Below, piece after piece: positions 1-64,000 of a stretch of DNA of 64,000 bases. The stretch covers positions 768,001 through 832,000 of the forward strand of contig CAVPLT010000004.1 in assembly GCA_963706325.1 (NCBI GenBank), read 5' to 3'. Positions within the stretch are counted from its first letter, which is position 1; every line of letters starts with the position of its first letter. The notes under the pieces are model-generated. The model saw only the letters and a program-made list of their open reading frames with translations. It was not told where the DNA came from and ran no database searches. Both the position numbers and the translations under genes were made by a program. This stretch comes from an uncultured Nitrospiraceae bacterium (lineage in GTDB: Bacteria > Nitrospirota > Nitrospiria > Nitrospirales > Nitrospiraceae).

Positions 1-87
1 TCAGCCTCGATTCTGGGCATCCATCGCAAGACTCTCCTCCGTAAACTCCGTCAATACGGCATCGCATCCGGCTATGGTGTCGCCTGA
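1..87 (+). CDS. 3' end of a Fis-type HTH protein, probably a sigma-54-dependent (NtrC-family) activator; truncated by the window edge
   Basis: Frame 1 reads SASILGIHRKTLLRKLRQYGIASGYGVA*, matching the Fis/HTH_8 pattern AxxLGIxRxTLxRKL. Confidence 0.75.
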   Translation, partial: SASILGIHRKTLLRKLRQYGIASGYGVA

Positions 88-92
88 CGAGG

Positions 93-980
93 CTATCGAC
101 CCACGCGATCGTGCGGCGTCTCACTGGCCGGTGGCGGAACAGCAATGTCGATGACTTTATTATCCGTGTCGACCAGTAGGATGACGGAGTCGCCCTTGTG
201 AAGCTTGGCGATTTTTTCCTGCACAGTTGTTCGCACCTCAAATTTTGTTTCCAGGCCACCGGAAGGCTGCAAGGTGATTTGACTCCCATCAAAAACGGTG
301 GCAATCGTTCCACTGACCTGCTTATGAGCACCCTTGATGGGCGGTTTCGGCATCGGCTGCTGGTGCGATTGTTTGACCGCCTGCACCCCGGCAAACGAGG
401 CGTCGGCCACTTGATTGGTTTCATCGAGTAAGAAGACCGCTGGTGTCCCAACCGGTATGGCGGCGAGTTTGCTTCGCGCCTGGGACCGTATGACGAAAGA
501 CTGTTCTTTATCGCCACTTCGAATGACCACCGTATCGTGTCCAACGGTGAGATTTTGAGCCACCTCCCCCCGGATAATCGTATGCGCGCTCGCTTCGCCG
601 TCTAGGGGGTGGTAGTCGACCAATAGGTTTTCAGCGTTCAGGACTATGATGAGATCGTCTCCTTCTTTCACTTCCGGGAAACCCTTCTGCTTCGCTTGCG
701 TAAGCGGAAGGTAACGAGGTTGGACTTCTCCGATATCTACTTTGATCTGATCCGACGCTACCGATTGCACTTTTCCTAACACGGACCGGTTCGCCTTCAG
801 CAGCGTTTCAGCGTCTTCACGGAGCTGAGCGTTCTCGGCTTTCTCCGAAGCATGGCCGCTGTCGCTCCACGCCATCGGCGCCACGGTGCCAAGCACCATG
901 GAAGACATAGCGAGCACGATTGTCGCGCGATAGGTAACCGGCAATTTGGCTCTGCAAAAATCGTTTCTAGTGCGGGTCAT
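93..980 (-). CDS. Exported hypothetical protein with about three repeated small beta-rich (OB-fold-like) modules
   Basis: Start chosen at ATG 980, preceded by AGGAGAGAGG. Signal-like segment IVLAMSSMVLGTVAPMAWS. Repeated motifs ...GDDLIIVLNAENLLVD / ...GTPAVFLLDETNQVAD / ...GDSVILLVDTDNKVID. Confidence 0.7.
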   Translation of the reverse strand: MTRTRNDFCRAKLPVTYRATIVLAMSSMVLGTVAPMAWSDSGHASEKAENAQLREDAETLLKANRSVLGKVQSVASDQIKVDIGEVQPRYLPLTQAKQKGFPEVKEGDDLIIVLNAENLLVDYHPLDGEASAHTIIRGEVAQNLTVGHDTVVIRSGDKEQSFVIRSQARSKLAAIPVGTPAVFLLDETNQVADASFAGVQAVKQSHQQPMPKPPIKGAHKQVSGTIATVFDGSQITLQPSGGLETKFEVRTTVQEKIAKLHKGDSVILLVDTDNKVIDIAVPPPASETPHDRVGR

Positions 981-1299
981 CCTCTCTCCTCCCAATCCAT
1001 GCCATCGGTCGCTGCGGTTGTTGAAAAGCAAGAGATAGGCCAAGACGATGTGAGGAGTGCTTTCCCGTGGTGGATAGCGGTTTCTCAGATCCATGACGTC
1101 TTCTGCACGAAGGAATTCCAATGAATGGCGGCGGACAAACTGTCTCACGGGGGACATTCCATCCATGTTTTCGATCATCTGAACTGCAGGCGCGGCGGAA
1201 CGATTTGCCAAGAACGGCTTGTAAGAATTTGCAAAACCTGCGCAGGGCAGTGCCTCCCTTCTCACTGAGGCGCCGCGGGGCACGCAGGCAAATTGTTTA

Positions 1300-1315
1300 C
1301 GGCACTGCTCTTGCT
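1300..1315 (+). promoter_or_regulatory. Candidate sigma-54 (-24/-12) promoter
   Basis: CGGCACTGCTCTTGCT has GG at 1301-1302 and GC at 1313-1314 with the required 10-nt spacing, about 150 nt upstream of the operon starting at 1466. Confidence 0.5.
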
Positions 1316-1465
1316 CCAGTCCCCTGATAAGGGCGCTTGAAATGAAGATAGTGGTAAAGCTGTAGCGACGTGGAAAGACCTGCGACCACGTGGATGGACG
1401 ATCGCCCATCCTACTGTGTGGCCAAAGATCAAAGCCTTCACGAATGTCTGTAAGGAAGTGCGACC

Positions 1466-1630
1466 ATGTTGAAACCACCAAACCCGATCAAAGAACCAGG
1501 GCCAACCAAACCTCCGAGGCAAGAACCTCCGGATGACCCTCCTCCGCGGCAGGACCCGCCGACCCAAGAGCCACTTCGAAAGGATCCCGATGACGAGGGT
1601 TCACCCATGGAAGTGGAGGTGCCAGCATGA
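1466..1630 (+). CDS. 54-aa proline-rich microprotein (not in the ORF track)
   Basis: MLKPPNPIKEPGPTKPPRQEPPDDPPPRQDPPTQEPLRKDPDDEGSPMEVEVPA*. TAAGGA upstream; the stop overlaps the next start (ATGA 1627-1630). Confidence 0.6.
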   Translation: MLKPPNPIKEPGPTKPPRQEPPDDPPPRQDPPTQEPLRKDPDDEGSPMEVEVPA

Positions 1631-1827
1631 CGACCTTACTGGTTGCCATCGTACTGCTCGGTATCATCATGACCGCTTTGTATGCGTTTGGGATCTTCAA
1701 TACGCCCTACACGGATGCCTTTCGCATCGGATTCTATTTATTTTCGGTGATGGGTCTCGTCGCGGCTGTCTTGGTCCTGGGCCGGCAGCCATTTGAAGGC
1801 TACGATCCTACACCGGGTACACCGTAG
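1627..1827 (+). CDS. Small two-TM membrane protein
   Basis: 66 aa with two hydrophobic segments; GGAGGT RBS. Confidence 0.7.
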   Translation: MTTLLVAIVLLGIIMTALYAFGIFNTPYTDAFRIGFYLFSVMGLVAAVLVLGRQPFEGYDPTPGTP

Positions 1828-1848
1828 GTTCACGAAAGGCGAACGTGC

Positions 1849-2937
1849 ATGAAAAACTCTGTCACTCAACGTGCTAAACATCGGCCTCTCGTCGTCGTCA
1901 TCACGGGCGCATCCGCCGGTGTCGGGCGAGCGACCGTGCGGGAATTCGCCAAACGAGGAGCTCATATTGGTCTGGTCGCTCGCGGCCGGGATGGGCTTGA
2001 GGCGGCAGGCCGTGAGGTTGAAGCGGCGGGCGGGCGCGCACTGGTCATTCCTACGGATGTGGCGAGTCACGAGCAGGTTGAGGCGGCAGCCGGTGCGGTC
2101 GAACGTCACTTCGGCCCTATCGATGTCTGGATAAACAACGCGATGGCATCGATCCTGTCGCCTGCCATAAACATTACCGCTGAAGAATTTCGTCGCGTCA
2201 CGGACGTGACATATCACGGCTATGTATACGGCACGCTGGCCGCTCTCCGCCGCATGCAACCTCGTGATTGCGGCGTAATCGTGCAGGTCGGGTCGGCTCT
2301 GGCGTACCGTTCAATCCCGCTCCAATCGGCCTATTGTGGAGCGAAACATGCCGTGCAGGGATTCGTCGACTCGGTGCGCTCGGAACTGATTCACGACGGG
2401 AGTCATGTCCATATCACAACTGTCCAATTGCCGGCGGTCAATACGCCCCAATTTAGTTGGATAAAATCGCGCATGCCGCGCCACCCTCAGCCGGTCCCTC
2501 CCATTTACCAGCCTGAGGTTATTGCGCGAGCGATCTATTGGGCTGCCTGCCACCGACGTCGTGAAGTGTGTGTGGGTTGGCCGACCGTCAAAGCCGTCAT
2601 CGGCAACAAATTTATTCCTGGTCTACTCGATCACTACCTGGCCTGGATGGGGCGCCGCGCGCAACAGACCGATCAGCCGATCGCTTCTGACCGCCCTAAC
2701 AACCTCTTTGAGCCGCTACCCGGAGACTACGGCGCACACGGCCGATTCGATGAGGGTGCGTGTCAAGTGAGCGTTCAGTTTTGGCTGAATCGACACCGGC
2801 ATTGGTTGGGCGTGGCTGCGTTCGGTGTGGCCGCGTTGGCGGCTCACCGTTGGATTGGGCGGGACGATGACCGGCGAAGACAGCCGCCCCAGTCCAGTTG
2901 GGAAGGTCCAAAAGAGAAGCAGGAGATCTATGGGTAG
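1849..2937 (+). CDS. Short-chain dehydrogenase/reductase (SDR)
   Basis: TGASAGVG Rossmann motif, NNA, and the YCGAK catalytic motif. Confidence 0.92.
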   Translation: MKNSVTQRAKHRPLVVVITGASAGVGRATVREFAKRGAHIGLVARGRDGLEAAGREVEAAGGRALVIPTDVASHEQVEAAAGAVERHFGPIDVWINNAMASILSPAINITAEEFRRVTDVTYHGYVYGTLAALRRMQPRDCGVIVQVGSALAYRSIPLQSAYCGAKHAVQGFVDSVRSELIHDGSHVHITTVQLPAVNTPQFSWIKSRMPRHPQPVPPIYQPEVIARAIYWAACHRRREVCVGWPTVKAVIGNKFIPGLLDHYLAWMGRRAQQTDQPIASDRPNNLFEPLPGDYGAHGRFDEGACQVSVQFWLNRHRHWLGVAAFGVAALAAHRWIGRDDDRRRQPPQSSWEGPKEKQEIYG

Positions 2938-3091
2938 GCCTGCGTCATTCCTTTATCACCGCCTGGCCAGTCCGGGGCGCCTCGGTGATGGGGAAGACAG
3001 AGCACCTATGGCCAGAATACATCCGAAGCCTGTTAACGAGGTCGAATGTTTCAGAGTGATGGAGAAAACGGTGAAGGCGTGGAGCACATGA
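2930..3091 (+). CDS. Possible 53-aa hypothetical protein
   Basis: AGGAGA RBS; the start overlaps the SDR end and the stop overlaps the next start (ATGA 3088-3091). No recognisable motif. Confidence 0.35.
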   Translation: MGRPASFLYHRLASPGRLGDGEDRAPMARIHPKPVNEVECFRVMEKTVKAWST

Positions 3092-3630
3092 AACAAAAAG
3101 CGGTCTTTTTTGCCACGAAGGGGTTAGTGGGGAACGAGAGCTTGCACCTCGACCCAACTTCACCATTGCTTACATCGGAAGAATGGAAGGCGCTTCGGCT
3201 TTTGACGCTCGCGGGATATACCATCGTGTTGTTTACCACGAAGAACATCCCGCATTACGCACCATGCCGAAACCATGAGTGGAGCGTCCCTTACGATGGG
3301 GCTAGGAATCAGCCGCTCTCTCAACATCCCAACGAGGTGAGCAAACAGGTCACGACACTGCTTGAAGCGACGGCCAAACTACGGGTCGACTTGTCAGGAT
3401 CTTGGATGGTCGGTGATCGGCTCGATAGTATTGAGGTTGGACGGCTAGTGGGGTGCAGCACAATTTTTGTGGCCAACGGAAGCGAATCGAGATGGGATAT
3501 GACGGCCATGCGGTGGCCTCATTTGATTGCAGGGGATCTTTGGGAGACGGCCTGTTTGATTGTGACCTCTGACGGGTCGTCTGTTGAAGGTTTGTCGTCT
3601 CATCTCGAGGATGATATGGACAGTATATAA
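3088..3630 (+). CDS. GmhB/HisB-like HAD-IIIA family protein with a degenerate active site
   Basis: C-terminal DLSGSWMVGDRLDSIEVGRLVGC is typical of GmhB. Motif I reads AVFFATKG in place of AVFLDRDG. Confidence 0.7.
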   Translation: MKQKAVFFATKGLVGNESLHLDPTSPLLTSEEWKALRLLTLAGYTIVLFTTKNIPHYAPCRNHEWSVPYDGARNQPLSQHPNEVSKQVTTLLEATAKLRVDLSGSWMVGDRLDSIEVGRLVGCSTIFVANGSESRWDMTAMRWPHLIAGDLWETACLIVTSDGSSVEGLSSHLEDDMDSI

Positions 3631-3702
3631 ACACCGCCTGCTCATTCCAGTGTTGATGGGGTTGAGCTGAGGGATGACATTCAGTGAGACCTATAGACTG
3701 CA

Positions 3703-3924
3703 TTATCTGCCAAGGCCCACGATCCCCACACGTATGCGAGCTCCTCTCTTGGGCCATTGCTCTTTAGGGTCGAGAACGCGACCTCTATTCGAACAAATAA
3801 GCTGGTCGACGATCTCACCGCAGGCAAAACAACGCCATGCAGCGGCCTCATTGTTCATCAATCCACCTGCTCCATCACGAAGCTCAACCGGGAACATCAT
3901 ACTGTGACAGCGATGACAGCGCAT
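3703..3924 (-). CDS. Small zinc-ribbon-like protein (CxxC...CxxC)
   Basis: MRCHRC...WRCFACGEIVD; AGAGGA upstream; paralog at 62557..62814. Confidence 0.75.
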   Translation of the reverse strand: MRCHRCHSMMFPVELRDGAGGLMNNEAAAWRCFACGEIVDQLICSNRGRVLDPKEQWPKRGARIRVGIVGLGR

Positions 3925-3953
3925 GTGTGTGTCCTCTTAATGTGATGAGCTGC

Positions 3954-3998
3954 ATGTTAGAAAGGACTGAATGAATTCGGCACTAGGATCTACCCTAG
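3954..3998 (-). promoter_or_regulatory. Palindromic box plus -10 element facing the zinc-ribbon gene
   Basis: CTAGG-ATCTAC-CCTAG (3983-3998), 23-nt gap, TAACAT on the minus strand (3959-3954). Confidence 0.75.
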
Positions 3999-4029
3999 CC
4001 GAATCACGCTCGAAGGAGTTTCTGTACCG

Positions 4030-4074
4030 CTAGGGTTGTCCCTAGTGGGCAGGGGTATAGTCCATCCGTACAGT
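4030..4074 (+). promoter_or_regulatory. Palindromic box plus -10 element facing the cytochrome c/peroxiredoxin operon
   Basis: CTAGG-GTTGTC-CCTAG (4030-4045), 23-nt gap, TACAGT (4069-4074). Confidence 0.75.
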
Positions 4075-4177
4075 GCCCCACAGCGGGAGAGTGATGCATA
4101 GGCGACCTTGGTGCCATCCCTCTATCTGTTTGCTCAGCCGAAGGACGAATGGACCGTCCAAAAAGTGAGGTGTTCAG

Positions 4178-5635
4178 GTGTGTCTTTTTAAAACACAGGG
4201 TCGAATTCTGGCCTGGTTTTTCGCGATAGGTGGGACGTTTCTGTTCTTGACCGAGGGCGGAGCGGTCGCGCAGCCAGAGAACTCTCAGGATGAAAGACGG
4301 CCTCAAGGGAATCGCGCGATTGAGAAGAAGAAGGAAAAGGGCTTCGAGGGAGTAGATTTTTCTTATGATTTGTTCGGCGCTCCTCCTGGTCAATCCGCCA
4401 CTAAGATTGCAGAAGAAGTCATGGCGAAAGACGTGGCCGACAAGCCCAAGGTGATGGCCAAGCAAGTACAGCTGTTGAAGGAGCGCTACAGACTGGATTG
4501 CAAAATCCACTCCGGCGTTATGATGACCAAAGGAAAGCCGCAGCCCATAGGGCCTACGGTCCAATTGAAAGAAGGCGTCGGCTGGGACAAGTTGTCGGAG
4601 ATGACCCCGGAGGAAATCCGGAAACAGAAAGTATTTCCCGCCGGATTCATGCGATTACCGCACGTCAAACACGATGTCGGTGGGCAGGTCTTTCCTCAAA
4701 AGCAGATCGACCAGTTTCCTCGGCTCGAACGATTCGATGTGGATTTCGACCTTCCGGATTGTTTTCTCCCGGAGTTTCCGCCGCCGATTTTCTTGACGAC
4801 TCATCCTGAGCTGGGTGATGTGTCGCAGGGAGAAGTGTTGAGTGCGGACAATTTCGATCGTTTATTTCGAGGCTTGATCACTCCAGTTCAACTGGATGGC
4901 CTGAGAATGTTGGTGACTCAATTTCCACAAGAGGAGTTCAATCTCACGCCCGATCGGAAATCGCCCAAGCCCAGCCTGGGCGTCGCCTGCTTGGATTGTC
5001 ACGTGAACTTTCATACCACCGGGCAGTTTCATTTAAATCCCGATACGAGACCGCAACGGGATCGACTCAGATTGGACACCGTCAGCTTGAGGGGAATGTT
5101 CAATCAGCAGATTCATGGATCGAAACGAAGCATTCGATCGGTGGAAGATTTTACGGAATTTGAACAGCGCACCGCTTATTTTAACGGCGATCAAATCCGA
5201 GCCATCAAAAAGGGGATGAATGTGATCGATCGGCTGCAGGTCGCCCACATGGCACAGATTCAAAACATGATCGATTTTCCCCCGGCCCCGAAGCTGGATC
5301 CCATGACCGGGCGGCTGGATCGTACCAGGGCCGATCAGCAGGAGATTGCCGGCGAGGAGCTCTTCTTCGGTAAAGCGCGTTGTGCGGCCTGCCATCAACC
5401 TCCCGCCTATACCGATCATATGATGCATGATCTGTTTCTCGAGCGGTTTGGCGCCGAAGCGGACGGGCCGATCAAATCCTTTGCGCTGCGGGGCATCAAG
5501 GATTCACCGCCCTATTTCCATGATGGCCGATTGCTTACGTTGGAGGACACGGTCGAGTTCTTCAACCTCGTCGGTGGGCTGAAGCTGAACCGTGAAGAGA
5601 AAGCTGCGTTGGTCGCTTTCATGCGCGCACTATAA
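4178..5635 (+). CDS. Exported di-heme c-type cytochrome, cytochrome c peroxidase-like
   Basis: Signal peptide; two CxxCH motifs (CLDCH, CAACH); C-terminal SFALRGIKDSPPYFHDGRLLTLEDTVEFFN typical of the CCP/MauG superfamily. Confidence 0.85.
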   Translation: MCLFKTQGRILAWFFAIGGTFLFLTEGGAVAQPENSQDERRPQGNRAIEKKKEKGFEGVDFSYDLFGAPPGQSATKIAEEVMAKDVADKPKVMAKQVQLLKERYRLDCKIHSGVMMTKGKPQPIGPTVQLKEGVGWDKLSEMTPEEIRKQKVFPAGFMRLPHVKHDVGGQVFPQKQIDQFPRLERFDVDFDLPDCFLPEFPPPIFLTTHPELGDVSQGEVLSADNFDRLFRGLITPVQLDGLRMLVTQFPQEEFNLTPDRKSPKPSLGVACLDCHVNFHTTGQFHLNPDTRPQRDRLRLDTVSLRGMFNQQIHGSKRSIRSVEDFTEFEQRTAYFNGDQIRAIKKGMNVIDRLQVAHMAQIQNMIDFPPAPKLDPMTGRLDRTRADQQEIAGEELFFGKARCAACHQPPAYTDHMMHDLFLERFGAEADGPIKSFALRGIKDSPPYFHDGRLLTLEDTVEFFNLVGGLKLNREEKAALVAFMRAL

Positions 5636-5699
5636 CCTCATGCCGTTCACCACATAAAGAGGCCGCTGTTTGCACCATTGACCGATCGACCCAGGGACG

Positions 5700-6278
5700 A
5701 TGGAGAAGGGAATCATGATCGCAATCGGAAAAATTATTCCAGACGGCACCTATCAGGCGTATCACGAAGAAAAGATCCGGCCGGTGGCCCTCAATGAGTT
5801 TCGGGGGCAGTGGCTGATCCTCATGTTTTACCCAGGAGATTTCACCTTTGTCTGTCCGACGGAATTGGCTGAGACCGGCCGACTCTATCCGGAGTTCAAA
5901 AAATTGGGAGCGGAAGTGTGCGGGGTGAGCACCGATTCGGTCTATGTTCATAAGGCCTGGCATGACAGTTCCCCGACGATTCGATCCGTCAACTTCCCTT
6001 TTATCGCCGATACCACCGCCTCCCTCAGCCGGGCATTTGGTGTCTATCTGGAAGATGAGGGCGTGGCGTTGCGGGGGACCTTCCTCATTGATCCCGATGG
6101 TGTCTTGCGCGCGTTTGAAGTCCACGACAACAGCATAGGACGGCACGCCGGGGAAATGCTCCGCAAGCTGCAGGCGGCAATACGGGTGCGTGAGGGTGAG
6201 GGGGAAGTCTGTCCGGCTAGCTGGCAACCGGGACAGTCTACCTTGACCCCAAGCCTCGACCTGGTCGGAAAACTCTAA
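5700..6278 (+). CDS. ahpC: 2-Cys peroxiredoxin (AhpC/TSA)
   Basis: FYPGDFTFVCPTE peroxidatic motif and GEVCPASW resolving motif. Confidence 0.92.
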   Translation: MEKGIMIAIGKIIPDGTYQAYHEEKIRPVALNEFRGQWLILMFYPGDFTFVCPTELAETGRLYPEFKKLGAEVCGVSTDSVYVHKAWHDSSPTIRSVNFPFIADTTASLSRAFGVYLEDEGVALRGTFLIDPDGVLRAFEVHDNSIGRHAGEMLRKLQAAIRVREGEGEVCPASWQPGQSTLTPSLDLVGKL

Positions 6279-6330
6279 ATCGTTTATCTATGAATCGTGC
6301 GATCGTCCTGCGCACGTGCATGGGCGACCG

Positions 6331-7692
6331 TTATGTCATTGGCCTGTTCCACCGGCGACCCTGGACGGAGGTAATCACGTCCAAGGCCGCCCGAAGACCA
6401 CTTTCCACTGCCCCGTTCATATAGCCCTGCCACCGAACGCTGGTATGTTCACCGGCGAAAAAACAGCGGCCATGAGGATGGCTCAGCCATTGACGCAGGG
6501 CCGGATCGTAGGACGTTGTGAAGGCCGCATAACCCCCTCCTGCCCAACGGTCGTTCTCCCACGTAATCTGCGTGAAGGCGAGTAAATCCGGCGGCGCAGG
6601 TCCCAGCCAGGAAAGAGCTGAGACGATTCCCTGGATGCCTCCCTTCTTAAGGGATTTTTCCGCTATACGGCTCGTCGAGCCGCCGGCCATCAGGGTGAGA
6701 ATGCCGGTCAGGCCGGATTGCTCCTCATTCGCGTCCCATATCGTTCCGAGGGGAAGATCAGTGGCGAAGGCCTTTCTGTGATGCCTGGCGCGCCAGAATC
6801 GTCGTTTGAATTGCAGCAGCGTTTTGGTTGCCGGTCCGTAGGGGAGGGTTGAGATAGCCTGATGCTGAGGCGGTGAAAGGGGTGGGTCGAACTGCAGAGA
6901 GCGCACGGTAGTCGCAGGACCTGTCACTACGACATAATCCGCCCGAAGCCTCTGGTGTGTTCCATTGTGATCCCGAGCCGTAACGAAAACTTTCCCTGGT
7001 GACTGCGCGATCTTCACCACTTCGATGCCCAGATGAATGGCGTCTCCCAGGAAGGCGGATAAACCTTGGGCCAATTGGTCGTTTCCGCCCTTCACGCGGA
7101 ACAACCGGCCTTCTCCAGGCGAACCGGCGATGAGTTGTTCGACCAGGATAAGCAGGGGAAGCTCCGTTGGGTCGATAAGAAAAAATCCTCGAAGGCCTTG
7201 GACCATCGCGCGAAGTTCCTCCTCCGCGACGATACTTTCCAACCATTGCGCCGCAGAGATTCTCGCCAGTTGATGCGCGACAGAGCTATCCCAACGTTGG
7301 TCGGCGAGTCGATAGGCCCTGATCAATGGGAGGAGATGGCGATGGAGACCGGCCCAGAGTTCAGTCCCGGATGTCAAGCGCGGCGCCGCGCCCTTGGGTC
7401 GGCGGGAGGCAAAGCTGAAGCCCTGGTTGAGCACGGGGACCAGTTCGAGATTGAGATGACGCGCCAATCTTCGAATCTCTTCCTGATCTTCATCGATGAA
7501 TTCCCCTCCGGCTTCAGCATGTTGAGCGCCCATGAAACCCTCGCGTATGGTCCAGACCCGTCCGCCGATGCGATCGCGCGCTTCCAGCACGAGCACGGTG
7601 GCGCCATCGCGTGACAGTTCGACCGCGGCGGTGAGACCGGCCAATCCTGCGCCGACGACAATCACCGACTTCCCTCGAAGACAGGGTGTCAT
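6331..7692 (-). CDS. Flavin monoamine oxidase family FAD-dependent oxidoreductase
   Basis: VVGAGLAGL...EARDRIGGRV and FAGEHTS...GYMNGAVESG motifs; start taken at ATG 7692 (GGGAGA upstream). Confidence 0.88.
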   Translation of the reverse strand: MTPCLRGKSVIVVGAGLAGLTAAVELSRDGATVLVLEARDRIGGRVWTIREGFMGAQHAEAGGEFIDEDQEEIRRLARHLNLELVPVLNQGFSFASRRPKGAAPRLTSGTELWAGLHRHLLPLIRAYRLADQRWDSSVAHQLARISAAQWLESIVAEEELRAMVQGLRGFFLIDPTELPLLILVEQLIAGSPGEGRLFRVKGGNDQLAQGLSAFLGDAIHLGIEVVKIAQSPGKVFVTARDHNGTHQRLRADYVVVTGPATTVRSLQFDPPLSPPQHQAISTLPYGPATKTLLQFKRRFWRARHHRKAFATDLPLGTIWDANEEQSGLTGILTLMAGGSTSRIAEKSLKKGGIQGIVSALSWLGPAPPDLLAFTQITWENDRWAGGGYAAFTTSYDPALRQWLSHPHGRCFFAGEHTSVRWQGYMNGAVESGLRAALDVITSVQGRRWNRPMT

Positions 7693-8054
7693 CTCGATCT
7701 CCCATGTCTGGTGGTAGGCGTACGGGCCAGCCGTTGGCACCCGGCTATCAGGGTTGGGGTAACCGTGGCGGAGACGAGGTGCAAGGCGCCGAAAAGACTC
7801 GCGCCCGCGTGGAAGCTGTCCGCGATCCATCCGTAGAGCGTTATGCCGATCACTGCCCAAGGCCTGACGCCTGAATTAAAAGCACCAAAGACGCGCGCCA
7901 CGAGATTTTTGGGTGGCCTGAGAGGTGCCATGGTGCTCAGCCCGTCGCCGGTTTGGGAGATGACCTGACCTCGCCGTAGCCATGCGACGTCCCGGTTTTG
8001 AGACAGGGTGCGGCCGTCGGCTAGATGCGGCATGCTCACGGTGATGGTCGTCAT
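7689..8054 (-). CDS. Hypothetical protein with a possible TM segment
   Basis: 121 aa; the stop overlaps the oxidase start (ATGA). No recognisable motif. Confidence 0.4.
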   Translation of the reverse strand: MTTITVSMPHLADGRTLSQNRDVAWLRRGQVISQTGDGLSTMAPLRPPKNLVARVFGAFNSGVRPWAVIGITLYGWIADSFHAGASLFGALHLVSATVTPTLIAGCQRLARTPTTRHGRSR

Positions 8055-8269
8055 GCGTCTATCCGATCTTTGTCTAGTGGTTCAAGTTTCATCATGAATG
8101 ATTGATAGTCAGAGGAGCAAGGTGTCCGTATGACAGAAGGCCAATCCCATGCCCTCCATGTCGGCGGACATTGTCGGAGGAGCGAGCAGGGGCTCCAAGT
8201 TCTAGCTTCCTTGTGCGAAGGCGTGTCGGGAAGGTATCGCTTACGAGGGCGCAACTTACGATTCGCTTG

Positions 8270-8314
8270 CTAGGGATTTTGCCAGTTTTCTCACTGTTCC
8301 GATTTTTGTAAGGT
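8270..8314 (+). promoter_or_regulatory. Degenerate palindromic box plus -10 element upstream of the CBM48-glgC-treY operon
   Basis: CTAGG-GATTTT-GCCAG (2 mismatches), 23-nt gap, TAAGGT (8309-8314). Confidence 0.6.
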
Positions 8315-8468
8315 CACAGCTACACTAGGCGGCAATCAGGAAGAGGTTTGTGTTAGGTAGGGACTCGATCCCGCGGATGTTTTGCATCATCCTGATTGTC
8401 TGGTGGGCGGGAAACTTCGCAATTGAGAGCATGGAACCCCTAGTGACTGCGAAGAGAATGACACCCTG

Positions 8469-8843
8469 ATGGCGAAGCGAAAAGTCAAAGAGTCTTCAGA
8501 AAAAGCAACAGAGCAGCCTTCAGGAATGGGGGCAGTGCTCAGCAATGCCGACGCAGCAACCACGCCATCAACGGCAACGGGCTTGCGTGCGATGGCCGTT
8601 ACATTCGTCGCGCCTGAAGCCAGCGCTGTTTCCATAGTTGGAGATTTCAATGACTGGCGGGTCGCGCGGCATCCATTGGAGATGACGGACGGCCAGAATT
8701 GGCACATCACATTACAGTTGGCGCCTGGCACCTACCAGTACAAATTCTTTATCGATGGCATCCGCTGGGAAGAAGACCCACAAAATCCCAATCGTGTCGT
8801 GAATGAGTTCGGTACCTCCAATTCGATTTTGGAGGTCCAGTAA
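8469..8843 (+). CDS. Glycogen-binding CBM48 (isoamylase early-set/AMPK-like) protein
   Basis: VSIVGDFNDW...LAPGTYQYKFFIDG..W..DP.NP...NS motif. Confidence 0.88.
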   Translation: MAKRKVKESSEKATEQPSGMGAVLSNADAATTPSTATGLRAMAVTFVAPEASAVSIVGDFNDWRVARHPLEMTDGQNWHITLQLAPGTYQYKFFIDGIRWEEDPQNPNRVVNEFGTSNSILEVQ

Positions 8844-8885
8844 GAGACTTGGGCACTGCATTTCATTCCCTTGGCATCGCTCACT

Positions 8886-10145
8886 ATGCAGAGAGATAAG
8901 CGGGTACATGAGCCTCGAGTTCTTGCCTTGATTCTGGCGGGAGGGAAGGGCGAACGCCTTATGCCATTGACGCAGGCGCGCAGCAAGCCCTCAGTTCCTT
9001 TCGGAGGCACGTACCGGATCATCGATTTCGTGCTGAGTAACTTTTATAACTCCGGCATTTTGGGTATGCACGTCATGGTGCAGTACCGGGCGCAATCCCT
9101 CATTGAGCATTTGAGGAAGGCGTGGCGAATCGGTGATGGGGATAGGCAGTTTGTGACAGTCGTCCCTCCACAAATGAATTCCGGGGCCGGGTGGTATGAA
9201 GGAACGGCCGATGCGGTGTTCCAGAATATGAATCTAATTCGTGATTTCACTCCGGATATCGTTGCAGTCTTCGGCGCAGACCATATTTATCGGATGGACA
9301 TTCGCCAGATGTTGCGCTTCCATATGGAATGCGAAGCCGATGTGTCGGTGGCGACGCTCCCGGTTCCGACTGCGTCTGCTGGAGGCTTTGGGATCGTCGA
9401 GGTTGACCGAAACCAGCGAATAGTTGGATTTGAAGAGAAACCACCTGTCCCTAAATCCATTCCGGGAGATCCGACTCGCGCCCTTTCTTCTATGGGGAAT
9501 TACCTGTTCAGTACCGGCTTGTTGATCCAGGCTTTGGAGGAAGATGCCAAGAGCGGAAGCTCGCATGATTTTGGTCGAGACATCTTGCCACGGCTGTTGG
9601 GGACTCATCGCGTGATGGCATACAATTTCCAGGAAAATGAGGTGCCTGGGGTTGCGCATTATGAAGAGCCGGCGTATTGGCGAGATGTCGGCAGCATCCA
9701 GGCCTACTGGCAGGCCAACATGGACCTATTGGGTGACTCACCTGCCTGTAACCTTCGGAACCGCGACTGGCCCATCCGCACAGAACCATCGAGCGGTCCG
9801 CCAGCCAGTTTCGTCAACTGCTATCTTGATCACACTTTGATCGGTGAAGGGAGTCTTTTGATAGAGGCCGATGTCCGGCGTAGTATAATCGGACGCCACG
9901 TGAGGATTGAAGCGGGGGCCCAGATTGAGGATTCCATCATCTTCGATCATACGCATATCGGGTCCGGCGCGAGGCTGCATCGTGTCATCGTCGATCGTCA
10001 GAATGAGATTCGAGCCGGTGTCGAGGTTGGAAGCGGTGACGCAGCATCGAGTTCTGGAATCGCATGGACGACTTCAGGTCTGACGGTCCTGCCCAAACCG
10101 TCCCCACCGCCTCAAGCGCATAAAGATCGGCTGTCGCCCCACTAA
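8886..10145 (+). CDS. glgC: Glucose-1-phosphate adenylyltransferase
   Basis: LAGGKGERLMPLT..RSKPSVPFGG.YRIIDF, GTADAV, DHIYRMD, FEEKP, SMGNY, YWRDVG. Confidence 0.95.
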   Translation: MQRDKRVHEPRVLALILAGGKGERLMPLTQARSKPSVPFGGTYRIIDFVLSNFYNSGILGMHVMVQYRAQSLIEHLRKAWRIGDGDRQFVTVVPPQMNSGAGWYEGTADAVFQNMNLIRDFTPDIVAVFGADHIYRMDIRQMLRFHMECEADVSVATLPVPTASAGGFGIVEVDRNQRIVGFEEKPPVPKSIPGDPTRALSSMGNYLFSTGLLIQALEEDAKSGSSHDFGRDILPRLLGTHRVMAYNFQENEVPGVAHYEEPAYWRDVGSIQAYWQANMDLLGDSPACNLRNRDWPIRTEPSSGPPASFVNCYLDHTLIGEGSLLIEADVRRSIIGRHVRIEAGAQIEDSIIFDHTHIGSGARLHRVIVDRQNEIRAGVEVGSGDAASSSGIAWTTSGLTVLPKPSPPPQAHKDRLSPH

Positions 10146-10174
10146 CCGACCTACATTTTTATTCGTGAGATAAC

Positions 10175-13066
10175 ATGCCACGTATCCCAGTCGCCACCTA
10201 TCGCCTCCAGATGAACCATACGTTCACATTTCGCGACGCCACCCGTGTCGTGCCCTACCTGCATGCATTGGGGATCACGGATTGCTACACCTCGTCTCTC
10301 TTGAAAGCCGTTCCGGGGAGCATGCACGGGTATGACCTTGTGGACCCTGGCGTCTTGAATCCAGAATTAGGAACGGAGCAAGACTTTCAGGATTTTACTG
10401 CGGCGCTTAAGCAGCATGACATGGGACTCTTGATCGATGTCGTGCCGAATCATATGGGGATCAGCACCACGGACAATCGCTGGTGGTGGGATGTGTTGGA
10501 GCACGGGCCCAGCTCGAGGTATGCGACGGCGTTCGATATCGACTGGTCTCCACTGAAGCGGGAATTGGAAGATAAGGTACTCCTCCCGATTCTTGGAGAG
10601 CAATATGGGACGGTGCTGGAAGACCAAGAAATCCGCTTAGTGTATGACAACGGCGGCTTTGTCATTACCTATTACGATCACACGTTTCCTATCGCACCCA
10701 AGTCTTGGACGGCCATCTTATCGTTCCGTTTGGACGAACTTATCGACCGCCTTGGAAAGTCGAACGAGCAAGTACTTGAATTGCAGAGCATCCTCACGGC
10801 ACTACGTAATTTGCCTTCTCGGAATGAGCGCGGCGCGGATCAGGTCGCCGAACGGTATCGCGAAAAGGACATAGTGTGCCGTCGGCTTTCGACCTTGGTC
10901 CTAGGCTGTCCACCCCTTCAGGAACATCTGTTGGCCAACGTCACGACGTATAACGGCACAAAGGGCGACTCCGCGAGTTTTGATCGCCTCGACGCACTGC
11001 TCAACGAACAAAATTACCGACTGGCTTCCTGGAGGGTCGCCTCTGAGGAAATCAATTATCGACGGTTCTTCGATATCAACCAATTGGCTGCCATCCGGAC
11101 CGAGGAGACGAGCGTTTTTCTAGAGTCGCATCAGTTGATATTTCGATTGCTTAAGGACGGTGTGGCAACCGGGTTGCGCATCGATCACGTCGATGGGCTG
11201 TACGACCCCGAACACTACTTGATCCAGCTGCAACAATGGGCGGCTCGTGAGTTGCCTCCCGAGCCAGAAGGGGAGCCGGCCTCACTTTTTATAGTGGTCG
11301 AAAAAATTCTCGGCAAGGGGGAACAGCTTCCAAAGACCTGGCCGGTCGCCGGGACTACCGGCTATGATTTTCTCAATCTAGCTAACGGCTTGTTCGTGAA
11401 TTCGGCTCAGGAACGGGCCATGGATGCGCTGTATACCCGTTTCATCGGGCAGCGGATTGTGTTTGAAGATCTTGTCTATCTCACGAAGAAACTGATCATG
11501 CGCGCCTCGATGTCCAGCGAGATCAATGTACTGGGCCATCAATTGAATCTGCTCTCGGAACGCGATAGACACTATCGGGACTTCACCCTGAATAGCCTCA
11601 CCCACGCGATAGGAGAAATCATTGCTTCCTTTCCAGTGTACCGATCCTACGTCACGTCGGACCAGAAAGAGGTGCTGGAGGGCGATCGGACGTATATTGC
11701 GATTGCGGTGGCGCGCGCCAAGAGGCGCAACCCGGCGCTGAGCAGTCACGTATTCGACTTTGTCCGAGATTTGCTGTTGCGAAAGTTGGACGATCGGACG
11801 AATCTGACCAAAGAAAAACAGATTCGATTCGTGACTAAGTTCCAACAGACCACGAGTCCTGTCACGGCGAAAGGCATCGAGGACACGGCATTTTATCTGT
11901 ACAATCGGCTCACGTCGTTGAACGAAGTCGGTGGTGAGCCCGCACAATTTGGTCTCTCCGTCGAGGCCTTCCACAAACGGATGCGCGAACGCCGCGCAAG
12001 CTGGCCCCATTGTATGCTGGCGACCTCTACGCATGACACCAAGCGTGGGGAAGATGTGCGGGCAAGAATCAACGTGTTGTCGGAGATGCCGGATCGCTGG
12101 AGAAGCGCGATTACTCGGTGGGCGAAGTTCAACAAGCGATTCCGAATTGAAGTCGACGAGATTCACGCGCCGGATCGAAACGAGGAGTACCTCCTGTATC
12201 AAACCCTCGTTGGAGTATGGCCGGTCACCACTATGGACGACGCCCAATACGATGTCTTCATCGGGCGTATCCAAGCCTACATGATCAAGGCGATTCGGGA
12301 AGCCAAGACACATACCAGTTGGGTCAACCCACATGAGGCTTACGAGGAGGCGGTGAGCGGCTTCGTTCGTTCGATCCTCGATCGCTCGACGCGTAATCTG
12401 TTTCTCGAAGACCTGCTTTCTTTTGAGGAATCCCTCTCGGGTCACGGGATGAACAACGGGTTATCCCAGCTCCTCGTGAAACTGACGGCTCCCGGTATCC
12501 CGGACTGTTACCAGGGGACGGAATTGTGGGATCTCACGCTGGTTGACCCGGACAATCGGCGGCCGGTGGATTTCGCCCTTCGATCGGAGATGTTAGGGCA
12601 GCTCAACCAGGTCTGCGAGCAAGACCATGACGACCGCGTTGAGCTGGTGCGCGGCCTCATGAATACGTGGAAGGATAGCCGGATCAAGCTCTACCTCCTC
12701 CATACCGTGCTCCGTCATCGCCGAGGGAATGCACAGCTGTATTTGGAAGGAGATTATGTGCCCCTGGACTGCGAGGGGACATCCCGCTCGCATGTCTGTG
12801 CCTACGCGCGGCTGCACCATGATCTGGCGGTGGTTGTCGTCGTTCCACGTCTGGTGGTCGAGCTCTATGCTGCACCGGGCGCGCCGGACGAAGCGATGTG
12901 GCAGGACACCCGAATAACGGTTCCCTCGTGGAAACCTGGATCAGTCTATCGCAATCTGCTGACCGGGGAACGCCTTGAAACCGTTGCCCAGGGCGAAAGG
13001 CAGGTGCTGCCGCTGGCTCAAATTCTCCAGCACTGCCCTGTGGCGTTGCTCGAACGCTGCTCATAA
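10175..13066 (+). CDS. treY: Malto-oligosyltrehalose synthase
   Basis: PVATYRLQ, HGYD, DVVPNHMG, INYRRFFDIN, GLRIDHVDGL, STHDTKRGED, LVDPDNRRPVD. Confidence 0.95.
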   Translation: MPRIPVATYRLQMNHTFTFRDATRVVPYLHALGITDCYTSSLLKAVPGSMHGYDLVDPGVLNPELGTEQDFQDFTAALKQHDMGLLIDVVPNHMGISTTDNRWWWDVLEHGPSSRYATAFDIDWSPLKRELEDKVLLPILGEQYGTVLEDQEIRLVYDNGGFVITYYDHTFPIAPKSWTAILSFRLDELIDRLGKSNEQVLELQSILTALRNLPSRNERGADQVAERYREKDIVCRRLSTLVLGCPPLQEHLLANVTTYNGTKGDSASFDRLDALLNEQNYRLASWRVASEEINYRRFFDINQLAAIRTEETSVFLESHQLIFRLLKDGVATGLRIDHVDGLYDPEHYLIQLQQWAARELPPEPEGEPASLFIVVEKILGKGEQLPKTWPVAGTTGYDFLNLANGLFVNSAQERAMDALYTRFIGQRIVFEDLVYLTKKLIMRASMSSEINVLGHQLNLLSERDRHYRDFTLNSLTHAIGEIIASFPVYRSYVTSDQKEVLEGDRTYIAIAVARAKRRNPALSSHVFDFVRDLLLRKLDDRTNLTKEKQIRFVTKFQQTTSPVTAKGIEDTAFYLYNRLTSLNEVGGEPAQFGLSVEAFHKRMRERRASWPHCMLATSTHDTKRGEDVRARINVLSEMPDRWRSAITRWAKFNKRFRIEVDEIHAPDRNEEYLLYQTLVGVWPVTTMDDAQYDVFIGRIQAYMIKAIREAKTHTSWVNPHEAYEEAVSGFVRSILDRSTRNLFLEDLLSFEESLSGHGMNNGLSQLLVKLTAPGIPDCYQGTELWDLTLVDPDNRRPVDFALRSEMLGQLNQVCEQDHDDRVELVRGLMNTWKDSRIKLYLLHTVLRHRRGNAQLYLEGDYVPLDCEGTSRSHVCAYARLHHDLAVVVVVPRLVVELYAAPGAPDEAMWQDTRITVPSWKPGSVYRNLLTGERLETVAQGERQVLPLAQILQHCPVALLERCS

Positions 13067-13259
13067 TTATTACCGGTCATGTTTACGGAGGGTCTCTCGC
13101 CGGCTTCCTCCGCTCCAGCATCCGCCATAATCCGACCGACTTAGAGATCCCTATCACGTCCCCAATCAAGTGGAAGCTGTACCGCGCAAGAGGTCGATCG
13201 GACACCTGGCTCTTCTCCTATTTTGCACTACAGCAACGTATATTCTCCCGTTCGACTAT

Positions 13260-13322
13260 CCAGGAATCACGCTAGTTCTAGGGTACTCCCTAGCTGTTGG
13301 TTAGATGCCACGGCGTTAAGGA
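13260..13322 (+). promoter_or_regulatory. Tandem palindromic boxes upstream of the PRC-barrel genes
   Basis: CCAGG-AATCAC-GCTAG (13260-13275), then the perfect CTAGG-GTACTC-CCTAG (13278-13293); TAAGGA(T) lies 23 nt downstream. Confidence 0.65.
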
Positions 13323-13521
13323 TAGGTATACCTAGTTGAGTCAGTGCGAGTCGGTAACGGTGGTTTAAAGAGAACGTATGCAGGGAGACAGGGAGGATCA
13401 GAAGTAAGCGGTGAAGGGTTCAGGCTGCCTTCGGAAACCGATTGCGAAGTCAAAAAAAGTCGAAGGCCGCATGATAGTGGGCATTGGGGCAACGTATCTA
13501 CAACCATAGGGAGGGAAAAGG

Positions 13522-13881
13522 ATGGCGACAAAAGTTGGGCGTCAGCTATTACCCGCATCCACCATCGAGGGCACGGCGGTACAAAATGCTGCCGGGGAAG
13601 ACCTTGGTGAGATTAACGAGCTGATGATCGATATGGAAAAAGGCCGCATAGCTTACGCGGTGCTTTCTTTCGGTGGGTTCCTGGGCATGGGTGACAAATT
13701 ATTCGCGATTCCTTGGGAGGCTCTGAATATTAGTCCTGGAGGTGACGTCTTCATTCTCAATGTGCCGCGTGAAAAGTTGGATAATGCGCCAGGATTCGAC
13801 AAGGATAGTTGGCCTGACTGGGCCGATTCATCCTGGGGAGAGACGGTCCATACCTACTATGGATATAAGCCGTATTGGTGA
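13522..13881 (+). CDS. PRC-barrel domain protein
   Basis: GEDLGEINELMID...GRIAYAVLSFGGFLGMGDKLFAIPW...APGFDKD.WP. Confidence 0.92.
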   Translation: MATKVGRQLLPASTIEGTAVQNAAGEDLGEINELMIDMEKGRIAYAVLSFGGFLGMGDKLFAIPWEALNISPGGDVFILNVPREKLDNAPGFDKDSWPDWADSSWGETVHTYYGYKPYW

Positions 13882-13951
13882 TGGAGTGAGTCAGATGTCC
13901 GTCGTCGCGACAGTGTCAGCTTTTAATACTCTTTACAAAGGAGCGTAATCT

Positions 13952-14665
13952 ATGACACGTCAAATTGGAATTTATGCGGGAACGATTGCTATGGCGCTTA
14001 CGATTGCGACGCCAGGTTTTAGCCAGGTTTCGACAGGGTCGGGGGCTCCGCCTCCGGACTCCACGATGGGCAAAGGCGCTGGAACGGGCGCTCCAACAGA
14101 GCCGCACAAAACGGACAAAAAGTCCGATTTGACAGGTGGGAAGCAGGGAATACCGGAAGAATACGCAGATACCCCCGTTCGCCAGGGCCAACTCGTAGAA
14201 GTCAAAGACAGCAAGTATCTCAATGCGACGGTCTATAGCACGAGTGGGCAGGAGATCGGCAAAATCCAACAGGTCATGAAAGATACCAAGACTGACGATA
14301 TCGAATACGTCATCTATGTCTCCAATGACTCCAAACGACCCCAGCCAATCAGGTGGAGTCTGTTTCAAACCAAGGGCGATAAATTACAGCTTACCTTGAA
14401 GAAGGAAGAGACCCAAAATGCTGTGCCTATGAGCAGCAGCCAGGATAGATCTCCAGACATCCAGGAATACAAGGACAAGATGGGTCAGGTGCAGGCTGCG
14501 CCGACCGCGCCTGGCAATCCGGGTATCCCGGGCCAAAAAGGTCGTGATGCCACCGGTTCAATGGGAGAAGAGGCGGTGGGTGGAGGAGGACCCAGCGGTA
14601 CGAGTGGGCTGCCTCCGGGAAAAGCGCCGGGCTTTGAGGGTGGCAACCCAAGCAGCCAGCGCTAA
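13952..14665 (+). CDS. Exported PRC-barrel domain protein with low-complexity termini
   Basis: Signal peptide; VYSTSGQEIGKIQQVMKD....IEY PRC-like core; AAGGAG RBS. Confidence 0.8.
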   Translation: MTRQIGIYAGTIAMALTIATPGFSQVSTGSGAPPPDSTMGKGAGTGAPTEPHKTDKKSDLTGGKQGIPEEYADTPVRQGQLVEVKDSKYLNATVYSTSGQEIGKIQQVMKDTKTDDIEYVIYVSNDSKRPQPIRWSLFQTKGDKLQLTLKKEETQNAVPMSSSQDRSPDIQEYKDKMGQVQAAPTAPGNPGIPGQKGRDATGSMGEEAVGGGGPSGTSGLPPGKAPGFEGGNPSSQR

Positions 14666-14685
14666 TCCTTCATAGTTGAACGGAA

Positions 14686-14730
14686 CAACGGGCAGGCGTT
14701 CGAGAGTGCGCCTGCCCGTTGATGTTTTGT
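14686..14730. terminator. Intrinsic terminator between convergent genes
   Basis: 13-bp perfect stem CAACGGGCAGGCG / CGCCTGCCCGTTG (14686-14721) followed by ATGTTTTGT. Confidence 0.65.
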
Positions 14731-14740
14731 CCGGCGAATG

Positions 14741-15844
14741 TCACTGCTGGACCGTAGCGGCAGTAGTTCTGTTTTGTTCTGGGCCAGTGGCCCGGTCCGA
14801 GTTTGAGCCAGTCTTGGCAGACGCTCCCGACACCTGCTCATAGACTCGCAGGTAGTCGCGAACCATGCGTTCCGTTGAAAAGCGCGAATCGAAGACCTGT
14901 CGGCAGCGCGTTCGCTGGAGCACAGAGATATGTCGTACGGATTGCACCATTTCCTCAAACGTCTCACATACAAATCCCGTTACGCCGTGATCGATAATTT
15001 CAGGCACGGATCCTCGCCGGTAAGCAATGACAGGGGTCCCGCAGGCCAGGGATTCGATAAAGACTAGGCCGAACGGTTCCGGCCAGTCGTAGGGACATAA
15101 CTGCGCGTAGGCATCTCCCAAAAAGTCGTCCTTTTCCAGGTCCGTGATCTCGCCGACATATTCAATCAAGGGATGGTCGAGGAGCGGTTCGATCACGGCG
15201 CGATAGTACTCGAAATTACTCGGATCAATTTTGGCTCCAATCCGCAGCGGCATGTCTACACGTTTGGCAATTTCAATAGCTTGATCAAGCCCTTTTTCCG
15301 GGGCCACTCTGCCGAGAAAGGCCAGGTACTTACCTTGGCCGGCATGGAAAGAATAGAGGTTCGTGGGCAGGCCATGATGAACCGTGGCTTGCCAATTCAA
15401 AAATGGGAGGGGTGCCCGTTGGGCCTCTGAAATCGATACGACCGGAAGATCTGCAAATGTTTTAAACACCGGAACGAGTTCCGGCAGATCCAGCCGCGCG
15501 TGAAGAGTCGTCAGGACGGGCGTGGGGCTTCGTCGGGCCAAAGGAAAAGGCAGGAACTCCAAATGTGAATGAATGATATCGAAATCTTTTGCCGAGCTGA
15601 ACACTCGCTCCAGCATAGCCGTCGGAGGCGCGTCATAGTTGGTGATGACTTTAGACAGGCGCAGCGCTTCAGGACACATGGGTACTAGTGTGGCTGTCGT
15701 CGTAGAATCGCCGCTGGCAAATAGGGTCACATCATGACCCTGGCGGACCAGCTCTTCAGTGATGAAGGACACCACTCGCTCTGTGCCTCCATACAAGGTC
15801 GGTGGAACACTTTCCCAAAGCGGCGCCACTTGCGCAATCTTCAT
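14741..15844 (-). CDS. GT4 family glycosyltransferase
   Basis: MKIAQVAPLWESVPP..YGGTERVV, FLGRVAPEKG, EPFGLVFIESLACGTPVI; start at ATG 15844 (GGAGT RBS). Confidence 0.92.
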   Translation of the reverse strand: MKIAQVAPLWESVPPTLYGGTERVVSFITEELVRQGHDVTLFASGDSTTTATLVPMCPEALRLSKVITNYDAPPTAMLERVFSSAKDFDIIHSHLEFLPFPLARRSPTPVLTTLHARLDLPELVPVFKTFADLPVVSISEAQRAPLPFLNWQATVHHGLPTNLYSFHAGQGKYLAFLGRVAPEKGLDQAIEIAKRVDMPLRIGAKIDPSNFEYYRAVIEPLLDHPLIEYVGEITDLEKDDFLGDAYAQLCPYDWPEPFGLVFIESLACGTPVIAYRRGSVPEIIDHGVTGFVCETFEEMVQSVRHISVLQRTRCRQVFDSRFSTERMVRDYLRVYEQVSGASAKTGSNSDRATGPEQNRTTAATVQQ

Positions 15845-15893
15845 GTCTGCGACTCCCTTTGTGATGTGGTGAATAGAATGCCAGGTGAGCGCC

Positions 15894-15938
15894 ATCTTAG
15901 CTGCGGTACTCGCGCGCCCGAACTAGGTGGTTCCCTAG
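15894..15938 (-). promoter_or_regulatory. Palindromic box plus -10 element facing the GT4 gene
   Basis: CTAGG-TGGTTC-CCTAG (15923-15938), 23-nt gap, TAAGAT on the minus strand. Confidence 0.75.
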
Positions 15939-16390
15939 CACTTATCCACCCGACGTTACGGGGGATCACGCCCGATATATGCAACCCGATTCATGCGCTG
16001 TTGCTGCGGAGACTGCTGTGCAGATGGGCCAAACATCCAGTGTCATAGGCGGGGGGAGGAGTCAATGGAGGCACACGCGCCGAAATTCAAAAACACTCGA
16101 TGCGTTGGAGCCCAGACGACCCCTGCTTCATGGCGTTCAAGGTGAATTGGCATGCGTCCTGGAGGAAATCGAGACGCAAGATTAGCGCCCATGAGCTTCC
16201 GGTCTGCATCAAGCGGATTTGGGATCCTGCTCCTTGAAGATGGGGAGGCCACTTTCTCGAAGGGTTTGCTACGTCTATCGTAGGGAGCAACATCGCTGGA
16301 AGCCTTAGCGTGATCGAAATGCTTAGCTCTCGGTCAAGGAGATGAGGAAGGTGGGCAGGTTGCGTTTAGCCTTTTTGATCTCGCTCTCGG

Positions 16391-16714
16391 CTATTTCGAC
16401 GGAGCGGGCTGAGTACCTTGATTCGGCGCTGGCATGGCATTGCCCGAACGAGACCTCTTCTCTGGGTCAATAGACATTTTCGGATCCACGACCGGCGGGG
16501 GGACGACGGCCTTGGGATCGGGGATGGTTGCCGGCTGTTTCTGAATGCCAGGATCGATCCTGGATGGGGGAGCTGGAGGTGCCGGTTGTGGTGTTTGGGC
16601 AGGAGGCGGTTGATTGGGATGACTTGGCCCTGAGCCTGGGTCAGCCGCTGCTACCGAGACGCTAAACCCAGTGAGCAAGATGACGGCTGATAAAACAGGG
16701 ACTCGTACGAACAT
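16391..16714 (-). CDS. Exported proline-rich small protein
   Basis: Signal peptide MFVRVPVLSAVILLTGFSVSVAAA followed by a Pro/Gln-rich body; GGAGGTGA RBS. Confidence 0.7.
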   Translation of the reverse strand: MFVRVPVLSAVILLTGFSVSVAAADPGSGPSHPNQPPPAQTPQPAPPAPPSRIDPGIQKQPATIPDPKAVVPPPVVDPKMSIDPEKRSRSGNAMPAPNQGTQPAPSK

Positions 16715-16748
16715 CTTCACCTCCCGGAATGAAGTCGCTGGCAAACAT

Positions 16749-16794
16749 ATTGTACCGGGCTCCCTGTTTCTCTCGGCACTAGGCGTATCCCTGG
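16749..16794 (-). promoter_or_regulatory. Palindromic box (1 mismatch) plus -10 element
   Basis: CTAGG-CGTATC-CCTGG (16779-16794), 24-nt gap, TACAAT on the minus strand. Confidence 0.65.
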
Positions 16795-16821
16795 ACGGAT
16801 TGTCTTAGGTTGAACTTGGGA

Positions 16822-17151
16822 TTACTTCTTTTTGGCCACTCCGGCGCTATTCATCACACGCGTTACGACGCGCTCGACATTCCCAATTGCCTTCCCGAGC
16901 ACAGTGCCGACAGCTCGGCCGACTTGCTTGGCCGTGCGCGTGGCGTTAGTTGATACGACTGTCGCTTTCTTAGACTTCCGAACAACTTGTTTGACCACTT
17001 TGTTGGCTTTGGACTTCGCAGCGCTGATCGCGGACTTCGTGGTCCGTTTGACGACTTGCGCCGCGGGGCCTGCCTTCAGGCGGCGGACGGAAGCTTTGAG
17101 GGAAGCCGTCTTACGGACGCCGGTGGTTCTTTTTGCGGACGCTTTTTTCAA
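16822..17151 (-). CDS. Very basic Lys/Ala/Arg/Val-rich protein, histone H1-like composition
   Basis: TTG start at 17151 with an AAGGAGA RBS; KKASAKRTTGVRKTASLKASVRRLK...; almost no acidic residues. Confidence 0.6.
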   Translation of the reverse strand: MKKASAKRTTGVRKTASLKASVRRLKAGPAAQVVKRTTKSAISAAKSKANKVVKQVVRKSKKATVVSTNATRTAKQVGRAVGTVLGKAIGNVERVVTRVMNSAGVAKKK

Positions 17152-17350
17152 GGTGTCTCCTTTATGAGGGTGGACGAAGTTCACACGACAATGGCGAAAG
17201 CATACAAGTTTGAAAAGCGACACACAAGAAGAGATTCATCCATGACACGCTCCACGGAATGAAAAGGGTTGTATAGGAGAAAGTTGCCTTGTAGAGTTTA
17301 AAGTGATGTTGCGCAGGATGCGCATCCAGCATACTTATGGTGATAGGCCC

Positions 17351-18654
17351 ATGACCGTCCCATCCAGAATTGAAGACTACGCGCTCATTGGAGATACCCA
17401 CACGGCGGCCCTGCTCTCTCGAGAGGGCTCGCTGGATTGGTTGTGTGTGCCGCGGTTTGATTCGCCGGCCTGCTTCGCCGCCCTCCTGGGGACGACTGAA
17501 CAGGGCCGATGGTTGCTGACGGCGAGCGGCGAGACTACGAGGATCCGGCGGCGCTACCGCGGCGATACGTTGGTACTCGAGACGGAGTATGTGACAGAGA
17601 GCGGCACCGCTAGGGTCCTCGACTTTATGCCGCCTCGCGATCGCGACATCAATGTGGTGCGCATCGTCCAGGGGGTGAAGGGAACGGTGCGGATGCGGAT
17701 GGAAATGACCATCCGCTTCGATTATGGATCGATTGTGCCTTGGGTCAGCCACGAGCGAAGACTGCTCAAGGCCGTCGCCGGACCCGATGATCTCTATTTG
17801 CGAACAGAGGTTGAATTGCGTGGTAAGGGGTTTTCGACGGTGGCTGATTTCACGGTCTCGGAGGGACAGGACATCCCCTTTGTCCTGACCTGGCGTGTTT
17901 CCTCCGACGGCCTTCCGCGCCACATGATCCCCGAACGGGCGCTCTCAGAGACCGAACAGTGGTGGAAGAAATGGTCGTCGGGTTGCACGCATCAAGGCCC
18001 CTGGCGGGAGGCCGTCATCCGTTCACTGATTACATTGAAGGCTCTGACCTACGCTCCGACCGGTGGCATTGTGGCTGCTCCAACGAGGATCGAGCCGTCA
18101 AAGCGATCGAGCGCTGTGGAGTCGACGGGCCGCTCGAACGATGGCGGGCCCTACGCGCGACGATTCACGACCAGGTATGTCGTGATGGGTACGATTCGAA
18201 CCGCGGAACATTCGTGCAATACTATGGCTCAAGCGCTTTGGACGGCAGCTTGCTGATGATTCCACTGGTGGGCTTTCTGCCTCCGTCTGACCCGCGTGTC
18301 CGCGGGACCCTTCGAGCCATCGAACAGGATCTGCAAGTGGAAGGTCTCGTCATGCGTTATCGGCCGGCGGGAGAATTAGATGGATTGCCCGATGGCGAGG
18401 GCGTATTTCTGCCTTGTTCATTCTGGCTGGTTGACAATTTGGTGCTTGCCGGACGGAGAGAGGAAGCTCGTGAACTCTATAGTCGGTTAGTGGGACTGAG
18501 CAACGATGTCGGCCTGCTCTCGGAAGAATACGATTTAAAACATAAACGGCTGGTGGGAAATTTTCCTCAGGCTTTTTCGCATGTGTCATTGATCGATTCG
18601 GCCTATGGTTTTTCGCGGCTGGAGAGTCCGTCCGAACACCGTCAGCGGAGCTAA
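17351..18654 (+). pseudogene. GH15 glucoamylase/trehalase-like gene with an internal deletion and frameshift at about 18086
   Basis: The N-part (IEDYALIGD...SLDWLC.PRFDS...TGGIVAAPT) joins out of frame directly to DRAVKAIE...FLPCSFW...GLLSEEYD...LVGNFPQAFSH. The central TSLPE/RNWDYRY/WE region is absent. Confidence 0.8.
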
Positions 18655-18689
18655 GTCTTCGTATAGGCTCTGGAATTAAGAGGACCCCT

Positions 18690-19385
18690 ATGGAGCGCAA
18701 CACGTCATTTCTGTTCGGCGCAGTCCTGGCCGCATCCCTTGCGGACGATTCTGACAGAGTGTTTGCCGGGGTAACCGAAGGTGCTTCACGCTCGGAGGCC
18801 GCGACGGAATATGGCCAGAGTAAGTCGCCCGTGGCCGAAGGGGTCATCGAACAGTATATTCTTGACCCGCGGGGAGAGGTCGAGGGATTACTGCTGGCAG
18901 ACGGCTCTTATATGTATGTGACATCGCGCGCGGAGGAAGAATTACTGAGCGTCCTGACACCCGGAGATCGTGTGCGCGTATATGGTCGACGCACGCAGGA
19001 TCAAGGATTAATCCAAGCCGATGTGATCAAGAACCTGACCAAAGGAACGTCCTTTGTCGTGCCGTTGCGTCTGGATCTTCCCATGCGGGATCAGGAGCGG
19101 CGACTGTCGGTGACTGAGATGTATGCAAAGGGAACGATACGTGTCCTGCTGTACCATGCATTGAGGGGAATCGTGCAGGGGATGGTGTTGTCTGATGGGA
19201 CGCAAATCCGCTTGCCGCCTGACACTTCTGTAGAACTCCGCCGGTCCTTGCATGTGGGAGACTCGGTGATGATCAGGGGAAATGGGACCGCCAACAAATT
19301 CGGCCGCGCGATCGAGGCGGGCGCCATCGGCAGGGGCATGGGACCTCTCGTCCCATTGGATGTTTCTGTGCGTAGCTTGCCCTGA
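18690..19385 (+). CDS. Hypothetical exported protein with two OB-fold-like repeats
   Basis: Repeats GVIEQYILDPRGEVEGLLLADG..PGDRVRVYG and GTIRVLLYHALRGIVQGMVLSDG..VGDSVMIRG; GAGGA RBS. Confidence 0.7.
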   Translation: MERNTSFLFGAVLAASLADDSDRVFAGVTEGASRSEAATEYGQSKSPVAEGVIEQYILDPRGEVEGLLLADGSYMYVTSRAEEELLSVLTPGDRVRVYGRRTQDQGLIQADVIKNLTKGTSFVVPLRLDLPMRDQERRLSVTEMYAKGTIRVLLYHALRGIVQGMVLSDGTQIRLPPDTSVELRRSLHVGDSVMIRGNGTANKFGRAIEAGAIGRGMGPLVPLDVSVRSLP

Positions 19386-19406
19386 ATGGCGATATGGCGC
19401 GTCTTC

Positions 19407-20240
19407 CTATTTCACGCGGGGTGACACCTGCTCAATCCTCCAGGTCGGGCCCTTTGGATAGAGACTTCCCTCAAAACGGACGAAAGCCGGCGCGTCCTTT
19501 TTTATCAACCAAAAATGATAGTCCGGTGGGGTTTTGCCGAAGATCGACGCGACGGTGCCTAGGAACCAGCCAAGACGAGGTTTCAAGACATAGTGCGCGG
19601 CTGTGGCTTTGGTGTCGTTCCGAGTGGTATTGCGCGTCGGTTCGGCATCGATCAGCTTCAATTCGACCTCATAGAGTTTCGGTTCCGGATCGAAAACCAC
19701 CATATGGACGGACGCGCCGGTTTTTCCGCGAAGGTTTTTTAACGCGGTGATCGTCATGCCGTTGTACACATCGACGGGTAAATCGAGATGGCCGGAGGTG
19801 ACCTGTTCTTGGCTTGTCTTTCCATGTTGCCGGACTTGATATTGGCCCGTCTCGCCGTTCAGCGAGATGGTTAATGGCTCTGGAAACGCCGGTCCGCGTT
19901 GTGTCAGTTGATAGCTCAGCAACGTGAGGTGCTTTTTTTGGGAAAATGTCACGGTTTCGTCATACAGGGAGCCGTCAGTGAAACGAAAGGTCAGGCGACT
20001 CGCCAGCCGATCGGCCCCTGTCACTAGTTGACTGAGTTCACCATCTGCGAGCTTCTTCCCGTCCAGCGTCTTGAGTGTCACAAAGCCTTCGCTGACCCCT
20101 TCGGGATAGAGTACTTCAATGGGCGCAGCAAAAAGTTCTGCGGCCACAAACAGGATGCCGGCCAGGAACATTCCGAACCAGCCGGCCGTCATCCAGGTGA
20201 GAGGGCCATGTATAGGACAGAAGAATTTGGATAGGTGCAT
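19407..20240 (-). CDS. Hypothetical exported beta-rich protein; the true start may be ATG 20192
   Basis: 277-aa ORF with a hydrophobic signal-like segment; it fills the gap between neighbouring genes. Confidence 0.7.
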   Translation of the reverse strand: MHLSKFFCPIHGPLTWMTAGWFGMFLAGILFVAAELFAAPIEVLYPEGVSEGFVTLKTLDGKKLADGELSQLVTGADRLASRLTFRFTDGSLYDETVTFSQKKHLTLLSYQLTQRGPAFPEPLTISLNGETGQYQVRQHGKTSQEQVTSGHLDLPVDVYNGMTITALKNLRGKTGASVHMVVFDPEPKLYEVELKLIDAEPTRNTTRNDTKATAAHYVLKPRLGWFLGTVASIFGKTPPDYHFWLIKKDAPAFVRFEGSLYPKGPTWRIEQVSPRVK

Positions 20241-20250
20241 AGATTTGACA

Positions 20251-20295
20251 ACTATAATGCGAATGGTTGGATTTCAACACTGGTGATTAACCTAG
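20251..20295 (-). promoter_or_regulatory. Degenerate palindromic box plus -10 element
   Basis: CTGGT-GATTAA-CCTAG (20280-20295), 23-nt gap, TATAGT on the minus strand. Confidence 0.6.
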
Positions 20296-20402
20296 TGGGC
20301 GCCTGAAGTGGCGGCCATATGACAGAGAGGGTTTCTGGGGATGGATGATTTCTGGGCTTGATGCAAACTGTCGGCTAATACCCGGTGGAATCGGCCAGAT
20401 GA

Positions 20403-20447
20403 CTAGGAATTTTACTAGGGATGAGATGCATAGAGATGTCTTATAAC
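20403..20447 (+). promoter_or_regulatory. Palindromic box (1 mismatch) plus -10-like element
   Basis: CTAGG-AATTTT-ACTAG (20403-20418), 23-nt gap, TATAAC. Confidence 0.65.
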
Positions 20448-20505
20448 GAGGCACACTTGTAGGCACGCCAAGCCTTTTAGCACGAAAGGAGAGTATAGGT
20501 AGAGT

Positions 20506-21840
20506 ATGGAAGTTACGCAGCGTGGATGTGGCGAGCCGCCTGTCTGGAGGATTGCATGCTCTCTGGTAATCATTATGGCCATTTCTGGACCTTGGCATGG
20601 GCAGGCAGAGGCGGAAGAACCGACTCCCATCGCCGGCGAAGAATTTCGTACGACTCTGTTCGGCGAAGAAATCTATGTGCCGCCCCGCGATCGCAGAAGT
20701 GTGACGGCCGTGAGCTTCGGCCTTCAGTTCATTCCGAACGGGCCCAGCTTTCAAGAGCTCCTGCCGTTCGGAGCCTTATACCTTTGGCGCAACTGGGATG
20801 ATGATAACCGACGGCTCCGCGGGACCTTTTCCGGAGTGGTCAACGACGTCGATTACACGATCGGCTTGCGAGACTACCCGAACTGGTCGCTGCTCTTTAC
20901 GTGGGACAATTTCATTCTGCCCTTTGGTCGTTCGGAATTTGTGCAAGGCCAGCGGCAGCGAGGAACGGAATTGGAATGGAGTTATGCATTTGCCGGCGCG
21001 GGAATTGGCTATCGATTGCCGATCCATCCATTTCGCCAGGACAGCGCCGTAAATATTTCTCTGACGTATGAAGCCGGCTATCGGTGGTTTGCGGGAACCG
21101 GTCACACCTCCGCGGACTATGGTGTCCCCAAAGACACGTATGAGGGGCGGATCCACTTTCGTATCCGTGCCGATTCGCTAAAGCGAAATCTGATGGAACT
21201 CCCCCATGAGGGTTTCACGATGGGAGGAGATTTCGTCCATGGGCGCCGGGCGAAGTGGGATCAATGGGGAGGGCCACCGTTTGCCACACCTGACTTCAAA
21301 CAGGAGCGGACATATTTGCAAGGGAGCGCGTATGCGCTCATGGCGACCGGCCTTCCATTTATTGAAAGCGACAAACACCGCCTGCTGACAAGTATCCACG
21401 GAGGGATCGGGAAAGATTTGGACCGCTTTTCCGCCTTTCGACTGGCGAGTCGCCCCACTGGGTATGAATGGGAAGCCATCTCTCTCCCCATGATTCACGG
21501 CGTGGCGTTTAACGAACTTTTCCCGACAAGGTACGCCGTGGCCAATTTGCAATATCGCTACGAGGCGCTTTTCTTTTTCTATCCCTACGTTGAAGCGACC
21601 TGGGGACTGGTCGAGCGGCCTGTTTTCACCAACAACGCTGAGACCGCCATCAAAAGCGTCACCGACTCGTTACCTACGCTAGGAGGGGGGCTGGTCACGG
21701 GCGCGCCATTTAAGTCTCAGCTTGAGCTGAACTACACGTACAATTTTGGCATTTATCGTGATCCGGGTGGTGCTCCACCAACTAAAGGCGGACATGGATT
21801 GATCCTCTTCTGGTCAAAGGAAATAGGCAGCAGCAGTTGA
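20506..21840 (+). CDS. Putative outer-membrane beta-barrel protein
   Basis: Signal peptide and many aromatic-rich amphipathic beta-strand-like segments. Confidence 0.65.
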   Translation: MEVTQRGCGEPPVWRIACSLVIIMAISGPWHGQAEAEEPTPIAGEEFRTTLFGEEIYVPPRDRRSVTAVSFGLQFIPNGPSFQELLPFGALYLWRNWDDDNRRLRGTFSGVVNDVDYTIGLRDYPNWSLLFTWDNFILPFGRSEFVQGQRQRGTELEWSYAFAGAGIGYRLPIHPFRQDSAVNISLTYEAGYRWFAGTGHTSADYGVPKDTYEGRIHFRIRADSLKRNLMELPHEGFTMGGDFVHGRRAKWDQWGGPPFATPDFKQERTYLQGSAYALMATGLPFIESDKHRLLTSIHGGIGKDLDRFSAFRLASRPTGYEWEAISLPMIHGVAFNELFPTRYAVANLQYRYEALFFFYPYVEATWGLVERPVFTNNAETAIKSVTDSLPTLGGGLVTGAPFKSQLELNYTYNFGIYRDPGGAPPTKGGHGLILFWSKEIGSSS

Positions 21841-21937
21841 TAAGAAGCCGCGGGGATTGTTCACCGGTCCACCGGTGATCAGTGATAATCTTCCCTGGTG
21901 TATGGAAAACCCCCTCGCATATCACGATACAACGATG

Positions 21938-21982
21938 GTAGGATCTAGCCCATCGCAAAATGCCCACGAAATACGATAAAGT
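21938..21982 (+). promoter_or_regulatory. Weak palindromic box plus -10 element upstream of response regulator 1
   Basis: GTAGG-ATCTAG-CCCAT (3 mismatches), 23-nt gap, TAAAGT. Supported mainly by the spacing. Confidence 0.45.
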
Positions 21983-22071
21983 GACCCACGCGTGCCCGGA
22001 CCAGACCTCACATGACGTGAAGCAGTGTCGTTCTATTTCACCACCCCTTGGCTAAGCCCGGGAGCAGAAGC

Positions 22072-22758
22072 ATGAAACATAGAGTACTGATTGCTGACGA
22101 TCATACCCTTGTTGCCGAGGGGGTCGAGAAACTTCTGGAGCATGAGTTTCAATTGTGCGGCAGGGTGGCCGATGGCCGGGCGCTCGTTCGGGCAGTAGAA
22201 AAGGACAAGCCCGATATTGCTATCGTGGATATCGCTCTCCCCTTATTGAATGGCCTAGACGCCTGTCGTCAGATTCGGAAAACTACGCCTGAAGTGAAGT
22301 TGCTCGTCCTCACCATGCACAGCGAGCAATATTTTGTGACGGAAGCGTTTCGCGCGGGAGTGTCAGGCTATGTTCTGAAGCAATCTGTGGCAGAAGAATT
22401 AGTGTTTGCCATCAAGGAAGTGCTCAAAGGCCGGTTGTATGTTTCTCCCAGCGTCGCAGAGAATCTTGTCGAGCAGGCGTTGAACCCTGCGGAGGCGCGG
22501 CCTTCAGGAGGTGTCCAAGGCGGGTCCGATAAATTAAGCGCTCGCCAGCGTGAAGTGTTACAGCTGATCGCAGAAGGGCAGTCGACGAAGGAAATTGCCT
22601 CGACTCTCAATGTATCCATCAAGACGATTGAATTTCACAAAACCCGTATTATGAAACAGCTCGGTGTTCATAGCACCGCTGAACTCACGAAGCATGCCAT
22701 CTCGATCGGTTTGATTGCCATGCCACAACAGCCTACGATGCCTGGAACACAGCCCTAA
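22072..22758 (+). CDS. NarL/FixJ-family response regulator (REC plus LuxR-type HTH)
   Basis: LIADDH, phosphoacceptor IVDIALP, and LSARQREVLQLIAEGQSTKEIA..LNVSIKTIEFHK. Confidence 0.95.
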   Translation: MKHRVLIADDHTLVAEGVEKLLEHEFQLCGRVADGRALVRAVEKDKPDIAIVDIALPLLNGLDACRQIRKTTPEVKLLVLTMHSEQYFVTEAFRAGVSGYVLKQSVAEELVFAIKEVLKGRLYVSPSVAENLVEQALNPAEARPSGGVQGGSDKLSARQREVLQLIAEGQSTKEIASTLNVSIKTIEFHKTRIMKQLGVHSTAELTKHAISIGLIAMPQQPTMPGTQP

Positions 22759-22943
22759 CTCACAGAGTTTTTCTTTGCCCTCCACGATGCCACGGCCGGC
22801 GCAGATATGCTCTCTACTTTAGTCAGCCCGCGGCTCCACAAATAACTGTTAACATACCGACGGGATGACGTCTCGTGGCGAAGGAATGCGCAGGACTGTG
22901 TATTTTGCGGGCCGCCGGAGGATCTTCTTCAACAATCCAATCG

Positions 22944-23600
22944 TTAAGGATGATGCTCATCGAGGCGCGTCAAGCCTTGCGAGAGGGCGAAGCGTGTCAA
23001 TTCCGCCGTGGTTCGAATGCCGAGCCTCCGCGTGATATTGCCTTTGTGAAACTCCACCGCTTTCGTAGACACTTGCATGCTGTCTGCAATTTCCTTCGTT
23101 GAAAGTCCTCTCGTCAGCAACTGTAAAACTTCTTGTTGACGCGGTGTCAGTTTCGACGAAAACCCCTCCGGCTTGACCCATGGCGTCTCGATCGCATCCT
23201 GTACTTCAAGCGAGAGCTGCGGGGACACATACCGTTGGTTCCTCAACGCAGCCGTCAGGGCGCTGAGCAGCTCAGTCGATGCCGACTGTTTTAAGACGTA
23301 GGCGGAAGCTCCCATGGCGAAGGCCTGTGAGATATAAAATGGCTCGCCCATCATCGTCACAAAAATTAATTTTGCGTGGGGGACTGTCGCTTTCAGCTGT
23401 CTGGCCACATCGAGGCCATTCAGGGTCGGCATAGAAATATCCAACAGAATGACGTCGGGGTTGAGACGAGGAGCGATATCTAAGAGTTCCTGTCCATTCG
23501 CCGCCGTTCCGACTACTGAATATTCCGGTTCCAGTAATTGCCGGTAAGCTTCCAGTACGATGCTATGGTCGTCCGCGATTACAAGTCGTGCTTTGGACAC
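22944..23600 (-). CDS. NarL/FixJ-family response regulator (REC plus LuxR-type HTH)
   Basis: VIADDH, LLDISMP, and LTPRQQEVLQLLTRGLSTKEIA...VSTKAVEFHK. Confidence 0.95.
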   Translation of the reverse strand: MSKARLVIADDHSIVLEAYRQLLEPEYSVVGTAANGQELLDIAPRLNPDVILLDISMPTLNGLDVARQLKATVPHAKLIFVTMMGEPFYISQAFAMGASAYVLKQSASTELLSALTAALRNQRYVSPQLSLEVQDAIETPWVKPEGFSSKLTPRQQEVLQLLTRGLSTKEIADSMQVSTKAVEFHKGNITRRLGIRTTAELTRFALSQGLTRLDEHHP

Positions 23601-23725
23601 AAAGCTCCTTGATTCGTCAGGTTCCGCATGCCCCGCCGATGCCCGAGCTATTGCACTCGTCCTTCAGATTATCAGGGTCAGCAAAAATTTTATAGTCGCA
23701 AGGATATCAGGTTTTCTGCCTGTAT

Positions 23726-23770
23726 TTCATAGCACGTTTCAAATGCCGGACCGCCTAGGAAAGCCCCCAG
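23726..23770 (-). promoter_or_regulatory. Palindromic box (1 mismatch) facing response regulator 2
   Basis: CTAGG-AAAGCC-CCCAG (23755-23770), 23-nt gap, TATGAA on the minus strand. Confidence 0.6.
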
Positions 23771-23782
23771 ACTTCGGCGTCG

Positions 23783-23827
23783 CCAGGGCTTCGCCTAGTA
23801 GAGACCAGGAGACGGCCATGCTAACGT
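23783..23827 (+). promoter_or_regulatory. Palindromic box (1 mismatch) plus extended -10 element facing sod
   Basis: CCAGG-GCTTCG-CCTAG (23783-23798), 23-nt gap, TG-c-TAACGT. Confidence 0.7.
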
Positions 23828-23880
23828 CGAAATAGCTAATGTGGCCTTTGACGGCGAGCTTGGTTTAAGGAGAGCGGGAG

Positions 23881-24537
23881 ATGAAAACTTCAGGACAGTA
23901 CCAAGTCAAATCCTATGATCTCTACGGCTTATCAGGCATTTCCGATCAGACGTTACAGCTCCATTTCGGACTATATGAAGGCTATGTGAAGGCCTCAAAT
24001 GCGTTGCGCGCTCAACTAAACGAATTTATGCGCGATGGAAAAGTTGATCAGGAAGAGATGCCAGCCTATTCCGAACTGACTCGGCGTTTGGGTTTCGAAT
24101 ACAACGGTATGGTGCTGCATGAATACTATTTTGGCAATTTACGGCGAGGAGGGAGCGACCGGCCGACAGCCAATCGAGGACTCGGCCAAGCCATAGAACA
24201 AACTTTCGGAAGCTTTGAGAGATGGAAAGCCGATTTCTGCAGTGTAGGCATGATGCGGGGAGTCGGCTGGGCAATTTGCAATGTCGACCCATCCAGCGGC
24301 AGGATTTCCAACCACTGGATCACGCTCCACGAACATGGGAACGTCGCCGGGTTCGTGCCCATACTGACCATGGATGTCTGGGAGCACGCCTACCTGTTGG
24401 ATTACAAACCGTCCGAAAAGAAGCAATACATCGACGCGTTCTTTTCCAATATCGATTGGAACATCGTAGAAGAGCGGTTGCAAGCCGGGCTTGCATTTGG
24501 AGCAGTCGCGCGGAGAGGAGGTGTGGTGACCTCATGA
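23881..24537 (+). CDS. Fe/Mn superoxide dismutase
   Basis: Metal ligands in LHF.LY.GYV, LHEYYF and DVWEHAY; AAGGAG RBS. Confidence 0.92.
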   Translation: MKTSGQYQVKSYDLYGLSGISDQTLQLHFGLYEGYVKASNALRAQLNEFMRDGKVDQEEMPAYSELTRRLGFEYNGMVLHEYYFGNLRRGGSDRPTANRGLGQAIEQTFGSFERWKADFCSVGMMRGVGWAICNVDPSSGRISNHWITLHEHGNVAGFVPILTMDVWEHAYLLDYKPSEKKQYIDAFFSNIDWNIVEERLQAGLAFGAVARRGGVVTS

Positions 24538-24710
24538 ACGTAGCGATTTGTACCCTGTTAAACCCAGATCCACTGCATCCTAATCCCAATCCGGATCCGT
24601 TCCCCCAACCAGAACCGAATCCCACTCCTCCTGAGCCCTTTCCACCGCCCATTCCTCCCCAGCCGACACGTCCTCCCATCCCTCAACTGGGGAAAGGAAC
24701 GGTTTCATGA
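24534..24710 (+). CDS. 58-aa proline-rich microprotein
   Basis: MNVAICTLLNPDPLHPNPNPDPFPQPEPNPTPPEPFPPPIPPQPTRPPIPQLGKGTVS*; the start overlaps the sod stop (ATGA). Confidence 0.5.
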   Translation: MNVAICTLLNPDPLHPNPNPDPFPQPEPNPTPPEPFPPPIPPQPTRPPIPQLGKGTVS

Positions 24711-25056
24711 CAGAAAATGATGACGGCGAATCCCGGTACCGCATGCAGATGGATTTCTCCCCTCAACGGTGAAAAGTCTTATGGAAACTTCACAGAATGC
24801 AGAAGCGATTCGCCGCTGGAGCGATCATGAAGAGTGAGTCACGCTGGATTTCCAGATCTCAATGCCAGGGTGGTAGAATGTGACGAACCGATAATCTCCT
24901 TATTGTCGGAAAAGGCGTTTCCATATCACAGGCGACACCCCACGCTGCCGCTCGTTGCTGACGGTCGGCGAAAAGAGGCCTCTGCCTGTATAGGCGTGTC
25001 CGATGAGACGCCCACCTAATGATCATCGGAACGAACTTTGAAAGCCGCGGGTGCCC

Positions 25057-25500
25057 ATGGCGACAGGTAAGGAAAGATTGCAATCCAGTATTTATTTGGA
25101 AACGACGGTCAATGAGCAACTGGGGTTGCTGCCGGGTGAGGACCGCACGGTGAAACATGCGATGGTCACGGCGGTGAAGGTGGCATCGCCAGAGACGAGT
25201 GTGAAGGAGGCCGTCAGGATGATGAAAGAATTCGCGGTGCCGGCGATTGTCGTGTACGAGGGCAACCAGCTGATAGGTGTACTCAGCGACCGTGATGTGG
25301 CGTTGAACCAACCCGCTTTGGGAAATGGTGAGCATGTTCCCGTCGGAATTATCATGAGCGGTGATGCGTCCGTTTGTCACGAAGATGATCGCCTAATGGA
25401 CGCCGGCGCACTCATGCGAGCCTCGAATGTGGAGTGGTTGCCTGTCCTGGATCGTGGCGACCATTTAGTGGGGGTGCTTTCTCGTTACGCGCTTCCATAG
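25057..25500 (+). CDS. CBS domain pair protein
   Basis: TVKHAM....ASPETSVKEAVRMM...LIGVLSDRD and LPVLDRGDHLVGVLS. Confidence 0.85.
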   Translation: MATGKERLQSSIYLETTVNEQLGLLPGEDRTVKHAMVTAVKVASPETSVKEAVRMMKEFAVPAIVVYEGNQLIGVLSDRDVALNQPALGNGEHVPVGIIMSGDASVCHEDDRLMDAGALMRASNVEWLPVLDRGDHLVGVLSRYALP

Positions 25501-25565
25501 GGACCGTACCCCTGTACGGTGCTGATCTCTGCAGTGATCGTCAAACAGGTGGTAAGGGCGAGACA

Positions 25566-25610
25566 CTAGGGGTCTGCCTAGTTAGGTTGACGAGGTTCCT
25601 CTACTAACCT
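25566..25610 (+). promoter_or_regulatory. Palindromic box plus -10 element upstream of the ferritin-like/glgX operon
   Basis: CTAGG-GGTCTG-CCTAG (25566-25581), 23-nt gap, TAACCT. Confidence 0.75.
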
Positions 25611-25660
25611 GGGATGGTGCCGGGAGTACCGAATCAATCGGAGTCAATCGGAGTCATAAG

Positions 25661-25849
25661 ATGCCAAGGTACCCGGTCATGAGACGTATCGGGCTCTTTC
25701 TATCGCTTGCCACCTGTGCAGTCGCAGTCTGTGCGCTGCCAAAAACTCTTGCCAACCGACCGTCTGAGCATATTACCGATCCGGAGGTCTCCACTGAGTT
25801 AGGCGTCGAATCAGCTTGGCCGCACCTCCGACCGGACCTTGCTCTCTAA
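25661..25849 (+). CDS. Possible small exported hypothetical protein
   Basis: 62 aa, signal-like N-terminus, GGAG RBS, just downstream of a box promoter. Confidence 0.4.
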   Translation: MPRYPVMRRIGLFLSLATCAVAVCALPKTLANRPSEHITDPEVSTELGVESAWPHLRPDLAL

Positions 25850-25909
25850 ATTGGCGCAAAAACATGCGTGGACACCCCACAACAGCGAACCGGTTAAAGG
25901 AGATTTATC

Positions 25910-26452
25910 ATGAAAAACGACACATCCCAGGCGTCAATCGTAAAGGACGTACAAGCAATTCGGGACCGCGCGCGGCAGCACATTGAGGAAGGCGCCCTGA
26001 CGGCCGACTATAAATGTGATCCTAAATTAGTTGTGAAACTGCTGAACGAAGCGTTAGCAACAGAGATCGTGTGCGTTCTGCGATACAAGCGGCACTATTT
26101 CATGGCCCAGGGCATGAATTCGGAAAGTGTCAAAGCGGAGTTTCTGGCCCATGCGGGCGAAGAGCAGGTTCATGCGGATGACCTGGCGGAACGGATCATC
26201 CAACTGGGCGGAGAGCCCGATCTCAACCCTGATGGGCTCTCAAGTCGGAGCCATTCGGAGTATGTCGAAGGCGAGAGTCTGGGAGACATGATCAAGGAAG
26301 ACCTGGTAGCAGAACGTATTGCGATTGAAAGTTACCGGGATATGATCAACTTCGTTGGGGATAACGATCCGACGACACGACGCCTCCTTGAAACTATCTT
26401 GATGAAAGAGGAAGAACACGCGGAAGATTTGGTGAGCCTCCTAAAATCCTAA
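25910..26452 (+). CDS. Ferritin-like (bacterioferritin/Dps superfamily) protein
   Basis: LNEALATE....RY, EEQVHAD...[21 protein letters not shown], and EEEHA di-iron ExxH motifs. Confidence 0.9.
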
Positions 26453-26492
26453 GCGGCAATCGATCAAGTCAGACAGGGAGACAGCAAGATAT

Positions 26493-28640
26493 ATGAAAAC
26501 ATGGCCAGGCCGGCCTTATCCATTGGGAGCGACATGGGATGGGGAGGGGGTAAATTTCGCATTATTTTCAGAAAATGCCACATCTGTCGATTTGTGCCTG
26601 TTTGATGGACCTGACACTCCTAAGGAATCACATCGGATTCGGATGGAGGAGCGGACCAATCAAACGTGGCACGTCTATCTACCCCAGAGCCGCCCGGGCC
26701 TCCATTATGGCTATCGAGTCGACGGACCTTATGATCCCGCTGCCGGACATCGGTTCAATCCCGCCAAATTGTTGATCGACCCCTACGCCAAATCCATTGC
26801 GGATACCATACGGTTGTCCGATCGCATGTTCGGGTATCGCCTCGGTGATCCTGACGGCGATTTGACGCGAGATGAACGAGACAGTGCGGCGGACATGCCG
26901 AAATGCGTGGTGGTCGACCAAGCGTTCAGCTGGGGCGGCGATCGGTTGCTTGGCACACCATGGTCCAAGACGGTCATTTACGAACTGCACGTCAAGGGCT
27001 TCACCGCGCGCCACCCGGATGTGCCGGACCATTTACGCGGTACGTATGCCGGCCTCGCGACTCCTGCCGTCATTGAGTACCTGCAGGGGTTGGGAGTGAC
27101 TGCCGTCGAACTGCTTCCGGTGCACCATGCCGTGCTAGATAAGCATTTGACCGACCAGGGGCTCACGAACTATTGGGGCTATAACACGATTGGTTTCTTT
27201 GCTCCTGACATGCGGTATGCCCTATCGCCCATCCGCGGACGGCATGTTCGGGAATTCAAGACCATGGTCAAGACCCTGCACAGCGCGGGCATCGAGGTCA
27301 TTTTGGACGTAGTGTATAACCACACGGCCGAAGGCAACCACCTCGGCCCGACCTTATCTTTCAGGGGCATCGACAACGCCACCTACTATCGCCTCACACC
27401 CGATGACCCGCGTTATTACGTGGACTATACGGGCTGTGGGAACAGTTTGAATGTTCGGCACCCACGGACGTTGCAGCTGATCATGGATAGTCTGCGCTAC
27501 TGGGTGCAGGACATGCACATTGACGGATTCCGGTTCGATCTTGCCTCCACCCTTGCGCGTGAGTTGCATGATGTCGATCGATTGAGCGCCTTCTTCGACA
27601 TCATTCATCAAGACCCGGTGTTGTCACAGGTGAAGTTGATTGCGGAGCCGTGGGACCTCGGCGAAGGCGGGTATCAGGTGGGGAACTTTCCTGTCGGATG
27701 GGCCGAGTGGAACGGGAAGTATCGCGATGCGATTCGACGCTACTGGAAAGGCGACGGCGGGCAGGTGGCGGAGCTTGCCTACCGGCTGTCGGGGAGCAGC
27801 GATTTGTACGAAATGAGCGGGAGACGCCCATTTGCCAGCATCAACTTCATTACCGCTCATGATGGATTTAGCCTCCACGATCTCGTGTCCTATAACGATA
27901 AACATAACGAGGCCAATGGCGAGAATAATCGAGATGGGACGAATGAGAATTCGAGTTGGAACTGCGGCGTAGAAGGGCCGACGGACGACCAGGCTGTCCA
28001 CGATCTGCGGATGAAACAAAAGCGCAACATGTTGGCCACATTACTGTTGTCACAAGGTGTTCCGATGTTATGCGGAGGGGACGAAATCAGCCGAACCCAG
28101 CAGGGGAATAACAATGCCTACTGTCAGGACAATGAAATCAGCTGGCACAATTGGCATCTATCCCAAGCCGATCGGTCCCTGCACACGTTCGTCAGACAGT
28201 TAATTGCGCTTCGGCAGGCGCATCCGGTGTTCAGAAGACGCCAGTTCTTTCAGGGCCGACAGATCCACGGCAGTGAGATTAAGGATATTGTCTGGCTCCA
28301 TTCAGACGGCAAGGAAATGGATGAGGCGGATTGGGCGCAAGGACACCTGCGCGCGATCGGACTGGTGCTGGCCGGCGATGCCATTGAAGAAAAAGATACT
28401 CGCGGCAATGCCATCGTGGATGACACCTTCCTGTTGTTGTTAAATGCCCATCATGAAGCGATTCAATTTGTGATGCCGCAGCACGATGAAAATACAGTCT
28501 GGCATCTTATTCTTGATACGGAGATCAGGCAGCCCCGGTATTTGAATCCTTCCTTCAAAGGGGGGGAGCAGTATGAAATTCACGCGCGCTCATTGGTGAT
28601 ATTTCGTCGAGAATCGATCGACAGCCTATCTTTCCGATAA
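26493..28640 (+). CDS. glgX: Glycogen debranching enzyme (isoamylase)
   Basis: [61 protein letters not shown]. Confidence 0.96.
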
Positions 28641-28712
28641 TCTGTGGGCTCTATCCTGTCCTCCTTCCCTCTAAACGGCCACTGCAAAATATAGGGATTA
28701 CGTATACATCCA

Positions 28713-28748
28713 CGCGAGGAAACGCCCCCAGGAGGGCGTTTCCTCGCG
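28713..28748. repeat. Perfect 15-bp inverted repeat with a 6-nt loop
   Basis: CGCGAGGAAACGCCC-CCAGGA-GGGCGTTTCCTCGCG; no U-tract on either strand. Confidence 0.85.
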
Positions 28749-28750
28749 AA

Positions 28751-28795
28751 CTAGGGAAATGTCCAGTCCCTGCGGCGCAATTCCGGGGCTATAAG
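28751..28795 (+). promoter_or_regulatory. Degenerate palindromic box plus -10-like element upstream of the csbD region
   Basis: CTAGG-GAAATG-TCCAG (2 mismatches), 23-nt gap, TATAAG(T). Confidence 0.6.
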
Positions 28796-28814
28796 TAGGC
28801 TTAATAGAGGAATC

Positions 28815-29018
28815 ATGTGGAGGTTGGCGATGTACAGCATGAAATTACAAGGCATAAAGGGTCAAGTAGTCGTCGCGCTCAGCAATACCGAAGCGACAGA
28901 TGAGGTACGGCTGTACCGTAGAGGAAGATTAGGACTGGCCTCTCGCACACCGTGGGGACGTTCCGGTAAACCAACAGGGCAACAGATTCGCAGCACGCCG
29001 ATGGTCACGAGAAGATGA
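28815..29018 (+). CDS. Possible small hypothetical protein
   Basis: 67 aa, AGAGGA RBS, right after a box promoter; no motif. Confidence 0.35.
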   Translation: MWRLAMYSMKLQGIKGQVVVALSNTEATDEVRLYRRGRLGLASRTPWGRSGKPTGQQIRSTPMVTRR

Positions 29019-29061
29019 ATGCGCGAACCCATGTCCCAGTCACAACTGTAAGGAGGATGTT

Positions 29062-29301
29062 ATGAACGCCGACCAATTCAAGGGCAAATGGATACAGTTC
29101 AAAGGCGACGTGAAGCAGAAATGGGGCAAGCTCACGGACGATGACCTGATGCAAGTTGAAGGGAATTACGACAAATTCATCGGGAAAGTGCAAGAGCGCT
29201 ATGGCGATAAGAAAGAGGACGTCGTGCGTTGGGCCGACGATTGGCACACGCAACAGGGTAAGCCTGGGTCCACGTCCGCAGACACGCTTCCTCCGCGCTG
29301 A
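29062..29301 (+). CDS. CsbD/YjbJ family general stress protein
   Basis: MNADQFKGKWIQFKGDVKQKWGKLTDDDL..VEG..DK.IGKVQERYG; AAGGAGG RBS. Confidence 0.93.
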   Translation: MNADQFKGKWIQFKGDVKQKWGKLTDDDLMQVEGNYDKFIGKVQERYGDKKEDVVRWADDWHTQQGKPGSTSADTLPPR

Positions 29302-29357
29302 AAAGTAGATAGGCTCGGCGGGAAGACCTAGGAAGGGAGAAGTTCATTTCTAAACTG

Positions 29358-30485
29358 ATGGGGGATCTGGGTCGGAGATGCAAGGCGTGGAGTGAACCGA
29401 ACATTGGTCGCATCGTATTACTCATACGCCTTGCCTGCTTACTGTGCCTCCTGTTGCAGGGGGTACATGCAGCCGCCGAGGGATCTGATGAATACATATC
29501 AGGCTATGCGGCGGCCCTGGTGGAGCATGGGTTTCATCTCCCCGGAACAGAAATTCAGGTTGATCAGGGGGTCGTCACGGTTTACGTGAAGCGGTTAGGA
29601 GCCGAGGACCCTGCTAAGATTGCGGCGGCGGTGGAACGGATTCCAGGTGTCGTGAGAGCCGATGTACGCGAAGGTGAACCACCAACAAGGCGAGGCGTCC
29701 CTTCAGCACAAGCGGTCACACCGGAGCCTGAGTCGAAATTCTTGCCGCGCGGATTACTTTTTGATCCCTTACACGCGGATCCCCGTTGGCCGCACTTCGG
29801 CGCATCATACCATTGGTTGTCTCAGGGTAGACAGTTTGCGAGTTCGTTCGGTGAGTCGTTTGCATTCTACAGGAACGCCGCTCCCTTTGGTGGCCAGTGG
29901 GAGCTGGGCATGCAAGCCGGAGTATTTGGAGTCTTTGATACCCAGCGAAGTTCCATTGATTTAATCAATGCCGACTACAATGTCGGACTGCTCGCCAGTT
30001 ATCGCGCCGACAAGTTGTCTGGGTTTATCCGCATTCATCACCAGAGTTCCCATTTGGGGGACGAATTTCTGCTGAGCAATCCTCAAGTGACCCGGGTGAA
30101 TTTGAGTTTTGAAGAAGTGGATTTGAAGGTGTCTTATGACCTCACGACGTGGCTGCGTATTTATGGAGGAGTTGGGACCTTAATACGGACAGATCCCAGT
30201 AATCTGGGCCGAAATACCAGCCAAGGAGGGGCGGAACTCAAAAGTCCCTGGATCTTGTTAGGAGGGAAATTGCGACCGGTGGCCTATGCAGATTTCCAAG
30301 CCAATGCCAGAACAAACTGGCGAGTGGGACAATCGATTCGAGCAGGGTTCCAGTTTGAGAATGCGACCATCGGTGATCGGAAGCTGCAGGTGCTCGCGGA
30401 GTATTTCTCAGGTCCTTCGCCGAACGGGCAGCTCTATACTCAAAATGTCGAGTGGGTCGGTATGGGAATCCATCTGTGGTTTTAG
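29358..30485 (+). CDS. DUF1207-like exported/outer-membrane protein
   Basis: FLPRGLLFDPLHADPRWPHF, DLINADY, HHQSSHLGDEFLL; C-terminal Phe. Confidence 0.75.
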   Translation: MGDLGRRCKAWSEPNIGRIVLLIRLACLLCLLLQGVHAAAEGSDEYISGYAAALVEHGFHLPGTEIQVDQGVVTVYVKRLGAEDPAKIAAAVERIPGVVRADVREGEPPTRRGVPSAQAVTPEPESKFLPRGLLFDPLHADPRWPHFGASYHWLSQGRQFASSFGESFAFYRNAAPFGGQWELGMQAGVFGVFDTQRSSIDLINADYNVGLLASYRADKLSGFIRIHHQSSHLGDEFLLSNPQVTRVNLSFEEVDLKVSYDLTTWLRIYGGVGTLIRTDPSNLGRNTSQGGAELKSPWILLGGKLRPVAYADFQANARTNWRVGQSIRAGFQFENATIGDRKLQVLAEYFSGPSPNGQLYTQNVEWVGMGIHLWF

Positions 30486-30566
30486 TCCCTGTCAGTCATG
30501 GACGTCTAGGTCGTTCAATGGGTGAAGACCAAGATTCACACCGGAGGGTGACGGAAAGGGAACCAA

Positions 30567-30728
30567 ATGCCAACTGAAGCCTCAACAAAATCCTGTGCGC
30601 ATCCAAGCTGTTCCTGCCAGGCTGAGCCGGGCAAGGAATTCTGCTCGGACGCTTGCCGCAATGCGAAGGCGCCGAGTGGCAGTTGCTCGTGCGGCCATGG
30701 GGGCTGCGCAGAAAAGAAACATCATTAA
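30567..30728 (+). CDS. Bacterial metallothionein-like protein, 53 aa (not in the ORF track)
   Basis: MPTEASTKSCAHPSCSCQAEPGKEFCSDACRNAKAPSGSCSCGHGGCAEKKHH*: 8 Cys and 4 His; CAHxxCxC, FCSxAC and CxCGHxxC motifs; GGAAAGGG upstream. Confidence 0.8.
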   Translation: MPTEASTKSCAHPSCSCQAEPGKEFCSDACRNAKAPSGSCSCGHGGCAEKKHH

Positions 30729-30784
30729 AGCGTTCGTCGCGTGCGAATGTGCGAAGGTTCTCACCCTTAGAATGAGGTGTCATT

Positions 30785-30952
30785 ATGTTAAGCTGGGCTG
30801 TCACTTTTCTTGTGATTGGATTGATCGCCGGTGTGCTAGGAATCTCGGGAGTCGCGGGAACCGCAACCCAGATCGCCTATATACTTTTCGTGGTGTTTAT
30901 CATCCTCGCTGTTATAGGGATGGTCATGGGGCGGCGCCCTCCGGCCGTATAA
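30785..30952 (+). CDS. UPF0391/DUF1328 (YtjA-like) small membrane protein, 55 aa (not in the ORF track)
   Basis: [63 protein letters not shown]. Confidence 0.9.
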
Positions 30953-31312
30953 ACGAGGCGAGCCTTACGTGAGGTGGGGATCGTGCTGACGATCGCTCCC
31001 TAGAGCTCCCGGCGGCGCGTCTTTAGTCGCAAAGACCGCCGCCACGGCTTTCACCGTCATCTCTCCGACGTGGTGGAACTCATGTTGTACGGAAATTCGG
31101 ATGACCACGATATCAGGGTGCCAAGCGAGGACCCGACTGTGACCTCCATCCTTTCGAGAATGTAGGCATCATCTAACCCCCATCGTAATGAGGACGCGGT
31201 GCAATCGAGCCCCGAGTGAAGCGCAACCGCGAGTTCATCGGAGCAAATGCCCGGTTCTGGAAGAGAATGTACAATCTCTATTGTGGACGCTGGTTTTCAC
31301 CTTCCCAATACG

Positions 31313-32899
31313 TCAGGATTTGACGGGGTAGTGACTGAGAATCACCTCATAGAGCCGGCTGGCTGCCGACTCTTTTGGAAGAAAATCCGCGGCTCCCGCC
31401 TCCGTCATCGCTATCCTAACCTGAGGATCATTTCTCACGGAGATTCCAATCACGGTAACGGCCTCTTGCTCACGGCGTAAAATCCGGGTCGCTTCGATAC
31501 CGTCCAGCAGCGGCAAGTTGACGTCCATCACAACGACATCGGGATGAAGCGACCGCGCCATAATGACCGCGTCTTGCCCATCTGCTGCTTCGCCTACGAC
31601 CTTCAGATCATTGTAGCCGTCTAGAATGCTTCGGAGTCCCTGCCGAACCATGGCGTGGTCGTCCACTAAAAGGATTCTCACGCATCGGTCTGGAGATCGT
31701 TCGATATCCGTCACCATCTCCCCCGGGGGCGCCAGTGGAAGCGGGGCTGCCCCGGCGCAATTTTTAGTCAGCGGGAGGCGCAAAATGGCCAAGGTGCCTG
31801 CGCCGATGCATGAGGACAGCTCGCACGACCCACCCAGTAACTCCATTCGTTCCCGAATGGTGAGCAAGCCAAACTTGCTGTACGGGTCTTCGGCGGGGGA
31901 GAGGATGCCCACGTCAAATCCGATGCCACTGTCCTCAACGCAAATCCAGAGTTCGTTACTCTCATCAATCGTGATCGTAATACTGGCGTTGTCCGTCTGG
32001 GCATGCTTGACGACGTTGAATAAAAGTTCCCGCACCGACTGAAACAACAGGACCGCCTGGTCATCGGGGAGTGTCAACGAGCCCGGTGCGGCCTGGACTG
32101 CAACCTTGAGACCATGTTGCTTCATTTGATCGCCCAGCCAGGCCAGCGATTTCAGTAATCCAAATTGATAGAGAATATGAGGGCTGAGTTCCGCGACCAA
32201 TGATCGAGTATAGGTCAGGGCCTGGTCCAGCATCTGATCGACCCGGCTTAGTGAAGTCGAGAGGTTCTTGTCCTTAATCTGTAAAATAATTTGCGAGAGG
32301 CCGAGGCGACTGGCCACGACCAGCTGGGCGAGGTAGTCATGCAAGTCAGTGGCGAGCCTCCGGCGTTCGCGTTGTTCGGTCAGGGTCAGTTCCGACGCCA
32401 GTGCGCGTAAGCGATCTTGAGACCCGCGCAGTTCGTGGGTCCGTTCGATCAGAAGCCGTTCAAAGTCGGTGGCGAGTTGTTGCAATTGACGCTCCGCCTG
32501 CTTGCGGGGCGAAATATCCCGGGCAATTTTGGAAGCGCCGATAATACGGCCGGCAGAATCTTTCAGCGGGGACACCGTCAGAGATATCTCCACGAACGAT
32601 CCGTCTTTGCGTTGCCTCACGGTTTCATAGTGGTCAATGCGGTCGCCGTTATGAAGACGCTCTAAAATCTGAATTTCCTCATGGCAGCGATCGGGCGGAA
32701 TGAGACGATGAATGGGCTGGCCGATCATCTCTTGAGCCGTGTATCCGAAGAGGGCCTCGGCTCCTCGGTTCCAGGTAAGCACGACACCCTGCAGGTTTTT
32801 AGAAATGATCGCGTCGTCTGAAAATTCTACGATTGCCGCTGCCTGGGCGAGGGCGAACTCGGGGTTGTCAGATAGGAACGAGGTGGATTCATTACTCAT
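31313..32899 (-). CDS. Cytoplasmic hybrid histidine kinase: PAS - HisKA_3 - HATPase - REC
   Basis: PAS (SDDAIISKNLQG..LTWNRGAE.LFGY), H-box ERRRLATDLHDYLAQ, ELLFNVVKHA, DSGIGF, FGL..IRER, and C-terminal REC (LVDDH..MDVNLP). Confidence 0.92.
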   Translation of the reverse strand: MSNESTSFLSDNPEFALAQAAAIVEFSDDAIISKNLQGVVLTWNRGAEALFGYTAQEMIGQPIHRLIPPDRCHEEIQILERLHNGDRIDHYETVRQRKDGSFVEISLTVSPLKDSAGRIIGASKIARDISPRKQAERQLQQLATDFERLLIERTHELRGSQDRLRALASELTLTEQRERRRLATDLHDYLAQLVVASRLGLSQIILQIKDKNLSTSLSRVDQMLDQALTYTRSLVAELSPHILYQFGLLKSLAWLGDQMKQHGLKVAVQAAPGSLTLPDDQAVLLFQSVRELLFNVVKHAQTDNASITITIDESNELWICVEDSGIGFDVGILSPAEDPYSKFGLLTIRERMELLGGSCELSSCIGAGTLAILRLPLTKNCAGAAPLPLAPPGEMVTDIERSPDRCVRILLVDDHAMVRQGLRSILDGYNDLKVVGEAADGQDAVIMARSLHPDVVVMDVNLPLLDGIEATRILRREQEAVTVIGISVRNDPQVRIAMTEAGAADFLPKESAASRLYEVILSHYPVKS

Positions 32900-33004
32900 A
32901 CATTCGGTCAGTCCTATACCCCGCCTACCCGTGGTTTCTAGGCACGCGTTGAGGTCGCAATGGCAGTCGGCTATTGCGGGCCAATATACGATCTTAAAGG
33001 CCAC

Positions 33005-33048
33005 ATTTTAAACCAGCATTTAAACTGCGCCACTAGGCAAAACGCTAG
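33005..33048 (-). promoter_or_regulatory. Palindromic box (1 mismatch) plus -10 element facing the PAS kinase
   Basis: CTAGG-CAAAAC-GCTAG (33033-33048), 22-nt gap, TAAAAT on the minus strand. Confidence 0.65.
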
Positions 33049-33066
33049 CGATGTTTGTGGCCAAAT

Positions 33067-33082
33067 CTAGGGAGACGCCTAG
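33067..33082. promoter_or_regulatory. Perfect palindromic box, auxiliary site
   Basis: CTAGG-GAGACG-CCTAG. Confidence 0.7.
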
Positions 33083-33252
33083 TCCTGTGAGCGTTAAGGA
33101 AGTTACATTTTGGAAGCCTTGCGTATCCAGGTCCCTGCAATCGCTGCTAAGGCGTGAATGAGGGGGGTTCACATAGGAGCTCCTCGGAACGCGGCTTTTT
33201 ATGGCGAGGATTCATGTGAGATGGTACTCTCTGCCGTTGCGTATATTGTCCA

Positions 33253-33298
33253 ACTAGGGGTTCCCCTAGTCCTTCCTCATCTCGAAGCTATCTATAGT
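33253..33298 (+). promoter_or_regulatory. Palindromic box plus -10 element facing the poly-HAMP kinase operon
   Basis: ACTAGGGG-TT-CCCCTAGT (33253-33270, the most symmetric copy), 23-nt gap from the 16-bp core, TATAGT. Confidence 0.78.
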
Positions 33299-33377
33299 GT
33301 TTCGCGCTAGAAATGTTCGGCAATTCTTTTTCCCGCCCATAGGAAGATCGTGTCCACACCACTCGACGGAGGAATTG

Positions 33378-36300
33378 ATGAAAAGCAAGCCGCGTACGCA
33401 GGCGGGTGAGCGACAGGAGTCCGGCCTTCTCCATGATCATGGGCACGATAAGGCTATCCTAAGCATACTTCAGGCGGTCAAGAAGGGTGACTTTTCGGTG
33501 CGGCTCCCCGCAGAGTGGACGGGAATGGCCGGAAAGATCGCCGATGAAATTAATGGTTTGATCGAGTTGAATGCCCTGTTTGCAGAGGAGTTCAAACGGG
33601 TCAGCCACGCGGTCGGGAAAAAGGGAAAATTATCCGAGCGAGCCTCGGTGCCGGAAGCCAGGGGAGAGTGGAAGACCAACATCGAAGCCGTGAACGGTCT
33701 TATCGATGACTTGGTACGGCCGACTACTGAAATGGCCCGTGTCATTGGCGCCGTGGCCAAGGGGGATTTGACTCAATCCGTGGCGTTGGAAGCGGAAGGC
33801 CATCCGTTACGAGGAGAATTCTTGAGCACAGCTAAAACCGTCAACAGCATGGTGGGTCAGCTCGACGCGTTTGCGGCGGAGGTTACGCGGGTCGCTCGAG
33901 AAGTGGGCACGGAAGGCAAACTGGGTGGACAGGCAGTCGTACCAGGCGTCGCCGGCACGTGGAAGGATCTCACTGACAATGTCAATTCAATGGCTAGCAA
34001 CCTCACGAACCAGGTGCGCAATATTGCGGAGGTCACGATTGCCGTGGCCAACGGCGACCTCTCGAAAAAGATTACGGCCGACGTGCGCGGCGAGATTCTC
34101 CAGCTCAAAGACACGATTAATACCATGGTTGATCAATTGCGCAGCTTTGCGGCGGAGGTGACCCGTGTCGCGCGTGAAGTGGGGACCGACGGCAAGCTTG
34201 GCGGGCAGGCCGTTGTGCCAGGCGTCGCCGGGACCTGGAAAGATCTCACTGACAGCGTGAATTCCATGGCCAGCAATCTGACGAATCAAGTGCGGAACAT
34301 CGCGGATGTGACAGTTGCGGTGGCCAATGGGGACCTTTCGAAAAAAATTACGGTAGACGTACGCGGCGAAATTCTGCAGCTCAAAGATACGATCAACACA
34401 ATGGTTGACCAGCTGCGCAGCTTTGCGGCGGAGGTCACGCGCGTCGCGCGCGAAGTAGGCACGGACGGCAAGCTGGGTGGCCAGGCTCAAGTACGGGACG
34501 TGAGTGGGGTCTGGAAGGATTTGACGGAGAGTGTGAACCTTATGGCAGGCAATCTGACGGCCCAGGTCCGTAACATTGCCGATGTGACGACAGCCGTCGC
34601 CAACGGGGACCTCTCCAAGAAAATCACCGCGGACGTGCGGGGTGAAATTCTTCAGCTTAAGGAAGCCATCAATACAATGGTGGATCAATTACGAGGGTTC
34701 GCGGCGGAAGTCACGCGCGTGGCCCGGGAGGTCGGTACCGAGGGGAAGTTGGGCGGGCAGGCCGTGGTGCCAGGCGTGGCCGGGACCTGGAAAGATCTGA
34801 CGGACAGCGTGAATTCCATGGCCAGCAATCTGACGAACCAAGTGCGCAATATTGCGGAGGTCACGACCGCCGTGGCCAACGGCGACCTCTCGAAAAAGAT
34901 TACGGCCGACGTACGCGGCGAGATTCTCCAGCTCAAAGACACGATCAATACCATGGTGGACCAGCTGCGCAGTTTTGCGGCCGAGGTCACGCGCGTCGCG
35001 CGCGAGGTCGGCACGGATGGGAAGCTCGGCGGTCAAGCACAGGTTCGGGACGTGAGCGGCGTATGGAAAGACCTGACCGATAGCGTGAATTCCATGGCGA
35101 GTAATCTCACGGCGCAGGTCAGAAACATCGCGGAAGTCACCACGGCGGTGGCCAACGGCGACCTCTCGAAAAAGATTACGGCCGACGTACGCGGCGAGAT
35201 TCTCCAGCTCAAAGAGGCCATCAACACGATGGTCGACCAGTTACGCAGCTTCGCGGCGGAAGTCACGCGGGTGGCCCTTGAGGTCGGCACGGAAGGCAAA
35301 CTTGGCGGGCAGGCCCAGGTGCGGGATGTGAGCGGCGTTTGGAAGGATCTGACGGAAAGTGTCAACCTGATGGCCGGTAATCTCACCGACCAAGTGCGCA
35401 ACATCGCCGACGTGACGATCGCCGTGGCGAATGGAGATTTGTCAAAAAAAATCACCGTGGACGTGCGCGGCGAAATTCTCCAGTTGAAGGAAGCCATCAA
35501 CACGATGGTCGATCAGTTACGTAGCTTCGCGGCGGAAGTCACGCGCGTGGCCCGCGAGGTGGGCACCGAAGGCAAACTCGGTGGACAGGCGGCGGTGTCC
35601 GGGGTGGCCGGGACCTGGAAGGACCTCACGGACAGTGTCAATTCCATGGCCAGCAATCTCACCGACCAGGTGAGAAACATTGCCTATGTCACGATTGCCG
35701 TCGCAAACGGGGATCTATCGAAAAAGATCACGGCGGATGTGCGCGGAGAGATCCTTCAGCTCAAGGAAGCCATCAATACGATGGTCGACCAGCTGAGAAG
35801 CTTCGCGGCCGAAGTGACGCGCGTGGCGCGCGAGGTCGGGACAGAGGGCAAAGTTGGGCGGGCAGGCACAGGTGCGAGATGTGAGCGGTGTCTGGAAAGA
35901 CCTGACTGACAGCGTGAATCTCATGGCCGGAAATTTAACGGACCAGGTGCGCAACATTGCGAATGTGACGATTGCCGTGGCGAACGGTGACCTGTCCAAA
36001 AAGATTACGGTAGACGTGCATGGCGAGATTCTCCAGCTCAAAGAAGCCATCAACACGATGGTCGACCAGTTGAGAAGCTTTGCCGCGGAAGTCACACGCG
36101 TGGCGAGGGAAGTCGGCACCGAAGGGAAGTTGGGCGGGCAGGCCATCGTTCCTGGCGTCGCGGGAACTTGGAAGGACTTGACCGACAGCGTGAATAGCAT
36201 GGCGCGGAATCTCACGGCGCAAGTCCGGAACATCGCGGAAGTGACGATTGCGGTGGCCAGCGGCGACCTGTCAAAGAAAATCACCGTCGACGTGCACGGC

Positions 36301-39300
36301 GAGATTCTGCAACTCAAAGATACGACGAATACCATGGTGGACCAGTTGAACGCGTTTGCCGCGGAAGTCACACGCGTGGCGCGGGAAGTCGGCACCGAAG
36401 GGAAGTTGGGCGGGCAGGCCGTGGTGCCGGGGGTGGCGGGGACGTGGAAGGACCTGACCGATAGCGTGAATGCGATGGCAAGCAATCTGACGGCCCAGGT
36501 GCGGAATATCGCGGAAGTGACCATCGCGGTGGCCAGCGGCGACCTGTCGAAGAAAATCACGGTGGACGTGCGCGGCGAAATTCTTCAGCTGAAGGACACG
36601 ACGAATACGATGGTGGACCAGTTGAATGGGTTTGCCGCGGAAGTCACCAGGGTGGCGCGAGAAGTCGGCACCGAAGGGAAGCTGGGTGGGCAGGCCGTGG
36701 TACCGGGGGTGGCGGGAATCTGGAAGGATTTGACCGACAGCGTGAACGCCATGGCGAGTAACCTGACGGTGCAATTGCGGGATATGTCGACCGTCGCCAC
36801 CTCCATCGCGAATGGAGATTTGACGAGACAGATCACGGTGGATGTACGCGGAGAGATTCTGCAAATCAAGGACGTCATCAACCGCATGGTCGCCCAGCTC
36901 AGCGCCTTTGCGAGCGAGGTGACGCGTGTGGCGCGAGAAGTCGGCACCGAAGGCAAGCTCGGTGGTCAGGCGATTGTGCCGGGGGTTCCGGGAACCTGGA
37001 AGGATCTGACCGAGAGCGTGAATCTTCTGGCGGCCAATCTTACGACGCAGGTGCGCGCCATTGCTGAAGTCGCCACGGCCGTCACGCAAGGAGACCTCAC
37101 GAGGTCTATTCAGGTTCAGGCGCGCGGCGAGGTCGCGGAGCTGAAAGACAATATCAACGTCATGATCCGGACATTACAGGCGACGACCGATCAGAACACG
37201 GAGCAGGACTGGCTCAAGACCAACCTCGCGAAATTCACGCGCATGATGCAAGGGCAACGGGACTTGACCACAGTGGGTGATCTGTTGCTGACCGAGCTGG
37301 CGCCGTTGGTCAATGCGCAATACGGAGCGATCTATCAGCGTGATACGGCGGACAAGCCGCTGTTGCGGTTGCTGGCAAGTTATGCGGGTGGGGCAGAGGT
37401 GGTGGCGCCCGAGGAGATGAGGGTCGGGGTCGGGCTCGTCGCGCAATGCGCACGGGAAAAACGACGCATTATGCTGACCAACGTTCCCTCCGACTATATA
37501 CGGATTCGCTCGGGACTGGGACAGGCTCACGCGCGTAACGTGATCGTCTTGCCCGTCCTGTTCGAAGGCCAGACCAAGGCGGTCATCGAACTCGCGACCC
37601 TGTCAGAGTTCACCCCGACCCATGTGGGCTTCCTCGGGCAGTTAACTGAGACGATCGGTGTGGTGGTCAATACGATTGAAGCGACGATGCAGACAGAAGG
37701 CCTGCTGCAACAGTCGCAGAACCTGGCCACCGAGTTACAGGCCCAACAAAAGGAGCTGCAGCAAACCAACGAAGAGCTGGCCAAAAAGGCTCAACAGCTC
37801 GCTGAACAGAATGCAGAAGTGGAAATGAAGAACAGGGAAATCGAGCAGGCCCGGCATGCGTTGGAAGATAAGGCGCGAGAGCTGGCTTTGGCGTCGAAGT
37901 ACAAGTCCGAGTTCCTCGCCAACATGTCTCACGAACTACGGACTCCCCTGAATAGCATCCTCATTCTGGCGCAACAACTGGGGGAGAACCCGGACCGTAA
38001 CCTCAGCTCCAAACAGGTGGAATTTTCCAAAAACATTCACGCGGCGGGCGCCGACCTTCTCAATTTGATCAGCGATATTCTAGATTTGTCGAAGATCGAG
38101 TCCGGCACCGTCACGGTCGAGCCGGAAGAAGTGCTCTTCATGAAAGTCCGCGAAGCCACCGAGCGCAGTTTCCGTCACGTCGCGGAAGCGAGGCAGCTGA
38201 CCTTTCAGATCGACATCGATTCGCAGTTGCCCCGCAGCATGGTGACCGACTTCAAGCGATTGCAGCAGGTGTTGAAGAATCTCCTGTCGAATGCCTTCAA
38301 GTTTACCTCTCATGGCCAAGTGACGTTCCGCGTTCGACGCGCCTTGACAGGATGGAGCCTGGATCACGCGGTCTTGAGTACGGTCCCCACGGTGGTGGCC
38401 TTCGAAGTGAGTGACACCGGAATCGGTATCCCGGTGGAAAAGCAGAAGATTGTCTTCGAGGCTTTTCAACAGGCGGACGCAGGGACGAGCCGGCGGTTCG
38501 GAGGCACGGGGCTTGGGCTGGCGATCAGTCGCGAATTGGCCATGCTGCTGGGCGGCGAAATTCGTCTCGTGAGCGCTCCCGGAGAAGGCAGCACATTTAC
38601 GCTGTATTTGCCTGAGGTATATTTGGGCGCGACGCCGGAACTCATTCCTCCCAAGTTTAAATTGCAGGAACAAGCGCCGTTGCTGGTGCAGCAGGCCCAT
38701 CGCCTGGAAGATATTCCGGATGATCGGGAGAGCATTATTCCCGGCGAGCCGACAGTGCTGATCGTCGAAGATGATCCGCATTATGCCCGTGTGCTTCTAG
38801 GAGCCGTTCGGGAGAAGGGGCTGAAGGGAATTGTGACCGCCCATGGACGGTTGGCCTTGAGCTTGACGAGGGAATATAAGCCTGTCGCCATCACACTGGA
38901 TATCTTCTTGCCGGACATGCTGGGCTGGACGGTTCTCAGTCACCTGAAGCAGGATCCCGAAACTCGACATATCCCGGTCCAGATTCTCACCGTGGAGGAA
39001 GAGCGGTTGCATGGTTTGGGACACGGCGCTTTCGCCTACATGATCAAGCCCACCACGACAGAAGACCTGGGCGAGACGTTCGGACGTCTGGTCAACTTCA
39101 CAAAACCCAGACGTAAGCAATTGTTGCTGGTCGAGGATAATGAGATCGAGAGCCGCAGCCTCTGCGAGTTACTGAGCCACGAAGAGGTGGACATCGTGCC
39201 GAGCAACAACGGGACGGATGCCTGGAATCTGCTCTCCCAACGGCATTTCGACTGCGTCGTCTTGGACCTTCGACTGCCCGATATGTCCGGCTTCCAGATT

Positions 39301-39942
39301 CTCGAACGTATCCGTGAACATGAGGCTCTGCGGAACCTTCCCGTCATCGTCTCGACAGGCAAGGACTTGAGCGAGGAAGAAGAAATCCACCTGAGGGAGC
39401 TGTCCCAAGGGATCGTGCTGAAAGGTGTGCAATCGCCGGAACGGCTGCTGGACGAGGCGACATTGTTCTTGCATTTAGTGGTGGCCCAATTACCGCCTGA
39501 AAAGCAGCGCATGTTGGAACGGGTTCGTCAGAGTGACGATGCGCTGGTCGGGAAGAAGGTGTTGGTGGTGGATGACGACATGCGAAATATTTTTGCCCTG
39601 ACCAGTCTTCTGGAGCGCCATGGGATGGACGTAATCAGTTGCGAAACCGGACGAGAAGCGATTCGAAATGTGGAAGAGGATGGCGACCTAGATATGGTCC
39701 TGATGGATATCATGATGCCCGAAATGGACGGCTATGAAACCATGCGCCAAATCAGGCAGAATCCGCAGCATCGGCTGCTGCCCATTTTGGCGCTGACGGC
39801 GAAGGCCATGAAGGGCGACCGAGAACGCTGCCTCCAAGCCGGCGCGTCGGATTATATCGCGAAACCGGTGAACACCGATGAACTGTTGGCGCTCCTCAGG
39901 ATTTGGCTGTTTGGGCGCAAGAAAGCGATGGGTCGTCCATGA
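33378..39942 (+). CDS. Giant poly-HAMP hybrid histidine kinase (HAMP array - GAF - HisKA - HATPase - 3x REC), about 2,190 aa, interrupted by one frameshift near 35851
   Basis: Twelve 92-aa repeats with EVTRVA.EVGT.GKLGGQA plus one degenerate N-terminal unit; [18 protein letters not shown]-box; three REC domains. An extra A (GGCAAAGTTG for GGCAAGTTG) splits the ORF. GGAGGA RBS. Confidence 0.9.
33800..37170 (+). repeat. Coding tandem repeat with a 276-bp unit, about 12 copies
   Basis: The EVTRVA marker recurs every 276 nt from about 33880 to about 36917. Confidence 0.92.
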
Positions 39943-40012
39943 TGGCCTTCGTTGTTCACTTGCCACTTCCTAGTCGTTCCTCGCACCGCGGCTTCCCGGT
40001 AAGGAGTCGTCT

Positions 40013-42046
40013 ATGACCAATATCCAGGCAAAAATCCTGTTGGTTGATGACGACGCCAGAAGTCTGATGGCAATGGAAACATTGCTGACGGGTCCCGGAA
40101 GGGTCGTCATCACGGCAGATTCTGGCCAGGAGGCTCTGCGCCAAGTGCTTCGTCACGATTTTGCCGTGATTCTGCTCGATGTCCGCATGCCCAGAGTCGA
40201 TGGATTCGAGGCTGCCGAATTAATACGACAGCGGGAGCAGTCGCGTCACACGCCGATTATCTTTTTATCGGCTGTGGACAAGTTGGACGAAGATGTATTC
40301 CGAGGACTGGCGAGCGGGGCAGTGGACTATCTGTTTAAACCGGTCGTTCCCGAAGTACTGCAAAGTAAAGTTTCTGTATTCGTGGACCTGTATCGTATGC
40401 GCGAGCGGGTGAAGATTCAGGCTGTTCGGCAGGGGGAAGAGCGTTTTAGCCTGCTGGTGGACAGCATCAGGGACTATTCAATTCTCCTGCTGAGTCCGGA
40501 AGGGACGATCACCAGCTGGAATCCCGGCGCCCAACTGGTCGAAGGATACGAAGCGTCGGAAGTCATCGGCCTCAACCATGCCGTATTTTTCGCCAGCGAG
40601 GAGATCACACAAGGTAATCCGGCCCTGACGCTGGAAATGGCGGCAGCCGCCGGTCAGCATGAGGACGAAGGTTGGAGAGTGCGCAAGGATGGATCCAGAT
40701 TCTGGGCCAATGTCGTCACGACCGCCATGAAAGACGAGGCCGGAAAAATCAGCGGGTTTGCCCGCGTCGCCCGTGATCTGACGGAGCGGAAGGCCGCGGA
40801 GGAACAGTTACGAAAGATTGCCGTCGAACTGGAACAGCGCGTCAGCGAACGGACGCAAGAATTGCGCGATTCTCACGTGCGGCTTCGTGATCTCGCGACG
40901 GAACTGACTTTGACGGAACAGCGCGAGCGGCGGAGGTTGGCGGGCGACCTGCACGACTATTTAGCGCAATTACTGGTACTCATCCGGATAAAAATCCGCC
41001 AAGCCTCGGCCCATGTCAAAGAAGCGGCTCCGACGTCCCTGCTGATGGAGGCCGATCAGGCCATCATCGACTCGCTCAACTACACGCGATCTTTGGTAGC
41101 CGAATTGGCTCCTCCCGCGCTACAGGAGTTTGGGCTTCTCGAGGGATTCGGATGGCTGGCTGAGCAAATGCAGAATCATGGCCTGACGGTCACGGTTAAA
41201 AAGAACATCCAACGGGTCGAACTGGATGACGACCAGGCGGTGCTCGTGTTTCAATCAACGCGTGAATTGTTATTCAACGTGTTGAAACATGCCGGCACCA
41301 ATCAGGCGGAAGTCACGATTGATAAAAATGACGACGGCCATCTCGTGGTAAGGGTGAAGGATGAGGGTTGTGGTTTCAATCCCGATGAAGTGATCGCACC
41401 GAGCGATGAGCGAAAGCGATTCGGACTATTCAGTGTCCGAGAGCGCACCGAGGCCATGGGAGGCCGACTTGAGGTAACTTCTCTCAGCGACCGGGGCACC
41501 TGCGCGGCATTGATCGTTCCCTATTGGCCTTCGGCGCCACGCCCGGCGATGAAGCCGACGCCGGCCGCACCGCCGGTAGCGCAGGGAGTCGAGTCACGGG
41601 TGAACTTGGAATCTTCCGCGCTCGATGAAAGAGTCCGTTCAACCGGTGATGATCCTGTTCAGGGTAAGGTCCTACGTATACTCCTGGCTGATGACCATGC
41701 GATGGTCCGACAGGGCCTGCGCAGTATTTTGGACGCCTATCGCGACATCACCGTGGTGGGCGAAGCGGCTGATGGAGAGGAGGCAGTGGCAATGGCCGGC
41801 TTGTTGGATCCCGATGTGATCGTCATGGATGTCAATATGGCGAAGTTGGACGGCATCGAAGCGACACGCCGGGTGAAAGCTAAATGGCCTGAGATCCTCG
41901 TCGTCGGGCTCTCAGTATCCACGCGCGCCCAGGTAGAGTCACTGCTGTTAGAGGCAGGGGCCAGCTGCTACGTGTCTAAGGAGTCGGCCGGCGAGCATCT
42001 GTATGGCGCGATTGTCACGGCGGTGCAACAGCACGCCAACCAATGA
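40013..42046 (+). CDS. Cytoplasmic hybrid histidine kinase: REC - PAS - HisKA_3 - HATPase - REC
   Basis: N-terminal REC (LLVDDD..LLDVRMP), PAS (WNPGAQ...WRVRKDGSRFWANV), ERRRLAGDLHDYLAQ, ELLFNVLKHA, and C-terminal REC; AAGGAG RBS. Confidence 0.92.
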   Translation: MTNIQAKILLVDDDARSLMAMETLLTGPGRVVITADSGQEALRQVLRHDFAVILLDVRMPRVDGFEAAELIRQREQSRHTPIIFLSAVDKLDEDVFRGLASGAVDYLFKPVVPEVLQSKVSVFVDLYRMRERVKIQAVRQGEERFSLLVDSIRDYSILLLSPEGTITSWNPGAQLVEGYEASEVIGLNHAVFFASEEITQGNPALTLEMAAAAGQHEDEGWRVRKDGSRFWANVVTTAMKDEAGKISGFARVARDLTERKAAEEQLRKIAVELEQRVSERTQELRDSHVRLRDLATELTLTEQRERRRLAGDLHDYLAQLLVLIRIKIRQASAHVKEAAPTSLLMEADQAIIDSLNYTRSLVAELAPPALQEFGLLEGFGWLAEQMQNHGLTVTVKKNIQRVELDDDQAVLVFQSTRELLFNVLKHAGTNQAEVTIDKNDDGHLVVRVKDEGCGFNPDEVIAPSDERKRFGLFSVRERTEAMGGRLEVTSLSDRGTCAALIVPYWPSAPRPAMKPTPAAPPVAQGVESRVNLESSALDERVRSTGDDPVQGKVLRILLADDHAMVRQGLRSILDAYRDITVVGEAADGEEAVAMAGLLDPDVIVMDVNMAKLDGIEATRRVKAKWPEILVVGLSVSTRAQVESLLLEAGASCYVSKESAGEHLYGAIVTAVQQHANQ

Positions 42047-42267
42047 GAGAGTGAAGGCTGGGACAGCACTACCGAACGCCGACCCTCCGCCCTAGCAGTG
42101 GACGAGCGACATGAGGTGGCGCTCAAAGACAGCGAAATTCACCGCGGCGATGGAGGAAGCCACAAGAGTCCATCACTGGGAACGACCACCCGTATACAAA
42201 TTTGGGGGCTGCTGTCCTGCGATTTAGACAAGCCTAACCTTGGATAGGGCCCAGTGGTCGGACTCAC

Positions 42268-42642
42268 TCATCTCGGAACCGACGGAGGAGGTAATTCAGG
42301 AGCCGCACTTTCCATCACCCGCACGGCTCGACCTTGTTTATCCAGTTTCAGGGTCACTCTCTGGCCCACCGAGAGATTAATGAAGAGCTCTGGCTTAACG
42401 ATCTGGAATGCAACTTCTTTACCGACATCGGTGGTCAGGGTGCCCTTCTTTTCTGCCACATTCACCATGCCGAGCGTTCCGGAGACCGTGTCATAATTCT
42501 CAGCTGTCTCGGCATGTACTTTTGGAAGGCGATGGATCTGAACCTCCGCTAGGGTGCCAAACAGCAAAGCTGCCGCGATCCCGCCCAAAGCTATGCCTCG
42601 AAGGACCAACCGGCTTATGCCCTGTTCTTTCTGATCATCCAT
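42268..42642 (-). CDS. Small exported hypothetical protein with a single OB-fold-like module
   Basis: TM/signal segment, then TVSGTL..VN......LTTD.G.....I.........LSVGQRVTLKLDKQG; AAGGAGGAG RBS. Confidence 0.7.
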   Translation of the reverse strand: MDDQKEQGISRLVLRGIALGGIAAALLFGTLAEVQIHRLPKVHAETAENYDTVSGTLGMVNVAEKKGTLTTDVGKEVAFQIVKPELFINLSVGQRVTLKLDKQGRAVRVMESAAPELPPPSVPR

Positions 42643-42694
42643 AATTCTCCTCCTTCAACGGGCGTCCCCTGCAGGCCACGAATGGCTACCCCGT

Positions 42695-42886
42695 CTATTT
42701 AGGCGAACCGGGCATGAGAGGTGGCTGCGGAGTCGATGGCGGAGTCGGCACAGGATCCGTAGGTCTAGGTGGAACTGTCGGGCCTGGACCTGGTTGAGGC
42801 GCCGGCGTGGGCGCCTGACCAAACAAAAGAAGGGCATCAGCGCAGACAATGCCGCAAAAGCCCAATGTAGCCAATAATCTTCTCAT
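42695..42886 (-). CDS. 63-aa exported proline-rich microprotein
   Basis: Signal-like N-terminus, then QAPTPAPQPGPGPTVPPRPTDPVPTPPSTPQPPLMPGSPK; AAGGAG RBS. Confidence 0.6.
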   Translation of the reverse strand: MRRLLATLGFCGIVCADALLLFGQAPTPAPQPGPGPTVPPRPTDPVPTPPSTPQPPLMPGSPK

Positions 42887-42950
42887 CGAGATTACTCCTT
42901 TCCGCAGCCCCCACTGTCTTGCCGTTATGATCGCCCTTATATGATCGCCC

Positions 42951-43358
42951 TTACTGTGAATTTGCGCCGGACGCCGCAGGCACTGATTCCATCACCACTT
43001 TGTGGCAGATCTCAGCACATTGTCGACAGTCCCTTGCACAGTCTGCACAAAGCGGGTGATGCGGAGCATGTTCCTCACAGACGCCCGCGCAGACCTCACA
43101 CAGTTCCGCGCACAGTGCGCACATGCGGATGGCGAAGGCGGAAGTCCGTCCCATCCATTGGGCGGCGAGCAAACAAATATCGGCGCAATCGCGGCAGAGC
43201 CTGATGCATCGCGCCATTAAATCCTGTGAGGACTGATGGGACATGCCGACCATGTCATCCCCGCAGGTATTGCAAATTCGCGCGCAAGCCAGACAGGCCT
43301 CAATACATTCATTCACATGCTGCCCGACTGAGCGCTGGATGGCGTCGGTTGACTTCAT
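42951..43358 (-). CDS. Cys-rich four-helix bundle copper-storage protein (Csp/DUF326 type)
   Basis: Repeated CxxxCxxCxxxCxxC helices; no signal peptide; GGAGG RBS. Confidence 0.88.
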   Translation of the reverse strand: MKSTDAIQRSVGQHVNECIEACLACARICNTCGDDMVGMSHQSSQDLMARCIRLCRDCADICLLAAQWMGRTSAFAIRMCALCAELCEVCAGVCEEHAPHHPLCADCARDCRQCAEICHKVVMESVPAASGANSQ

Positions 43359-43405
43359 ACGCGCACCTCCCTAATTTCAGACAGGCCCCACCTATGCATA
43401 TGAGC

Positions 43406-43479
43406 ACTCTAGCAAACTCCCGGAAGACAGCTACTAGGGAAACCTCTCGGCTTCCGAATCACGCTAGGGAAGAGTCCGG
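43406..43479 (-). promoter_or_regulatory. Two degenerate palindromic boxes; the first has a -10 element facing the Cu-storage gene
   Basis: CTAGG-GAAACC-TCTCG (43434-43449), 22-nt gap, TAGAGT on the minus strand; second site CTAGG-GAAGAG-TCCGG (43464-43479). Confidence 0.55.
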
Positions 43480-43943
43480 CTGGAAGGAGGCTCAATGATT
43501 GATGAGAGCGCCACGCTGTCAATCGTGCTCTCGGTTTTGCCATTGCAGCGGCTGACCGATCACCTCTTGCAGGGACGGAGAAAGAAGGTTGGGACCGAGA
43601 CAATCGCAATGTGGGAACCGGAGAGAAATGGTTGGTTTCGTGAAGCGGTTGAAAAAAGCTTCGTGCCTTCTCGGCAAAGCCGCCTATTTCACGCGGTTCG
43701 GACCGTGTCGTGGTTACGGAAACTTCATTCCAACAGGGAGTTTTGCCAATGATCTAGAGATAAGCGCCAGAATGGATGCTGCTGGTCAACCCTGTTGTCG
43801 CGGGCCATCTTCGATCTGAATGAACATACAAGCAATCAAATTCATACAGATCGTTACATGAGATCTTTGTGCCTGGTGTTAGCCTCAGCCCGTTTTTCTT
43901 GGTGGCATCGCACCAGGCATATGGCGACCGGCTCTGGGCAGGC

Positions 43944-44408
43944 TTAGGTCTGGGCTACCAGGGATACATCTGAATTTTCCGCAAGTTCGATAGAATACTG
44001 ACCATGACCGAGGTAGCTCAAGCGGATCTGCCCATTCCGGCTCAATCGGTCGACTTCCGAAAATACCTGATTCCACGTCAAGGTTGGGCAGGCCCGGACG
44101 AGCATATCAAGGTCACACTTCTGGACGCTGGAGAAAACATCCAATATTGCGGCAGATGCATTGTTTTGAGCACTGAGCTGTGTGGCGCTTCCTGGCGTTG
44201 TTTCACCGTCGGATTTGCATAATTTGCTGAACTGCGCCGAGCAGTCGGGACAATAGGTGTTGGTGAGGTGATATTCGCCGCTGGAAATGTGATGGGTGTG
44301 CAAAAAAACACCAAGCGTACTCCAGGATTCTTTCCGACTAGCCGGCTGCACATGCTCGCGAACCCGATTACAGACACAACATATAGGGATGACGATGGCA
44401 GCGTTCAT
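43944..44408 (-). CDS. Hypothetical protein with an N-terminal CCxC...YCxxC module and a C-terminal winged-helix-like module
   Basis: IPICCVC...TNTYCPDC, then LDMLVRACPTLTWNQVFSEVDRLSRNGQIRL; GGAGGG RBS. Confidence 0.7.
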   Translation of the reverse strand: MNAAIVIPICCVCNRVREHVQPASRKESWSTLGVFLHTHHISSGEYHLTNTYCPDCSAQFSKLCKSDGETTPGSATQLSAQNNASAAILDVFSSVQKCDLDMLVRACPTLTWNQVFSEVDRLSRNGQIRLSYLGHGQYSIELAENSDVSLVAQT

Positions 44409-44456
44409 TGTACCCCTCCCATGACAGAATGAGGTGCGCGGTGAAACGTGGAGTGA

Positions 44457-44501
44457 ATCGTATTCGCGTTGGGCCCATCAGCAAACTAGGAGGTCCCCTA
44501 G
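44457..44501 (-). promoter_or_regulatory. Palindromic box plus -10 element
   Basis: AAA-CTAGG-AGGTCC-CCTAG-TTT (core 44486-44501), 23-nt gap, TACGAT on the minus strand. Confidence 0.75.
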
Positions 44502-44655
44502 TTTCTTTGTGGGAAAATAAGAGCAAGGGAATCACCTTTGTCTGATTGTAGGGATCGGTGGACCCGCTAATTGGATGCATTATGCACTAGGGATCAGGAG
44601 AGAGGCCCGAGACATGGCCTTTGCACTTGGATGTAGAAAGTCCAGCAGGGTGATC

Positions 44656-46375
44656 CTATCCAGCAGTCGGAAGCGTGTACCGTTCCTCGATGGCCGCTCG
44701 AACGAGCCGCCGGCTCTCGCTGACCGGCAGATCAGACTGCTCTTCGATAGCGCGGACAGTTTGAGCGAGGGTATCGTCCTTGATCGCCTCCTTGATCCAG
44801 GCTGAATAGTCGTGGGCCTGCAGATGGTGTAACCAGGTGGCCTCATCCACTCCATCGCCGAGTTGCATGAAAAGACACCAGATTTTGAGCTCGGAGATTG
44901 AGATGTTTCGCAGGACCCGTGAAGTAAAAACTCCGATCCGGCGGGAGTTCGCCTTCGGCATATTTTCGTCGATGCCGCCGGCGTTCTGTGGTGCTTGGTG
45001 CGATCTTCAGCAGGAAAGGGGGTTCCTGCGAGGCGCGATCCCACATCAGGGCGCGACCTGGTTCAAGGTCTGAGCCTCGCACGAATGGGGTCGACTGGTG
45101 GATCGCGGAGCAGTAGGATCCAATCGTCATCTCGGGCGACCTTCCTAACGCAAACACCATGTCCACGCTCGCGAGGATGCACGGCTCGATCTGGTCGGGA
45201 TGAACGGTGACGTACATCATGCCGCTTAACTCTTTTGCGAGGGCCAGCGCCGTGGGATTGCCGTCCGTAGGAAGCAGGTGATGCGTTTCATCCACGAGCA
45301 CCCAATGCGGTCGGCCGGTTTGTGCACGCAGCTCCTGAAGCTTGGGAAGCAATCCTAAGAAAAATGAAGGCCGGTCTTGTATAGGCAGACCGACCAGATT
45401 CACGACGACATGATTATCGGGATTCGCCAAGGCCGTCAGAATTTCAGAGAGGCTGGGACCGCCGTGCGCCGTTCCGAGGACAATCGCCTGGGGAAAGGTT
45501 TCATAATCACCTTCCGGATCGATGACGCACAATTGATACCCTCGTTCGCCGAGCCGCTCAAGGAGGCCGGTGGCCAGGGTTGATTTCCCGCTGCCGGAGG
45601 TCCCGGCTATCAGTAAATTTTGGCGTGCCGGATAGAGGTTCACTTCATCGCCGTTATCCCGGCTTCCAAGGAGGATTCGATGCCTCGACACAGACTGTTC
45701 CCCTACCGCCAGGTCGTTTGACACTAGGTCGTTGATCAGCTCGATGACGCCCCTGCCACGGCTTCCGGCCGTCGTCCGATCCGCCGTTTCTTTGAGCATA
45801 GGCACGGCGTTCGCGACGGCCACGCCATATTCCGAGAGGGTAAGCATCGCATGATCGTTTTCCCCGTCGCCAATTGCCGTCACATTATGTGGCGAGAGAT
45901 TCAACTCTTTGAGCGCCGCCGTGAGGCCGGTGGCTTTGTTGACTCCCGGGGAAAGCACCATGACGGCGCCTTTATTGAAGATGATCCGCAGTTCTAGACC
46001 AAGATCGCGGATGATATCCAGGATGACGGTTTCGTAGGGCACCCGAGTCGCGACGATCGAATGCCCGATGCTGAGATGTTGCACTCCTCGACGCTGCACT
46101 TCGTCCAGGAAGGCCGGGCGAGGGGCGGGGGCGAGCAGGGTGACCTCCTTGGTGGCAGGACGGTAGAGAACCGCGCCGTTTTCTGCCACTACGCGTTCGC
46201 AGAGGGTGATGTGAGGAAAGATCTCCAATAATTCCGGCAAGAGTCGTCCCGTAACCAGGATCAATTTGCGACCGGAGGCCACCAGTCGTTCGATCGCTTC
46301 AACGGTGTCTGGAGTGACGGTTCCGTCAGTAGCTAAGGTTCCGTCATAGTCTGCTGCCAATGCTAAGTAACGCAT
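44656..46375 (-). CDS. HAD-IIB (Cof-like) hydrolase fused to a P-loop ATPase domain; one frameshift near 44875
   Basis: ADYDGTL, AIGDGEND, GTSGSGKST, IDPEGDY, VDETHH. The C-terminus LFMQLGDGVDEATWLHHL...ERYTLP continues in a shifted frame. Confidence 0.85.
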
Positions 46376-46679
46376 CTCACACGTTCCCTTCCCGACGAAC
46401 TGGCCCCTCTTTCAGCGGCATTGATTCGCCCTATCTGTAGAGTCCTTGGCGTCACGCGTGAGCTTGGAACTCTCCTGTCAGATTCCTAGCTAGCGGCGCG
46501 CATCACCCATGACCACAGAATACAGAGAGGGGAGAGGACCCGATGTCCATGCCCATCATAAGCTTCAACCTTGCTAGTGTTACGTCATGGCCTCTCTGGC
46601 AATCGTCTGTGCGAGATGCACGACGTTTGTCGCGCCAACTCCACAGGGCTTCAGGAAACGAGTCAGCGCTGTGCGCTGC

Positions 46680-48230
46680 CTAAGTCTGGGCTCTTTTCAC
46701 AGGGCTGAGATCGCTGGTCGCAGGGCCATTGAGAACTTTGCCGAGTTTGTCGAACCGCGAACCGTGGCAGGGACAGTCCCAGGTTTTTTCCGAATGATTC
46801 CAGGCCACGATGCAGCTGAGATGTGGGCAGACGGCGGAGCAGGTGTGAAGAATCCCTTGCTCGTCGCGGTACGCCGCAATTTTTGTGAGTCCCTCCCTGA
46901 GCACGGCTCCCTGATCCTTCGGAATTTTCTCTGGACCGTCCACGTCGCCTCCGGTGACCCAGTCGGTATATTGCGCGGCGACGTTCAGGTTTTCGCGCAG
47001 GAATTCGCCGGCGGCGCGAACGGGTTGGCGTGACGGATCATAGAGAGATGCCCAAGCGGATTCACGGCCCATGATCAGATCGGTGATCAAGAGTCCGGCG
47101 ATGGTCCCGTGAGTCATCCCCATGCCGGAGTCACCCGTCGCTACGTATACATTGTCGCTATCACCGGGGTTCCGGCCGATGAATGCTAGCCCATCCACCG
47201 ATTCCATCACTTGTCCGGACCAACGGAAGTCCACTGTCTGCATGAAGGGAAAGCGCTCACGCGTCCAGGCCTCAAGTCGAGCATACCTTGCTTCAGAATC
47301 ATCGGCTTGCCCCGTCTTATGATCCTCACCGCCGACGATAAGAACCGCCCGGTCTCCGCCTTGTGGTAGTGACTGCTGATGGATTCGCACATAGTGGTAG
47401 GGATCCAGCGTATCCCAGAACAACGCCGGTTCAATCGATCCGACCGGTATGGTGGCGCCAATCACGTAACTGATATAGGGGGCCTGTTTGGTATGAATCG
47501 TCACCATGTCGTTGATGGGCGTATTGGTCGCCACCACGACGGCATCTGCGGTCACGACGCATCCTTGGCTGGTTTCCAGCTTAATCTGTTTGCCGCTTTC
47601 GACGGTCGTGACATGCGCGTTGCTGAAGACTCGTCCCCCGCCTGTTTGAATGGCCTTGACCAACCCCGATACATACTTCAAGGGGTGAAATTGACCCTGC
47701 TTGGGAAACCGCAGGCAGGGGCCCGTCATAAACTTTACCCCAGGCAACCGTTCGAGTCGCTCGATACCATCGACGCCGGCCCGTCGGGCGGCCTGCCATT
47801 CTTCGTCGATTACATCGCGGGAATCGTCGGATGGCGCAAAGAGATAGCCGGTCAGCCTGGTGAAATCGCAGTCGATGCCTTCGCTGGTCCGTGTTCTGTC
47901 GATCCAGTCAATGGCTGCCATATGACTACCGGCTGCCAATTTCGCGCCGGATTTCCCGTGGAGACGTTCTATTTCAACGTAGCGGTCGTCGATGGCATTC
48001 GAGAGATGGGCCGTCGTCCTCTGCGTCATGCCACCGCCAGGTTGTCCAGCGTCCAACAAGATAACGGATTTGCCCTCTTTCATCAGGCAGTACGCCGTTG
48101 TGGTCCCGGCGATTCCCGCGCCCACAACACACACGTCGGCGTGAGCTCCTACGTCCAATGGCGGCACAGCCGTTACGTCCTGCAACATCCAGAGAGAAGT
48201 ACTTTGTCCAGATTCGTTGTGCATCATCAT
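46680..48230 (-). CDS. FAD-dependent oxidoreductase with a C-terminal Rieske [2Fe-2S] domain (YhfW-like)
   Basis: VVGAGIAG and Rieske motifs CPHLSC and WDCPCHGSRF. Confidence 0.92.
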   Translation of the reverse strand: MMMHNESGQSTSLWMLQDVTAVPPLDVGAHADVCVVGAGIAGTTTAYCLMKEGKSVILLDAGQPGGGMTQRTTAHLSNAIDDRYVEIERLHGKSGAKLAAGSHMAAIDWIDRTRTSEGIDCDFTRLTGYLFAPSDDSRDVIDEEWQAARRAGVDGIERLERLPGVKFMTGPCLRFPKQGQFHPLKYVSGLVKAIQTGGGRVFSNAHVTTVESGKQIKLETSQGCVVTADAVVVATNTPINDMVTIHTKQAPYISYVIGATIPVGSIEPALFWDTLDPYHYVRIHQQSLPQGGDRAVLIVGGEDHKTGQADDSEARYARLEAWTRERFPFMQTVDFRWSGQVMESVDGLAFIGRNPGDSDNVYVATGDSGMGMTHGTIAGLLITDLIMGRESAWASLYDPSRQPVRAAGEFLRENLNVAAQYTDWVTGGDVDGPEKIPKDQGAVLREGLTKIAAYRDEQGILHTCSAVCPHLSCIVAWNHSEKTWDCPCHGSRFDKLGKVLNGPATSDLSPVKRAQT

Positions 48231-48285
48231 CTCCTTGCCATAGTCGCATCGCATAGACTCAGCCGCGAGCGGAGGTCACGCTGTG

Positions 48286-48329
48286 AGCCTAATGGAGACA
48301 GCGGAGAATACAGCTAGGGATGGGCCTAG
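48286..48329 (-). promoter_or_regulatory. Palindromic box plus -10 element facing the FAD/Rieske gene
   Basis: CTAGG-GATGGG-CCTAG (48314-48329), 22-nt gap, TAGGCT on the minus strand. Confidence 0.7.
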
Positions 48330-48362
48330 TTCATACTGATTCCGATGACGCGCAGGGTCCGC

Positions 48363-48407
48363 CTAGGGATTATCCGAGTTGGCCGCGCGCGTCGCTACCG
48401 CTATTTT
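48363..48407 (+). promoter_or_regulatory. Palindromic box (1 mismatch) plus -10 element facing the ku operon
   Basis: CTAGG-GATTAT-CCGAG (48363-48378), 23-nt gap, TATTTT. Confidence 0.7.
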
Positions 48408-48457
48408 AAATCGTCTGATGAATAAACCGGTACAAGCCTGGAAAGTCACACGATTGC

Positions 48458-48649
48458 ATGAAAATTTGCCCCTATGATTGCAACCCTTGCGCAGACCTCT
48501 CTTGTCTGCATGATGGATGCAAACTGATCACTGAATCGGTCCATCTGATTTGCGACGGCTGTGGCGAACCGGTCCGTTGCGTGAATTGCGCGCATCTATG
48601 TGTCGCCTGTGTCCACCTCCCGGATAAGATTTTCATAGAAAACGACTAA
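48458..48649 (+). CDS. 63-aa Cys-rich small protein
   Basis: 11 Cys including CNPC, CDGC, CVNC and CVAC; ends 9 nt before ku; weak RBS. Confidence 0.6.
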   Translation: MKICPYDCNPCADLSCLHDGCKLITESVHLICDGCGEPVRCVNCAHLCVACVHLPDKIFIEND

Positions 48650-48658
48650 GGTGTACCC

Positions 48659-49519
48659 ATGCCTCGATCCCTGTGGAAAGGATCCATCAGCTTTGGCCTC
48701 GTGAATATTCCGGTCGTGCTCTATTCGGCCGAGAACCGCAATAGCTTCGATCTCACCCTCTTAGATCGGCGGGATATGCACCCGGTTGGCTTCAAGCGCT
48801 ATAACAAGGAGACCGGGAAAGAAGTCAGTTGGGATCAGATTGTCAAGGGATACGAATATGAGAAGGGTCGGTACGTCGTTCTGACCGACGAAGACTTCCG
48901 GCGCGCCAATGTCGAAGCTACCCAAACCATCGACATTGTAAATTTTGTGCAAGCCGAGGACATTGCGCCCACCGCGTTTGAAATGCCCTATTATCTGGCG
49001 CCCGACAAACGAGGAGAAAAGGGGTATGCGCTCCTGCGCGAAACTTTGAAGAAAACCGGCAAGGCCGCGATCGCGACGGTTGTCATTCGCACGAGACAAT
49101 ATATCGCCGCGCTTCTTCCGTGGGACGACATGATGGTCTTGAACACCCTGCGGTATGCCACCGAGCTTCGTCCTACCAAGGACCTGGAAATCCCGGCCAA
49201 GAGTCTCAAAGCCTCCGGGGTCACTCCGCGCGAGCTGGAGATGGCTGCCAGGCTGGTAGAGGAAATGTCCGAAACCTGGAAGCCCGCTCAGTACAAGGAT
49301 ACGTATCATGACGATTTAATGCGGCTGATCAATAAGCGCATCAAAGCCGGAAAAACGGAAGTGATCACCGCTCCGACAAAAGACCGAGACGATGAAAGCC
49401 CGGGACGCGCGAAGGTCGTCGACCTGATGGCGCTGCTGAAGCGAAGCGTGCAGCAACCCAGAAAAGCAAAACAGCCGCCGTCCAAGAGCGAGCGGGACAG
49501 CAGTCGCAAAACCGCATGA
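48659..49519 (+). CDS. ku: Non-homologous end joining protein Ku
   Basis: MPRSLWKGSISFGLVNIPV.LYSA, IVKGYEY, PYYLAPD, GYALLRE, VVDLMALLKRS and a basic tail. Confidence 0.96.
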   Translation: MPRSLWKGSISFGLVNIPVVLYSAENRNSFDLTLLDRRDMHPVGFKRYNKETGKEVSWDQIVKGYEYEKGRYVVLTDEDFRRANVEATQTIDIVNFVQAEDIAPTAFEMPYYLAPDKRGEKGYALLRETLKKTGKAAIATVVIRTRQYIAALLPWDDMMVLNTLRYATELRPTKDLEIPAKSLKASGVTPRELEMAARLVEEMSETWKPAQYKDTYHDDLMRLINKRIKAGKTEVITAPTKDRDDESPGRAKVVDLMALLKRSVQQPRKAKQPPSKSERDSSRKTA

Positions 49520-50631
49520 GTCTAGCGATGAAATCCGCCGCCCTTCCCACCAGTCAGGCCGATTCACAACGACTACTTGAGGATTCTATCCGCTCGGCTA
49601 AGGCTGCCGGTTTGCGCTACTGCCTTGACCTCGCGCCGGGGATCGTCCGGAAGGGACCAGGCAAGAAACCCTCCTACATTCGTCCTAACGGCACCGTGGT
49701 CCGGGAGCCCGGATGTCTGAAGAGGATTCGGTCCCTCGTCATTCCACCGGCCTGGACCGACGTCTGGATATGTACAGATCCGCAGGGGCACCTCCAGGCG
49801 ACCGGCCGAGATGCCAGAGGCCGCAAGCAGTATCGGTATCATCCCCGCTGGAATCACATCAGAAATGAGAGCAAATATGATCGCCTGCTCACCTTCGGGC
49901 GGTTGCTGCCCAGAATCCGCAGACGAGTGGCCGCCGACTTAAGACGTTCCGGTTTGCCACGGGACAAAATTTTAGCGACTGTGGTGCGACTGCTTGAGGT
50001 CACGTTAATCCGTATCGGCAATGAGGAGTATGCGCGGACAAACGAATCGTTCGGCTTGACTACGTTGAGGGATCGTCATGTAAAAGTGAGGGGCTCTACC
50101 CTGCGATTTGAATTTCGAGGGAAAAGCGGAATCCGTCACAGCGTGGATATTACCGACCGGCGCTTGGCCCGCATCGTCAAACAAAGTCAGGATCTTCCAG
50201 GATATGAGTTGTTTCAGTACCTGGACGAGGAAGGGGCGCGTCGTTCCATCACCTCCAGTGATGTGAATGGGTACCTGCAGCGGGTGGCGGGTCAAGAGTT
50301 TACGGCGAAGGACTTCCGCACGTGGGCCGGCACGGTGTTAGCCGCGCGGGCGCTCAAGGAATATGAAGACCAATGCGAGTCTGTCACCAAGGCAAAACGA
50401 AACGTCGCCGCGGCGATTGGGGTCGTTGCCCGGCAATTGGGCAATACGAAGGCCGTCTGTCGCAAGTGTTATGTGCATCCTGGAATTGTTCAAGCCTACT
50501 TGGATGGGACATTGCTGGACCGTCTCAGCCGGACCATGGGACGAGAATCATCTCGGTCATTACGGCATCTCCCACCTGAAGAATGGGCCGTTCTTGAATT
50601 CCTGCGTGAGCGCCTTCTGCCATCAGACTAA
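49516..50631 (+). CDS. Bacterial (poxvirus-like) DNA topoisomerase IB
   Basis: IPPAWTDVWIC, GRDARGRKQYRYH, RIGNEEY, FRGKSG, FTAKDFRTW, LGNT.AVCRKCYVHP. Confidence 0.93.
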   Translation: MSLAMKSAALPTSQADSQRLLEDSIRSAKAAGLRYCLDLAPGIVRKGPGKKPSYIRPNGTVVREPGCLKRIRSLVIPPAWTDVWICTDPQGHLQATGRDARGRKQYRYHPRWNHIRNESKYDRLLTFGRLLPRIRRRVAADLRRSGLPRDKILATVVRLLEVTLIRIGNEEYARTNESFGLTTLRDRHVKVRGSTLRFEFRGKSGIRHSVDITDRRLARIVKQSQDLPGYELFQYLDEEGARRSITSSDVNGYLQRVAGQEFTAKDFRTWAGTVLAARALKEYEDQCESVTKAKRNVAAAIGVVARQLGNTKAVCRKCYVHPGIVQAYLDGTLLDRLSRTMGRESSRSLRHLPPEEWAVLEFLRERLLPSD

Positions 50632-50638
50632 GGGGGAA

Positions 50639-52564
50639 ATGAGCATGAAAGGGTCGGGCAGAGCGGGCGCGCCGAAGCATTCACCTGTCCATCAAGAGCC
50701 GGTTGGTTCCCGCCACCGCCTCGGAGCCCAGGTGACGGCAGAAGGGATCTCTTTCCGTTGCTGGGCGCCGAAACCCACGCGGGTGGAGGTTATCCTTCAC
50801 CCTCAAGGAACCATTTATGCCATGACCAAAGAGGACGATGGCCATTGGGTTGGAGTCGTCCCCGAGGCGACGGCCGGTATGACCTACCGATACCGATTGG
50901 ATGGAAGGGAACTCTTCCCGGATCCTTGCTCACGGTTTCAACCTGAAGGACCCCATGGGCCGTCATTGATTGTGGACGCTGACGCCTTTGAGTGGAGAGA
51001 TCACGATTGGCTGGGCCTGACCATGCATGGTCAAGTGATCTACGAATTGCACATCGGCACGTTGACGCCGGAGGGAACGTTTGACTCAGCCATCGCTCAT
51101 CTTGACGAACTAAAAGACCTGGGCATCACTATAATAGAAGTCATGCCGGTGGCGGAATTTCCGGGTCGATGGAATTGGGGCTATGACGGAGTGGGGCTGT
51201 ATGCTCCGGCCCATGTCTATGGTGATCCTGAAGCCTTCAAGCGATTCGTCGACGAAGCGCACGCGCGAGGGCTCGGCGTGATACTCGACGTGGTCTATAA
51301 CCATCTGGGCCCGGATGGAAATTATCTGCCCGCCTTCAGTGATCATTATTTTACAGATCGCTATCCCAACGAATGGGGACAAGCCATCAATTTCGACGGG
51401 CCTGGCTCCCAGGGAGCGCGCGAGTTTTTCATTGAGAACGCCTGTTATTGGATCGAGGAGTTTCATTTGGACGGGCTCAGACTGGATGCGGTGCATGCGT
51501 TCCATGATGCCGGTCCCCTTCATGTCGTCGCGGAGCTGTCTCAAGCGGCAAGGAAAGCGGCCGGAAAACGATCGATTATTCTCATAGCCGAATGTGAAGC
51601 GCAGTGGGTCTGCACCATTCAACCGGTCGCGCAACAGGGGTGGGGATTGGATGGAGTATGGAGCGAGGATTTCCACCATGCGGCGCGCGTGGCGGCCACC
51701 GGGCGAAGCGAAGGCTATTTCACCGACTATCGCGGCGCGCCGCAGGAGTTCATTTCATGCGTCAAGCGGGCATTTTTGTACCAAGGGCAACGATACCAAT
51801 GGCAAGAGAAACCGCGTGGGACCGTCGTCGCGCGCGAGCCTGCGGAAAGCTTCGTGTTTTTTACCCAAAATCACGATCAGATTGCCAATCAATTACGTGG
51901 AGATCGGCTGCATCAGAAAACCAGTCCGGGCGTGTCGCGCGCCTTGACGGCCCTGCTGCTCCTGGCTCCGGAAACGCCGATGTTGTTCATGGGGCAGGAG
52001 TTTGCAGCTTCTGCTCCGTTTTTGTTCTTCGCCGATTTTCCGCCTGGCGAACTCGCCCGGCAAATTCGTGAGGGGAGGAAAGGGTTTCTCGCCCAATTTC
52101 CCAGCTATGGGTCGCCGGACGCACAGGCAGCCATTGCCGATCCTTGCGATCCCGCCGTCTTTCAGCGCTCCAAACTCGATTGGTCGGAACGTGAACGGAA
52201 CGGCGAGTGTTATCGGCTACACCAGGATCTGCTTCGGCTCCGTCGCGAAGATCCGGTCATCGCGCAGCAAGCGCGGAATCGGGTAGAGGGCGCCGTGATC
52301 GGACCGTCGGCCTTCGTACTGCGTTACGCCGGCCAGGAGGGAAACGACCGGCTTCTTCTCATCAATCTTGGGGCAGATTGTAATTATCGTCCAGCTCCGG
52401 AACCTCTGCTCGCTCCATCGGAGGGCTGCGCCTGGTCGCTCGTCTGGTCGAGTGACGCTCCGGAGTACGGAGGTCCCGGCGTGATCGAGCCGTTGACGGA
52501 AACTGGCTGGTTTGTACCGGGTGGATCGGCGGCTTTCTATGCCGCGCAGGACCGTGACGTGTGA
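50639..52564 (+). CDS. treZ: Malto-oligosyltrehalose trehalohydrolase
   Basis: PDPCSRFQPEGPHGPS, YELHIGT, WGYDGV, DVVYNHLGPDGNY, GLRLDAVHA, QNHDQIAN. Confidence 0.93.
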   Translation: MSMKGSGRAGAPKHSPVHQEPVGSRHRLGAQVTAEGISFRCWAPKPTRVEVILHPQGTIYAMTKEDDGHWVGVVPEATAGMTYRYRLDGRELFPDPCSRFQPEGPHGPSLIVDADAFEWRDHDWLGLTMHGQVIYELHIGTLTPEGTFDSAIAHLDELKDLGITIIEVMPVAEFPGRWNWGYDGVGLYAPAHVYGDPEAFKRFVDEAHARGLGVILDVVYNHLGPDGNYLPAFSDHYFTDRYPNEWGQAINFDGPGSQGAREFFIENACYWIEEFHLDGLRLDAVHAFHDAGPLHVVAELSQAARKAAGKRSIILIAECEAQWVCTIQPVAQQGWGLDGVWSEDFHHAARVAATGRSEGYFTDYRGAPQEFISCVKRAFLYQGQRYQWQEKPRGTVVAREPAESFVFFTQNHDQIANQLRGDRLHQKTSPGVSRALTALLLLAPETPMLFMGQEFAASAPFLFFADFPPGELARQIREGRKGFLAQFPSYGSPDAQAAIADPCDPAVFQRSKLDWSERERNGECYRLHQDLLRLRREDPVIAQQARNRVEGAVIGPSAFVLRYAGQEGNDRLLLINLGADCNYRPAPEPLLAPSEGCAWSLVWSSDAPEYGGPGVIEPLTETGWFVPGGSAAFYAAQDRDV

Positions 52565-52592
52565 GGCGACAGGCACCGAGTCCGAACAGGGA

Positions 52593-54644
52593 ATGATGAG
52601 TTGCCCATTAAAGGCCGACGACATGATTTTATCAGTACCCGCCGACCATCTCCGTGATAGCCATAATCTACTCTCCAAGGAGTGGCTGGTGACGAATGGC
52701 CTGGGTGGTTATGCATCCGGGACGTTGCTGTGTGCTCCCACGCGACGATATCACGGGATATTTGTACCGGATCTCCCGGCGCCATGGGGGCGGACGGTGA
52801 TGATTCCCCGGTTGGACGAAGCAGTCATCGTCGACGGACAATCCCTCCTGCTGAGCGGCGTCGAGTTTGAAGACGGACGCGTGCAAAGCGACCTCACGGA
52901 AGTGCTCGCCGAATTCAGCCGTGAATGGCACACACCGATATGGCGTTGTGTATTCAAAGGGCGCCGCCTTGAAAAGCGGGTCATCATGCCGTACGGCTAC
53001 AACTCAGTCTATGTGGAATATCGCTTGCTAGAGGGTGATCCGATTCGGCTGCATATCCGCCCGTTTATCACATTTCGAATGTTGGATGCGCAGTTGCATG
53101 AAGCCAAGCGGCCTCCCTTTCCGCTCACCGTGCTCGATGGGCGTTACGAAATGCATCTCTGCGAAGGCGCCTCGTCACTCAAGCTGTGCATGCGGCCGCA
53201 CTGCGGGCAATTCATTGCCGACGCGCTCGTGAGTCGCGGGGTGTCGTATCGAGTGGATCGTGACCGCGGCTCTGAACATATCGAGGACCTTGCAAGCCCG
53301 GGATATTTTGGCGCGGATCTGACTTCAGCTCGACCGGTTGCGTTTGTTGCGAGCACCGAGTCGTGGGAGCTCCTCGAGTTCAATTCGGAAGCGGTCTTTG
53401 AGGCGGAAGCACAGCGGCTACAGAAACTGTCCCCGCTTCAAGAGCGAGGCCATGATGAATTGGAAGGGTTGTTGGCGCTCGCGGCGGACCAATTCATTGT
53501 GCTGCCAGGGTCGCGCTTGAATGAGCAGGCCCTTGCGCGCGCTTCCGGTGATGAAGCGCGCACGGTCATTGCCGGCTATCACTGGTTCACCGATTGGGGC
53601 CGCGATACCATGATCAGTCTGGAAGGGCTCACCCTCTGTACCGGACGCTACCGCGAGGCGCGCTCGATTCTGCGCACGTTTGCCAATTATATCGAGGATG
53701 GATTGCTGCCGAATCTTTTTCCCGAGGGGCAACGCAAGGCGCTCTACCATACTGTCGATGCGACGCTCTGGTACTTTCATGCGCTGGATCGGTATCAGCG
53801 GGTCACCGGAGATACCGAGCTGGTCGTCGATCTCTGATGCCTACATTGAAATCCGTGATCGAACATCATGTGAAGGGCACGCATTTCGGTATCGGCGTGG
53901 ATTCGCGCGATGGTCTGTTGCATGCCGGAGCCGAAGGATATCAACTCACCTGGATGGACGCGAAGGTGGATGGATGGGTCGTCACGCCGCGGCGCGGCAA
54001 GCCGGTCGAGATTCAAGCCCTCTGGTTTAATGCGCTCTGTTGCATGGTGGAGTGGGGAAAAATGGCCGGGGAGAACCAGCCAGCCCTGGGCGGAGATGGC
54101 TGAACTGGCCAGGCGATCGTTTAACGATCGATTCTGGCGACAGGATGCCGGCTGCCTGTTCGATGTCATTGAGGGCGAGCAGGGGAATGATACGAGTTTT
54201 CGTCCTAACCAGATTGTGGCGATTGCGCTCCAGCATCCGATTTTGGAAGAGCAGCGATGGCGCGCAGTCGTCGATGCGGTGGCGGACAAGCTCCTCACAC
54301 CGGTTGGCCTGCGTACTCTGTCGAGAGACCATCGCGACTACAAGCCGATGTACTTCGGGGACCTTCGAGCGAGAGACGCCGCCTATCATCAGGGAACGGT
54401 GTGGGCCTGGTTGATCGGACCCTTTATCGATGCCTGGCTGAAAGTCTACAAGGATGCGTCAAAGGCGAGAGGCATGCTGGAAGGGTTCCACTCGCACCTG
54501 GTGGAAGTCGGAATCGGCACGGTCAGCGAAATTTTCGATGCAGAACCTCCCTACCATCCACGCGGGTGTATCGCTCAAGCCTGGAGCGTGGCGGAGGTGT
54601 TGCGGGTCTGCATAAAAACGCGGTTGGCCCGAGAGAATCCGTGA
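52593..54644 (+). CDS. Amylo-alpha-1,6-glucosidase (GDE family) with two mutually compensating frameshifts near 53835 and 54070
   Basis: EWLVTNGLGGYASGT, IAGYHWFTDWGRDTMISL, then QLTWMDAK..WVVTPRRGKPVEIQALW, then RPNQ, AYHQGTVWAWLIG and AQAWSVAE, spread over three ORF segments. Confidence 0.85.
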
Positions 54645-54694
54645 GTGGAGTAATTCGTCTCGAGCTGGACAGGGTGCCTAGGGCGAGCCGGCAC

Positions 54695-55432
54695 ATGCCC
54701 TATGTGCGCATCGGCACTTCAGGATGGCATTACGGGCATTGGCGAGGTCCCTACTACCCACCGAGCGTTCCCCCGCGAGCACTGTTGAATTATTATGCGC
54801 GAGATTTCGATACTGTAGAGATCAACAACAGTTTTTACCGCCTGCCTTCGACGACCACCTTTGACACATGGAGCAAAGCCACGCCGGAGGGATTTTGCTT
54901 TGCCGTCAAGGCAAGCCGCTTCCTGACCCATCGCAAAAAATTGTTGGATCCCGAGCCGGCGCTTGCCCGGTTGTTGGAAGCAGCCGAGAGATTAGGCGGA
55001 AAGCTCGGTCCGATTTTGTTTCAATTGCCACCTAATTGGCGTTGCCATGTCGCTCGGCTCGAAGCCTTTCTCCGCGCGCTTCCGGCAGGGCAACGGTATA
55101 CCGTCGAATTCCGTGACCAGAGCTGGCATACCCGACAGGTGTTGGAATTGCTGCGGGAATATAATGTGGCGTTTTGTATCTATGAGTTGGCCGGGATTCG
55201 CTCCCCGATCGAGGTCACTGCCGATTTTGTCTATGTCCGGCTCCACGGGCCAGGGAACAAGTATCAGGGCGACTATTCGATCAGCTCGCTGAAATCCTGG
55301 GCCGCCCATGTCGAGCGATGGGTAAAGTCACGCTGTCACGTGTACGTATACTTCGATAACGATCAGGCGGGATATGCGGTGAAGAACGCCCGAGAACTCA
55401 AAAGCATCATCACGCCGGAGCCCGATGTGTAA
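54695..55432 (+). CDS. DUF72 domain protein
   Basis: IGTSGWHY.HW...YYP, TVEINNSFYRLP, LFQLPP, YVRLHG, YVYFDND. Confidence 0.92.
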   Translation: MPYVRIGTSGWHYGHWRGPYYPPSVPPRALLNYYARDFDTVEINNSFYRLPSTTTFDTWSKATPEGFCFAVKASRFLTHRKKLLDPEPALARLLEAAERLGGKLGPILFQLPPNWRCHVARLEAFLRALPAGQRYTVEFRDQSWHTRQVLELLREYNVAFCIYELAGIRSPIEVTADFVYVRLHGPGNKYQGDYSISSLKSWAAHVERWVKSRCHVYVYFDNDQAGYAVKNARELKSIITPEPDV

Positions 55433-55557
55433 CCGTTATTCTTTCAACTGGGGAGCTAATCTAGACCGAAACTGGGCACTCCACTCTCTGGGGTGCTCTC
55501 TTTAGTTTCTCCAACCATCTTGGCAGCGCCGCATAGTTCCCTTTCATCACAAGCTGT

Positions 55558-56085
55558 GTGTCGTGCAACTCGTCAATCCGGCGCATCAGGGCCAGCTCGG
55601 CATCGGCCACGGGCGTGGGCTGATAGTAGGCCGTCGAGCGAGCCACCCCGAGCAGTTGGCATTGCCGGACGACAGACGGCGGATGAGGGCGGTCAATCAT
55701 CGCTCTGCGCTCAGCAAGCCTGCCTGGTGAGCGCCCCTTCCAAAGAATCGTTCTCCAGCGCCAGTTGCCCGATTTTCGCGTGAAGCGTTTTGAGATCCGG
55801 TCTCTCTGACAGAGCCTTCGTCCCGCCAAACACCCCCGCGGGTCGCGCCAGCAGTTGCTGCTTCCATTCGGTGGGTGGGGAGGACTCTGAATTGCTCGGC
55901 CAATTCGGCGAGCGCCTTGTCGTCTTTGACGGCGGCCAACGCCACCCGTGCCACGAAAGTCGCTACGTGATTCCCGTCTCGTGCGTGTCATGGCCTCGCT
56001 CCCTTGGTTCGCCACCACCCGGTGGCGTCGGTGAAGCCAGGCTACCACTTATCACACTGTACGAATTTCCGGAGCCCCTCTCTCT
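55558..56085 (-). mobile_element. Truncated, frameshifted IS3-family remnant (orfA plus the start of orfB)
   Basis: ARVALAAVKDDKALAELAEQF..., DLKTLHAKIGQLALEND, and IDRPH..SVVRQCQLLGVARSTAYYQP....ELALMRRIDELH. No DDE domain or second terminal repeat seen. Confidence 0.8.
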
Positions 56086-56532
56086 TCATTGTTTGGCCAC
56101 CCGACAACCCAGATAAAGCATAAATTGGTGGATGGACTCTCGAACTAATAAACTGTTGGCGTAGGACTAACGGAATGCATGTCGCATGTCGGAGCTATGA
56201 CCGGACGTCGGGTGGTCCGCGAGCGATGCCCGACCTAATACTTCAACAGCCTCGTGGTGCGTACAAAAGCCTGGATTGGATTAGGCCTCTTGGTCGAATC
56301 TCACGCATGGCGCGGCTATTCCTTGACTGAATGTATTTGCCTGCTAGCCTTATGTCTAAGGTGTCCTCGCAAGCGGCACTGAGTCCCCCACATCAAACTT
56401 ATTAGTTAGGCGCGGAACCTACCAAACAACGAAAGCGATCCCTTCTTCTGACGGATGGGCGGATGAGCTGGCATCTTGTATACGTAATGTCGTGCCAAGA
56501 ACCGTGAACCCTATTGTACTGAGGGAGGAATT

Positions 56533-56940
56533 ATGGACAGAGGCATCCTAACAGGGTTTCTTCTTTGCGTGGCCCTGCTTAGTTCAGGGTGTTCAGTGCT
56601 CATGGCAGCCAATCGGGAAAGCTATCGAGGTGACGTTGGAGTAATACAAGAGGGTGTATCTCGTACTGAGGTGATTGCCGAATTAGGTCAACCAGATTCC
56701 TTCTTTAAGCCCGAAACCGGCGGATTCGACGATCGTTATGTGCTCGATCCAGAAGCTCATCACACGTGGGTCAAAGTGGGTACGGTTGTGGTGCATCTGG
56801 GTGCAGATCTATTTACAGGATTTCTGTGGGAACTCGTAGGCACACCGTACGAACTTGCCGTGCGTGATCGAAAGGTGATTTATCATCTGGCGTACAATCC
56901 AGACGGAAAATTATCCACTATCGAAAAGATCAAGCCTTAG
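56533..56940 (+). CDS. Putative lipoprotein (SmpA/OmlA/OsmE-like motif)
   Basis: Lipobox LLSSGC; GVSRTEVIAELGQPD; GGAGG RBS. Confidence 0.75.
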   Translation: MDRGILTGFLLCVALLSSGCSVLMAANRESYRGDVGVIQEGVSRTEVIAELGQPDSFFKPETGGFDDRYVLDPEAHHTWVKVGTVVVHLGADLFTGFLWELVGTPYELAVRDRKVIYHLAYNPDGKLSTIEKIKP

Positions 56941-57370
56941 ATAAAACTGATAGACCTGATGCTTGCATCAGAGCTTCCCTCTCGTCCGATTGAGTCAGCT
57001 TCTAGAGCCCATTTGTTGCAAAACGTTGCTGCTGGCACCTAGGTAAGAGGGTCGTATATCGTCTTGATGCCGCCAATAACTCGATGAGCATAGTATTCAG
57101 CCATGAATATAACGGCACTTTTTGTCAGGGGCCTTCTAGCATAGGTCAAATAGATTTGGGGGTTAAATCTTTACGTAACGAGGCCTTCCTTCCCGCTCTT
57201 GCGAACTCTCGTCTGCGAGTGCGTCCTACTTTGACCATATAGATCAAATGACGGTATGACCCTATGAGAAGAGGTCTTTTCACGTATCCATGGGTCCCCG
57301 TGTTACTGAGACGGGGGTATTCCGCCCGTCCGGCTGTCGCCGGATCGGGCGGCTTTCACCTCGTCACATC

Positions 57371-57402
57371 ACGCTAGGATGTTCCGGGCAACATCCTAGC
57401 GT
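57371..57402. repeat. Perfect 13-bp inverted repeat containing CTAGG/CCTAG half-sites
   Basis: ACGCTAGGATGTT-CCGGGC-AACATCCTAGCGT. Confidence 0.8.
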
Positions 57403-57575
57403 CCATCCCTCCCTGGCGTAGAAAACACCGATCCGGATACTTGATCCACGGTCCCAACCGACGAGCCCGCAGGTTTCCTGCTGCATCCTCGCTATGAACG
57501 TCCACATTTTCGGGGAGTCTATTATCGGGCTGCGTCCTGAATGGAGCGCTGTTCACTTTTGTGCGGGTGAGTCCT

Positions 57576-57599
57576 CACTGGAATTGTATAATTCCAGTG
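57576..57599. repeat. 24-bp operator-like palindrome overlapping a TATAAT
   Basis: CACTGGAATT-GTAT-AATTCCAGTG. Confidence 0.75.
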
Positions 57600-58076
57600 C
57601 TCAGCTTCATATTGGGCGGGAACTCTGTTTTAAGGCCGGGAGCGCTCCTGCATTCCCGATCGGCTGGATGCAGGAGGTCCCTCGTAAGTACGCCGTTCAT
57701 CCTCCAACCTGACTTGACCATAGATGAGATAGCCATTATAGGCTCGTGCCGTCTCTCTGGCCCACCTCATCGTCAGCATCGTGAGCATCGCGCAAACAGA
57801 CAGCGTGATGAGGAATCTGAAGCTCCAGCTGTCGTGGAAGTTATTAGTTTTGTTTCACCACCAAGGGTCGCGCTCCCCAGAGGACGAACGAAATACGTCC
57901 AATTCACGGGGCCGAATAGCACCAGGAAGGCGATCGCAAATTCTTGTTCGGCTGCATCTTCCCCAGAGGATTGATGACGCGATCGGTCACCGCAGAGAGC
58001 CTGGGGACGTGCTGGAGTTGGTAGGGTAGAGAAAAGACGAGTCCCGCCGCTGCCGCTACCATGGGCGAGGCAGGGG

Positions 58077-58121
58077 CTAGGGTACCCACTAGCTCCAACC
58101 TGCAGTATTGACCGGTACAGT
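58077..58121 (+). promoter_or_regulatory. Palindromic box (1 mismatch) plus -10 element upstream of the OMP-Slp-ligD run
   Basis: CTAGG-GTACCC-ACTAG (58077-58092), 23-nt gap, TACAGT. Confidence 0.7.
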
Positions 58122-58414
58122 GAAGCTGGTTCGTCCTCGGCCCCTGATGCGAGGACCGACCAAAACCTTTGGAAGCGACCATACTTGACAGTGAGGCGCG
58201 TGAGCGACCATCCCCCAGTTAGACTCATTCCGTCGGGGCTGACTCCGGAGGCCGACTTGAACGTCTTGTTGAGCGTCTTATGGTCAGCGCCGATGTCGTT
58301 CCGACCGGTGCGCCGTAAGGCAAGGGCACCTGAATGGAATCCCGACAAAACATCGTCTTCCGTCCATTCTTTGAAGTCGTAGCCGACTGACTGAGGCAGG
58401 GTGAGGTTGATGAC

Positions 58415-59053
58415 ATGATGACCGCGCGGTCCCCGACGATCACTATTCTGTTAGTGGTCCTGCTGACGGCAGGGTTTCTAGCAGCGCGTACCGCCACGGC
58501 AGAATGGTATGTGGCCGGACAGTTCGGCGCGAACTTTGCGGATCAACTCAGCGATATTCGAGGGACCGGCAGTTTGAGCGGATTTCGCGCGCCAGATTTC
58601 GATCTGCAGAACTCCTTCGTCTATGGAGGCAAGCTCGGCATGTTTCCAGGCAACGGATGGTTCGGTCTGGAACTTGATGTGTTCAACAGCACCCCCCATA
58701 TTAAGAATCTCGACAATGTTCCAGGTATTCACATGCGGGTGACAAACGTGGGAGTGAATTTGCTGGCACGGTATCCTGGCGTGACATTCCAACCGTATAT
58801 TGGGATCGGGGCCGGTGCGGCCATTGCGCGAATCGGGGACTCCGCAACTACCCAGGCCAATACTGACGTCGCATCCGCCTTCAACCTCTTGGTGGGCATC
58901 AGAGCCTTCGTCACGCCGTATGTGGCGGTGTTCACCGAATATAAATATAGCCAGTCGACGTTAGGATTCGACCAGGCATTCGGGCCGACCGGTGGATTCA
59001 ATGGACATTATGATGCGCACATTTTGGTTACGGGTCTCTCCTATCATTTTTGA
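58415..59053 (+). CDS. Small outer-membrane beta-barrel protein (OmpA-like transmembrane type)
   Basis: Signal peptide, WYVAGQFG, FQPYIGIGAG, and C-terminal GLSYHF. Confidence 0.85.
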   Translation: MMTARSPTITILLVVLLTAGFLAARTATAEWYVAGQFGANFADQLSDIRGTGSLSGFRAPDFDLQNSFVYGGKLGMFPGNGWFGLELDVFNSTPHIKNLDNVPGIHMRVTNVGVNLLARYPGVTFQPYIGIGAGAAIARIGDSATTQANTDVASAFNLLVGIRAFVTPYVAVFTEYKYSQSTLGFDQAFGPTGGFNGHYDAHILVTGLSYHF

Positions 59054-59066
59054 AGGCCGGACAGAC

Positions 59067-59789
59067 TTGCGAGAGCTCACCGTCGCGGTCCTCCTTACTC
59101 TGACCTTGCTCTGTGACTGCTTGCGCGCAAAGCGCGCATCAATCCGGTCGAGATGTGCTCGATCAGATTCTGCCCGATAATTTGGAACAAGAAATCGACC
59201 AGACCGTGTCGTTCGCTGACTTGAAGGCCGATCCCGCCGCCTATCAAGGCAAGACCGTTATGGTCAGCGGCATCGTGCTCAAAAGTAAACGGGTGAAGGA
59301 CCGCACCGAAATCGAGGTGCTACAAATCCCCACCGGCTCCGGCGCAATGCCGAGGAAGGATCGCGCGAGGTCGCAAGGCCGGTTCCTTGCCGTCAAGAGT
59401 GGAGAATTTCTCGATCCGGCTGTGGTCGATGCCGGCACACCGGTGACGGTGGTTGGCGAAGTCGGGTCTCCTGTCCACTCGAAGTATGGACGACGGCGAA
59501 TACATCTACCCGGTTCTGGAAATCAAGCACCTGGTGGACTGGGAGGAAGTCGATCCGCGCGGAGGCTCCGTTCCGTACGCCTATCCATATGGAGGTTCCA
59601 TGTACGCCTATCCTTACTCCTACTGGGGACCTTACGGGGGTATGGGAGGTTGGTATGGCGGCTATCCAGGCTATGGCGGCTATGGGTATGGTTATCCATA
59701 CTACGGACCCTTCTTTGGATTCGGGAGCGGATCGTCCGTTCCCAGCGGGCCGCCACCGGCAGTCCGCGCCGCCGCAATTTAAAAAATGA
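59067..59789 (+). CDS. Slp-family outer-membrane lipoprotein, interrupted by 2-3 single-base frameshifts near 59112, 59473 and possibly 59755
   Basis: MRELTVAVLLTLTLL|VTAC lipobox; P.AYQGKTVMVSG, TEIEVLQIP, SQGRFLA....FLDPA, VTVVGEV, |MDDGEYIYPVL; Tyr/Gly/Pro-rich tail. Confidence 0.75.
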
Positions 59790-59824
59790 TGTGACAGGCG
59801 CGGCCTCGGCGGCGAAGGAGCCAC

Positions 59825-62428
59825 ATGGGTCTTCGGCAGTATTGGAAAAAACGCGACTTCAAGCAAACACCCGAACCGCGAGGGAAAGAGGTTCCGCCTC
59901 AAGGCCGGTTGCAGTTCGTCATTCAAAAACATGCCGCAAGCCGTCTCCATTATGACTTTCGGCTCGAATTGGATGGCACGTTGAAAAGCTGGGCCGTCCC
60001 CAAGGGGCCCAGCTTGGATCCTGCACAGAAACGGCTGGCCGTGCACGTTGAAGATCATCCGCTTGACTACGCAAGCTTTGAGGGGATCATTCCTGCCAAA
60101 CAATACGGCGGCGGAACGGTGCTGCTCTGGGACCGGGGTTACTGGGAAGCCATTGGCGATGCAGGATCGAGTTACCGTCGCGGACGACTCAAGTTCGTGC
60201 TGCACGGGGAAAAACTGCGCGGTATCTGGAATCTGGTTCGCATGGGTGGTCGACAGGAAGCGGGCAAGGAAAATTGGCTCCTGATTAAGGAAAAGGATGA
60301 GGAAGCGCGCAGTGGGAAAAAAAGCGATGTAACACAGAGCCTTCCGGCGAGCGTCGCAACTGGAAAGAGCATCGAGCAAATTGCCACCGGAAAACATGCG
60401 GTGTGGCAATCTAATAGACCCTCGGATAAACAAGGCCGGGGTGCCAAGGCGCGGCGCCCCGTTAAGAGTGTTTCCGCTCCAGGCGCTGTCAAGGCCGCCC
60501 AAGAAAAATGGGTTGTCCCGCAATTGGCGACGTTGGTCACCGCCTCTCCCGAAGGAGAAGAATGGGTGCACGAACTCAAGTATGACGGGTATCGCATCTT
60601 GTGCCGGATCCAAGGCGGCAGGGCCACATTGCTGACTCGAAATGGAAACGATTGGACCGCCAAGCTGCCCCATATCGCCCGCGCGGCCGCAGACCTTGCG
60701 GTGAAAACAGCCTGGCTTGACGGCGAAGTCGTCGCCTTACTGCCGGACGGGCGCGTCAGCTTCCAAACCCTGCAGAATGCATTCGATACGCATTCCGACA
60801 GCAATTTGGTTTATTTCGTATTTGACCTTCTGTATCTCGACGGCTACGACTTACGGCCCGCCTTGCTGATTGAGCGTAAACGTCTTTTATCGGCCCTGTT
60901 TCAAGACAGCTCCCCGACGGATCTCATTCACTATAGCGATCACATCACCGGCAAGGGGGACGTCGCCTTCACCGAAGCCTGCCGAAGCGGCATGGAGGGG
61001 TTGATTGCCAAACGCGCCGATGCGTCCTATGTGGGGGGGCGAAATCGCAACTGGGTCAAGGTGAAGTGCGGGCGGCGGCAGGAGTTCGTGATCGGGGGAT
61101 TTACCGATCCCTCCGGCTCACGTAGCGGCTTTGGGGCATTGCTGCTCGGGGTCTATGATACGCATGGCCAGCTGCGATTTTCAGGACGCACGGGAACCGG
61201 CTTCTCCCAGCGTTCCTTGAAGGAACTTCACAGCCGACTCAAGAAGCTGGAACAAGATACGTCTCCGTTTTTAAACCCGCCCAGAGAGAGAGGTCTGCAT
61301 TGGGTGAAGCCGACACTGGTAGCCGAGGTCGCTTTCGCTGAATGGACGAATGAAGACCAGTTGAGGCAAGCGTCGTTTCAAGGCCTTCGCGAGGACAAAG
61401 ATCCCCGGAAGGTGATCCACGAGCGACCAGCGCCCGAGGTTTCGCCTGAGATGACGGACAAGCCTTCTCGCTCTCGATCGTGGCGTCGGAAAGAAAAATC
61501 AAAAGGACGACCGTCTTCGAGGAGCGATTCCCAGGAGAGCGCGAATGTCGTCAGCGGTGTGACCCTCAGCCATCCGGACCGAGTGTTGTTTCCCGAGCAA
61601 AGCGTCACCAAACTCGCGCTGGCGCGATATTACGAATCTATCAGCGAATGGATCATCCCGCACGTGGAAGATCGACCATTGACGCTTGTTCGCTGCCCGG
61701 AGGGATACAACAAGGAGTGTTTTTATCAGAAACATGCGAACGATCGCATACCCGAGGCGGTCGGACGCGTCGACATTCCCGAAGATGACGGGACCGCTTC
61801 CTATATGGTGGCGGATTCGCCGGCTGCGCTGGTGGGGCTGGTTCAAATGGGCGTGTTGGAGCTGCATACGTGGGGGTCGAAGCGGGATAAACTCGAACGT
61901 CCGGACCGCATGATCCTCGATCTCGACCCAGATCCCGCGGTCGAGTGGTCTGCCGTCATTGAAGGCGCGCAACTGCTGCGCACCCTGCTGAATGAATTGA
62001 ACCTTGCCTCGTTCGTCAAGACGACGGGCGGGAAGGGCCTTCATATCGTGGTGCCGCTGCAACGCGTCCATACCTGGGACGAGGTGAAGACGTTCTCGAA
62101 AGCGCTTGCCGATCATCTTGTCCATACGATCCCGGAACGTTTCCTCGCAAATATGTCGAAGCACAAGCGCAAGGGGAAAATCTATATCGATTATTTACGC
62201 AACGCGCGGGGCGCGACGGCGGTGGCCGCCTATTCCACCCGGGCTAGGCAAGGCGCGCCGATATCCGTGCCGTTAGCCTGGGAGGAACTGTCGGTCGACC
62301 TGCGATCCGACCATTTCACCATGACCAATTTGCCGGAACGGCTCGGACAGCTGCGTAAAGATCCTTGGAAGGATTATTTTACGGCGAAACAGCGCATCAG
62401 CCGCAAGATGCTCATGAGTTTGGTGTAA
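59825..62428 (+). CDS. ligD: NHEJ DNA ligase D (phosphoesterase - ligase - polymerase)
   Basis: FVIQKHAASRLHYDFRLE (phosphoesterase), ELKYDGYR and EGLIAKR (ligase), LSHPDRVLFP, DLDP, KTTGGKGLH and IDYLRN (polymerase). Confidence 0.96.
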   Translation: MGLRQYWKKRDFKQTPEPRGKEVPPQGRLQFVIQKHAASRLHYDFRLELDGTLKSWAVPKGPSLDPAQKRLAVHVEDHPLDYASFEGIIPAKQYGGGTVLLWDRGYWEAIGDAGSSYRRGRLKFVLHGEKLRGIWNLVRMGGRQEAGKENWLLIKEKDEEARSGKKSDVTQSLPASVATGKSIEQIATGKHAVWQSNRPSDKQGRGAKARRPVKSVSAPGAVKAAQEKWVVPQLATLVTASPEGEEWVHELKYDGYRILCRIQGGRATLLTRNGNDWTAKLPHIARAAADLAVKTAWLDGEVVALLPDGRVSFQTLQNAFDTHSDSNLVYFVFDLLYLDGYDLRPALLIERKRLLSALFQDSSPTDLIHYSDHITGKGDVAFTEACRSGMEGLIAKRADASYVGGRNRNWVKVKCGRRQEFVIGGFTDPSGSRSGFGALLLGVYDTHGQLRFSGRTGTGFSQRSLKELHSRLKKLEQDTSPFLNPPRERGLHWVKPTLVAEVAFAEWTNEDQLRQASFQGLREDKDPRKVIHERPAPEVSPEMTDKPSRSRSWRRKEKSKGRPSSRSDSQESANVVSGVTLSHPDRVLFPEQSVTKLALARYYESISEWIIPHVEDRPLTLVRCPEGYNKECFYQKHANDRIPEAVGRVDIPEDDGTASYMVADSPAALVGLVQMGVLELHTWGSKRDKLERPDRMILDLDPDPAVEWSAVIEGAQLLRTLLNELNLASFVKTTGGKGLHIVVPLQRVHTWDEVKTFSKALADHLVHTIPERFLANMSKHKRKGKIYIDYLRNARGATAVAAYSTRARQGAPISVPLAWEELSVDLRSDHFTMTNLPERLGQLRKDPWKDYFTAKQRISRKMLMSLV

Positions 62429-62466
62429 CTCTATGAATGGGTGGCTAGGGTGGTTAGGTCAGCGAC

Positions 62467-62511
62467 CTGGGGGGAGTGCTAGTAGAGTCAATTCGGCGGT
62501 CCTGGTATCAG
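62467..62511 (+). promoter_or_regulatory. Degenerate palindromic box plus extended -10-like element
   Basis: CTGGG-GGGAGT-GCTAG (2 mismatches), 23-nt gap, TG-g-TATCAG(T). Confidence 0.55.
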
Positions 62512-62556
62512 TGAGCATGACAAATGGCCGGTCATTGATTAACCAAGGAGTGCCGT

Positions 62557-62814
62557 ATGAATGCCACGATGTCCTTCCCGCGGAATAAAAAACACACAGC
62601 GGTTTCCGAGCCAGCTCCATGCGATTCGCCCTTCTGCATGCGGTGCGGAGGTCTGCTGGTCGATGAGCGTTGCATGGATATCGGTGAAAGCCTCGGGGGG
62701 TATTGGTTTATCGCCATGCGCTGCGTGCAATGCGGCGATATCATCGATGAGGTGATCTTGCGGAATCGCTACGCGCATCTCGTCCCGGCTCAGGAGGTTG
62801 TGCGAGCTGCCTGA
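62557..62814 (+). CDS. Small zinc-ribbon-like protein, paralog of 3703..3924
   Basis: CMRCGGLLV.E...D......RCVQCGDIIDEVILRNR; AAGGAG RBS. Confidence 0.78.
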   Translation: MNATMSFPRNKKHTAVSEPAPCDSPFCMRCGGLLVDERCMDIGESLGGYWFIAMRCVQCGDIIDEVILRNRYAHLVPAQEVVRAA

Positions 62815-62852
62815 CAAGCTGCCCGCGCTGTTGTCTGCGAGAAGGAGGCGTT

Positions 62853-63041
62853 ATGGCGCAGTATCTGGATCCGCTCATTCGTTCCGGAGCCATGTGGTCA
62901 TGCGGACGTCAGGAGGGAACCAGATCGCGCCCTGGCTGGTGGTCGAGAGTCTGGAGCTGGCTGGGAGGTAGCCGTCCTGCCCCGCAAAGCTCCAATCTCT
63001 TTCGTAGCCAAATAATTCGACCGGATAAGCCACGGTACTGA
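62853..63041 (+). CDS. Possible small hypothetical protein
   Basis: 62 aa, AAGGAGG RBS, Trp-rich amphipathic segment WWSRVWSWLGG. Confidence 0.45.
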   Translation: MAQYLDPLIRSGAMWSCGRQEGTRSRPGWWSRVWSWLGGSRPAPQSSNLFRSQIIRPDKPRY

Positions 63042-63384
63042 GACGGCATTTTCAGCCTGCCGGAGTCGAGACGGGCTGTTGGACGACAATGGGGAAGTTT
63101 GACTCGACGACACTGACGTAAACCGTATCCGGCGGAATCGGAGCGTGGTCGGCCAGGTCGTTGATGAGACGATGTTTTGTGCGGCGGGCTGGAACAGGGC
63201 CGCGATAGGGCCCGGCTGGTTCGAGATCCGCAAAAATAGAGAGTGATAGAGGCCTCTGCGTCGATGTCGGATGCGTTCAGCAGGCACAACTTTCGTGAAT
63301 GGTCATTTGAGGGGACGGCCCATGACTTTGTGACGGAATATTTCCTTCGGCAAGTAGCCAGCCTGCCAGTCCGCTGGCCTCCAT
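63015..63384 (-). pseudogene. Frameshifted sensory rhodopsin transducer (ASRT)-family gene
   Basis: Stitched across frames: MEASGLAGWLLAEGNIPSQSHGPSPQMTIHES|LCLLNASDIDAEASITLYF|ADLEPAGPYRGPVPARRTKHRLINDLADHAPIPPDTVYVSVVESNFPIVVQ..|RLDS|RQAENA. GAGGAGGAG RBS. The 3' end is approximate. Confidence 0.7.
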
Positions 63385-63409
63385 CACTCCTCCTCTACAT
63401 ATCAACTTG

Positions 63410-64000
63410 TTAGATAATCTCCCGAATTTTATTCTCTACCACTGTCTTCATCAGCTCCCATCGGTTTTCTGTTCCCCGGGCGATGGATTTGGTAAATTGC
63501 CATGCCTGTTCGATCGTAATTTTTCCCGGCAGTGGTGGTTCGAAAGGATCAATGACTGCCTGGACTACGACGGGGCCCGGCATGGAGAAGGCCTGCTGAA
63601 GGACCTGTCTCACCTGTCGGGGATCTTCAACGGTCAATCCCGTGGCTCCGCACGATTGGGCAAAGAGGGCAAAATCGATCGGCTGCAGTTCCACGCCATA
63701 TTGTGGGTTGCCCTCGAATGCCAATTGCTCCCACTTGATCATACCGAGCAGATTGTTTTTTAACACGATGATCTTCACGGGAAGCGCGTACTTCACCAGA
63801 GTAGCCAATTCTCCCATTAACATGGTGAATCCTCCGTCCCCTGCAATACAGACGACCTGGCGGCCTGGATAGGCGATGCCGGCTGCGAGACTGTAGGGGA
63901 GGCCGTTACCCATCGACGCCAGTGTGCCGGAGACGGAAAATTCCATGTCGCCCTTCATGCGGATATGACGCGCGGCCCAGGTTGTGACCGTGCCGGTGTC
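63410..64000 (-). CDS. Thiamine pyrophosphate-dependent enzyme (pyruvate oxidase/PoxB-like), C-terminal part; truncated by the window edge
   Basis: SGTLASMGNGLPY, the TPP motif GDGGFTM...NN.LGMIKWEQ, and DP.EPPLP. Confidence 0.88.
   Translation of the reverse strand, partial: DTGTVTTWAARHIRMKGDMEFSVSGTLASMGNGLPYSLAAGIAYPGRQVVCIAGDGGFTMLMGELATLVKYALPVKIIVLKNNLLGMIKWEQLAFEGNPQYGVELQPIDFALFAQSCGATGLTVEDPRQVRQVLQQAFSMPGPVVVQAVIDPFEPPLPGKITIEQAWQFTKSIARGTENRWELMKTVVENKIREII

Follow-up and report, generated by a model that had tools for sequence, protein, structure and literature searches.

A recurrent CTAGG-N6-CCTAG promoter box and a candidate general-stress regulon in Nitrospira

Genes and boxes of the island

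The window, that is, the whole 64,000-nucleotide stretch of a Nitrospira genome analysed here, contains nine perfect copies of the inverted repeat CTAGG-N6-CCTAG (“the box”). Together with degenerate copies, these face predicted stress genes, two response regulators and candidate partner kinases. In soils and treatment plants, Nitrospira oxidise nitrite and in part also perform complete nitrification; to our knowledge, the regulation of their survival during drying or starvation is little understood.

At the left end, two perfect boxes point in opposite directions, one toward a small ORF at 3703-3924(-) (3983..3998, minus strand, TAACAT at 23 nt) and the other toward a two-CxxCH protein (4178-5635) and AhpC (4030..4045, plus strand, TACAGT at 23 nt). 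A box with two mismatches (8270..8285, plus strand, TAAGGT at 23 nt) faces genes for a CBM48 protein, GlgC and a maltooligosyl-trehalose synthase-like amylase. Perfect boxes follow before two PRC-barrel genes (13278..13293, plus strand, with the imperfect -10 TAAGGA at 23 nt) and a GT4 glycosyltransferase (15923..15938, minus strand, TAAGAT at 23 nt), and a one-mismatch box (16779..16794, minus strand, TACAAT at 24 nt) faces the small ORF 16391-16744(-). The ORF at 19407-20240(-) is faced by a box with two mismatches (20280..20295, minus strand, TATAGT at 23 nt), and a 444-aa putative outer-membrane barrel gene, followed by the regulator gene RR1, by one with a single mismatch (20403..20418, plus strand, TATAAC at 23 nt).

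RR1 (22072..22758, plus strand) and RR2 (22944..23600, minus strand) are convergent genes for NarL/FixJ/LuxR response regulators with REC and GerE HTH domains, in which D10, D11, D54, T82 and K104 are invariant. Their helices read SIKTIEFHK and STKAVEFHK, respectively, and both are candidate cognate activators. RR2 is faced by a one-mismatch box of its own (23755..23770, minus strand, TATGAA at 23 nt), which predicts autoregulation, and another one-mismatch box (23783..23798, plus strand, TAACGT at 23 nt) faces an Fe/Mn superoxide dismutase (SOD). Bacterioferritin and GlgX lie downstream of a perfect box (25566..25581, plus strand, TAACCT at 23 nt), and the CsbD-like gene 29062-29301 downstream of a copy with two mismatches (28751..28766, plus strand, TATAAG at 23 nt).

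Three hybrid kinases occupy the centre of the island. A PAS-HisKA_3-HATPase-REC protein (31313..33004, minus strand) is faced by a one-mismatch box (33033..33048, minus strand, TAAAAT at 22 nt), and 34 bp from that box lies a perfect copy with no assigned strand and no -10 at 22-24 nt, likely an auxiliary site (33067..33082). The perfect box at 33254..33269 (plus strand, TATAGT at 23 nt) faces the operon of a poly-HAMP-GAF-HisKA-HATPase-3xREC kinase (33297..39942, plus strand), which is split into two frames in this assembly and forms one 2097-aa ORF in a related genome (G184). A REC-PAS-HisKA_3-HATPase-REC kinase follows (40013..42046, plus strand); it and the first kinase, both HisKA_3 kinases near RR1 and RR2, are candidate partners of these regulators.

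To the right, boxes face a DUF326 four-helix protein at 42951-43358(-) (43434..43449, two mismatches, minus strand, TAGAGT at 22 nt), the ORF 43944-44408(-) (44486..44501, perfect, minus strand, TACGAT at 23 nt) and an FAD oxidoreductase-Rieske gene (48314..48329, perfect, minus strand, TAGGCT at 22 nt). A one-mismatch box (48363..48378, plus strand, TATTTT at 23 nt) faces genes for Ku, topoisomerase IB, a TreZ-like protein, a debranching enzyme and a DUF72 protein, and another (58077..58092, plus strand, TACAGT at 23 nt) faces an OMP barrel, an Slp lipoprotein and LigD. The last site, with two mismatches (62467..62482, plus strand, TATCAG at 23 nt), lies before the ORF 62557-62814 and is marginal, falling under the threshold of the promoter model described below.

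A first-pass annotation of this DNA had listed 24 sites. All nine perfect and seven one-mismatch copies were recovered where it placed them, and its eight weaker copies carry two mismatches (8270, 13260, 20280, 28751, 43434 and 62467) or three (21938 and 43464). It overlooked one further one-mismatch copy, at 19559, which is inside coding DNA and fails the promoter model.

Abundance, conservation and promoter geometry of the box

Matches with at most one mismatch number 17 in the window, vs. 0.76 ± 0.84 expected from 100 dinucleotide shuffles. Genome-wide, the N6 spacer gives 22 perfect copies, nine of them in the window, whereas every other spacer from 0 to 15 gives 0-5 each. The comparison of intergenic with coding DNA that the first-pass annotation had proposed revealed a clear bias: every one of the 22 perfect copies falls between genes, where half-site counts would predict 0.30, by labels that are approximate because the gene calls come from a simple, purpose-written gene finder. 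The reversed pattern GATCC-N6-GGATC served as a control, an unfair one because GATC is far more frequent than CTAG.

Conservation upstream of orthologues, a second proposed comparison, was also found. In 10 relatives the box and its spacing are maintained while the core and flanks vary. It is kept before the genes for SOD (23783) and bacterioferritin (25566) in 10/10 relatives each, before the HisKA_3 kinase (33033) in 9/9 and before the two-CxxCH gene (4030) in all six relatives that have this gene. The GT4 box (15923) is perfect in 8/8 relatives, and that of the 444-aa barrel gene (20403) is present with at most one mismatch in 9/10. Upstream of the PRC-barrel genes (13278) a perfect copy occurs within 600 nt in 6/9 relatives, and in at least three others it lies one gene further upstream. 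The CBM48/GlgC box (8270) is kept in some relatives only. Most RR2 orthologues with flanking sequence have boxes about 100-220 nt upstream, and directly upstream of RR1 in genus g1 a box with at most one mismatch was found in 0/10.

The third proposed comparison, of position, uncovered a fixed distance to a -10-like element. Among 94 intergenic sites across the genome, 47 have a TANNNT hexamer 22-24 nt downstream and the remaining half have no -10 at that distance. At offset 23 the hexamer occurs in 30 of 188 flanks (~1.9 expected), and for control boxes with other spacers it is found at 22-24 nt in 1/162 flanks. In 41 of the 47 cases, promoter and next called gene share a strand. Given this spacing, the box adjoins the -35 position, with its centre at about -43.5, and the predicted placement is specifically that of a class II activator site abutting the -35 element. 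Transcription starts are predicted about 36 nt past the box, near 4081(+), 23834(+), 25617(+), 33305(+), 48414(+), 58128(+), 15887(-) and 48279(-). When 35 promoters, all of them outside the window, were used to train a model of box plus -10, it passed 20 of the 24 annotated sites, all non-coding, vs. 0.32 expected per 64 kb; those at 13260, 21938, 43464 and 62467 fail. Boxes occur as single copies or as pairs 28-49 bp apart.

The earlier view, in which the box is no mobile repeat but a site before stress genes for a dimeric LuxR/NarL-type protein, thus gains support from the intergenic bias, the position bias and the orthologue conservation.

Candidate regulators and distribution across genomes

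The candidate regulators form a NarL/LuxR clade with the helix KT[VI]EFHK. The island encodes two of them, both preceded by a box, and two more paralogues with the same helix lie elsewhere in the genome (G000:C7:696210-696851 and C1:16824-17471), which has 25 LuxR-domain matches; an R-type paralogue is located at C5:234007-234651. A box lies within 500 nt of 41/63 K-type regulator genes vs. 0/6 R-type genes; the N5 control gives 12/63 near K-type genes, which likely overlap genuine N6 boxes in a register displaced by 1 nt. For one K-type regulator locus, in G282, no box was seen in the surrounding ~10 kb. Short contigs of low depth from four RNA runs, some of them near-identical, cover the RR1, RR2, CsbD, bacterioferritin and PRC genes; they give no start, strand or level and may derive from DNA. 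In eight RNA runs, at most 9% of words were present.

The site extends beyond the window and beyond Nitrospira. In the Nitrospiraceae, the promoter was found in 139 of the 214 genomes with the regulator clade (the other 75 show no perfect promoter) vs. 0 of the 37 without it, and regulator and promoter counts are correlated (Spearman 0.68). These co-occurrence statistics ignore kinship, so their p-values overstate the significance, and the island supplies many of the counted sites. Genomes with the RR1-RR2 pair are richer in sites both in a first genus (median 12 vs. 3.5; 26 vs. 10 genomes) and in a second (median 5 vs. 0.5; 13 vs. 18 genomes). Two box-rich genomes indicate that the pair is not strictly required: G022 (15 perfect boxes, 93% complete) has no match to an RR1 or RR2 orthologue, and G239 (nine promoters, 99% complete) has none to RR1. 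The box count per genome ranges from 0 to over 20.

In the Acidobacteria, the same promoter and the same regulator clade occur side by side and patchily. Under even sampling, centre included, 2/201 genomes in the phylum and 19/201 in the order of G279 were positive; thus, this is not a phylum-wide trait. Betaproteobacterial matches (five genomes with one or two promoters each) showed no excess over the reversed control and were rejected. A Rhizobium plasmid homologue with R replacing K had no convincing box. A viral scan returned 75 stretches as raw matches.

Predicted mechanism, alternatives and known systems

We consider it probable that CTAGG-N6-CCTAG is the site next to -35 at which phosphorylated NarL/LuxR dimers of the KT[VI]EFHK type, including the island pair, activate a predicted general-stress regulon. 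The cytoplasmic sensor kinases of the island (the poly-HAMP/GAF hybrid and two PAS-HisKA_3 hybrids) would pass phosphate to RR1 and RR2, and a dimer, occupying the inverted TAGG(G) half-sites between about -51 and -36, would then recruit a sigma-70-family holoenzyme (with RpoD or an RpoS-like sigma) to promoters whose -35 is weak. Because boxes precede the two regulators and the two kinase units, positive feedback would result. The two extra paralogues with the same helix would read the same box, so that several sensors would feed one regulon. Co-occurrence and proximity make this clade the likely source of the cognate regulators. The first-pass annotation had postulated one transcription factor; its LuxR/NarL type stands, while the single factor probably gives way to a paralogue clade with a shared recognition helix, likely with up to four paralogues reading one box.

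That a single regulator reads the box, with the other paralogues as targets or bystanders, is an alternative we take seriously but doubt. It could be the genus-wide core paralogue (G000:C7:696210-696851), which has an adjacent perfect box in G007, G015 and G032, all genomes without the island pair, or an obligate RR1-RR2 heterodimer like RcsA-RcsB, as the retention of the two genes as a convergent pair in two genera and a slight promoter asymmetry (G at position 6 in 35/47, C at position 12 in 42/47) might suggest. However, boxes neighbour all four K-type clades in a quick-method tree, sites increase with the number of paralogues, and some box-rich genomes lack the pair.

The targets bear on what the regulon responds to. 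In Nitrospira they include CsbD, YtxH, DUF1328, Ku/LigD, glycogen/trehalose enzymes, SOD, bacterioferritin and an RsbR-S-T stressosome operon, a set typical of sigma-B, sigma-S and EcfG regulons. The targets, taken on their own, suggest water, osmotic or starvation stress as the likely inducing signal. A narrower cue (low oxygen or redox, acid, metal), with the stress-gene island captured by an otherwise real regulon, is unlikely given this set, even though the targets outside the window also include two hemerythrins, a protoglobin-domain protein and PAS kinases, the core site precedes an RND efflux operon, and the acidobacterial targets differ, being amino-acid decarboxylases, Asp/Ala exchangers, carbonic anhydrase and SulP.

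A role as repressor operator, or binding by a non-LuxR factor, is quite improbable for the box. It touches the -35, where a bound protein could block polymerase, and co-occurrence and proximity are what tie it to the clade; yet it ends just upstream of -35 and not over the core promoter, the bases after it agree weakly with TTG (T 31/47, T 23/47, G 20/47), as at activator-dependent promoters, and none of the 37 clade-lacking genomes has the promoter. A mobile-element scar, REP-like repeat or restriction/methylation site is scarcely credible: CTAG is under-represented in the window (96 vs. 243) and, being itself palindromic, lets the box be read as a CTAG direct repeat around eight bases, but the core and flanks vary freely, the -10 distance is fixed across two phyla, the box is kept at orthologous promoters at 55-90% protein identity, and 0/22 perfect copies lie between convergent genes.

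Beyond activation of a predicted stress regulon by NarL/LuxR dimers, we tentatively envisage that the general stress (dormancy/desiccation) response of Nitrospira runs through a pool of paralogous NarL-type regulators on one box, with no dedicated stress sigma cascade. Many kinases (poly-HAMP, PAS, stressosome-linked) would form an OR gate reinforced by positive feedback, in a module portable across phyla and rewired to acid/ion homeostasis islands in soil Acidobacteria. In this genome (96% complete) no SigB/F/G match is above cut-off (best SigB-type score, 133.5 vs. 234 bits), and neither is any for PhyR, whose single match is an ECF-sized frame (25.3 vs. 27 bits). An RpoS-like sigma at C5:309549-310511 scores just below its cut-off (326 vs. 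379); with this sigma and the 25 LuxR-domain matches present, the stress response may also need that sigma.

The regulon appears real and, although of a known kind, apparently undescribed: we found no published description of the motif or of such a regulon in Nitrospira or Acidobacteria in a search whose scope left subscription papers, supplements, RegPrecise and CollecTF outside. The box makes the regulon predictable and yields specific candidate regulators and expected start sites, which can be checked in E. coli reporters and on purified proteins with no need for Nitrospira genetics. It also provides a candidate DNA motif for a regulator clade that is large (6585 clusters at E <= 1e-70, of 8000 scored) and has no name, and the box count per genome could be a genomic marker for stress-hardy lineages.

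Compared with the target lists of the sigma-B, sigma-S and PhyR-NepR-EcfG regulons, the likeness lies in CsbD, YtxH, Ku/LigD, glycogen/trehalose, ferritin-like proteins, PRC barrels and the stressosome, whereas the shared element here is a palindromic predicted activator site and not a sigma-specific -35/-10 pair. The Rcs system resembles ours in its 14-bp inverted-repeat layout next to -35, a LuxR HTH dimer (here predicted), a lysine read-out in an I-K-T helix start, and osmotic/stress targets. RcsB reads TN(G/A)GA-N4-TC(T/C)NA through K180, its binding is lowered by GGG (PMC7913699), and its site lies upstream of -35 (PMC5651002). In contrast, the box forms an almost perfect CTAGG(G) palindrome, the helix continues EFHK where RcsB has S183-S184, and the regulators score 77-94 bits vs. 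an RcsB cut-off of 235, which argues against RcsB orthology. The candidate partner kinases are of HisKA_3 and poly-HAMP types, the latter scoring 276 against the RcsC model (cut-off 920).

In site layout, a comparison that does not extend to protein sequence, BvgA of Bordetella is similar: its inverted heptads TAAGAAATTTCCTA have the same centre spacing and a proximal site of this type abuts a poor -35, but BvgA sites form arrays at 22-bp spacing at virulence genes, unlike the single or paired boxes here (PMC7250471). The ACTU motif of CrbR differs in sequence from the box (PMC5715377). MctR and SsrB (PRK15369) are the best NCBIfam matches of RR1, RR2 and their paralogues (139-168 bits), but the cut-offs of 300 and 242 are far above these scores, and by that test the proteins are not orthologues. 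Finally, OsaA/Nik1-type hybrid kinases are poly-HAMP proteins, and by architecture alone the kinase at 33297-39942 resembles them in its poly-HAMP-GAF-HisKA-HATPase-REC arrangement.

The box and its promoter geometry

In the source genome (G000; 4.2 Mb, 96% complete), of which the window is C4:768001-832000, the palindrome CTAGG-N6-CCTAG, hereafter the box, occurs as 22 perfect copies with the six-nucleotide spacer, compared with 0–5 for other spacers. The 24 window sites that the first-pass annotation had listed from sequence alone were all recovered in the mismatch classes it gave. With at most one mismatch, the window holds 17 matches against 0.76 expected; the annotation was right about those it named but had missed one at 19559, which is coding. 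Its observation that copies lie between genes extends to the genome: by our own gene calls, all 22 perfect copies are intergenic (versus 0.30 expected from intergenic half-sites), and 0/22 lie between convergent genes. One-mismatch copies number 72 intergenic and 25 coding, versus 16–21 and 5–11 for control spacers of 4, 5, 7 and 8. The reversed control GATCC-N6-GGATC occurs 5–24 times in genomes of the genus, counts that probably reflect composition.

Intergenic sites with no more than one mismatch number 94 and provide 188 flanks. In 30 of these flanks a −10-like hexamer, TANNNT, begins at an offset of 23 nt past the box; offsets of 22 and 24 nt account for 10 and 7 flanks, over a background of 1.9 per offset, versus 1 of 162 flanks at 22–24 nt for boxes with other spacers. 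If 17 nt separate the two promoter hexamers, the −35 hexamer begins immediately after the box, which then covers about −51 to −36; the bases at −35 form a weak TTG. For 41 of 47 promoters the gene called next shares their strand, and among the six exceptions at least two point towards small ORFs missed by the gene caller (3703-3924 and 43944-44408). A held-out model built on 35 promoters, all outside the window, passed 20 window sites (0.32 expected), every one non-coding and among the 24 listed earlier, and failed the remaining four (13260, 21938, 43464 and 62467). Some single boxes have a −10 on both sides (L031, L072, L087, L088, L097, L160:9594 and L161:10120), and such a box is predicted from sequence to be one palindrome for two divergent promoters. 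Six further intergenic boxes form a second cluster at C4:680000-700000, about 70 kb ahead of the window, interspersed with small ORFs lacking annotation and another DUF72 gene. The word GAATCACGCT stands beside three window boxes (3999-4009, 13263-13273 and 43453-43464), and could be either an additional, degenerate half-site or the site of another factor.

RcsB binds TN(G/A)GA-N4-TC(T/C)NA through K180 (PMC7913699), usually upstream of the −35 (PMC5651002), and BvgA has the primary site TAAGAAATTTCCTA, with proximal sites that abut a poor −35 (PMC7250471). By analogy, the box promoter would work like one of RcsB or BvgA. However, the candidate box regulators are not members of either system, scoring far below every NCBIfam cut-off; among solved structures, VraR, NarL and DesR come closest to them. 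We judge the regulon and its class of promoter to be real, apparently undescribed and of a known kind. Our literature search returned no description of either box or regulon; subscription papers, supplements and motif databases, which lay outside its scope, could hold one.

Conservation within and beyond the genus

Ten relatives of the genus carry the island in synteny, and the variable core and flanks from which the first-pass annotation had argued for a protein-binding site vary among them too, while the box and −10 are kept upstream of orthologues: SOD and bacterioferritin (10/10 each), the HisKA_3 kinase (9/9), GT4 (8/8), a two-CxxCH protein (6/6) and the gene before the regulator RR1 (9/10). 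Upstream of GlgC, the box is kept in some relatives only. Each of 36 genus relatives drawn has 1–22 perfect boxes, and 3 of 24 genomes from other families have one each. Across the family, the perfect box with its −10 is observed in 139/251 genomes and 12/33 genera.

A wider scan with a stricter promoter pattern and one genome per species matched at least 125 stretches. Among the matches listed, 54 are Acidobacteriota and 11 are Nitrospiraceae or nitrite-oxidiser bins by record label. In Acidobacteria, 60/61 have a 23–24 nt spacer, and the core is A/T-rich. Of 125 short loci listed, 18 include a stretch of a LuxR/NarL-type regulator gene. In three genomes of Acidobacteria, most operons of an island are preceded by a box, and K-type regulators (helix KT[VI]EFHK) and sensor kinases are present as well. 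Among 100 selected proteins scanned, the targets in these three genomes include Orn/Lys/Arg decarboxylase, Asp/Ala exchangers, DcaP, carbonic anhydrase, SulP, DUF3300/DUF2950, MscS and RND efflux. The promoter is patchy there, occurring in 2/201 genomes sampled across the phylum and 19/201 in the order. A Betaproteobacterial occurrence was rejected, with counts in the five genomes checked not above control. The strict pattern also matches 75 viral-contig stretches (L231-L305).

Candidate regulators

The window island encodes two convergent REC–LuxR response regulators, RR1 (22072-22758, + strand) and RR2 (22944-23600, − strand). A protein clustering with the window's regulator is annotated as a response regulator of Nitrospira sp., and other homologues likewise bear Nitrospira names. 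Among 25 GerE matches in G000, seven proteins have a helix ending FHK, and four (RR1, RR2, C7:696210 and C1:16824) carry Lys at a place equivalent, in an alignment by eye, to RcsB K180. A clade profile built from 13 K-helix proteins matches 214 of the 251 family genomes also scored for the promoter, which is present in 139/214 genomes with the clade and 0/37 without. Regulator and promoter counts correlate across the 251 (rho 0.68), although the significance of this co-occurrence is overstated because kin are not independent. Perfect boxes have a median of 12 in 26 genomes with an RR2 orthologue versus 3.5 in 10 without; in a second genus, median promoters are 5 in 13 genomes that carry both members of the regulator pair or one of them versus 0.5 in 18 others. 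Two observations count against cognate pairing: no perfect promoter was found in 75 genomes carrying the clade, and the RR1 orthologue search gave no match in two genomes with many boxes (G022 and G239).

Four K-type clades separate in a quick tree, and boxes adjoin most members of each. After rows with short flanks, low scores or unreadable helices were dropped from 90, 41/63 K-type genes have a box no more than 500 nt away, versus 0/6 R-type genes (R in place of K); about ten of the 22 K-type genes without one are RR1 orthologues, with the box one gene further upstream. The sequences themselves show the site, its geometry, its conservation and its co-occurrence with the clade. In the mechanism that we infer, which takes in protein binding, phosphotransfer, the sigma factor and the signal, phosphorylated K-type NarL/LuxR dimers would give class II activation at the box. 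They would also feed back on the system itself, because boxes precede RR2 (23755), both kinase units (33033 and 33254) and the gene that leads to RR1 (20403). This last gene (20506-21840) encodes a 444-aa protein without a Pfam family, 80–89% identical among relatives. In two genera it is a neighbour of RR1, placed upstream in the first and divergently around a box in the second. Atlas features (28% of one cluster) hint weakly at an Omp85-like barrel.

Genes of the island and other targets

By Pfam content the window is a stress-gene island, with AhpC, GlgC, PRC barrels, GT4, GH15, SOD, ferritin, amylase-family trehalose/glycogen enzymes, Ku, topoisomerase IB, LigD and Slp, alongside the two REC–LuxR regulators and three hybrid kinases; CsbD and DUF1328 are additionally present. 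Outside the window, where 56 proteins were scanned and many lack a Pfam family, G000 targets include YtxH, two hemerythrins, YceI, zinc dehydrogenase, DUF72 and PAS-HisKA_3 kinases. An RsbR–RsbS–RsbT stressosome operon also lies behind a perfect box (L168:3494-8568, contig C7); its last gene is a hybrid histidine kinase, and the same box arrangement precedes RsbR in another Nitrospiraceae record (L034). The target set is of the sort typical of sigma-B, sigma-S and EcfG regulons. SigB/F/G and PhyR had no match above cut-off in G000, and an RpoS-like sigma fell just under it.

Three genes are split over two or more frames in the assembly: GH15 (17303-18654), a poly-HAMP kinase (33297-39942), comparable in architecture to OsaA/Nik1-type kinases, and a glycogen debranching enzyme (52512-54644). 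GH15 is one 598-aa ORF in four relatives and the kinase one 2097-aa ORF in another (G184); the split frames may be assembly errors or decay. The 485-aa protein at 4178-5635 contains a pair of CxxCH motifs but matches no Pfam family; it is predicted to be co-transcribed with AhpC and is likely di-haem cytochrome c peroxidase-like. An ORF at 55461-56048, without a Pfam hit at 1e-4, resembles by eye an IS3-type transposase remnant. Two small, paralogous-looking Cys-rich ORFs (CxxC...CxxCG) stand at opposite ends of the island, at 3703-3924 (−) and 62557-62814 (+), each with a box or marginal box upstream.

Follow-up and report, generated by a model that had tools for sequence, protein, structure and literature searches.

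Predicted box promoters and genes in the window

The window, a stretch of 64,000 nucleotides from an uncultured Nitrospiraceae bacterium, carries repeated copies of the palindrome CTAGG-N6-CCTAG, a box of 16 letters with two 5-bp arms and a 6-nt gap. The sites are given below from box to hexamer, together with two regulator genes. Hexamers stand 23 nt from the box unless another distance is stated, start positions are predictions, and 'kept' refers to the orthologous promoters that retain the box and its spacing.

3954-3998, minus strand: perfect box (3983-3998), -10 TAACAT, start ~3947; kept in 4 of 4 orthologues; target a 73-aa Cys-pair ORF (3703-3924, minus strand; no Pfam hit)
4030-4074, plus strand: perfect box, -10 TACAGT, start ~4081; targets a 485-aa ORF (4178-5635) and AhpC/TSA (5715-6278)
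8270-8314, plus strand: 2-mismatch box, -10 TAAGGT, start ~8321; kept in 2 of 2; targets CBM48, GlgC-like and TreY-like genes (8469-13066)
13278-13322, plus strand: perfect box, TA-variant TAAGGA; PRC-barrel genes from 13522; kept in 8 of 11
15894-15938, minus strand: perfect box, -10 TAAGAT, start ~15887; glycosyltransferase (14741-15844); kept in 9 of 10
16749-16794, minus strand: 1-mismatch box, -10 TACAAT at 24 nt; 109-aa ORF (16391-16720); kept in 2 of 2
20251-20295, minus strand: 2-mismatch box, -10 TATAGT; ORF 19407-20240; kept in 9 of 9
20403-20447, plus strand: 1-mismatch box, TATAAC; ORF 20506-21840; kept in 14 of 14 among the matches listed
21936-21944, plus strand: conserved extended -10-like TG-n-TAGGAT, not a box; belongs to the regulator gene at 22072
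22072-22758, plus strand: NarL/FixJ-family response regulator with an intact Asp/Thr/Lys phospho-acceptor site and the helix S-I-K-T-I-E-F-H-K; candidate activator of the island
22944-23600, minus strand: second NarL/FixJ regulator, helix S-T-K-A-V-E-F-H-K, 44% identical to the 22072 regulator; behind box 23755
23726-23770, minus strand: 1-mismatch box (23755), TATGAA; before the second regulator; kept in 11 of 14 among the matches listed
23783-23827, plus strand: 1-mismatch box, -10 TAACGT, start ~23834; Fe/Mn superoxide dismutase (23881-24537)
25566-25610, plus strand: perfect box, -10 TAACCT, start ~25617; kept in 14 of 14 among the matches listed; targets a ferritin-like gene (25910-26452) and a GlgX-like gene
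28751-28795, plus strand: 2-mismatch box, TATAAG; CsbD-like gene (29062-29301); kept in 13 of 14 among the matches listed
33005-33048, minus strand: 1-mismatch box, TAAAAT at 22 nt; PAS-HisKA_3-HATPase-receiver kinase (31313-32899)
33067-33082, no strand assigned: perfect box, flanked on neither side by a TA hexamer at 22-24 nt
33254-33298, plus strand: perfect box, -10 TATAGT, start ~33305; kept in 4 of 5; targets a poly-HAMP hybrid kinase (33378-39942, frameshifted) and a HisKA_3 hybrid kinase (40013-42046)
43406-43449, minus strand: 2-mismatch box, TAGAGT at 22 nt; DUF326 Cys-rich protein (42951-43358); kept in 9 of 9
44457-44501, minus strand: perfect box, -10 TACGAT; ORF 43944-44408; kept in 7 of 9
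48286-48329, minus strand: perfect box, TAGGCT at 22 nt; FAD/Rieske oxidoreductase (46680-48227); kept in 5 of 6
48363-48407, plus strand: 1-mismatch box, TATTTT, start ~48414; kept in 4 of 7; targets Ku, topoisomerase IB, TreZ-like, debranching enzyme and DUF72 genes (48659-55432)
58077-58121, plus strand: 1-mismatch box, TACAGT; outer-membrane barrel (58415-59053); the fetched regions contain no orthologue
62467-62511, plus strand: 2-mismatch box, TATCAG; 85-aa Cys-pair ORF (62557-62814); kept in 3 of 3

All twelve full TAnnnT hexamers that the initial annotation had placed 23 nt from a box edge lie at that distance and on the strand described. The TA-initiated variants reported at the same distance after 13278 (+), 20403 (+), 23755 (-), 28751 (+) and 62467 (+) were found as well, together with the off-register TAnnnT hexamers 22 nt after 33033, 43434 and 48314 and 24 nt after 16779. 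The box at 33067-33082 is likely a second, upstream site.

About twenty transcription starts had been held to be predictable. At 19 of the 21 sites, the orthologous promoters (2 to 14 for each site) keep both the box and the 22-24-nt spacing, so that these predicted starts survive footprinting; the kin genomes are not independent, and the count for 23783 is among the matches listed. The site at 21938 does not survive. As an autoregulatory box it would have 3 mismatches, and none of the 14 orthologous upstream regions listed retains a box followed by a TA hexamer at 22-24 nt. The alignment assigns these letters to a conserved extended -10 of the regulator gene at 22072. This gene appears to be box-independent, and its start is predicted near 21951 rather than 21989.

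The box motif

Perfect boxes with the 6-nt gap number 22 in the genome, compared with 1, 0, 5 and 0 at gaps of 4, 5, 7 and 8 nt. By eye, four of the five gap-7 matches resemble tRNA T-arm sequence. All 22 perfect boxes are intergenic, while intergenic sequence makes up 19.5% of the genome according to our own gene caller. The site is an inverted repeat of the size (14-16 bp) and the RcsB/NarL-like arm spacing of a NarL/FixJ-family activator site.

The perfect 5-bp arms, and the strong depletion of the tetranucleotide CTAG (3959 observed against ~16000 expected), would also suit a palindrome that is a hairpin, a repeat or a mutation artefact and not a protein site. However, a 5-bp stem is weak, and the changes seen in the arms are polar, not compensatory. 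Across species the box spacer and flanks vary freely, yet the -10 remains at the same distance from the box, and neither an Rfam scan nor a tRNA scan of the window gave a match. Footprinting largely excludes an artefact, which we regard as extremely improbable.

Spacing and promoter architecture

A TAnnnT hexamer stands exactly 23 nt from 11 of the 22 perfect boxes of the genome. When boxes with at most one mismatch are considered, it is found at 23 nt in 9 of 17 within the window (TA at 22-24 nt in 15 of 17) and in 21 of 102 beyond it. Outside the window, the gene-facing sides of boxes show it in 16 of 82 cases and the non-facing sides in 5 of 70; the upstream-intergenic background is 0.0089 (P ~4e-17 for the gene-facing sides). 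Among 99 unselected 1-mismatch boxes in 735 kb of congener sequence, TAnnnT occurs 42 times at 23 nt, 9 times at 22 nt and 13 times at 24 nt, where about one is expected per distance. The spacing is present in 24 of 24 congeners and patchy in Acidobacteriota, and the full hexamer at 23 nt is a feature of only about one third of boxes. Overall, the box and its 23-nt geometry are confirmed and are not a product of chance. Of 64 predicted promoters, 57 point at a gene start, compared with 95 of 167 boxes that lack a -10, which speaks for activation.

The -35 had been described as mostly non-consensus. It is indeed degenerate, with 2.4 of 6 TTGACA matches on average, except that its first T is retained in 91 of 111 oriented sites, compared with 44 of 111 for the equivalent A on the opposite side. 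The best TTGACA match sits at offset 0, and the site common to the genus has a near-consensus -35. The box promoters show the arrangement of primary-sigma (sigma70) promoters, in which a TTGACA-like -35 precedes TAnnnT by about 17 nt. The box centre falls at -43.5 relative to the predicted start. The class II position assigned earlier is supported in so far as an activator site abuts a weak -35; the centre corresponds to NarL at yeaR and not to the -41.5 of CRP.

A site that touches the -35 could also hinder binding, and the box might be a repressor operator which blocks polymerase there and is freed under stress; RcsB itself both activates and represses, according to the accessible part of PMC7913699. 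The sharp register at 22-24 nt, the near absence of boxes over the -10 or the start site, and the poor -35 are instead the pattern of an activator, and the same part of that source has RcsB sites upstream of starts activating in 14 of 17 cases (PMC7913699). A repressor is very unlikely.

Sigma factor

The genome encodes an RpoS-like sigma factor (G000:C5:309549-310511), whose best NCBIfam match is RpoS at a score below the cut-off, and a second RpoD-like sigma factor (G000:C1:819881-821149). One of these, and not the primary sigma factor, may read the promoters with the same activator and box. The presence of both genes and targets typical of RpoS/SigB-type regulons speak for this, and so does the degenerate -35 ahead of TAnnnT, a combination compatible with RpoS promoters. 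RpoS-dependent promoters are marked by enrichment of C at -13. This signature was looked for in the box promoters of the source genome and the congeners and was not found: C stands at -13 in 25 of 62 box promoters versus 92 of 283 consensus-35 promoters of the same genome (p 0.24), and in 29% of 115 congener sites. The -10 context of the box promoters likewise matches that of the consensus-35 promoters. The 500 nt upstream of each alternative sigma gene contain no box with at most one mismatch. A single region-1.2 sigma factor was found in each of three Acidobacteriota genomes that share the geometry, which is weak evidence since the region-1.2 search missed the second RpoD-like sigma. Taken together, an alternative sigma factor is unlikely. 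An activator site set against a weak -35 at housekeeping-type promoters, as originally proposed, is the best reading that we infer; its sigma step is supported but not proven because the two additional sigma genes are encoded.

Candidate regulators

The factor that binds the box is likely a NarL/FixJ-family response regulator with the helix S-x-K-T-V-E-F-H-K, binding being predicted from the association of genes and sites. When 73 metagenome loci were selected by the regulator helix alone, a box with at most one mismatch lay within 2 kb at 51 of them, compared with 1-5 loci for each of the control gaps 3, 4, 5, 7, 8 and 9; TAnnnT stood at 23 nt in 18 of the 54 boxes. The metagenome scan gave at least 583 confirmed matches to the subfamily. 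In four genomes, three of them Acidobacteriota picked for having boxes, a box lies within 1.5 kb of 8 of 14 GerE genes with an EFH/AFH helix versus 7 of the 97 remaining GerE genes (Fisher p 3e-5). Regulators with receiver and GerE domains and an intact phospho-site thus occur alongside the box. A Lys that is invariant in regulator alignment A1 presumably corresponds to NarL Lys174, in the register that we assume.

The subfamily is present in 24 of 24 congeners. Among 16 genomes from other families it was found in 2, and the closer of these two has boxes beside its regulator. In 15 of the 16 regions fetched, the site common to the whole genus follows immediately after a core EFH regulator gene. 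This core paralogue (G000:C7:696210-696851 in the source genome) shares the helix and would probably recognise the box as well. Among near-complete genomes, those that encode both island regulators carry 13 and 18 sites, those without the pair 3 and 1. For the large regulon, the most promising factors are the regulators encoded at 22072 and 22944, which are candidates among seven EFH/AFH paralogues in the source genome. In even draws of Acidobacteriota, a perfect box was present in 1 of 60 and 8 of 80 (4 of the 8 at 23 nt), which rules out a phylum-wide regulon.

It could be argued that another DNA-binding protein reads the box and that the EFH regulators adjoin boxes as its target modules. 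All links between box and regulator are genomic, and many metagenome boxes lie 3' of the regulator gene, facing and driving the neighbour rather than the regulator. Furthermore, not all EFH/AFH regulators have a box close by (6 of the 14 lack one), and boxes are also present beside a few other GerE genes, one non-EFH regulator (L336) having two. Nevertheless, the link spans two phyla and extends to a pair of FixJ-like regulators from Burkholderiales that share the helix (L105, L133), and the architecture and position of the box match solved NarL/FixJ-family cases. We consider a different binding protein improbable.

Comparison with known systems

E. coli yeaR, measured in the same way, has a 16-bp site, 23 nt to the -10 and a -35 that opens with T. 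The two systems probably share the NarL/FixJ family and have in common a palindrome of 16 bp at -43.5 against the -35, the 23-nt distance and the T-initial -35 (PMC10853779, accessible part), while the site sequence and recognition helix differ and the NarL regulon concerns nitrate. The NarL/yeaR complex is termed 'non-canonical class II' in the accessible part of PMC10853779, with an alpha-CTD contact and no sigma-4 contact; this pattern of contacts is demonstrated for yeaR and would apply to the Nitrospira box by analogy.

RcsB is among the closest solved relatives of the candidate regulator. Its homodimer box, a 14-bp pseudo-palindrome TN(G/A)GA-N4-TC(T/C)NA, has the architecture of the inner 14 bp of the Nitrospira box, and RcsB at rprA likewise combines this arm spacing with a site just upstream of the -35 and a stress regulon (PMC7913699, accessible part). 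In contrast, the rprA spacing was measured as 22 nt, not 23, and the Nitrospira box adds a near-invariant outer C/G. The two window regulators scored 88 and 77 bits with NF008098, for which the cut-off is 235, and so are not assigned as RcsB orthologues. The osmC region, in which the pattern used found no match to the RcsB consensus, was left out of the calibration.

The palindrome arms of staphylococcal NreC may be spaced as in the Nitrospira box. NreC, too, is of the NarL type and uses a GC-rich palindrome as its activating site, according to the accessible parts of PMC8139620 and PMC5694512, but its regulon concerns oxygen and nitrate. CRP at class II promoters (-41.5) resembles the present system as a dimeric activator beside a weak -35 at a fixed distance. 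However, the CRP centre is 2 bp closer and CRP contacts sigma-4 (PMC10853779, accessible part). With its centre at -43.5, the box does not resemble TGTGA-N6-TCACA and tracks GerE-type, not Crp-type, genes, and it is not a canonical CRP/FNR class II site. SecR was rejected as a match since the motif given in the accessible part of PMC13199381 differs.

The promoter mechanism is already known, textbook material that matches NarL at yeaR, whereas the box and its regulon appear undescribed. No description of either, and no mapped Nitrospira stress regulator, was found in the literature searched, outside of which lay most subscription papers and all supplements; the accessible part of a Nitrospirales genome survey (PMC12342949) likewise describes neither the box nor a stress regulator.

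Predicted stress regulon and proposed mechanism

Target families include CsbD, YtxH, three hemerythrins, ferritin, SOD, AhpC, Ku, DoxX and YceI, as well as glycogen/trehalose enzymes, RsbR-STAS, PRC barrels and sensor kinases. These contain the hallmark families of general stress regulons, and the box-associated set is predicted to be one. The label leans on gene families known from SigB, RpoS and EcfG regulons, and 17 of the 40 scanned targets outside the window gave no Pfam hit at E 1e-7. Five RNA runs cover small shares of window positions 20000-26500, four of them being sparse contigs unable to show starts. SigB, RpoS and EcfG/PhyR regulons have the same kinds of targets, multiple sensor kinases and receiver-only proteins. 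Unlike them, the Nitrospira output appears to be a DNA-binding activator on promoters with an ordinary -10, with no dedicated sigma factor.

We favour, and consider probable, the following reading: a box 23 nt before TAnnnT is the site of a phosphorylated NarL/FixJ dimer with the S-x-K-T-V-E-F-H-K helix, which activates housekeeping-sigma promoters of a stress regulon from -43.5. PAS kinases of the HisKA_3 type, of which several lie behind boxes, would phosphorylate the regulator, and its dimer would occupy the DNA just upstream of the -35. RNA polymerase may then be recruited through alpha-CTD, as by NarL at yeaR, offsetting the poor -35. Box-driven kinases, regulators and receiver-only genes may form feedback loops.

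A broader scheme is possible, although we hold it only tentatively. The general stress response of soil Nitrospira would consist of PAS/HAMP kinases and NarL-type activators working on the housekeeping polymerase, without a stress sigma factor as output. The S-x-K-T-V-E-F-H-K helix reading CTAGG-N6-CCTAG would be a portable code in Nitrospirota, some Acidobacteriota and some Betaproteobacteria. In Nitrospira the box would be polar and would by itself predict the direction of transcription, possibly through an oriented heterodimer of the two island regulators.

Nitrospira are key nitrifiers and hard to manipulate genetically. For them the analysis provides a motif and start-site predictions for about 60 predicted promoters, and it puts forward specific regulators and kinases as candidates. 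A large NarL/FixJ subfamily, so far uncharacterised, also gains a likely DNA site, which would allow regulons to be read from genomes of Acidobacteriota and other soil organisms. Among the kinases of the window, the PAS-HisKA_3-HATPase-receiver protein encoded at 31313-32899 is a candidate cognate sensor.

A palindromic box at a fixed distance from the -10 hexamer

The 16-bp palindrome CTAGG-N6-CCTAG (the box), with its fixed spacing to a -10-like TAnnnT hexamer, is a real feature of this genome. The motif is specific to a 6-nt gap, which occurs in 22 perfect boxes, against 1, 0, 5 and 0 with gaps of 4, 5, 7 and 8. All 22 are intergenic, and 11 of them (5/13 outside the window) have TAnnnT exactly 23 nt from the box edge. 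Outside the window, the hexamer stands at 23 nt for 21/102 boxes that have one mismatch or none; with sides oriented by our own gene calls, it occurs on 16/82 gene-facing sides, against a background of 0.0089, and on 5/70 other sides. Since regions from related Nitrospira genomes (congeners) were picked around perfect-box matches, the spacing there was counted on unselected 1-mismatch boxes (n=99), of which 42 had TAnnnT at 23 nt, 9 at 22 nt and 13 at 24 nt.

All 21 hexamers cited in the initial annotation were found in place, and footprinting of orthologous promoters showed box and spacing to be kept at 19 of these sites, with diverging spacers and leader lengths. Site 58077 had no orthologue in the regions fetched, and 21938 was a misreading: its letters are the conserved extended -10, TG-n-TAGGAT, of the 22072 regulator gene. 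About 17 nt ahead of that extended -10 lies a conserved CCTCGC-TATC-like element (window ~21912-21944, and orthologues), which may represent a different promoter class or a second regulator site. Seven overlapping box pairs are offset by 12 bp and have one CTAG in common (e.g. contig C7:791817 and 791829).

Promoter architecture

The box is predicted to be a NarL/yeaR-type activator site. When E. coli K-12 promoters were measured by the same procedure as calibration, NarL at yeaR gave the same layout, a 16-bp site and then 23 nt to TACCCT, whereas RcsB at rprA gave 22 nt. In the cryo-EM report (PMC10853779), NarL at yeaR is placed at -43.5, with alpha-CTD contacts and none with sigma region 4, and is contrasted with CAP at -41.5. 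The inner 14 bp of the box equal in architecture the RcsB homodimer box, TN(G/A)GA-N4-TC(T/C)NA (PMC7913699). The earlier proposal of an activator site at housekeeping-sigma promoters appears largely right, and its geometry is real. The kind of site is known; this box would be a new member, for which a regulator subfamily is the likely cognate and a stress regulon is predicted. The literature searched gave no description of the box or of a Nitrospira stress regulon or regulator.

The base right after the box is T in 91/111 hexamer-oriented sites, far commoner than the mirror A before it (44; p 1e-10), and therefore behaves as the first base of the -35. The -35 slot matches TTGACA at 2.4/6 on average, with the best fit at offset 0; at the genus-wide site it is near consensus. 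Where the gap is 5 or 7, variant boxes still have about 23 nt between the proximal arm and the hexamer (judged by eye), and this arm would therefore seem to fix the register. The Nitrospira box is polar: in congener sites position 6 is G in 73/82 and the mirror position C in 19, and position 2 changes from T to C 16 times and its mirror 0 times. In Acidobacteriota sites (n=44) the two counts are equal, with G in 22 and the mirror C in 22. The polarity may stem from contacts with polymerase or from asymmetry of the dimer.

The likely cognate regulators

Among 25 GerE-domain genes of this genome, seven carry an E/A-F-H recognition helix (EFH/AFH), and the EFH subfamily (helix S-x-K-T-V-E-F-H-K) is likely the cognate of the box. 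Two NarL/FixJ-type genes form the island regulator pair:
22072 (+), regulator gene
22944 (-), regulator gene

A near-universal congener site lies directly downstream of a HisKA_3 kinase and one EFH regulator (15/16 regions fetched), and this core regulator is 85-90% identical across the genus. The subfamily occurs in 24/24 congeners and 2/16 genomes of other families, and the box-23-TAnnnT pattern in 24/24 and 0/16.

The strongest evidence for a predicted tie between box and subfamily comes from starting with the protein. The best 80 of at least 583 metagenome matches to the helix, minus 7 near-identical core orthologues, left 73 loci. In 51 of these a box with at most one mismatch lay no more than 2 kb away, while six alternative gaps gave 1-5 loci. 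Among the boxes of these 73 loci, TAnnnT stood at 23 nt from 18/54, many others had TA variants there, and some loci had a further box some 22 bp upstream. Across this genome and three box-bearing Acidobacteriota genomes (25/25, 26/26, 30/36 and 30/34 GerE loci examined; unassigned helices counted as other), a box lies near 8/14 EFH/AFH genes vs 7/97 other GerE genes.

Near-complete congeners have 13 and 18 sites with the island pair, and 3 and 1 without it. This points to the pair as running the large regulon, although the pair co-occurs with the island.

A module of kinase, EFH regulator, box and ~150-aa receiver-only paralogue recurs in single fetched loci (L094:1603-2028, L206, L207, L235-L238, L252, L253), the paralogue being a candidate phosphate sink or relay. 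In two Burkholderiales loci (L105, L133), FixJ-like regulators with a K-T-V-E-F-H helix adjoin boxes, hinting that the helix-box code may cross subfamilies.

Sigma factor

The genome encodes an RpoS-like sigma and a second RpoD-like sigma, the latter in addition to RpoD:
C1:819881-821149 (-), second RpoD-like sigma, 422 aa

The -10 context of box promoters did not differ from that of 283 consensus-35 promoters of this genome. Three Acidobacteriota genomes with the geometry showed a single region-1.2 sigma each, by a search that missed one sigma here. Reading of box promoters by the primary sigma is favoured, but not proven.

Predicted stress regulon and the island

A weight matrix trained on congener sites alone, with thresholds of our choosing, gave 64 predicted promoters in this genome, of which 60 lie between genes and 57 point towards the start of a gene. 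In a Pfam scan 23 of forty out-of-window targets matched, among others three hemerythrins, YtxH, RsbR-type STAS, DoxX and YceI; enzymes (a second GlgX-like enzyme, alcohol dehydrogenase, aldo-keto reductase); and signalling proteins (two PAS-HisKA_3 kinases, MEDS, GAF and receiver proteins). Such families are markers of general stress regulons, and the box promoters are predicted to form one.

By gene-family content the window (contig C4:768001-832000) forms an island densely packed with stress genes, with glycogen/trehalose enzymes, SOD, ferritin, AhpC, Ku, LigD, topoisomerase IB, PRC barrels and CsbD, together with two NarL-type regulators and three hybrid kinases. Of the 91 intergenic boxes (at most one mismatch) in the genome, 15 lie here, more than in any other 64-kb bin. 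The genome measures 4.24 Mb (completeness 96%), and proteins 94% identical to the 22072 regulator carry the name Nitrospira sp.

Insertions of 1-2 bases relative to congeners split three window genes (poly-HAMP hybrid kinase, GH15 trehalase-like and debranching-enzyme genes), possibly as long-read assembly errors rather than pseudogenes. The insertion points are:
35852-35858
~18270
53828-53839
~54074

Several small box-driven ORFs have paired cysteines and no clear Pfam family:
C7:695796-696005 (-), in most congeners placed after the core regulator; ahead of an RND efflux operon
window 3703-3924
window 62557-62814
window 43944-44408

Distribution across bacteria

Scanning GTDB for box, T, 22 nt and TAnnnT gave at least 123 loci; among the matches listed, 49 were Acidobacteriota, 19 Nitrospirota and 9 Betaproteobacteria (by record title). 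In five of these genomes, 28/44 matches over gaps 15-35 fell at 23 (20/36 minus the selecting matches), several being copies of one promoter. The distribution is patchy: even draws gave 46/120 in the window's family, 8/80 in one Acidobacteriota order (4 at 23 nt) and 1/60 in the Acidobacteriota phylum.

The Acidobacteriota genome G042 has about eight scattered, near-identical copies of one box-promoter (e.g. C2:803512, C7:1407363, C10:75482), suggesting a duplicated promoter-gene cassette. Three Caulobacter species (L074, L091, L099) have in common a tandem box with the 23-nt geometry, which in the two loci translated lies ahead of a protein whose repeats look LysM-like by eye.
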